Source of the DNA: an uncultured virus (IMG/VR IMGVR_UViG_3300022552_000006) | Lineage: Duplodnaviria; Heunggongvirae; Uroviricota; Caudoviricetes | Direction: 5' to 3' (one strand) | Virus record (IMG/VR): IMGVR_UViG_3300022552_000006 | DNA length: 20,000 bases | Shown here: piece after piece, positions 1 to 20,000 of the stretch | Layout: the number at the start of each line of letters is the position of its first letter | How positions within the stretch are numbered: the stretch's first letter is position 1 | Position numbers and translations under genes: made by a program | The notes under the pieces: generated by a model | The model's database searches: none | The model's input: only the letters and a program-made list of their open reading frames with translations | What the model was told of the DNA's origin: nothing

Positions 1-413
1 CATATCCAGAGAAAATGGAAGAAGAAATCAAAAAGCTCAAAGAAGAAATAGAAGAACTCAAAAAGAAGAAATATCCATATCCAGAGAAAATGAGTGAAAC
101 TGAGCAAGAGCTTTCAGCTTACACAGATTTTATCAAAGAATATCTCAAGAAGCATCCAGGAGCGACAATAAAGGAAGCTGCAAAAGCTTGGGGAAAGGAG
201 CACAACGAGCTTGAGGAATCAAAGTCAAGCGTAACCGTAGAAGACTTGCAGACTCAGATAGGTGAAATAGTAACACAGAAAATGTCAGAATTTGGCGTAA
301 AGCCAATAAGAATTGCTCAGAAGTTCATAGATCCAAATAGCGAAGCTAATATAAATGCTTCAGAACTTGATTTGGCAATGTTCAATATGATTAAGGAGGG
401 GATTGGAGTATGA
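1..413 (+). CDS. C-terminal part of a probable capsid scaffolding (or protease-scaffold) protein, probably 5'-truncated by the window
   Basis: The frame is open back to the window edge (tat cca gag aaa atg = YPEKM), and YPEKM recurs at 78-92. E/K-rich coiled-coil character. Directly upstream of the capsid gene, with an ATGA overlap at 410-413. Confidence 0.65.
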   Translation, partial: YPEKMEEEIKKLKEEIEELKKKKYPYPEKMSETEQELSAYTDFIKEYLKKHPGATIKEAAKAWGKEHNELEESKSSVTVEDLQTQIGEIVTQKMSEFGVKPIRIAQKFIDPNSEANINASELDLAMFNMIKEGIGV

Positions 414-1420
414 GAACTATACAAGAGCTTGCTGATACAACCACTTCTCACAACACAGACCTTCTCGCAAAGAGATGGCTAAACACCATAGTAGATTCAG
501 CAAAGAAAAAGATGTTCTTTTTGGACATCGTTAGCCAGTATGATATGCCTCCAGGCACCCAGAGCATAGTAATACCTTACAGAAAAGGTTACTTTAGCAC
601 TCTTGGGACTTCAGTAACAGACACAACCACAGAAGGTAATTCAGTTACATTCACCACAATGAACAACCTTGAAGGTCTTACTTTAACACCTTCACCACAT
701 GCATATGGTGTAGCAATATCCAACAACGCTGTGAGAACTACAGCAGTTAACCTTATACAGGCTGCCAGAGAAGAGCTTACAGACTATTGGGCAGATGTAG
801 TTGACAAGGCAATTGCCGCTGCAATAAATGGAGCTCCAGTTGCAACATCATCGGCAAAAGGAGCTTCTGAATTGTTTGGTGGAGATGCTTCGTCAACATC
901 TACATTGGAATCTGGAGATATTCTAACACCATCACTTATAGTGAAGGCCAAAAGCAGACTACAAGGTACAACGATGTATTACTGGGACAGCGGTTCAGAA
1001 TCAAAATCATCACAGAGTAAGGCACCTTGGTTCTCGGAGCCCGACAGCCCATTTGTAATGTACATAGGCCCAGAACAGGAATATGTACTTTTGACTGATA
1101 GTCAGTTTACGAATGCGGCAGAATATGGTGGCAACGAGATTGTGCTTAACGGCGAAATAGGAAAATATCAGGGTGTTAAAATAATAACTTCAGTAAATAC
1201 CACATCAGCAACAAACTGGGGTGGTGGCAGTTTAGCTGGTCACAACTGTTACATGGTCAAGGCTCGCGTATCTGCAGCTTTAGCATGGGGACAGAGACCA
1301 AGATTGAGGATATTTGAGTATCCAAGTGACCTTGAAACCAGAATAATACTTGAACAAGCATACGCAACAGACTCTTTGCACAACGACTCGATTTGTCATG
1401 TGAAAGTCGCTGACGAGTAA
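410..1420 (+). CDS. Major capsid protein, HK97-like fold (resembles N4-gp56-type MCPs)
   Basis: 336 aa. MCP-like segments: 'LTLTPSPHAYGVAISN', 'EELTDYWADVVDKAIAAA', 'FVMYIGPEQEYVLLTDSQF', 'NGEIGKYQGVKIITS'. GGAGG/GGAG RBS. Follows the scaffold-like gene. Confidence 0.9.
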   Translation: MRTIQELADTTTSHNTDLLAKRWLNTIVDSAKKKMFFLDIVSQYDMPPGTQSIVIPYRKGYFSTLGTSVTDTTTEGNSVTFTTMNNLEGLTLTPSPHAYGVAISNNAVRTTAVNLIQAAREELTDYWADVVDKAIAAAINGAPVATSSAKGASELFGGDASSTSTLESGDILTPSLIVKAKSRLQGTTMYYWDSGSESKSSQSKAPWFSEPDSPFVMYIGPEQEYVLLTDSQFTNAAEYGGNEIVLNGEIGKYQGVKIITSVNTTSATNWGGGSLAGHNCYMVKARVSAALAWGQRPRLRIFEYPSDLETRIILEQAYATDSLHNDSICHVKVADE

Positions 1421-1430
1421 GATACTTTGA

Positions 1431-1565
1431 GAAGGCAAAACTTTCCAATTTTGTGGATTATCATTTGTTTTTTGATAATCCCGCTTTTGCTTCTTTTTTT
1501 TAAAAGAAGCAATTAAAAAAGCTTAACCGCAAGGTTCGGTCAGATATGACCGTTAAGCTTTTTAA
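1431..1565 (+). promoter_or_regulatory. Structured intergenic region: hairpins, T8 tract (possible terminator/attenuator) and a three-way junction before the next RBS
   Basis: Inverted repeats 1455-1463/1473-1481, 1487-1497/1502-1512, 1516-1526/1553-1563 and 1537-1542/1547-1552. T-run at 1494-1501. Confidence 0.6.
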
Positions 1566-1577
1566 CGAGGTGTGAAT

Positions 1578-1979
1578 ATGGGAAATAAATATTGGTATGG
1601 TAAGCAAAGGACAATAGAAGTTGGAATTTCTGCAGTAAATTCAGGGAGCACAGCTGAAGTTCCTGTCTTTGTTGCTCCATTCAGATGCAAAATCAAAAAG
1701 GCTTCAATAGTGCCACAGTCAGCAATAACTGGAGTCCAGACCAATAATATGGTTCTTGGATTTTATTCAAGAGGAACTGATGGAACTTCAACATCAAATA
1801 TAGTCAGTCTTACATTCACTAACGGAGTTGATGCTTCAGCTTACGCAGAAAAAGATTTGGGCTCTCTTTCAAACAATGTGCTTAATCTTGCTACAGTTGT
1901 CACATTCTTCAAAGATGAAAACGGTTCTGGAATGAATATGCCAAATTTGCTTGCTAAGCTGGAAGTTGTGAGAGTTTAA
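1578..1979 (+). CDS. Putative capsid decoration/cement-like beta-sandwich protein
   Basis: ATG 1578 follows GAGGTG at 1567-1572. About 133 aa, beta-strand pattern, S/T/G rich, immediately after the MCP gene. Function inferred from position. Confidence 0.5.
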   Translation: MGNKYWYGKQRTIEVGISAVNSGSTAEVPVFVAPFRCKIKKASIVPQSAITGVQTNNMVLGFYSRGTDGTSTSNIVSLTFTNGVDASAYAEKDLGSLSNNVLNLATVVTFFKDENGSGMNMPNLLAKLEVVRV

Positions 1980-1990
1980 AGGTGATCTCA

Positions 1991-2194
1991 ATGGTAGGCG
2001 CCTATGGATATGTAATGAATGGCTTAGCAGCTGCTACGGCAACTAAAATTGTCACAAGGAAGAAAAAGTATACCAAATCTGAATTGAGAGCAATGAACAA
2101 AAAAGAGCAGATAGAATTGCTTAAATCTCTTGGAGTCACCGAAATACCGAGATTGGAGAAAGACAGAATAAAAAAAATAATGGAGCTTCAGTGA
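1991..2194 (+). CDS. Small basic protein with a Rho-N/HeH(LEM/SAP)-like helical domain
   Basis: ATG 1991 follows AGGTGA. 'YTKSELRAMNKKEQIELLKSLGV...EKDRIKKIMELQ' fits the helix-extension-helix pattern often found after phage capsid genes. Confidence 0.55.
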   Translation: MVGAYGYVMNGLAAATATKIVTRKKKYTKSELRAMNKKEQIELLKSLGVTEIPRLEKDRIKKIMELQ

Positions 2195-2204
2195 GGTGTT
2201 TTGA

Positions 2205-2360
2205 ATGGCAGTAACTAAAACTGAATATGGAAACTGGTATACATTAAAAGGCACTTTAGCGGAAGTTATGGGAGCGCTTAAAGGAAAAAGCCCTGATGAA
2301 GTTAGGGCAATTGTGTTTGACAGCACAGATTATGTGGCAGTTTGTGTTCATAAAACTTAA
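2205..2360 (+). CDS. Small hypothetical protein, 51 aa (not in the supplied ORF track)
   Basis: Manual translation: MAVTKTEYGNWYTLKGTLAEVMGALKGKSPDEVRAIVFDSTDYVAVCVHKT*. GAGGTG RBS at 2193-2198. Fills the gap between neighbours. Confidence 0.75.
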   Translation: MAVTKTEYGNWYTLKGTLAEVMGALKGKSPDEVRAIVFDSTDYVAVCVHKT

Positions 2361-2376
2361 AAAAGGAGGAATTAAA

Positions 2377-2910
2377 ATGCCAAATGAAGGTTTTGCAATG
2401 AATGACCAAGTGTCAAAACAAGTTAATAAAGCTCAAGACAGTTCGTTAAATTTTAGAGGTTGGTTTGAGATAGACCACATAAGAGACGGGCAAGTAATAG
2501 ACCACAGGGTTATCAATAACACGATAACAAATGCAGGGTTGGCAGAAGTTGCTGGACTGATAAATGCAGACCAAGCTGGATCATTAAACGCTTTTGACTA
2601 CATTGCCATAGGAACTGGCACTGGATCTGCAAGCGCAAGTGATACTCAATTGGAACATGAAATCACAAGCGGTGGCGGTTCAAGGCGTGGCGGTGCCGAT
2701 GTAACTGGGACAAGAGTAACTACAAGCGTGACAAATGACACGAGCCAATGGGTAACTACATTTACATTCACCGCATCATTTGCAGTAACTGAGAGCGGAA
2801 TATTTAACCAAAGTTCTGGTGGAACTATGCTTGCAAGGCAAACATTTTCAGCAATCAATGTAACATCTGGCGATTCATTGCAAATTACTTGGAAAGTCCA
2901 GTGTAGTTAA
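2377..2910 (+). CDS. Virion structural protein resembling tail-collar/fibre N-terminal (DUF3751-like) beta proteins
   Basis: Likely start is ATG 2377 after GGAGG, not 2296. Motifs 'NTITNAGLAEVAGLI', 'YIAIGTG', 'DTQLEHEI', 'VTESGIFNQSSGGTMLARQTF', 'GDSLQITWKV' match this phage structural family as I recall it. Confidence 0.65.
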   Translation: MPNEGFAMNDQVSKQVNKAQDSSLNFRGWFEIDHIRDGQVIDHRVINNTITNAGLAEVAGLINADQAGSLNAFDYIAIGTGTGSASASDTQLEHEITSGGGSRRGGADVTGTRVTTSVTNDTSQWVTTFTFTASFAVTESGIFNQSSGGTMLARQTFSAINVTSGDSLQITWKVQCS

Positions 2911-2954
2911 GGACTTTCCTAACGCCAATACAATGGCGTAATTGAGGCAATACA

Positions 2955-3245
2955 ATGCAATTTGAAGTTTTTTTTAGAAATGGCATGAGGCTTGTATCCT
3001 CGAACGATTTGGTTAATTGTGTTTATAACAATTCTGATGTGGAAAAAGTCATTCTTACCAGAGGCAGCCATAAATGGATTGTTAATCTTGATTCTGATGC
3101 TAGACTTATTTTCTGGCGTGACATCAATTTTTCTTCTCCGCCGCAAACAGTCTACAACATCGGCTATCAGAAAACGATTAAAGGGAAGAATGTGAAAACA
3201 ATTATGAAGATTTTTCCGGACAATAAAATCGAGCTGGTGAGCTAA
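2955..3245 (+). CDS. Hypothetical protein, 96 aa
   Basis: GAGG RBS. Stop codon abuts the next ATG at 3246. No recognisable motif. Confidence 0.65.
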   Translation: MQFEVFFRNGMRLVSSNDLVNCVYNNSDVEKVILTRGSHKWIVNLDSDARLIFWRDINFSSPPQTVYNIGYQKTIKGKNVKTIMKIFPDNKIELVS

Positions 3246-6200
3246 ATGGTTAAATACAGAAGAGTTTATTATGATAGCGTTAAGAAATATGGCTTAAAGA
3301 TTGGCATCACTTCAATTCCTGTTGTTTTTCTTCTTTTTATGCTTCTTGCCCAAAGAGGAGATATTACTATAACAGGATATTCTGGGGACATGGTCTGTGC
3401 AGGGACGGAATTAGATCCCTGCTATGCTTACATTAACTTCACAGCCAACACGGACATTTATATTTATCCCAACGAGAATTGGACATTCAGCACGAACCCG
3501 CCAGTGAGGAAAGTTATCCTGCAAAGGAGCTGGCGGGATTCTTGGAGGACAATAAACCTGAGCAAGCCGTGGAATAAGAATGTGAAATACGCCATAAAAT
3601 TTAGCAAAGGAAAAAGCTATCAGATTAGATTTATTGGATACAAATATTATCCTTATGATGACATTAAATGGGGATTCGGGGACATAGACCCCGTTTGGTA
3701 TGGTGATAAATGGATTTCTCCATCATGGTCTAAAGAGATAAAGGAAGTGGTAGAATACAACAACGGAACGAGAGCAGTAGTAGATTTTGACAATATTAAT
3801 TTTGCCGATATAGATAGAGCTGGATTATGGTTAGGAGACGAAAAGAAGAACATAGCAGGATTTGATAAGTCACACGGGCAGATAATATTGTATCCTAAAG
3901 GATATGACAAGCCACCAGTTAATTTGTTTGTCAGGATACATGCGACAAAAGGAGCAAGCACTTACACTAAATGGCTAACAAGCAACAAAGGAAAACCGTA
4001 TTGGAACGAGAAGATACTGGATGACGGAGCCACGCAGAAAGAATTAGGATATTATACAAACTTGACATATAACATATTTACGTTCCCCTGTTCTATTGGC
4101 ATTAGAGGAGACACCCACCACGAGAAATGGAAGATACCGATAAATGTTTCAACACCGATAGATTTGGATGATATTTCGGTGGAATATATATTCGCTGTAA
4201 ATCCAGATTCGGCAAAGAAAATGAAGTATGTGAGAGTAGTCGGGAAAAACGGTAGCGAGCAATACAGATTAAACAAGCTTATAGACAAATCCGGAGAGAT
4301 TACACATAATTTTTATTTCTTGGATGAAAATAATAATACGATTTCATTTGTAGATTTTGAAAAGGAATTTAACCTTTCAAACTCTCAAGAGTGGAAGATA
4401 AAAAGAGTCACGCTCCCAAATGGGCAGTTCGTGTATGTCTTGTCGATTAGATTCAGCTTCGGAAGTTTGGATATGGACGAAGTGTTAAGTCTCAATGCCG
4501 ATTGGACGACTCCGAGCAGCGTGGAGAGTTACAGTTCCCAGAGCTCTTTAGATACTGCAAGTAAGTCGATAGACGATTCCACTTCGAGTTATTGGGATGA
4601 AAATATTGGTAATGATAAAGATGGTCCGACTTACGAGTGGTATATCACATACGATATGGGGGACACCTACACGATTTCGAAGATAAGAATCTATGCAGAT
4701 GGCGATGAGAGTTATAATCCTTGTAAAGTAGGAATCATAAAAGTCTGTGACGACCCTGACTGTAATGGAGAATCTAATTTGTTAAGTTCTGCATGTTCAT
4801 TTTCTACTAAAAAAGAATGGCAGGAATGTTCATTTACGGCTACTTCAGGAAGGTATATCGAAGTTCGAGGAGGAATACGTCAGCCGTTTGGTGACTGTGT
4901 TAATAAAATTAATTATTTTTATACTCAAGATTTTTACGAGTTCGACGCCTATGTCGAGAGCGGGGACACATCTCCACCATCATTCTCAAACTGGCAACAG
5001 CAACCGCCAGATTTGAACTCAAGTTCTTTGGGAAAGTTATATATAAATGTCACGATAACGGACGATTCTGGAGTCAATGAATCTTCCGTAAAATTCTATC
5101 ATTGGATAAATGATTCACAATATCCAGACCAACCTTGGTGCTTCTTAAATGGAACTGCTGGGGATTTCGAACACGAGCATACTATGACCAACACTTCGTC
5201 TGTATTCAACATAACTCTGCACACTTACGCATACAACCCGTCAACGCATAATGTCCACCCAGAAACGATGAGGTCGGCAACGAAATACAATTATAGCTTG
5301 GATTCAAATAACAAGGCATTAAAAGTCAGGTTTTACAACATTTCAACTCATCCGAATACAACTTTTGTCCTAAAGCCAAGGCTATACAGAAATTCCGGGA
5401 ATTTGTTGATTTATTATTGTAACAGCTCTTATACGACTGGCAAGGTATACAATTCTGATTATTGTATCCCTATAGCGACACTAACTTCTCAAGAAGACAC
5501 AAACTACCAGAATACATATTTCTATGGGGATGAAAATTCTCTTTTAGATGGTATTAAGATTACATCAACGGGATACATAGTGTTTTATGCGGAGGTAGGT
5601 TCGGACTGGGAAGTTGCTTACGCCAACATAGATTCAAACTCGGTTGAAACGACAGGAAATGGTGGAACATCTTGGACTAATCAAGATTATTCAGCAGATA
5701 CTTGGTTAATACAACTTAACGGAAATGGGCTAACTACCGTTGGATACAAAGTTTACGCTTGCGATAATGTAGGAAACTGCGATAATTCAACAGTCCAAAA
5801 GGACACCTATGCCATACATAATTTTGCACCTTCGCCAGCACCAGAAATATTAGTTCCTGAAAATTCAACTTATTCTGGAATTTTTAACATAACTTGGACA
5901 GCGTCAAAAGACCCGAACAGCGACCCATTCAACTACTCAATATACTTATATCATTCTAATAATACTTTAGCTGCAATATTGGCAGACAACAACATAACCG
6001 AAGGAACTGAATATTACACATTCGATTCGACAGGTTATCCAAACGGACAGTATTATTTAATGGCAAATGCCACAGATGATGTAGGTAACACGAACTTCTA
6101 CATTATGCCATATTATTTCACATTAGATAATAACCCACCGTTTTGGTCAGACAATTCCACGAATTCAACATTAGCAGGAAGCCCAATATTACATTCTTTA

Positions 6201-8339
6201 AAGTGGTATGATAATGATGGTCTAAGCGGTTATATTTTCAGTTTCTACAACGGAAGCAACACAACTTCTTGCGACGGGACTTTGGACTGCTCTGGACTAA
6301 GCTCCGCCCAATGTCAGGCATGTTCTCAATGTTCTTACACGGCAGAAAATTGTAGCGGAACGCCCAATTCTTGCGATTCATACTCAAGCCAAAGCGACTG
6401 CGAACTTTGCGGTTGCACTTGGAGTGGCGGGGGAGGGAGCTATAACACCTATACACCAGACGATAATGACTTTGTCTGTACATTAAGAGCATCAGGAGGG
6501 GATTACTCTAAAATTAATGATTGGAGAAGTGCAATAGCATGCGATTTAACAGATTCCAGCACAAAGATATTCACGGTTTCAGATAGAGGTAATTATGATT
6601 CAAGTGACGATGGAAAAACGGTTACATTTTCAGGGGGAGGAACAGGAACTTTAAAACACATAAGCACATTTAACAAAGCTTTAATCGTAAGTTGTAGTGG
6701 AACTATAAATACTGGAACTGTAACTATAAGTTCAGGACATACGTTTACAATTTCAGATACAGGGCAACAAGTAGGGGATGTTGTTTTAAGTCTTTATAAC
6801 GATTGGGCAAACGGTTATGATGAAGGCAGTGCTTATATAGACATTAAAAATTTTGTGACGGATGCTAATCATAAAGTAGTGATATGGACAAACGCAAGTG
6901 CGTCTGGGACTCAAGGCCCGAACAGGCATAATGGAACTGCAGAAAGTGGATTTTTCGTTAATGAAACAGGCAGTAGTTACACTTTTGTTTTTAGAATATC
7001 TCATGTTCTTGTAGAAGGAATAGAAATTCAGCAACCTTCAAAACCTTCTATGGGAGTTTTCTATATGGATAGTGGATTAAATAATACATTTAGGAATTTA
7101 CTAATACATAATGTCGGGGGAATTGTTTATCATGGGGAAGCTTCAACAATAGAAAATTCTATAATCTACGATTTTGGAAGTTCGGGATATTCGGTTGTAA
7201 GATTCAATAAAGTTAGAAGTTGTAGCATTTTAGCAATGGGTAGTGGTAGCTATAGCAATCAAATCATAGTTCGAAATGCAGAATGTTACAATGTTCTTGT
7301 CTATAACAATAATTCTGGAACTGGTTATAATGATTATTACTCTTGCACTGGGGATTATAATATAGGTTCAGATAGTTCTGCTCCCGGAAGTCATTCACAA
7401 CACAATAAAGCGTTAAGCGATATAGATTTTGTTTCTACAACACCGGGAAGTGAGGATTTGCACATTCAGTCCACTTCGTGTGCAAAAGATGCTGGCACGG
7501 ATTTGTCGTCTTATTTCACGGATGATATAGATGCGTGCACAAGGTCAGGAACTTGGGACATAGGAGCGGACGAATATGATTGCACTGGTGGTGGAGGAGG
7601 AAGTGGTTCGTGTTCAGGAACTCCAAACTCATGTTCAATAGGAACTTGCGAGGCGATATGCGGTTGTACTTATACTCCCGAGTCCTGCTCTAACTTAGGC
7701 TCTTGCTCTGCGTGCGGAACAGAAGGGGATTGTAGCGATTGTTCACCGGCAGGGTGCAGTTGGAGTTCGGTGGAATTTGTGAACGACTCTTGGGTATCAA
7801 TGTCAGGAACAACGGACTGGTCAAACGTGACTAAAGTTGTGAATTCGACAGTAGGGGCAACAATAAAGTGGAAAGTATACGCAAATGACAGTAATGATAA
7901 TTGGAATGTCTCAGATGTTTTTACTTATATAACGACAAGTGGTGGCGCTCCGTCTGTGACTTTCGATATAAATCATAACACGACCGCTAATATCATTCGT
8001 TTTGTTAATTGTTCTCCGGATTGGGCATTTTATCCTACATATCCAGAAAACCAGACAACCAATGACGGCATCATAAATGCTACAAATGATGGAACACAAA
8101 GCGGGAATTTTGAAATCGAATATGTCGGAACATTGAATACGGGTTGGACACTATGGGCTTGTAATGCGTCAACCAACGATCCAAAAACCTCTTCTAACTG
8201 CGTACAACTTACAAACAGCTGGCAGTTAATCTGGTATAATGTAGCGGTGGATGAACAAAAAGACATATGGTTATATGGCAATTGTAGTTATGTGACTGCT
8301 AATCCAAGAGTGGGTATAGATATGCAAGCGGTGAGTTAA
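3246..8339 (+). CDS. Large membrane-anchored/secreted multidomain adhesin-like protein (N-terminal TM, discoidin F5/8C-like, Ig/FN3-like, Cys-rich, parallel beta-helix)
   Basis: 1697 aa. Basic N-terminus then hydrophobic 'IGITSIPVVFLLFMLLA'. Discoidin-like segment ~4500-4950 ('WYITYDMGDTYTISKIRIY', 'SGRYIEV'). Beta-helix cap 'DLHIQSTSCAKDAG...DIDACTRSGTWDIGADEY'. Roughly 45-50 N-x-S/T sequons by manual count. GGTGA RBS. Confidence 0.8.
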   Translation: MVKYRRVYYDSVKKYGLKIGITSIPVVFLLFMLLAQRGDITITGYSGDMVCAGTELDPCYAYINFTANTDIYIYPNENWTFSTNPPVRKVILQRSWRDSWRTINLSKPWNKNVKYAIKFSKGKSYQIRFIGYKYYPYDDIKWGFGDIDPVWYGDKWISPSWSKEIKEVVEYNNGTRAVVDFDNINFADIDRAGLWLGDEKKNIAGFDKSHGQIILYPKGYDKPPVNLFVRIHATKGASTYTKWLTSNKGKPYWNEKILDDGATQKELGYYTNLTYNIFTFPCSIGIRGDTHHEKWKIPINVSTPIDLDDISVEYIFAVNPDSAKKMKYVRVVGKNGSEQYRLNKLIDKSGEITHNFYFLDENNNTISFVDFEKEFNLSNSQEWKIKRVTLPNGQFVYVLSIRFSFGSLDMDEVLSLNADWTTPSSVESYSSQSSLDTASKSIDDSTSSYWDENIGNDKDGPTYEWYITYDMGDTYTISKIRIYADGDESYNPCKVGIIKVCDDPDCNGESNLLSSACSFSTKKEWQECSFTATSGRYIEVRGGIRQPFGDCVNKINYFYTQDFYEFDAYVESGDTSPPSFSNWQQQPPDLNSSSLGKLYINVTITDDSGVNESSVKFYHWINDSQYPDQPWCFLNGTAGDFEHEHTMTNTSSVFNITLHTYAYNPSTHNVHPETMRSATKYNYSLDSNNKALKVRFYNISTHPNTTFVLKPRLYRNSGNLLIYYCNSSYTTGKVYNSDYCIPIATLTSQEDTNYQNTYFYGDENSLLDGIKITSTGYIVFYAEVGSDWEVAYANIDSNSVETTGNGGTSWTNQDYSADTWLIQLNGNGLTTVGYKVYACDNVGNCDNSTVQKDTYAIHNFAPSPAPEILVPENSTYSGIFNITWTASKDPNSDPFNYSIYLYHSNNTLAAILADNNITEGTEYYTFDSTGYPNGQYYLMANATDDVGNTNFYIMPYYFTLDNNPPFWSDNSTNSTLAGSPILHSLKWYDNDGLSGYIFSFYNGSNTTSCDGTLDCSGLSSAQCQACSQCSYTAENCSGTPNSCDSYSSQSDCELCGCTWSGGGGSYNTYTPDDNDFVCTLRASGGDYSKINDWRSAIACDLTDSSTKIFTVSDRGNYDSSDDGKTVTFSGGGTGTLKHISTFNKALIVSCSGTINTGTVTISSGHTFTISDTGQQVGDVVLSLYNDWANGYDEGSAYIDIKNFVTDANHKVVIWTNASASGTQGPNRHNGTAESGFFVNETGSSYTFVFRISHVLVEGIEIQQPSKPSMGVFYMDSGLNNTFRNLLIHNVGGIVYHGEASTIENSIIYDFGSSGYSVVRFNKVRSCSILAMGSGSYSNQIIVRNAECYNVLVYNNNSGTGYNDYYSCTGDYNIGSDSSAPGSHSQHNKALSDIDFVSTTPGSEDLHIQSTSCAKDAGTDLSSYFTDDIDACTRSGTWDIGADEYDCTGGGGGSGSCSGTPNSCSIGTCEAICGCTYTPESCSNLGSCSACGTEGDCSDCSPAGCSWSSVEFVNDSWVSMSGTTDWSNVTKVVNSTVGATIKWKVYANDSNDNWNVSDVFTYITTSGGAPSVTFDINHNTTANIIRFVNCSPDWAFYPTYPENQTTNDGIINATNDGTQSGNFEIEYVGTLNTGWTLWACNASTNDPKTSSNCVQLTNSWQLIWYNVAVDEQKDIWLYGNCSYVTANPRVGIDMQAVS

Positions 8340-10190
8340 TTGCCCCTTCAACTTTATGCCGAATTCAAAAAAACATTAGCAGAAACTATCACTTTATCAG
8401 ACACGAAAATAATTAAAACAAGCATAGAGATGGCGGAGACAGCAACATTTACCGATTCATTGGCAAAAAAGTCGCAGGCATTTTTCAGCGAAACACTTGA
8501 TTTGACGGATTCGGTATATAATTTTGCTAAAATAATCATATCGGATTTAATCGACTTTAGCGATTCGATAGCTAAGCAAGCATCTTATAAAAAAGCTTTA
8601 AGTGATTTGTTAAACTTATCCGACAGCTTAAAAAGCATAAAATCCTTACATAAGGCATTTCAAGAAACGCTTGATTTATCTGATTTCATTATTACCAAAA
8701 CAACATATCAAAAAATAATTTCAAATTCCATAACTCTATCCGATCAGCATTATATCAGCGCCCACAAAGTCATAGCCTCTACTTTAATCTTGTCTGATGT
8801 CAAAAAGTTTTTTATTAATAAAGTTCCTATTCAAGATGCTGTCAATTTAAGCGACAGTACATCTAAAAAGCCACAGAAAGTCATGATTGATTCAATAACT
8901 ATAAATGACGCACTCGAAAAAACGCTTGCCGCAGTCCGCATAATTTCCGAAACCTTGGATATAACAGATACTTTCGATAGAATTGGCACTTTTTATAGAA
9001 GCTTTAGCGACAGTATATCATTTTCTGATTCAGTGGAAAGAATAAAATCATATATAAAAGAACTTTCTGAATCAATATCATTGTTAGATTCGGTTATAAA
9101 GACTGGAAACTTCACGCGCGTGTGGACTGAAACTATAGACATAACAGATACTGTTCCAAAGGACTTGAAAAGGGCGTATCATGAATCTATTACATTAAAC
9201 GATCAAATTGAAAAAGTTTTTGGCAAGTCATTTGTATTTACAGAGACTTTGAATTTAACTGATACAACGCGAAAATTCGCAAAGCACCCTATTACAGATG
9301 CGCTCACTTTGGTCGATAGTTTAGCCAAGAAGAGTAACATTACGCTGACAGAGAGTATGAATGTTGCAGATTCTGTTATAAAAGGGGCAGGAAAGGTATT
9401 GTCAGATTTTCTCGCGCTTTCCGATTTTATTGGTTTTCAGAAGACAATTCATATTGTGTTCACGGATAGCTTTTCAATCAGTGATTTCATTGTCAAAGAT
9501 ACCAGCATATATTTCATTGACTCTATTTTTATTACAGATACTATACCAAAAGAGTTTCACAAAACCATTATAGAGCTAATAAATTTTGTGGATTATGCAT
9601 CAAGGTACACAAAATCATTCTTATCGGACAATTTGGTTTTAATTGATGCATCATATAAGCGTACATCAACGCAGCTTAGCGATTCTATGGCTTTGTCGGA
9701 TAGCATAAAAAAGAAGCCAAGCAAATGTTTGTATGAAACAATAACACTATCTGATTATTCAATTCGCTTTAGCAATAAAGTGATTTTGAATAGCATTAGT
9801 ATAACAGACACATTCAGCAGGCAGCTAACAAAATTCATAACTCTTTCCGACACATTAAGCTTGGCAGATTATATTCAAAAAATAAAAATACAATTGAAAG
9901 TTTTACAAGAGAAGCTAACTTTGACGGATACAATCAATAAAACACCACTCATTGAGCTACTTGATACAATCAGTTTGTTTGATTTCGCATTTATACGCCC
10001 TCCAATCGAGCTTTTCATTGAAGCAAAGAGAATCAAACCAATATTAAGCATCGTGAAATCCGAAGATATGGCTTTGGAAGCTGGAGAAGTGGCTCCAGCA
10101 TTGGCATTTATGGAAAAAACCGTCGGAAAGATGATAAAAGCAAAAAAGCATAAGCCAGCTCTTGCATCCAGCGATAGAGAGGGGGTTTAA
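8340..10190 (+). CDS. Repeat protein with 29 copies of an [E/D]-x-h-x-h-x-D motif at 18-20 aa period; putative fibre or filament scaffold
   Basis: TTG start directly after the upstream TAA, with GGTGA at 8329-8333. Repeats ETITLSD, ETATFTD, ETLDLTD ... DTISLFD counted by eye. Confidence 0.75.
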   Translation: MPLQLYAEFKKTLAETITLSDTKIIKTSIEMAETATFTDSLAKKSQAFFSETLDLTDSVYNFAKIIISDLIDFSDSIAKQASYKKALSDLLNLSDSLKSIKSLHKAFQETLDLSDFIITKTTYQKIISNSITLSDQHYISAHKVIASTLILSDVKKFFINKVPIQDAVNLSDSTSKKPQKVMIDSITINDALEKTLAAVRIISETLDITDTFDRIGTFYRSFSDSISFSDSVERIKSYIKELSESISLLDSVIKTGNFTRVWTETIDITDTVPKDLKRAYHESITLNDQIEKVFGKSFVFTETLNLTDTTRKFAKHPITDALTLVDSLAKKSNITLTESMNVADSVIKGAGKVLSDFLALSDFIGFQKTIHIVFTDSFSISDFIVKDTSIYFIDSIFITDTIPKEFHKTIIELINFVDYASRYTKSFLSDNLVLIDASYKRTSTQLSDSMALSDSIKKKPSKCLYETITLSDYSIRFSNKVILNSISITDTFSRQLTKFITLSDTLSLADYIQKIKIQLKVLQEKLTLTDTINKTPLIELLDTISLFDFAFIRPPIELFIEAKRIKPILSIVKSEDMALEAGEVAPALAFMEKTVGKMIKAKKHKPALASSDREGV

Positions 10191-10193
10191 ATA
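10186..10193 (+). promoter_or_regulatory. Possible archaeal TATA box for the neck/tail genes
   Basis: TTTAAATA preceded by purine-rich GAGAGGGGG, about 35-40 nt upstream of ATG 10229. The AT-rich context makes a chance match possible. Confidence 0.25.
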
Positions 10194-10228
10194 TTCGAGA
10201 TAAAAAAAAAGTATTAGAAGGTGATTAA

Positions 10229-11173
10229 ATGGGAATTTTATTGAGATGGAGATTGCCAGATTTGGATGAAGTGACTTATAACAAAACTGTTATTTATAGG
10301 GCGTCTTCGCAAACCGGGACTTATACACAAATTGCTGTACAGGACATTTCTGATAATACATATTTTGACCAGAGTGGGGCTACAAGCAACTGGTATAAAA
10401 TCAGGTTCAGGGGAGGCAGCGCTGGAAGTTATTTTTATTCTGATTATTCAGATGCTATGCAAGGTGGGACATGGCGCGGTTATTGTAGCCCAGATGATGT
10501 TAGGCTGTTAGCTAATTTAAGCTCAACAGATATAAGCGATTCCACTTTATATGACATAATTACATTTGCTATGGCCCAGTTAAATCATGAAATAAACTCA
10601 AAAATAATAGAAGAGACTGTCGAAGAAATAGATTCCACGCGCGAAAACAAAATTGACGGGTCAAACAAAACATTTTATGTAAAAAAATCATTTGACTGGT
10701 ACATCGGAGACCTCGATGATGATGGAGATGTTGATACAGATGATATAGAAGTTTATGAATATGATAGCGATGGTAACAGAACACAGATGACAGTATCTGA
10801 AATATATCCAAATGAGGGCAAGTTTGTGCTTAGCTCGGCGCCATCGTCAGGAAGCACATTGAAAGTTACATACACCTATGCTCCGGTATCCGAAAGCGAT
10901 CCACATCCGTTATTGAGGCAAGCCTGTGCATACCTTGCCGCGTCTTTAGCCTACACGCGCATTGAAACTGGCTATTATGAAAAATTGCAGCTTGGTAAGC
11001 TTACATTGCAAAATATGACAAGCGGATTTACAAAGCATTTTAACCAATATCAAAGGATTTTGCACTATCTCAAGACAAGGATGCTCAGGAGAACAGACGA
11101 CAAGGATTTCTGGAGGAAAGAGTTTGTAACGCCTTGGACTTCAGACAAGACTGGGCGAATTGGAGTGAGATAA
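10229..11173 (+). CDS. Head-tail adaptor/connector (SPP1 gp15/HK97 gp6-like) with N-terminal FN3-like and inserted beta domains
   Basis: 'YCSPDDVRLL...IITFAMAQLNHEI' and 'HPLLRQACAYLAASLAY' are adaptor-like helices. N-terminal 'LRWRLP...IYRA...YFD...WYKIR' is FN3-like. AGGTGA RBS. Synteny. Confidence 0.7.
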   Translation: MGILLRWRLPDLDEVTYNKTVIYRASSQTGTYTQIAVQDISDNTYFDQSGATSNWYKIRFRGGSAGSYFYSDYSDAMQGGTWRGYCSPDDVRLLANLSSTDISDSTLYDIITFAMAQLNHEINSKIIEETVEEIDSTRENKIDGSNKTFYVKKSFDWYIGDLDDDGDVDTDDIEVYEYDSDGNRTQMTVSEIYPNEGKFVLSSAPSSGSTLKVTYTYAPVSESDPHPLLRQACAYLAASLAYTRIETGYYEKLQLGKLTLQNMTSGFTKHFNQYQRILHYLKTRMLRRTDDKDFWRKEFVTPWTSDKTGRIGVR

Positions 11174-11174
11174 T

Positions 11175-11621
11175 ATGGTATCTGCCGTAGTTCAACAATT
11201 TAGGGATGGATTAAGGCAAATTTTTAGCAAAGCTCAGGAAACAATAACATACCATTCAATTACGCGTGGTAGAGATGCTGATGACAATCCAATTGAATAT
11301 ATTACGCCATCTTCGGTTCAAGCTGTCGTGCAAATACTCAGGTTAGATGACATTACTGAGTATGCGGGTACATTGGAAGTTGGAGATGCAATGGTGTTTT
11401 TCAAGCATGATGCAAGCGTAAGTACCGAAGACAGGATAATTCACAATGGCGTCACCTACAGGATTATAGATGTCTTTCCTGAGATGGTTAATGGCGAAAC
11501 TATTTTTTTTCAGGCGCTCTGCAAAAGGGAAAAATACAAGCCAAGTGGAGAAGCCCATTATTTGAAAACGCTTTCTGAAAGCATGGAAATGGCTGATAGC
11601 GTAAGCGGGACAATCTTATAA
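11175..11621 (+). CDS. Head closure/stopper protein (SPP1 gp16-like)
   Basis: 'VSTEDRIIHNGVTYRIIDV' is a typical head-closure motif. Follows the adaptor gene. Confidence 0.7.
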   Translation: MVSAVVQQFRDGLRQIFSKAQETITYHSITRGRDADDNPIEYITPSSVQAVVQILRLDDITEYAGTLEVGDAMVFFKHDASVSTEDRIIHNGVTYRIIDVFPEMVNGETIFFQALCKREKYKPSGEAHYLKTLSESMEMADSVSGTIL

Positions 11622-11653
11622 ATTCGACTTGGGTAAATTGAATTAGAAACTGT

Positions 11654-11700
11654 GCCTCGCTGGAGGCTTATGCCGTTGGGCAATTAATCTCGCTGGAGAT
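11654..11700 (+). promoter_or_regulatory. Three tandem short hairpins with C-GYTG-G loops; the last contains the RBS of the next gene
   Basis: gcctc-gctg-gaggc (11654-11667), tgcc-gttg-ggca (11671-11682), atctc-gctg-gagat (11687-11700). Confidence 0.55.
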
Positions 11701-11703
11701 ATT

Positions 11704-12171
11704 ATGGTAAGCCTGAATACGTTAGGAGACGATGCAATTACATTTTTTAGAGATGTCCTTAGGCAAAATCTTCAAGATAAGCAAAATCCTCAGCGATCGG
11801 GAAGCGAATGGATTTATAAATCCCGTCCCGCGACCAAAGAAATTGACTTGCCATTTGTCATAGTAACCGAAAATAAGGAAGAGTCGACAAGAATAACCAT
11901 CGATAGGGCAAGTGTCAAATTGAGCAGTCCAGTAATTCGATTGGACATTCGCGTTTGGGCACACAAGATAAATCATAGGGATGAAATTGCCGACCAGATT
12001 GTTAAAGTGCTTAAAAACCCTGCATCTTCAGACGGCTCAAAAACTATAGCACAAAATTATTTTGTGTTCAAGCGCTATGAAAAATATGAAGAGGACGGCA
12101 AAATTGCCGACTTTCCCGAAATATTGCGCATAAAGAGAGTGATGATAGAATTTGCTTATATAGGTGGATAA
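11704..12171 (+). CDS. Putative tail terminator/tail completion protein (SPP1 gp17/lambda gpU-like)
   Basis: Pattern 'LPFVIV...RLDIRVWAH...RDEIADQIVKVL...KRVMIEF'. Located between the neck and tail tube genes. Confidence 0.65.
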   Translation: MVSLNTLGDDAITFFRDVLRQNLQDKQNPQRSGSEWIYKSRPATKEIDLPFVIVTENKEESTRITIDRASVKLSSPVIRLDIRVWAHKINHRDEIADQIVKVLKNPASSDGSKTIAQNYFVFKRYEKYEEDGKIADFPEILRIKRVMIEFAYIGG

Positions 12172-12172
12172 G

Positions 12173-12652
12173 ATGACGCTTACAATTAGAATAAGACTTA
12201 AAGGTATTGAAAAAATTAATAAAAGATGGAAACTGTTCAGAAAGGTAAGCCAATTAACCGTGCCAGAAGTGGACAAAATTGGCGATGCAATTACGCGAAT
12301 CGCGAAACAACTAGCGCCAAAGTTCGAATATGGTCTTAGCGAGGGAATTGAATATAGCGTTACATCCACGCATAACAAAAATTCGCTGTTAATAGAAAAT
12401 AATGTAAGGTATGCTTACTTCCAAGAATCAGGTTTCACACCACATTATGCGCCAATAACCGAATATGCGAAAAGATGGCTTGATGCTCATAGCACCGGTG
12501 CCAGTGGACATCAACCTGGAAAAAAAGGATATTTTTTCGTCAAGAAATATACACCTCACATTGATCCCGCAGTTGAGCTTGTGAGGCCTGATATTCCCCG
12601 TGTTTTAAAGGGAAAAGTTGATAGCATAATAGCAAAAATCGGAGGGATTTAA
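12173..12652 (+). CDS. HK97 gp10-like neck/tail component
   Basis: 'IRLKGIEKI', 'AKQLAPKFEYGLSEGI', 'NVRYAYFQESG', 'PHIDPAVE' match the gp10-like pattern. ATG 12173 follows AGGTGG; alternative GTG start at 12164. Confidence 0.7.
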   Translation: MTLTIRIRLKGIEKINKRWKLFRKVSQLTVPEVDKIGDAITRIAKQLAPKFEYGLSEGIEYSVTSTHNKNSLLIENNVRYAYFQESGFTPHYAPITEYAKRWLDAHSTGASGHQPGKKGYFFVKKYTPHIDPAVELVRPDIPRVLKGKVDSIIAKIGGI

Positions 12653-12895
12653 ATGAAATATAAGGTAAAAGTGTCTAAATGGTTTTTGGAAAACAAATCA
12701 AATCCAGATGCAAAATTACCAGTAAAAGTTAACGGCAAAATAGAACTTATAGGAAAACCAGAAGACGAAGTCATAACAGATAACATACAGGGAATAGAAA
12801 ATGACCCGAGATTTATTATCGAACCGGTCAAAAAGGAAAAGAAAAAAGAAGAAAAGCCAGAAAAGATTGAAATAAACAAGAAGGAGGAGATGTAA
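12653..12895 (+). CDS. Small lysine/glutamate-rich hypothetical protein
   Basis: 80 aa, GGAGG RBS, abuts both neighbours. Confidence 0.65.
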   Translation: MKYKVKVSKWFLENKSNPDAKLPVKVNGKIELIGKPEDEVITDNIQGIENDPRFIIEPVKKEKKKEEKPEKIEINKKEEM

Positions 12896-12896
12896 A

Positions 12897-13508
12897 ATGG
12901 CATTAGCAGCTGGAGCATGGAGTGAAACTGCGTTAGTAACCATAACAAAGTTGGGGAGCTCAAATGTTGAGTTTGCAGCCTTAACCGAGACAATAGACAT
13001 AGATATGGGAGACAAAGACATCGACCACATAGTTAATGTTAGCGGTGGAAGAATGGTAAAGAAAACTCCACAAGACATAACAACAATAACTTTTGAGGGA
13101 TACCCTCTCGATATTGATTCAACAAACGGTACAGGCGTTTCCCAAATGTTCGAAGGAGGGACATGGGGCACAACTGAACCACTTGAAGCGTCTGCAAGCC
13201 GTAGCCGTGACTTGTTCAGAATTGCAATATTGTGGACTGATGACACATCAGCAACATCTGCAGCTGGAGCAACTGCAACATCGACAAACTCATACAGAAT
13301 TGTGTTTGCACACTGTTGGATGACAAGCATGAAGCCAAGCTTTACCGACGGAGTCCTTAAGTTTACATTTTCGTTTAAGTGTCCGGCATTCAACCCGATG
13401 GGAACAGCCAACATAAAAGAGCAGTCAGGTGACGATACTGCACTAACAACATTAAACGATTATAGCACTTCAAATTATCCTCCAAGAGGAAGCTCTTACA
13501 CATGGTGA
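12897..13508 (+). CDS. Putative major tail tube protein, paralog 1
   Basis: 203 aa, T/S rich with beta pattern, strong GGAGGAG RBS. Lies after tail completion genes and before chaperones and tape measure. Confidence 0.7.
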   Translation: MALAAGAWSETALVTITKLGSSNVEFAALTETIDIDMGDKDIDHIVNVSGGRMVKKTPQDITTITFEGYPLDIDSTNGTGVSQMFEGGTWGTTEPLEASASRSRDLFRIAILWTDDTSATSAAGATATSTNSYRIVFAHCWMTSMKPSFTDGVLKFTFSFKCPAFNPMGTANIKEQSGDDTALTTLNDYSTSNYPPRGSSYTW

Positions 13509-13514
13509 TGAAAA

Positions 13515-14153
13515 ATGACATTAGCAGCTGGAGCATGGAGCGAGACCGCATTGGTTTCGATTGCATATTATGGAAATGGATCGCAATCTAACAATGATAT
13601 GCAGTTTGCAGCATTAACCGAAACGATAGATATAGATATGGGCGACAAGGACATTGATCAAATTGTAAGTGTAGCGGGGGGTAGACTCGTGAAAAAAGTG
13701 CCCCAAGATTTAACTACAATCACTTTCGAGCTTTATCCGCTTGACATTGATGCAAAAGGTGAAACAGGGATTTCGCAGATATTTCATGACATATCATCAA
13801 ACTGGGATTCTTCTGAACCGCTTGAAGTTTCGGCAACAAGAAACAGGGATTTATACAGGATAGCAATCTTATGGACAGATGATACAAGTGTTACGACAGC
13901 CAATGGTGCAATATCTTCAGGTAACAATGCATACAGAATTATATTTGCGCACGCATACTGTACAAGTTACAAGCCATCATTTACCGATGGTGTGCTTAAA
14001 GTAACAGCCACATTCAAAGTGCCCGCTTTCAATCCTAACGGCGTTGCAAACATTCACGAGCAATCTACAGATGGAACTGCAACAATAAGTGCATTGAATA
14101 CATACAATTCATCAAACTATAATCCAAATGGAAGCTCTGCTTACTCTTGGTAA
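13515..14153 (+). CDS. Putative major tail tube protein, paralog 2
   Basis: 212 aa, collinear with paralog 1: shared LAAGAWSETALV, FAALTETIDIDMGDKDID, RIAILWTDDTS, KPSFTDGVLK. GGTGA RBS. Confidence 0.7.
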   Translation: MTLAAGAWSETALVSIAYYGNGSQSNNDMQFAALTETIDIDMGDKDIDQIVSVAGGRLVKKVPQDLTTITFELYPLDIDAKGETGISQIFHDISSNWDSSEPLEVSATRNRDLYRIAILWTDDTSVTTANGAISSGNNAYRIIFAHAYCTSYKPSFTDGVLKVTATFKVPAFNPNGVANIHEQSTDGTATISALNTYNSSNYNPNGSSAYSW

Positions 14154-14192
14154 GACACACCCCAATAGGCAAGAAAGTGAAGAGGTGAATAG

Positions 14193-14888
14193 ATGAAACA
14201 ACCAAAAGTTTTAGTAGCCGCTCCAACATGGGAAGGGCATAAATACATATTGCCCAAGTATTTAAATAGAGTTAAGAATCTCGACTATGACAATTATTCA
14301 GTTTTGCTTGTAAACAATGGAAAAAGCAAGTCTTTTTCAAAGTGGCTTATAAAACAAGGTGTGAAAGTAATCAAAATTCATTACAAGAATAATATATTTG
14401 AAAGGATAACAGATGCCAGAAACGCGATAATAAATTATGTTCTTCAACATCCGGACATCAAATATTTGCTTAGCTTGGATACCGATGTAATACCGCCAAA
14501 AAATATAATTACCAAGCTATTGAACCATAAAAAGCCGCTTGTGGGGTCGCTTGTGCATGCTGGCTATTATCATAAAGTACCTTGTATTTTGAAAGACGGA
14601 TATTTGATTAAGAAAGGACAAAGAGGCTTGTCTTTTTATAGCTGGAAAGAAGTTGTTAAAATGAGGCAAAAGAAACCATTACATAAAGTTTGGGGAACTT
14701 CTGTTGCGTGCTTGTTAATACACAGAAAAATATTTGAAGCTGGAGTCAAATTCCGTTATACACCATATTTTCATGTGGGGGAAGATATATGGTTTATGTC
14801 TGAGGCCAACGAAAAAGGCTTTTCGTTTTATGTTGATGTCAGTAAGCGAATTCCCCATTATAATATGCCGAAGAGGGTGAGCAAATGA
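14193..14888 (+). CDS. Glycosyltransferase, GT-A fold (family 2-like)
   Basis: 'KVLVAAPT', 'VLLVNNG', 'DARN', DxD motif 'LLSLDTDV', 'ACLLIHRKIFE', 'GEDIWF'. GAGGTGA RBS. Confidence 0.85.
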   Translation: MKQPKVLVAAPTWEGHKYILPKYLNRVKNLDYDNYSVLLVNNGKSKSFSKWLIKQGVKVIKIHYKNNIFERITDARNAIINYVLQHPDIKYLLSLDTDVIPPKNIITKLLNHKKPLVGSLVHAGYYHKVPCILKDGYLIKKGQRGLSFYSWKEVVKMRQKKPLHKVWGTSVACLLIHRKIFEAGVKFRYTPYFHVGEDIWFMSEANEKGFSFYVDVSKRIPHYNMPKRVSK

Positions 14889-15169
14889 AAGAGATTGATA
14901 ATGTTAAACAATTTTTGAAAGACCATAAACCTGACTTGAGCATTTCGAGGGTTCCGAAAAAAACACTCGAAATTTTCAAGCAGCTTGCAAAAGACGAATT
15001 TGCAAACGATTATGGAATGACATTAAAATATCTTGTAGATTATGCTATTAGAGATGCAAAGTATATGGAGCTATCCCAAAGGCTTCTTATACTTGAAGAA
15101 AAAGTGTTAAGCGAAAAGAAAAAAACGATAAAAACACTATCGGGAAAAGTCATAAAGGAGGTGGAATAG
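14885..15169 (+). CDS. Putative ribbon-helix-helix DNA-binding protein with coiled-coil tail
   Basis: 'LSISRVPKKTLEIFKQLAKDEF...GMTLKYLVDYAI' has the strand-helix-helix RHH pattern. ATGA overlap with the GT gene. Confidence 0.5.
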   Translation: MKEIDNVKQFLKDHKPDLSISRVPKKTLEIFKQLAKDEFANDYGMTLKYLVDYAIRDAKYMELSQRLLILEEKVLSEKKKTIKTLSGKVIKEVE

Positions 15170-15170
15170 A

Positions 15171-15605
15171 ATGGATATTAGTAAGGAGGAAATTGAAAAA
15201 CTCAGAAAGCATATGGGATTGGCGCAAGAATTTAAAATCGGCAATGATACATTTCATTTCAAGCCATTGAATGCAGAAGACATTCCAGACCTGATTGAAA
15301 TAATAAGAGTATTCAAAAACGCTGCAGAATCAGGCAAAGAAGATACAACATGGCTGGATGCAATGGACAGGGAATCAATGCTCAAGCTAATCAAACTGCT
15401 TAAGAAAATGGTTAGCATATCTTACCCTGACCTTAGCGAAGAGGAAGTGAAGAGTTTTGTATCTGCAAACTTCATCAACTTGACAATAATAATGATGCAG
15501 ATAAACGATCTTGGCGCCAAGAATGTAAATAGAATACAGGAAAAGCTTGCTGAGTTGAGAAGCCGAAGAATGCCTAAGCAGGCGAAAGCAAATGGTGGCG
15601 CCTAA
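15171..15605 (+). CDS. Putative tail assembly chaperone
   Basis: 144 aa: 'EFKIGNDTFHFKPLNAEDIPDL' followed by helices. Located between tail tube and tape measure genes. GGAGGTG RBS. Confidence 0.65.
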   Translation: MDISKEEIEKLRKHMGLAQEFKIGNDTFHFKPLNAEDIPDLIEIIRVFKNAAESGKEDTTWLDAMDRESMLKLIKLLKKMVSISYPDLSEEEVKSFVSANFINLTIIMMQINDLGAKNVNRIQEKLAELRSRRMPKQAKANGGA

Positions 15606-15819
15606 GCTAAGAGAAATACTTGATAAGGCAAAGTCCAGAGATTTGGCAAGAATACATCACAACTTGATGCAGTATTATCAGTGCTGGATTCCTGTTGAAG
15701 AATTTAGAAAGATACCGATTCCCACTTTAATAGACCTGCTTGAATACATAGACCAAGATTTAAGCAAAATTCCTCCTTCAAAAATAGGTGGAAGGAGATT
15801 GTATGGTCGAAACAAGTAA
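15592..15819 (+). CDS. Small pre-tape-measure protein (second chaperone-like ORF)
   Basis: 75 aa. 'WIPVEEFRKIPIPTLIDLL' resembles the helical motif of gpT-like chaperone halves. Overlaps both neighbours. Confidence 0.55.
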   Translation: MVAPKLREILDKAKSRDLARIHHNLMQYYQCWIPVEEFRKIPIPTLIDLLEYIDQDLSKIPPSKIGGRRLYGRNK

Positions 15820-18190
15820 ATTGAGAGTTATAATAGAGTTCATTACAGAAAACTTGGCAGCTGTTAGCAAGGCTGGTTTGGAACTAAGAAAAATACGAGA
15901 AGCTTCAAGAGCCTTGGGTATAAGCTGGACTCGCACTGGTAGCGCAATAAAGAAAGGCACCAAAGGTTTTATTGATCCAATTGAAGCGAGCTCTCAAGTA
16001 TTGGAGCGACAAGCTGCATTTGGCGTAGTTGCCAACGATGTTATGAAAGGTTTGCAAGAAAATGCACAAGCATTTGGAGTAACTTTTGCTAGTACAGGAA
16101 AGATAATTGACCAGCAAACAGGCAGGTTTACATCTCTTTATGGAGCGGTCAGAAAAGCTCAAGAAGCATATCCGCCATTCACATCCAAACAAGAGGCAGT
16201 TCAGCATTTTACATCTGCATTACGAATAACGCAAGACCAGCTTATGGAAAAACTGAAATTAGCCAATTTGACCATAAAAGAGAATGGGGAAATATGGGAT
16301 AACATAAGGCATAGTCAAATGAGTGTTAGGGAAGCCACAAAAATACTATCGCGTACATTCAGGCATTTTCAGATGCAATTGCTATCTGTGATGTTCTTTG
16401 GCATGAACATAAACAAGATGTTTATGGGATGGCTTAAGCCTGCAATGGAAGCTTATGGTATATTTGACCTTTGGAATGACATGTTGCTTGTCACGATGTT
16501 GCCTGTAATGGATGACCTTTCTGATACGCTTTATAATGTTATGTTTGCAATTATGGACTTGCCCGAACCTGTGCAGAGAGCAATTGGCTGGCTTACTGTC
16601 ATGGGTGCAGTCGGCGGCAAGTTGCTTTATTCATTCGGTGTAATTGGTCTTGGCATTAATGGATTAGTTCAAGCATTTCCAATTTTAGGTAAATTAGCAA
16701 CAAAGTTGTCAGTGCTTGGAACTGGATCAGTAGAAGCAGCTGCAACTTATAATGCTTCAGTAACAGGTATGGCGGAAAGCACTGTAGGAGCGTCTACAAT
16801 TTCGATTACTTCTATTGCTAGTTTGGTTTCTTTTATCGCTACAGCGGCTTTATTAATATATTCTGCATGGAAAGAAATGGGAAATGTAATGACAATAAAT
16901 AACAAAATAGCTCTTGATAAACAGAAAAAAGACTGGGATTCTTACAGAACGCATACATTAATGCGTTCGATTGAAATGCAAAATATGGTTCCACGTATTA
17001 TACAAAGAATGCTATACACCGTGGGCAGTATTGTGCATCAAGTAGGTACTATGCTTGCGATGGGATTTGAAGATTTAATTACTCTTGTGGCACATGGCTA
17101 TAATTTTATAGCTCGATTTGCTATAGGTCAGCTTATAGGTGCGTTTAAGCAACTTTTCTCATGGCTTAAGAACCTTCCAGGAACAGCAGGCGAATTTTTC
17201 GGAGACCTTTTAAATAAGATGGATATATTTGAGGCAAATCTTGCTACAACAATGACTAAATGGGATGAAGACATTGAAAAGGCACATGCTGATAGAATGA
17301 CACGAATTGTTCAAAATTCAACAAATGCTGCAACAGATGCAGCACGAAGATTTGAACAAGACATGGCAGAAGCCACAAAAGAAACCATCAAAAATATGAT
17401 AAAAATGAAAATTCCAGTAAAGGATATTGTAGATGTTTATGGTGACCAGAAAGCAGCTATGGATGTTATGTGGGAAGCTGCGAGAAGCGGCGAAATATCA
17501 ATGAAAGAATTAAATGATGCTGTGTGGGAACATAACAAAGACCTTCAGCAGGCGGCTATAAGCACCGGAAATTTTGGAATGAGCGTTGACGAACTCAAAA
17601 ACAAAATTAGTGCAGATTACAACAGTATCCTGAATGATGCAAAGACTACATTCCCAGCTATCAGCTCAATAGGAATAACTTCTGTTGATGATGTCAACAA
17701 GGCATTTGACGAGATGAGCAATAATTATAAGACAAATTCCACTACAATATTGCAGACTGCAAATACCGATTCAAGTCAAACATCTTCCGCATGGGAAGAT
17801 GCCATGAATGAAATGAAAGAAACAACAAATACTACGGTAACCGCGATTAATAAAACACTTGATAAAATCAAGCGCGAAATTCACACTTACCACTATCTCC
17901 ATAAAATTACAACTTATGGATATATATCAAAAGGCGGTGGAGTCTCATCCAAATATGTTGCATTCCAAGAAGGAGGCATAGTCTTAAGACCAACTTTAGG
18001 GCTTCTTGGAGAAGCAGGACCTGAAGCAGTTATACCATTGAATAAGGCAAGAAGTAGCATGCCTACAGTTATAAATTATAATCCGACAATAAATATATCA
18101 GCTGAAATCTCGAATGAGGTTGATATTGACAGGCTGATGAATAGAATAGACGACCATATCGTTGGAAAATTAAGGCAGATGGTGAGTTAA
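15803..18190 (+). CDS. Tail tape measure protein
   Basis: About 795 aa, helical and Ala-rich with central hydrophobic segments. C-terminal TMP motif 'FQEGGIVLRPTLGLLGEAGPEAVIPLN'. ATG 15803 follows GGAG; alternative GTG start at 15788. Confidence 0.9.
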   Translation: MVETSKLRVIIEFITENLAAVSKAGLELRKIREASRALGISWTRTGSAIKKGTKGFIDPIEASSQVLERQAAFGVVANDVMKGLQENAQAFGVTFASTGKIIDQQTGRFTSLYGAVRKAQEAYPPFTSKQEAVQHFTSALRITQDQLMEKLKLANLTIKENGEIWDNIRHSQMSVREATKILSRTFRHFQMQLLSVMFFGMNINKMFMGWLKPAMEAYGIFDLWNDMLLVTMLPVMDDLSDTLYNVMFAIMDLPEPVQRAIGWLTVMGAVGGKLLYSFGVIGLGINGLVQAFPILGKLATKLSVLGTGSVEAAATYNASVTGMAESTVGASTISITSIASLVSFIATAALLIYSAWKEMGNVMTINNKIALDKQKKDWDSYRTHTLMRSIEMQNMVPRIIQRMLYTVGSIVHQVGTMLAMGFEDLITLVAHGYNFIARFAIGQLIGAFKQLFSWLKNLPGTAGEFFGDLLNKMDIFEANLATTMTKWDEDIEKAHADRMTRIVQNSTNAATDAARRFEQDMAEATKETIKNMIKMKIPVKDIVDVYGDQKAAMDVMWEAARSGEISMKELNDAVWEHNKDLQQAAISTGNFGMSVDELKNKISADYNSILNDAKTTFPAISSIGITSVDDVNKAFDEMSNNYKTNSTTILQTANTDSSQTSSAWEDAMNEMKETTNTTVTAINKTLDKIKREIHTYHYLHKITTYGYISKGGGVSSKYVAFQEGGIVLRPTLGLLGEAGPEAVIPLNKARSSMPTVINYNPTINISAEISNEVDIDRLMNRIDDHIVGKLRQMVS

Positions 18191-18606
18191 TGACAAATAA
18201 TGTAACAATTACTAAAAGCGGGGTGGGAACAGTTTATATTTTTACCCAGAGCATTGAAGAGCTTATTACAAAAAAGCCACGATATATCCGGGTTCCGCGT
18301 TCCTACCAAAAATGGGATCAAGGCCCTAAAACAATGGTTATCGACACGCTTGTTGTGACGCATAATTTTGTAATAAACGGGGAAATAACTCGAGCTGAAG
18401 GAGACACTGCACAACAGCAAAGAGATAAGCTCAGAACTATAGCCGAACAGAAAGGCGGGACTGTTACCTTGAATTATGACGGCACAGACTACGAAGTTTT
18501 CATTGACAAATGTTCAATAAAGGAAGAAAGCCATGATGAAGATACGCCAGATTCCTATAGCGTTATATTGAATGTAACCGAAGCGGAGCAAAGAGGTGGA
18601 AGCTAA
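18190..18606 (+). CDS. Putative distal tail (Dit-like) protein
   Basis: 138 aa immediately after the TMP gene (TAATG overlap). Beta-helix-beta pattern of minimal Dit proteins. Call rests mainly on synteny. Confidence 0.55.
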   Translation: MTNNVTITKSGVGTVYIFTQSIEELITKKPRYIRVPRSYQKWDQGPKTMVIDTLVVTHNFVINGEITRAEGDTAQQQRDKLRTIAEQKGGTVTLNYDGTDYEVFIDKCSIKEESHDEDTPDSYSVILNVTEAEQRGGS

Positions 18607-20000
18607 TGGTAGACAAAAAAACAATTGGACTGCTAATTGTAATGATATTGCTTAGTGGCGCAGTTTACATAACTCTTTCTGGACAGGGCGTTAAGATAAG
18701 AGTTGACAAAGATAAAGCCACATTTTATGTTTTTGATGATAACATTCACAGATGGGTTGTTGGCGGCAGGGAATACAACAAGCTGTTTGATGGTTCCAGT
18801 CTTATGCACCGCAACCTGAGCAGCATCTATATTAATGTTACAAATACGAGCGATACGGTTACAATAACTCGCTTTACAAAGTATATTCGCGGTCCCATAA
18901 TCATTGACACTTGGTTTTTTAACGGCAAAATAAGCGATAAAAAGCTCTTTCCTATCTATCATAAGATTCAAGTAATTAATGGTTCTAGACTGTTTTACAG
19001 GTATGAAGCACGCGACCTTGACTATTCTGGGCAGACACACAAGCTTAATGGCGAGACGCATCTTGACTTTGGTAAGCATATTACAGTAAATTTACAGAAA
19101 GGTTATCGCTGGGCATGGGTTTACAAATCTGGCATTGTTAAGGCGCAGTATGACATAGACAGCGATAATAAAACTTTTTACATAAGGTTGTTTGATCCAA
19201 CTTGGATTATAGATAATAATAAAGTTTATGTAAATGATTACAATGTTTACTCATCAGTAGAACCACACACGCTTCATAGCCCCGGATGGATATACTGGGA
19301 TTTCAAGTCAAAGGTTTACAGTGGAAATGTTGACATGCTGTGGGGATTTAACACAACACTGGGAGTAAGACCTGTAAAAGCAGAGCTTAAATATCCGCAC
19401 AATGTGTCTTGGAACACTACGCACTCGAAAGTTTTTTACAATGTTAGTTTCTCTCCCACTACAGATAGTTGCGACTACGGTTATGAATACAACACGCACA
19501 AGTATTTGATAACTTACACTGAGCCATTTTATAATGCTGCAAATTCTACTGATTGGAACTCTACAAGTGCTGTCGTTTGCTTCGACCTTTATGAGGATTT
19601 GGGCAACAGCGACTACCGTGCGATATGGCACCAGGAACACACGAAGACTGTGAACTGGCTCGATGTGTCTAATAGGTTCAATTCAATTGACTACGAATTT
19701 GGTGGCATGAACAAGTGGTATTACGTCACGAACATCCCTATACAAAAAAATGTCCAATACACTATGAGGGCTTACGTGAAAGTTCCCGTTTCGCTTGAGC
19801 CGTCTTCTGGAAAATACTGGGTTGCGTTTAAGCCAAGCTCGGAGAGTTTGCATCAAGCCATTCAAAATGGGCATCTATATTACTTAGACCCATGGTGGAA
19901 CACATCTTTTAGTTATAGAAGAAGAATAAACATAACAAATTCTGATATTTATAATTATAATAATGTTTCTGTAGTTTTTTGGTTTAATCATGATGGAAAA
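18606..20000 (+). CDS. Membrane-anchored/secreted protein, 3'-truncated, entering a DUF2341-like domain (not in the supplied ORF track)
   Basis: Manual translation is open for 465 codons to the window end: MVDKKTIGLLIVMILLSGAVYITLSG... About 14 N-x-S/T sequons. Near the end '...LDPWWNTSFSYRRRINITN', the WWN..YR..I.I pattern that precedes DUF2341. TAATG overlap and GAGGTGG RBS. Confidence 0.8.
   Translation, partial: MVDKKTIGLLIVMILLSGAVYITLSGQGVKIRVDKDKATFYVFDDNIHRWVVGGREYNKLFDGSSLMHRNLSSIYINVTNTSDTVTITRFTKYIRGPIIIDTWFFNGKISDKKLFPIYHKIQVINGSRLFYRYEARDLDYSGQTHKLNGETHLDFGKHITVNLQKGYRWAWVYKSGIVKAQYDIDSDNKTFYIRLFDPTWIIDNNKVYVNDYNVYSSVEPHTLHSPGWIYWDFKSKVYSGNVDMLWGFNTTLGVRPVKAELKYPHNVSWNTTHSKVFYNVSFSPTTDSCDYGYEYNTHKYLITYTEPFYNAANSTDWNSTSAVVCFDLYEDLGNSDYRAIWHQEHTKTVNWLDVSNRFNSIDYEFGGMNKWYYVTNIPIQKNVQYTMRAYVKVPVSLEPSSGKYWVAFKPSSESLHQAIQNGHLYYLDPWWNTSFSYRRRINITNSDIYNYNNVSVVFWFNHDGK

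Follow-up and report, generated by a model that had tools for sequence, protein, structure and literature searches.

Since 2023, structures of virion fibres in which small bead proteins are carried on a rope have, to our knowledge, been solved in very few phages, and these fibres hold between 2 and 11 pairs of beads. One of them is Fiber-1 of the Ralstonia podophage GP4 (PDB 8JOU), reportedly described by Zheng et al. in 2023 (J Mol Biol 435:168258). The published accounts, as far as they are drawn on here, give GP4 Fiber-1 5 gp80 dimers and a separately encoded rope (PMC13730344), the fibre being held by an Ig-like fibre-tail adaptor (PMC13730344, PMC12609058). In the Pseudomonas podophage A1002, gp40/gp41 dimers are placed on the nozzle-rope protein gp39, where about 268 rope residues serve 11 gp80-like dimers, each of them in an augmented beta-sheet with a rope domain; the beads have 147 and 171 aa, and the longer one carries about 30 extra N-terminal residues of which the map shows none (PMC13730344). 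In Bas63, whisker dimers sit at the neck on the rope of the collar 'like beads on a string'; this rope threads the grooves of the bead monomers, whose incomplete sandwiches it completes, and in the felixounaviruses Bas63 and Sf14 the bead N-termini join the sheet augmentation between beads (PMC12609058). The neck fibre of the Anabaena myophage A-1(L) is a bead chain (gp82-gp81-gp80) of about 16 beads, which are linked head to tail by N-terminal beta-hairpins (PMC10966104).

The window analysed in this work is a stretch of 20,000 nucleotides from an uncultured long-tailed virus in which a tape measure is present (IMG/VR IMGVR_UViG_3300022552_000006). Its genes probably specify a 'chain-like' virion fibre, of the beads-on-a-rope kind known from GP4, A1002 and Bas63/Sf14, with a 177-aa Gp80-family protein as the bead and a 616-aa protein with 29 docking units as the rope. 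A preliminary description of this DNA had proposed that the protein encoded at 2377-2910 binds, by strand complementation, each of the repeat units, the tail of the head-closure protein and its own N-terminus, thus building a neck-anchored filament, and had considered that no such system had been described. The latter statement is refuted by GP4 (2023), A1002, VP1 and Bas63/Sf14. The proposed filament itself matches the solved bead-rope fibres (Gp80 family, gene co-occurrence, fusions), but not with one monomer per unit, given that the solved beads are dimers. The features of the locus are as follows:

2377..2910, + strand: probable bead (fibre subunit), 177 aa, Gp80 family; phrog_5417 (E 2.8e-23) and phrog_4176 'tail fiber' (6e-13)
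2386..2430, + strand: single rope-like unit EGFAMNDQVSKQVNK at the bead N-terminus (residues 4-18); 10.1 bits with the family-wide profile
2955..3245, + strand: 96-aa protein without family match, a possible fibre component judging from its position alone
3246..8339, + strand: 1697-aa cassette protein between the bead and rope genes; PF22633 (E 2.5e-4), putative fibre role
8340..10190, + strand: probable rope protein, 616 aa; phrog_12240 (E 1.7e-26); TTG start coupled to the preceding TAA stop
8373..10001, + strand: 29 putative docking units of 18-20 aa each, from segmentation; consensus about xLSETLTLSDSVxKxxGK
10002..10187, + strand: non-repeat C-terminal 62 aa of the rope, without unit or Pfam matches
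10229..11173, + strand: adaptor-like protein, 314 aa, with a beta-rich domain of ~80 aa at its N-terminus; weak match (E 0.01) to the head-tail adaptor (phrog_442) of locus L011
11175..11621, + strand: head-closure (stopper) protein, 148 aa; phrog_161 'head closure Hc1' (E 4.3e-5) and PF05521 (E 1.3e-3, below cut-off)
11568..11603, + strand: single putative docking unit TLSESMEMADSV at the head-closure C-terminus (residues 132-143), from unit-matrix score and conservation
14193-14888: GT2 glycosyltransferase, in the tail module

The bead is assigned to the Gp80 family via its relatives. Against PF23140 ('Podophage GP4 fiber I protein gp80') the window bead itself gives E 0.02 and 15.6 bits (cut-off 27), and 28 of the 70 family members tested, which are 50-81% identical to it, match the model at E<=1e-3 (best 2.7e-8). 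When the PDB was searched by sequence and by profile, using the rope and bead proteins, their families and the head-closure family as queries, nothing relevant was retrieved, neither gp80-like beads nor ropes, so the tie to the solved structures goes through the Pfam model alone. A strong Shine-Dalgarno sequence lies ahead of 2377, and the start Met is shared by the bead homologues.

Bead residues 4-10 read EGFAMND (2386-2406), as the preliminary description had it, and had been taken there as a weaker match to the unit. With a matrix built from the window's own 29 units (window-only matrix) this terminus is background (rank 229/5633 as a 12-mer and 86/5549 as a 16-mer), whereas with the family-wide profile of 15 positions (E...K) it is the best of the 5570 15-mers that the window has apart from the rope (random P 3.3e-5); the significance of the match hangs on the longer profile. 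An N-terminal unit (at least 10 bits, starting at residue 3-12) is carried by 18 of the 66 family members of at least 165 aa, by 0/54 shorter members and by one of the 80 IMG/VR beads, and beyond residue 30 no match of this strength occurs in any of 120 family members, window included.

As regards the rope, serial docking segments of about 20-25 residues, a membership feature of chain-like fibres, are represented by its 29 units, spaced by 18 residues 16 times, by 19 once and by 20 residues 11 times. When a profile is applied that draws on 52 other rope proteins, with 515 units in all (window rope left out), 24 window units reach at least 10 bits and 28 at least 5 bits. The units show a strand-like, alternating pattern, in which the acidic and hydrophobic positions are invariant and Ser and Thr are abundant. 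Many of the 52 rope homologues bear LamG, BNR or DUF2341 heads N-terminal to the repeats. No sequence similarity of the window rope to solved ropes, that of A1002 among them, was found; a tblastn search against isolated phages gave zero matches, and a search of viral contigs found nothing. ESM Atlas matches were limited to viral clusters without names. The metagenome scan returned the same virus only (L001 and L002). The alignment across rope homologues was too variable for use as a scan query. AlphaFold2 models of the rope (mean pLDDT 31.7 without alignment and 43.7 with 53 sequences) are too poor for use of the fold. The 1697-aa ORF lies in the same frame as the rope ORF, and a single read-through protein made of both was also considered; it was rejected because the stop is TAA, the commonest here (16/21), and GGTGAG is found just ahead of the TTG start.

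The head-closure protein was classified from its sequence matches (PF05521, phrog_161) and its place between adaptor and tail-completion genes: it follows the adaptor-like gene, and Neck1 (phrog_5; 12164-12652) lies two genes downstream. Its end had been described as very close to the repeat unit, and this holds. ESMEMAD is encoded at 11577-11597, inside the tail KTLSESMEMADSVSGTIL that ends at the stop codon, and with the window-only matrix the 12-mer of the listed unit scores 12.0 bits, ranking first of 5633 in the 21 other window proteins (random P 1.4e-5). As a 16-mer the tail also ranks first (1/5549), although its 8.2 bits are near the low end of the leave-one-out scores of the units themselves (4.3-26); it covers a unit's first half only and lacks the K..GK part. 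Searching 5.8 billion, five close head-closure homologues (56-75% identical) were found, and in 5/5 the best match occupies the same C-terminal place, with 11.2-24.5 bits. With the other-rope profile, six tails (including the cluster representative P0061) score 15.8-26.6 bits, compared with a maximum of 8.7 bits in the 77 other, more distant head-closure representatives scanned. The C-terminal unit is thus limited to a narrow clade (6 proteins with it, 77 representatives without). The head-closure profile has 79 matches, mostly of 116-124 aa, and 0/3 head-closure matches in the 80 bead loci bear the unit; with the head-closure alignment nothing was found in genome contigs or viral contigs. At DNA level the tail and the most similar rope unit are identical at 23/48 positions, therefore the tail is not a recent copy of a unit.

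The bead is encoded in more than 578 IMG/VR stretches. Among 80 bead loci from this source, 40 are well covered (at least 5 kb downstream and at least 3 kb upstream), and in 28 of these a rope-like ORF, defined by at least 3 units of at least 8 bits, is found within 5 kb of the bead gene (23 downstream and 5 upstream; 12 directly adjacent). The co-occurrence that had been suggested as a check is therefore observed, as is the pairing of bead and rope genes that characterises chain-like fibres; in the remaining 12/40 no rope is detectable by the matrix used. Rope-like ORFs make up 45/1014 of the ORFs on the plus strand and 0/365 of those on the minus strand. The bead-rope order of the window is repeated in L003, L007 and L008, and downstream of the L010 bead gene lies that of a divergent protein with 19-aa repeats. 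The P0011 search of genome contigs and the P0058, P0040 and P0023 searches of viral contigs found nothing.

Two relatives carry the rope in fused form. The rope of L011 (550 aa, 15 units) ends in a C-terminal head-closure domain that shares 52% identity (E 2e-48) with the separate head-closure protein of this locus, and that of L032 (762 aa, 14 units) ends in a similar domain (E 3e-6) and is followed by a stand-alone copy. Both domains are picked up by the head-closure profile made from the family of the window protein. This union of an entire rope with a head-closure paralogue places the rope, tentatively, at the neck.

By analogy with the solved fibres, each rope unit would, in extended conformation, occupy the groove of a bead dimer as the strand that completes its incomplete beta-sandwich, giving a flexible fibre that, scaled from A1002 (11 dimers per about 300 A), would be roughly 80 nm long. 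Many beads per rope would fit with the strong ribosome-binding site of the bead gene and the coupled TTG start of the rope, which are weak evidence. The terminal unit of the head-closure protein may provide a bead-dimer docking site on every neck subunit, so that docked beads, and possibly the free rope via those beads, would be tied to the neck; relatives would reach the same outcome by fusing the entire rope to a second head-closure copy. As for the unit at the bead N-terminus, it could occupy the groove of a neighbouring bead and so join beads head to tail, or else stay in the bead's own groove and keep it filled until assembly takes place. Relatives lacking the extension do not have these single units, which elsewhere are conserved at fixed termini. 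A predicted complex of two bead cores (residues 24-177) with the head-closure protein gave ipSAE of 0.01 and 0.00, values that are evidence neither for nor against such docking.

The units might instead bind each other, the rope folding on itself or oligomerising as a long beta structure to which the single units add end strands, with no acceptor in the core of the 2377 protein. Such an arrangement would suit the strand-like alternating pattern and the incapacity of lone units to fold without a partner. Nevertheless, beads without the N-terminal unit still adjoin ropes (L003, L007, L008), 43 of the 79 IMG/VR beads of this type have a rope in their locus, the contacts in solved homologous systems are bead-rope rather than rope-rope, and the rope gave no confident autonomous fold, which makes the arrangement improbable. 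The first reading, with the head-closure tail docking on the rope itself, was downgraded because of the Gp80 link and the co-occurrence data.

The rope-head-closure fusions also indicate that domain shuffling happens here, and the single copies could thus be leftovers of fusion or recombination, or chance look-alikes in Ser/Thr/Asp-rich proteins, with no present role. That the tail is only half a unit, and that the bead match is background with the window-only matrix, agree with this. On the other hand, the tails stay near the unit consensus though identity falls to 56% in the remainder of the protein, the tail shows no DNA-level similarity to the units, the rope is N-terminal to the head-closure domain in the fusions but the window unit is C-terminal, and both matches are first-ranked in the window and exactly terminal; we consider leftovers or look-alikes unlikely. 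The presence of a glycosyltransferase in the tail module and the abundance of Ser and Thr would also allow the unit to be a portable tag recognised not by the bead but by, for example, this GT2 enzyme (a Ser/Thr-rich glycosylation site) or the capsid surface. This is very improbable: co-occurrence evidence for the transferase is absent, an invariant acidic and hydrophobic pattern is more in keeping with a structural strand than with an acceptor of sugars, and the pairing of bead and rope genes requires no third party.

Docking of beads on the rope, at the neck, remains the preferred reading, and with GP4 Fiber-1 the locus shares a small Gp80-family bead (PF23140), a rope that is a protein of its own with docking sites in series and, putatively, attachment near the head-tail junction. 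As far as the cited accounts go, it differs from GP4, a podophage of a Gram-negative host, in belonging to a long-tailed virus, in having 29 units instead of 5 dimers, in the absence of a recognised Ig-like collar protein (none was found in the window by Pfam or PHROGs) and in the unit matches on the head-closure protein and the bead N-terminus. In A1002 the nozzle protein includes the rope, the fibre wraps the tail tube, and the account of this phage gives no known docking unit on neck proteins; its longer bead parallels the 177-aa versus roughly 155-aa beads of the window family. The proposed fibre would resemble that of Bas63/Sf14 in its neck-anchored, rope-borne beads and sandwich-completing strand. 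However, the Bas63 rope, as described, is an N-terminal extension of a dedicated Ig-like collar protein with only 2 dimers, while the window rope is free, and the Bas63 collar merely contacts the head completion protein, whereas the window head-closure protein itself carries a unit and those of L011 and L032 a whole rope. The hairpin link of A-1(L) is a precedent for the bead's own N-terminus as linker, although its beads are described as trimeric, without a rope protein and anchored on a 15-mer neck protein.

A wider proposal, which we regard as doubtful, is that the unit is a portable docking tag: the head-closure ring would nucleate bead dimers, and N-terminal tags would link beads and the free 29-site rope into a self-assembling neck fibre of ~80 nm or longer on a probably archaeal long-tailed virus, which would therefore not need a dedicated collar protein. 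Beads would then join by pilus-like donor-strand exchange. In chaperone-usher pili, a strand from another polypeptide completes an incomplete beta-sandwich, the donor being the N-terminal extension of a subunit. The likeness is of principle only: pili involve bacterial secretion with chaperone and usher and unrelated proteins, and a Pfam scan of the window showed no chaperone or usher genes. If true, the portable tag could hang further cargo on the fibre.

The bead-rope mechanism itself has already been described; the unit on the head-closure protein, that at the bead's own N-terminus and the occurrence of a free rope with 29 sites in a virus that is long-tailed and possibly archaeal appear to be new. 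Locus and survey together suggest that the beads-on-a-rope design is widespread and reaches such viruses, that about 30-40 docking sites are possible and that anchoring may occur via the head-closure protein itself. A tag of 12-15 residues recruiting a defined small protein would explain both attachment and extension of the fibre, and it would be an easy handle for pull-down tests of recruitment. The nearest capsid relative is an Altiarchaeum virus record, with no obvious bead or rope.

Besides the head-closure unit, the 314-aa protein is a candidate anchor for the rope, as its N-terminal domain recurs directly after the rope in L008 (E 2e-5) and L031 (E 1e-12). The 1697-aa protein has a membrane-type N-terminal segment, a galactose-binding-like domain and Cys-rich stretches, and its N- and C-terminal domains match a 953-aa ORF located between the bead and rope genes of L011 (E 1e-9 and 3e-17, respectively).

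The window is a structural module of a tailed virus in which every gene lies on the + strand. The genes are the following:

Genes of the structural module
15-413, + strand, scaffold-like protein
410-1420, + strand, major capsid protein
between the major capsid gene and 2377, + strand, two small ORFs
2377-2910, + strand, bead, 177 aa
between the bead gene and 3246, + strand, 96-aa ORF
3246-8339, + strand, giant protein, 1697 aa
8340-10190, + strand, rope (repeat protein), 616 aa
10229-11173, + strand, adaptor-like protein, 314 aa
11175-11621, + strand, head-closure protein
12164-12652, + strand, Neck1
12897-13508 and 13515-14153, + strand, two adjacent tube-like paralogues
14193-14888, + strand, GT2-type glycosyltransferase (PF00535, E 9e-6; Anp1, E 8e-7)
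between the glycosyltransferase and the tape measure, + strand, chaperone-like genes
15788-18190, + strand, tape measure
after the tape measure, + strand, distal tail genes

Segmentation of the 616-aa protein yields 29 units at a spacing of 18-20 residues, and by analogy with characterised fibres this protein is best interpreted as a rope bearing 29 predicted docking sites. The bead belongs to a large family (663 matches), 28 of whose 70 aligned members match PF23140 (Podophage GP4 fiber I protein gp80); the bead of the window by itself reaches an E of only 0.02 against this model. Several fibres composed of beads and ropes have been reported. In A1002, 11 gp80-like dimers are described, with an augmented beta-sheet between each of them and a rope domain, and in GP4 the rope is encoded separately and carries five dimers (PMC13730344). 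In Bas63 and Sf14 the rope is an extension of the neck collar protein, which passes through grooves of the whisker dimers and completes their incomplete sandwiches, the dimers being arranged "like beads on a string" (PMC12609058). The neck fibre of A-1(L) is reported as a chain of beads without rope, linked via N-terminal hairpins (PMC10966104). Since the fibres of A1002, GP4 and Bas63/Sf14 are built in this way according to these accounts, strand complementation is a known mechanism. The preliminary description, which proposed a neck filament assembled by strand complementation, thus appears largely right about the mechanism, judging from the PF23140 family and the solved fibres, but its statement that no such system had been described is contradicted by GP4, A1002 and Bas63/Sf14 (PMC13730344, PMC12609058). 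The system of the window probably follows this beads-on-rope mechanism in a form of its own, with the binding of the bead to the units predicted from sequence.

Single units had also been proposed at the C-terminus of the head-closure protein and at the N-terminus of the bead, and both are borne out. With a matrix of the 29 units of the window, the head-closure tail TLSESMEMADSV scores 12.0 bits and ranks first of 5633 12-mers from the other window proteins (random P 1.4e-5). A search of 5.8 billion proteins gave five head-closure homologues, 56-75% identical, all of which have a unit-like tail in the corresponding position; in two of them it is nearer to the unit consensus than in the window protein. 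Among 1.84 billion representatives, a profile search recovered 79 head-closure relatives, of which 78 were scanned for the tail (one 1956-aa protein being excluded); the single carrier is the window's own cluster representative, and the C-terminus of the other 77 lies about 25 residues earlier. With a second profile, of 515 units from 52 other rope proteins, six head-closure tails score 15.8-26.6 bits, versus at most 8.7 in those 77 representatives. The tail, which corresponds to half a unit, is restricted to one small clade, and no C-terminal unit was found on any head-closure protein in 80 IMG/VR bead loci (the best 80 of at least 578). It is not a recent copy of a rope unit, because its DNA is identical to that of the most similar one at just 23 of 48 positions.

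The window-only matrix does not separate the N-terminus of the bead from background (rank 229 of 5633), but with a family-wide profile of 15 positions, which additionally spans the K..GK half of the unit, EGFAMNDQVSKQVNK scores 10.1 bits and is the first of 5570 windows outside the rope. Among 120 members of the bead family, an N-terminal unit is present in 18 of the 66 long homologues and in none of the 54 short ones, and no member carries a unit away from the N-terminus. The N-terminal unit occurs in one of 80 IMG/VR beads (the best 80 of at least 578 relatives).

Related to this, the co-occurrence of bead and rope genes had been suggested as a check on the filament, and it is frequent. An IMG/VR scan with the bead alignment confirmed at least 578 relatives among 600 stretches listed. 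The best 80 were analysed, 40 of which are well covered (flanked by no less than 5 kb on the downstream and 3 kb on the upstream side); a rope-like ORF lies within 5 kb of the bead in 28 of these 40, directly adjacent in 12 of the 28. None of 365 minus-strand ORFs in loci from the best 80 was rope-like. The 12 loci without a rope match include L055 and L056, which encode proteins with 17-residue repeats that are invisible to the unit matrix, and L032, whose rope is located just past 5 kb. The order bead then rope is also found in L003, L007 and L008, three loci reached via rope homologues. L010 (GenBank MW202796) has a bead homologue annotated as "tail collar fiber protein", and immediately downstream of its gene a 429-aa protein (7360-8649) made up of Ser/Thr-rich repeats of about 19 residues that end in ..K.V.K; it is a divergent rope type missed by the unit matrix. 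The longest ropes of the survey, among the matches listed, are those of L029 (10541-14140) and L033 (10542-14141), 1199-aa proteins with 39-40 unit matches directly after the bead gene. Besides, a 1209-aa protein of the short-tailed-looking virus L008 (7959-11588) has, in its interior, one stretch resembling a unit (residue 194, 14.8 bits), which may be a further single docking site.

The link to the neck takes another form in some relatives. L011 is the closest IMG/VR relative among the matches listed, with a bead 53% identical to that of the window, and its adaptor gene comes first, followed by those for head closure, the bead, a giant-protein homologue of 953 aa and a 550-aa rope. This rope (9454-11106) has 15 units, and its final 126 residues are a head-closure domain, paralogous to the stand-alone head-closure gene 5349-5762 (52% identical, E 2e-48). 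The rope of L032 (14384-16672, 762 aa, 14 units) also ends in a head-closure domain and is followed by a stand-alone paralogue (16669-17079). Such fusions, on domain content, would attach the rope to the ring of head-closure subunits; in the window virus, by contrast, the rope is free and a single unit is located at the C-terminus of the head-closure protein. A second candidate anchor is the 314-aa protein encoded after the window's rope, because its N-terminal domain is also encoded by the gene that follows the rope in both L008 and L031.

Besides a hydrophobic N-terminal segment and a galactose-binding-like domain, the giant protein contains repeated Cys-rich stretches and many N-x-S/T sites. 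Its middle is swappable, since the homologue of 953 aa in L011 has just the N- and C-terminal domains in common with it. Its ORF and that of the rope are in one frame, separated by a single TAA directly followed by TTG (8337-8342), with GGTGAG upstream; read-through was considered and rejected, and the junction is read as translational coupling. The two tube-like proteins share 65% identity (E 8e-99) and represent a tandem duplication; neither matches a Pfam or PHROGs family. Within the tail module, the glycosyltransferase gene separates the tube genes from the chaperone-like genes. The slot just before the tape measure is the usual site of the tail assembly chaperone pair with programmed frameshift, and two small overlapping ORFs (15171-15605 and 15592-15819) are found upstream of the tape measure. 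Among isolated phage records the capsid protein matches a single entry, an Altiarchaeum virus (38.8% over 35%, E 3e-10), and the bead homologues P0189 and P0220 take their names from MAGs of Heimdallarchaeota and Aenigmatarchaeota, which hints at an archaeal host for the window virus.

Follow-up and report, generated by a model that had tools for sequence, protein, structure and literature searches.

Giant sequon-rich proteins with an N-terminal helix, predicted to be exported, occupy conserved slots in the structural operon of an archaeal siphovirus

Textbooks present tailed viruses as particles put together entirely in the cytoplasm, and AglB N-glycosylation and most disulfide formation occur outside the membrane. 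Why, then, would two giant genes whose products resemble exported glycoproteins lie among the structural genes of a tailed virus? The stretch of DNA analyzed here (the window; 20,000 nt, 38% GC) corresponds to the structural operon of an archaeal siphovirus that is uncultivated, and its hallmark genes (HK97 major capsid protein, portal, TerL, tube, and tape measure) are of the membrane-less tailed-virus type. The comparison records were G001, which is identical over window positions 1-15852, and G002, a complete relative with about 70% nucleotide identity. In this report, we found strong support for viewing both gene products as extracytoplasmic N-glycoproteins whose genes are integral to the structural operon of a tailed virus. 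This prediction follows from register-specific conserved sequons, positive-inside flanks, even cysteine counts, and conserved slots. The genes concerned are these:

410..1420, + strand: HK97-type major capsid protein (context; phrog_1357, E 3.9e-13; 86% identical in G002)
2296..2910, + strand: fibre-like protein, two genes upstream of the head-side giant gene (phrog_5417, 2.8e-22; phrog_4176 "tail fiber protein", 1e-12)
3246..8339, + strand: head-side giant protein, 1697 aa (basic tail, TM helix, N-module, shuffled domain array, C-cap)
8340..10190, + strand: 616-aa repeat protein directly downstream of the head-side giant gene (phrog_12240, 1.7e-26)
14193..14888, + strand: GT2-type glycosyltransferase within the tail module (Pfam Anp1, 8.2e-7; Glycos_transf_2, 9.4e-6)
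15788..18190, + strand: tail tape measure protein (phrog_991, E 3.9e-13)
18190..18606, + strand: 138-aa Dit-like tail-tip protein, placed by its position after the tape measure; its stop is overlapped by the next start
18606..20000, + strand, 3' open: tail-slot giant protein, first 465 aa of the 1753-aa protein P0043

A first-pass annotation of this DNA had described both giant genes as abutting or overlapping their operon neighbors and had placed the first between head and neck genes, and both descriptions hold. ORF 2955..3245 (96 aa), the only one between the fibre-like gene and the head-side giant gene, abuts the latter, which in turn abuts 8340..10190; ORF 18190..18606 overlaps the tail-slot gene by one base. 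The fibre-like gene upstream and the 616-aa repeat protein also accompany the N-module gene in L015, L017, and L043; TRF detected no DNA repeats within 8300-10250. Both Pfam matches of the glycosyltransferase exceed the cut-off, and tblastn found relatives of it in 6 related loci. No slippery site for a chaperone frameshift was evident by eye at 15590-15610. In the GenBank phage collection, the only match to the major capsid protein was an Altiarchaeum virus (39% over 35% of the protein's length), whose record contains nothing comparable.

The two ORFs share a virus-specific plan: a basic N-terminus, a helix of about 19 residues, a conserved beta-sandwich close to the membrane, shuffled domains, and a C-terminal cap. 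Their parts are located as follows:

3246..3293, + strand: head-side protein, residues 1-16, basic N-terminal tail, YRR[VI]Y..[VI]KK[YW] in alignments, predicted to be cytoplasmic
3294..3350, + strand: head-side protein, residues 17-35, hydrophobic helix, a putative signal anchor or signal peptide
3351..3701, + strand: head-side protein, residues 36-152, N-module ectodomain, a beta-sandwich with the Cys pair C51/C59 (alignment and AF2)
4569..4865, + strand: head-side protein, residues 442-540, weak F5/8 type C (galactose-binding-like) match, Pfam PF22633
4962..6245, + strand: head-side protein, residues 573-1000, conserved middle module, 67-83% identical in 8 other large proteins
6270..6416, + strand: head-side protein, residues 1009-1057, Cys-rich linker 1 (Cys positions, sequence)
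7611..7757, + strand: head-side protein, residues 1456-1504, Cys-rich linker 2 with a CSGTPNSC...CGCT motif (Cys positions)
8022..8291, + strand: head-side protein, C-terminal domain (C-cap) shared with the tail-slot proteins, whose C-terminus is homologous
18621..18677, + strand: tail-slot protein, residues 6-24, hydrophobic helix (from its hydropathy and family N-termini)

The head-side protein contains 48 cysteines (2.8%), and a motif similar to that of linker 2 is found in linker 1. Its N-module (AF2 model: pLDDT 79.5, pTM 0.72) conserves in alignment both the Cys pair and an N-F-T sequon. The match to PF22633 (E 2.5e-4, 22.1 bits) falls under the 27.8-bit cut-off. In the same slot of G002 lies an ortholog of 1844 aa with DUF2341 and NosD/beta-helix domains. 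Past the end of the window, P0043 continues into DUF2341, a Kelch propeller, and a C-cap; it matched no PHROG family. The last 690 aa of P0043 have their ortholog in the tail-slot protein of G002, and because only this portion is common to the two, the first 465 aa have no match in the viral contigs or in G002. Head-slot and tail-slot copies have the N-module and the C-cap in common (hhalign of A4 versus A2 for the C-cap: 93% probability, E 2.9e-7, 81 columns), and the C-cap carries conserved sequons. Between these conserved ends the middle is swapped; family domains are lectin-like, Kelch-propeller, and NosD/beta-helix in shuffled order, as in proteins that bind or cleave glycans.

Helices were called with 19-residue Kyte-Doolittle (KD) windows and flank charges, standing in for SignalP and DeepTMHMM. 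The basic N-terminal region and hydrophobic helix ascribed earlier to both ORFs were confirmed: the best windows score 2.25 at residue 17 of the head-side protein and 2.36 at residue 6 of the tail-slot protein, with K/R before each. No N-terminal window of any other ORF in the window exceeded 1.3, and high internal hydropathy occurred only in the tape measure protein (2.05). Across the N-module family, a KD of at least 1.7 is reached in the first 70 residues of 119/120 members. The flank charge is +2.77 on the N side versus -1.96 on the C side, with the former exceeding the latter in 119/121. The head-side protein's own flanks are +4 and -1, and those of the tail-slot protein are ambiguous (+1 vs +2). 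At the protein level, the N-terminal tail and helix are conserved across 35 viral loci. The helix of the N-module family, judged by eye from the alignment, has an h-region of 17-19 residues and lacks a consistent AxA site; many members of the set of 63 proteins of the tail-slot type have textbook AxA signal peptides. Cytoplasmic tails of this type comprise only 4-8 residues.

Sequons are in clear excess in both proteins. The head-side protein has 48 (28.6 +/- 4.6 expected from 1000 shuffles; z 4.3, 1.7-fold) and the 465 aa of the tail-slot protein in the window have 14 (5.6 +/- 2.0 expected, 1000 shuffles; z 4.2, 2.5-fold), in agreement with the earlier estimates of about 45-50 and about 14. 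The major capsid protein (2 vs 3.2 expected) and the tube proteins (2 vs 1.9 and 3 vs 3.1) are at expectation, and z is at most 2.2 for the remaining 20 ORFs of the window. When the four slot proteins were compared with 400 shuffles, z was 4.4 (head-side), 4.2 (tail-slot), 8.5 (head-side ortholog in G002), and 7.0 (tail-slot protein of G002), and the observed count was reached in 0/400. The excess is specific to the register: [ST]xN, QxS/T, DxS/T, and NxxS/T remain within about 1 sd, N[ST] reaches a z of 2.05 at most, in one protein, and the NxT form is preferred. The 61 other ORFs of G002 together have 97 sequons against 98.5 expected. Among 120 N-module proteins, 5586 sequons were counted versus 2302 expected, with z of at least 3 in 106/120 and an even cysteine count in 89/120; for the 63 tail-slot-type proteins the figures are 3067 and 1253, with enrichment in 63/63. 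Further, sequon asparagines of the middle module are better conserved than its other asparagines (0.77 vs 0.58; p 0.004). Export and N-glycosylation of this family are thus well supported as predictions.

The tail-slot gene has a constant place in a cassette comprising tape measure, Dit-like protein, giant protein, and hub. This order, with a TM-bearing and sequon-rich giant protein in third place, is found in 27/27 informative hub-anchored loci, whose hubs have identities of 26-47% and whose giant proteins measure 825-1750 aa, are Cys-rich, and have sequon z values of 4.6-14. Coordinates in 11 loci place the giant gene between the Dit-like connector and the hub, and starts overlap or adjoin. 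G002 keeps such genes in both the head-side and tail slots. Conservation of homologs in the same slots of relatives contradicts a recent moron insertion. Tandem giant copies, up to three or four per genome, occur in L020, L024, L032, L037/38, and L044. The clade is extensive: the N-module has 542 cluster representatives at E<=0.001, recorded only on contigs of viral size (up to 80,423 bp in the 120 members listed), and stands at the N-terminal end in all 150 members listed. It could serve as a sequence marker for detecting these viruses in metagenomes. Contig scans of 185,579 species genomes yielded no relative of the N-module or the middle module; these scans rely on exact peptide patterns and are therefore weak evidence of absence. 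No tblastn match to the N-module was found in 50,697 GenBank phage records. The DPANN host suggested in the first-pass annotation is not established, as the source names on homologues are split between Aenigmarchaeota and Asgard lineages.

The tail-slot gene had been said to follow Dit and to lie where a hub would be expected. The first statement stands by position; the 138-aa protein itself has no Pfam or PDB sequence match, and its assignment is a structural lead from the Atlas (Dit_like/CIS_tube/GpU, TM 0.63-0.72). A conserved ORF of 102-187 aa fills this slot in 25/27 relatives. The second expectation fails: the giant protein matches no hub family (gp27/gpD/YqbQ-like), and in relatives a separate hub gene of 479-500 aa follows it (PF24032 YQBQ-like; phrog_177 "baseplate hub"). 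When the hub, the Dit-like protein, and the N-module were searched against PDB sequences, no hit had an E value under 0.4; tblastn with the hub gave no match in the GenBank phage collection, and NCBIfam gave one sub-threshold "phage protein" match (20.4 bits vs a cut-off of 170). Profile comparison shows true homology between this hub and the HFTV1 hub gp44 (residues 55-364; hhalign 95.5% probability, E 1.6e-8).

HFTV1, the sole structurally solved archaeal siphovirus, supplies the closest comparison. Its gene order (GenBank MG550112) is gp40 tape measure, gp41, gp42 tail fibre, gp43, and gp44 hub. Thus, like the present clade, it has a tape measure, a small connector, a large gene in the fibre slot, a homologous hub, and then the end of the module. 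The slot of our giant protein is therefore the tail-fibre slot, but its occupant in HFTV1 is an ordinary cytoplasmic fibre: gp42 has 443 aa, a single cysteine, no N-terminal helix (KD 0.32), and a sequon z of 0.9. By hhalign, the C-terminal 300 aa of the giant protein (C-cap region) showed no similarity to gp42 (0.3%), and the Dit-like profile found nothing in gp41. In the portions of the structural study available to us, the fibre is anchored on the N-terminus of the hub, and the head turret gp31 is glycan-binding/deacetylase-like (PMC12494034). The turret resembles our head-side protein as a carbohydrate-directed head accessory within the structural module, the latter having the weak galactose-binding-like match and its G002 ortholog the DUF2341 and NosD/beta-helix domains. 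It differs in lacking the helix and sequon excess, and the head-side protein is four times larger and of export type; we claim no homology. Fibre, turret, and hub of HFTV1 have KD values of 0.3-0.5 and sequon z values of 0.9, -0.6, and 0.3, respectively.

Our best guess, held tentatively and a little short of an even chance, is that both giant proteins are virion fibres added at egress. The first-pass annotation had offered two readings, uptake of secreted glycoproteins or a membrane by the virion during exit and redecoration of the host surface; glycoprotein uptake and redecoration both keep substantial probability here. Host Sec/SRP would insert each protein N-in/C-out. AglB of the host would N-glycosylate the ectodomain, the viral GT2 perhaps altering the glycan, and disulfides would form. 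The tail-slot protein and its head-side paralogue, the latter standing where HFTV1 has its glycan-binding turret, would be host-recognition fibres maturing at the external membrane surface. Their attachment to the particle, itself assembled in the cytoplasm, would wait until the membrane is broken open, as an extracellular last step of assembly. The fuller picture, in which the particle is finished outside the cytoplasm by a Sec-exported, host-N-glycosylated tail fibre (in some members a head fibre) that the hub captures at egress, its glycan maybe tailored by GT2, is quite possible, with the balance somewhat against it. Receptor-binding proteins show conserved ends around a swapped middle, which favors a virion role; so do the slot match to the HFTV1 fibre, the order in 27/27 loci, the homologous hub, and, within the limits of the pattern-based scan, the record of the N-module on viral-size contigs but not in species genomes. 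Further, complete G002 has no other large tail gene after the hub, which is followed by a small two-helix holin-like ORF; if the giant protein is set aside, the C-terminal domain of the hub is the one fibre candidate left in that genome. However, we know of no tailed virus that takes up an exported protein, and the HFTV1 counterparts lack both the helix and the sequon excess. The helix looks like an uncleaved anchor, so this reading does not account for release from the membrane, and the cytoplasmic tails of the tail-slot type are not long enough for a particle to dock on them from within the cell. The N-module and C-cap occur in both slots, neither being obviously a site-specific docking domain, the C-cap lacks detectable similarity to gp42, and the ambiguous flank charges of the tail-slot protein also count against virion fibres. 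The adhesin could instead be the C-terminal domain of the hub, as is annotated for verdandiviruses in the accessible portion of 10.1101/2021.07.29.453957.

Alternatively, the exported, glycosylated proteins may never join the particle and may act on the infected-cell surface or under the S-layer, a serious possibility that we consider somewhat less likely. They might mask or destroy receptors (against superinfection or sticking to debris), hold or recruit cells as adhesins, or degrade the envelope at egress; they would stay beside the hub because specificity must travel with the adsorption module. Such roles need no new cell biology and suit the N-in/C-out topology and tiny cytoplasmic tails. 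The tandem copies resemble a surface-protein arsenal, the domains are those of glycan-directed proteins, and G002 has the holin-like ORF; the exit route of tailed archaeal viruses is uncharacterized in the part of the literature within our scope. There are analogues: the genes for the receptor-masking phage membrane proteins T5 Llp and T1/phi80 Cor lie next to receptor-binding genes, and influenza neuraminidase, a receptor-destroying propeller, is anchored by its N-terminus. Llp and Cor, like our predicted export product, are genetically linked to the adsorption module, but they are small lipoproteins of patchy occurrence, whereas the present protein is giant, modular, and in its slot in 27/27 loci. 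Indeed, an accessory gene of 825-1750 aa fixed in all 27 tail-tip cassettes, at hub identities as low as 26%, would be unusual. The correspondence to the HFTV1 fibre slot and the want of another fibre candidate in G002 also speak against a role confined to the cell surface, as does the result with PADLOC models (0 families at E<=0.01 with all four slot proteins), although proteins of this sort are scarcely represented in that library. It is unlikely that these are ordinary cytoplasmic fibres in which the helix is not an export signal but might, when buried, serve trimerisation or plug the hub, or else insert into a membrane during infection, the sequon and Cys excess being a legacy of captured host surface domains. 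Tape measures of the same viruses are strongly hydrophobic too (KD 2.05 and 2.51), and middle modules 67-83% identical to those of signal-peptide proteins imply that domain exchange is active. Yet a 19-residue helix at the N-terminus, flanked in keeping with the positive-inside rule, is what SRP recognizes, conservation of sequons in the middle module exceeds background, and other sequons hold fixed positions in the C-cap and in an N-module recorded only on viral-size contigs. Enrichment in 106/120 and 63/63 members is unlike a decaying legacy. Finally, chance helices and sequons in low-GC sequence encoding N-, S-, and T-rich proteins, or mis-called starts, make a very improbable explanation. 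Both giant proteins do have this composition, but the shuffles, the flat alternative registers, the conserved tail and helix, and the other ORFs of the same genomes, which have no sequon excess, already contradict it.

Large membrane-anchored glycoproteins are familiar from archaeal viruses that contain membrane, such as the VP4-type spikes of pleolipoviruses and the end adhesins of fuselloviruses and halspiviruses. These resemble what is predicted here, namely large virus-encoded receptor-binding proteins that use host export and N-glycosylation, but their virions contain or acquire a membrane, whereas the hallmark genes in the window are those of a membrane-less tailed virus; nothing in our analysis speaks for the virion membrane once proposed. 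Adhesins and glycosylated capsid proteins of archaeal viruses are mentioned in the accessible portion of 10.1101/2021.07.29.453957, which mentions no helix-anchored or sequon-rich tail protein for verdandiviruses, the tailed viruses of Asgard archaea; Asgard MAG names are attached to some N-module proteins. In the literature within our scope (subscription journals and supplements lay outside it), we found no helix-anchored, sequon-rich proteins in structural modules of tailed archaeal viruses. Predicted export, outside glycosylation, and disulfide bonding of the slot protein throughout this clade are hard to square with particle assembly inside the cell. If the virion reading is true, these would be the first tailed virions with host-pathway N-glycoproteins and an extracellular assembly step; if the proteins act on the cell surface, the largest late genes would be devoted to re-dressing a dying cell. 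Either reading bears on how tailed archaeal viruses exit and re-enter through S-layers and glycan coats, and on the role of the glycosyltransferases common in archaeal virus genomes.

Structural searches added minor leads. The model of the giant protein's C-terminal region is poor (pLDDT 53), and its best structural Z (6.9) is under the noise bar of 8; the wide VIA-align search with the N-module peaked at Z 5.5, under a noise level of about 8. Rows for donor-strand pilins, cannulae, and archaeal pili appeared below noise, as leads only. The C-cap search in the Atlas gave a best score of 0.83, a weak lead to DPANN hypothetical proteins. Foldseek returned no match to the N-module model at E<=0.001; its weak top rows were FlaF/FlaG and archaellins (E about 0.013, TM 0.2-0.3). 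The class III signal peptide motif, the prepilin peptidase site, is a G/A that follows a charged residue and directly precedes the hydrophobic stretch. By eye, family N-termini read ..K-I-G, T-I-G, or Y-M-G before the helix, without K/R at -2.

The two giant proteins encoded in the window, one in a slot on the head side of the operon (3246-8339) and one in a slot on the tail side (from 18606), are very probably exported and N-glycosylated, judging from sequence signatures that recur throughout their family. ORF calling and Pfam/PHROG matching place both genes in a tailed-virus structural operon, with all sizeable genes on the + strand.

Gene layout of the window
5' of the capsid gene, +: scaffold-like protein, a head gene
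410-1420, +: HK97-type capsid protein (phrog_1357, E 3.9e-13)
3' of the capsid gene, +: small head genes
2296-2910, +: fibre-like protein (phrog_5417, 2.8e-22; phrog_4176 'tail fiber protein', 1e-12)
3246-8339, +: 1697-aa giant ORF, after the fibre-like protein
8340-10190, +: 616-aa repeat protein (phrog_12240, unknown function)
after the 616-aa repeat protein, +: 314-aa protein
after the 314-aa protein, +: head-closure and neck proteins (phrog_161, phrog_5)
12897-13508 and 13515-14153, +: two paralogous tube-sized proteins of 203 and 212 aa, no family match
14193-14888, +: GT2 glycosyltransferase (Pfam matches to Anp1 and Glycos_transf_2 exceed their cut-offs)
between the GT2 gene and the tape measure, +: chaperone-sized ORFs
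15788-18190, +: tape measure (phrog_991, 3.9e-13)
between the tape measure and the ORF starting at 18606, +: 138-aa protein
18606 to beyond the window end, +: tail-slot giant ORF

The first-pass annotation described both giant ORFs as beginning with a basic tip and a hydrophobic helix and as abutting or overlapping their neighbors, and on each point it was correct. The junctions agree with the ORF coordinates, and in both proteins a K/R-containing tip precedes a strongly hydrophobic 19-residue window (Kyte-Doolittle score 2.25 at residue 17 in the head-side protein, 2.36 at residue 6 in the tail-slot protein). The proposed sequon enrichment is likewise upheld. The head-side protein carries 48 sequons against 28.6 +/- 4.6 expected from shuffled sequences, and the 465 residues of the tail-slot protein in the window carry 14 against 5.6 +/- 2.0; none of 400 shuffles reached the observed counts. 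No such excess was seen in the capsid protein, the tube proteins or the 20 further ORFs of the window. NxT is the preferred form. Control registers were flat (reversed [ST]xN, QxS/T, DxS/T, NxxS/T) or nearly so (N[ST], z at most 2.05, where z compares the count with shuffles). Because the excess is confined to the glycosylation register, a merely local co-enrichment of N, S and T is ruled against. The central part of the head-side protein is also flanked by a pair of Cys-dense linkers that resemble each other (window 6270-6416 and 7611-7757; CSGTPNSC...CGCT[WY], with roughly 10 Cys per 49 residues) and could be disulfide knots or metal sites.

Two related viral records extend the picture. G001 is identical to the window over positions 1-15852 and adds terminase, portal and nuclease-ligase genes upstream; G002 (79,771 bp, CheckV 100%) is syntenic with the window at ~70% nucleotide identity. 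Relatives do hold such genes in the same operon slots: G002 has giant ORFs in both, each with an N-terminal helix. Its head-side ORF (1844 aa) contains two DUF2341 and NosD/beta-helix domains, 32 Cys and 66 sequons against 27.3 expected (z 8.5); its tail-slot ORF (1596 aa), separated from the tape measure by a 134-aa ORF, contains a Kelch propeller, 37 Cys and 49 sequons against 19.6 (z 7.0). No remaining G002 ORF exceeds z 2.7; across the 61 of these that reach 100 aa, 97 sequons were counted where 98.5 would be expected. The head-side proteins of the window and G002 are mosaic: their identity is 38% in the N-terminal 176 aa, rises to 71% in a middle module of 428 aa and falls to 34% in the C-terminal 108 aa. 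In a protein collection, the full-length tail-slot protein is P0043 (1753 aa, with DUF2341 and Kelch domains); orthology to the G002 tail-slot protein covers its last 690 aa (30% identity; 46% over the final 69 aa), and its first 1000 aa are unrelated to that protein.

The first ~150 aa of the head-side protein form a conserved N-module, in which a basic tail (YRR[VI]Y..[VI]KK[YW]) precedes the helix and the beta-sandwich that follows carries an N-F-T and a pair of Cys, both conserved (AF2 model, pLDDT 79.5, pTM 0.72). A profile search of 1.84 billion proteins with this module retrieved 542 cluster representatives; in 150 of 150 representatives listed, it begins no later than residue 30. A second search found at least 280 proteins; among the 120 matches listed, the longest contig is 80,423 bp, a helix is present in 119, sequon z is at least 3 in 106, the Cys count is even in 89, and the pooled sequons number 5586 against 2302 expected. 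The positive-inside rule holds for the flank charges of 119/121, the window's own tail-slot protein being the exception. No relatives were found in 185,579 species genomes by a scan limited to exact peptide patterns, nor did tblastn find a match in 50,697 GenBank phage records. Relatives of the tail-slot protein have sequon z of at least 3 in 63/63 cases (3067 sequons against 1253 expected), and many bear textbook A-x-A signal peptides in place of the anchor. Among 11 homologs of the middle module, which are related and not independent, sequon Asn residues are more conserved than other Asn (0.77 vs 0.58, p 0.004), as are the +2 Ser/Thr residues compared to other Ser/Thr (0.81 vs 0.70, p 0.018). 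The C-terminal ~100 aa are homologous between head-slot and tail-slot proteins (hhalign 93%, E 2.9e-7), and the sequons of this C-cap occupy fixed alignment columns. For a model of the C-terminal domain of the L022 tail-slot protein (model residues 163-297), the best structural matches were weak and all below the noise bar. They were fibre subunits of the donor-strand-complemented kind, namely Pyrodictium cannulae at Z 6.9 and, besides chaperone-usher pilins, archaeal bundling pili and threads at Z 5-6.6. These weak matches hint that the C-cap might polymerize or dock by strand exchange.

The tail slot had been taken for the place of a hub or tail-tip gene, an assignment that must be revised. 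In the structurally solved archaeal siphovirus HFTV1, a Haloferax virus (GenBank MG550112), the order is tape measure gp40, gp41, tail fibre gp42, gp43 and hub gp44, where the module ends, and cryo-EM revealed trimeric gp42 fibres anchored on the hub N-terminus (PMC12494034). In an hhalign comparison, residues 55-364 of gp44 proved homologous to the hub family of these loci (95.5%, E 1.6e-8, 287 columns), a family with further matches to YQBQ-like and 'baseplate hub' families. Gene order, fibre anchoring and hub homology thus place the window's last ORF in the fibre slot, with the hub a separate gene. Unlike the giant proteins, gp42, turret gp31 and gp44 lack a helix (Kyte-Doolittle 0.3-0.5) and a sequon excess (z 0.9, -0.6 and 0.3) and have 1-2 Cys. 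Comparisons with hhalign detected no resemblance of the tail-slot C-terminus to gp42, nor of the Dit-like profile to gp41; the 138-aa protein has a structural lead only, to Dit_like/CIS_tube/GpU folds (Atlas).

The N-module profile retrieved 35 viral loci. The gene follows a tape measure and a Dit-like gene and precedes the hub gene in 10, and lies on the head/neck side in 6; neighbors in the rest were not recognizable. Tandem additional ORFs with helix and sequons are common at these loci. All 26 N-module ORFs of at least 300 aa have a Kyte-Doolittle score of at least 1.7, and 23 have z of at least 3 (the others 2.9, 1.3 and, in a truncated ORF, 0.7). A hub-anchored search gave 31 loci, 12 on contigs already in the N-module set; one without upstream DNA and three with the upstream ORF cut by the contig end were left out of the count. 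In 27/27 remaining loci, the hub is immediately preceded by a helix-bearing, sequon-rich ORF (825-1750 aa, z 4.6-14), allowing for two loci in which the giant gene is two ORFs and one in which a 103-aa ORF intervenes. This giant ORF is in turn preceded by a 102-187-aa ORF in 25/27. Hub identities to the query of 26-47% imply that the arrangement is old. In the split genes (L031 8832-13571/L060 and L016 9914-14736/L080), the first ORF has the helix and N-module and the second has no helix and sequon z of 7.1-9.0; either a frameshift/assembly error or a real two-part form would account for them.

Two well-supported facts therefore collide: the proteins appear to be extracytoplasmic, yet the tail-slot gene is kept as if it were a tail-tip gene that the virus cannot do without. 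The best reading, which we hold tentatively and at somewhat short of even chances, is that the giant proteins are host-recognition fibres that would mature outside the membrane and would join the particle at egress. Against it stand the seemingly uncleaved anchor, the very short cytoplasmic tails and the occurrence of both conserved ends in head- and tail-slot copies alike; to our knowledge, there is no precedent. The main rival, which we consider somewhat less likely, is that the proteins stay off the virion altogether and work at the infected-cell surface, where they would mask or destroy receptors, mediate adhesion or break down the envelope. The conservation of the slot in 27/27 loci, the HFTV1 fibre gene in the same slot and the lack in G002 of another fibre candidate apart from the hub's C-terminal domain argue against such a role.

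Source names of two middle-module matches are Aenigmarchaeota, and those of three N-module matches among those listed are Helarchaeota, Heimdallarchaeaceae and Promethearchaeota. These archaeal-named homologs may be viral contigs binned with MAGs; a DPANN host is possible for the window virus. In the openly accessible full-text literature searched, we found no description of such helix-anchored, sequon-rich proteins.

Several neighboring genes merit mention. The GT2 protein is soluble, is encoded between the tube genes and tail chaperones, and has relatives in six related loci by tblastn (L015, L046, L055, L062, L065/G002, L068); it could tailor the glycan on exported proteins or glycosylate virion proteins directly. 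The tube-sized paralogs have near-identical N-termini and Ser/Thr/Asn-rich C-terminal tails ending in ..SYTW and ..AYSW; both proteins may form the tube, and the neighboring GT2 might glycosylate these tails. The 616-aa protein comprises about two dozen degenerate ~22-residue units (..LSDS..K..), with no DNA-level repeats visible to TRF; its gene always directly follows the head-side giant gene (L015, L017, L043), and a fibrous appendage of the head or neck is a possible role for it. The G002 tail module ends with a short ORF directly 3' of the hub gene (L010 9603-9848), whose 81-aa product contains two hydrophobic stretches and is a holin-like candidate. It belongs to a virus group, the tailed archaeal viruses, whose egress is called uncharacterized in a review of archaeal virus entry and egress. 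A metallo-beta-lactamase-fold nuclease and an ATP-dependent DNA ligase lie between the portal and scaffold genes, an unusual location, as two ORFs in G001 (L013 7778-12411) and as a single 1606-aa ORF with a LAGLIDADG match in G002 (L001 3796-8616). Finally, a trypsin-like peptidase of G002 (L010 16522-18564) is split by an intein (Intein_splicing, 1.8e-18), which is consistent with an archaeal virus.
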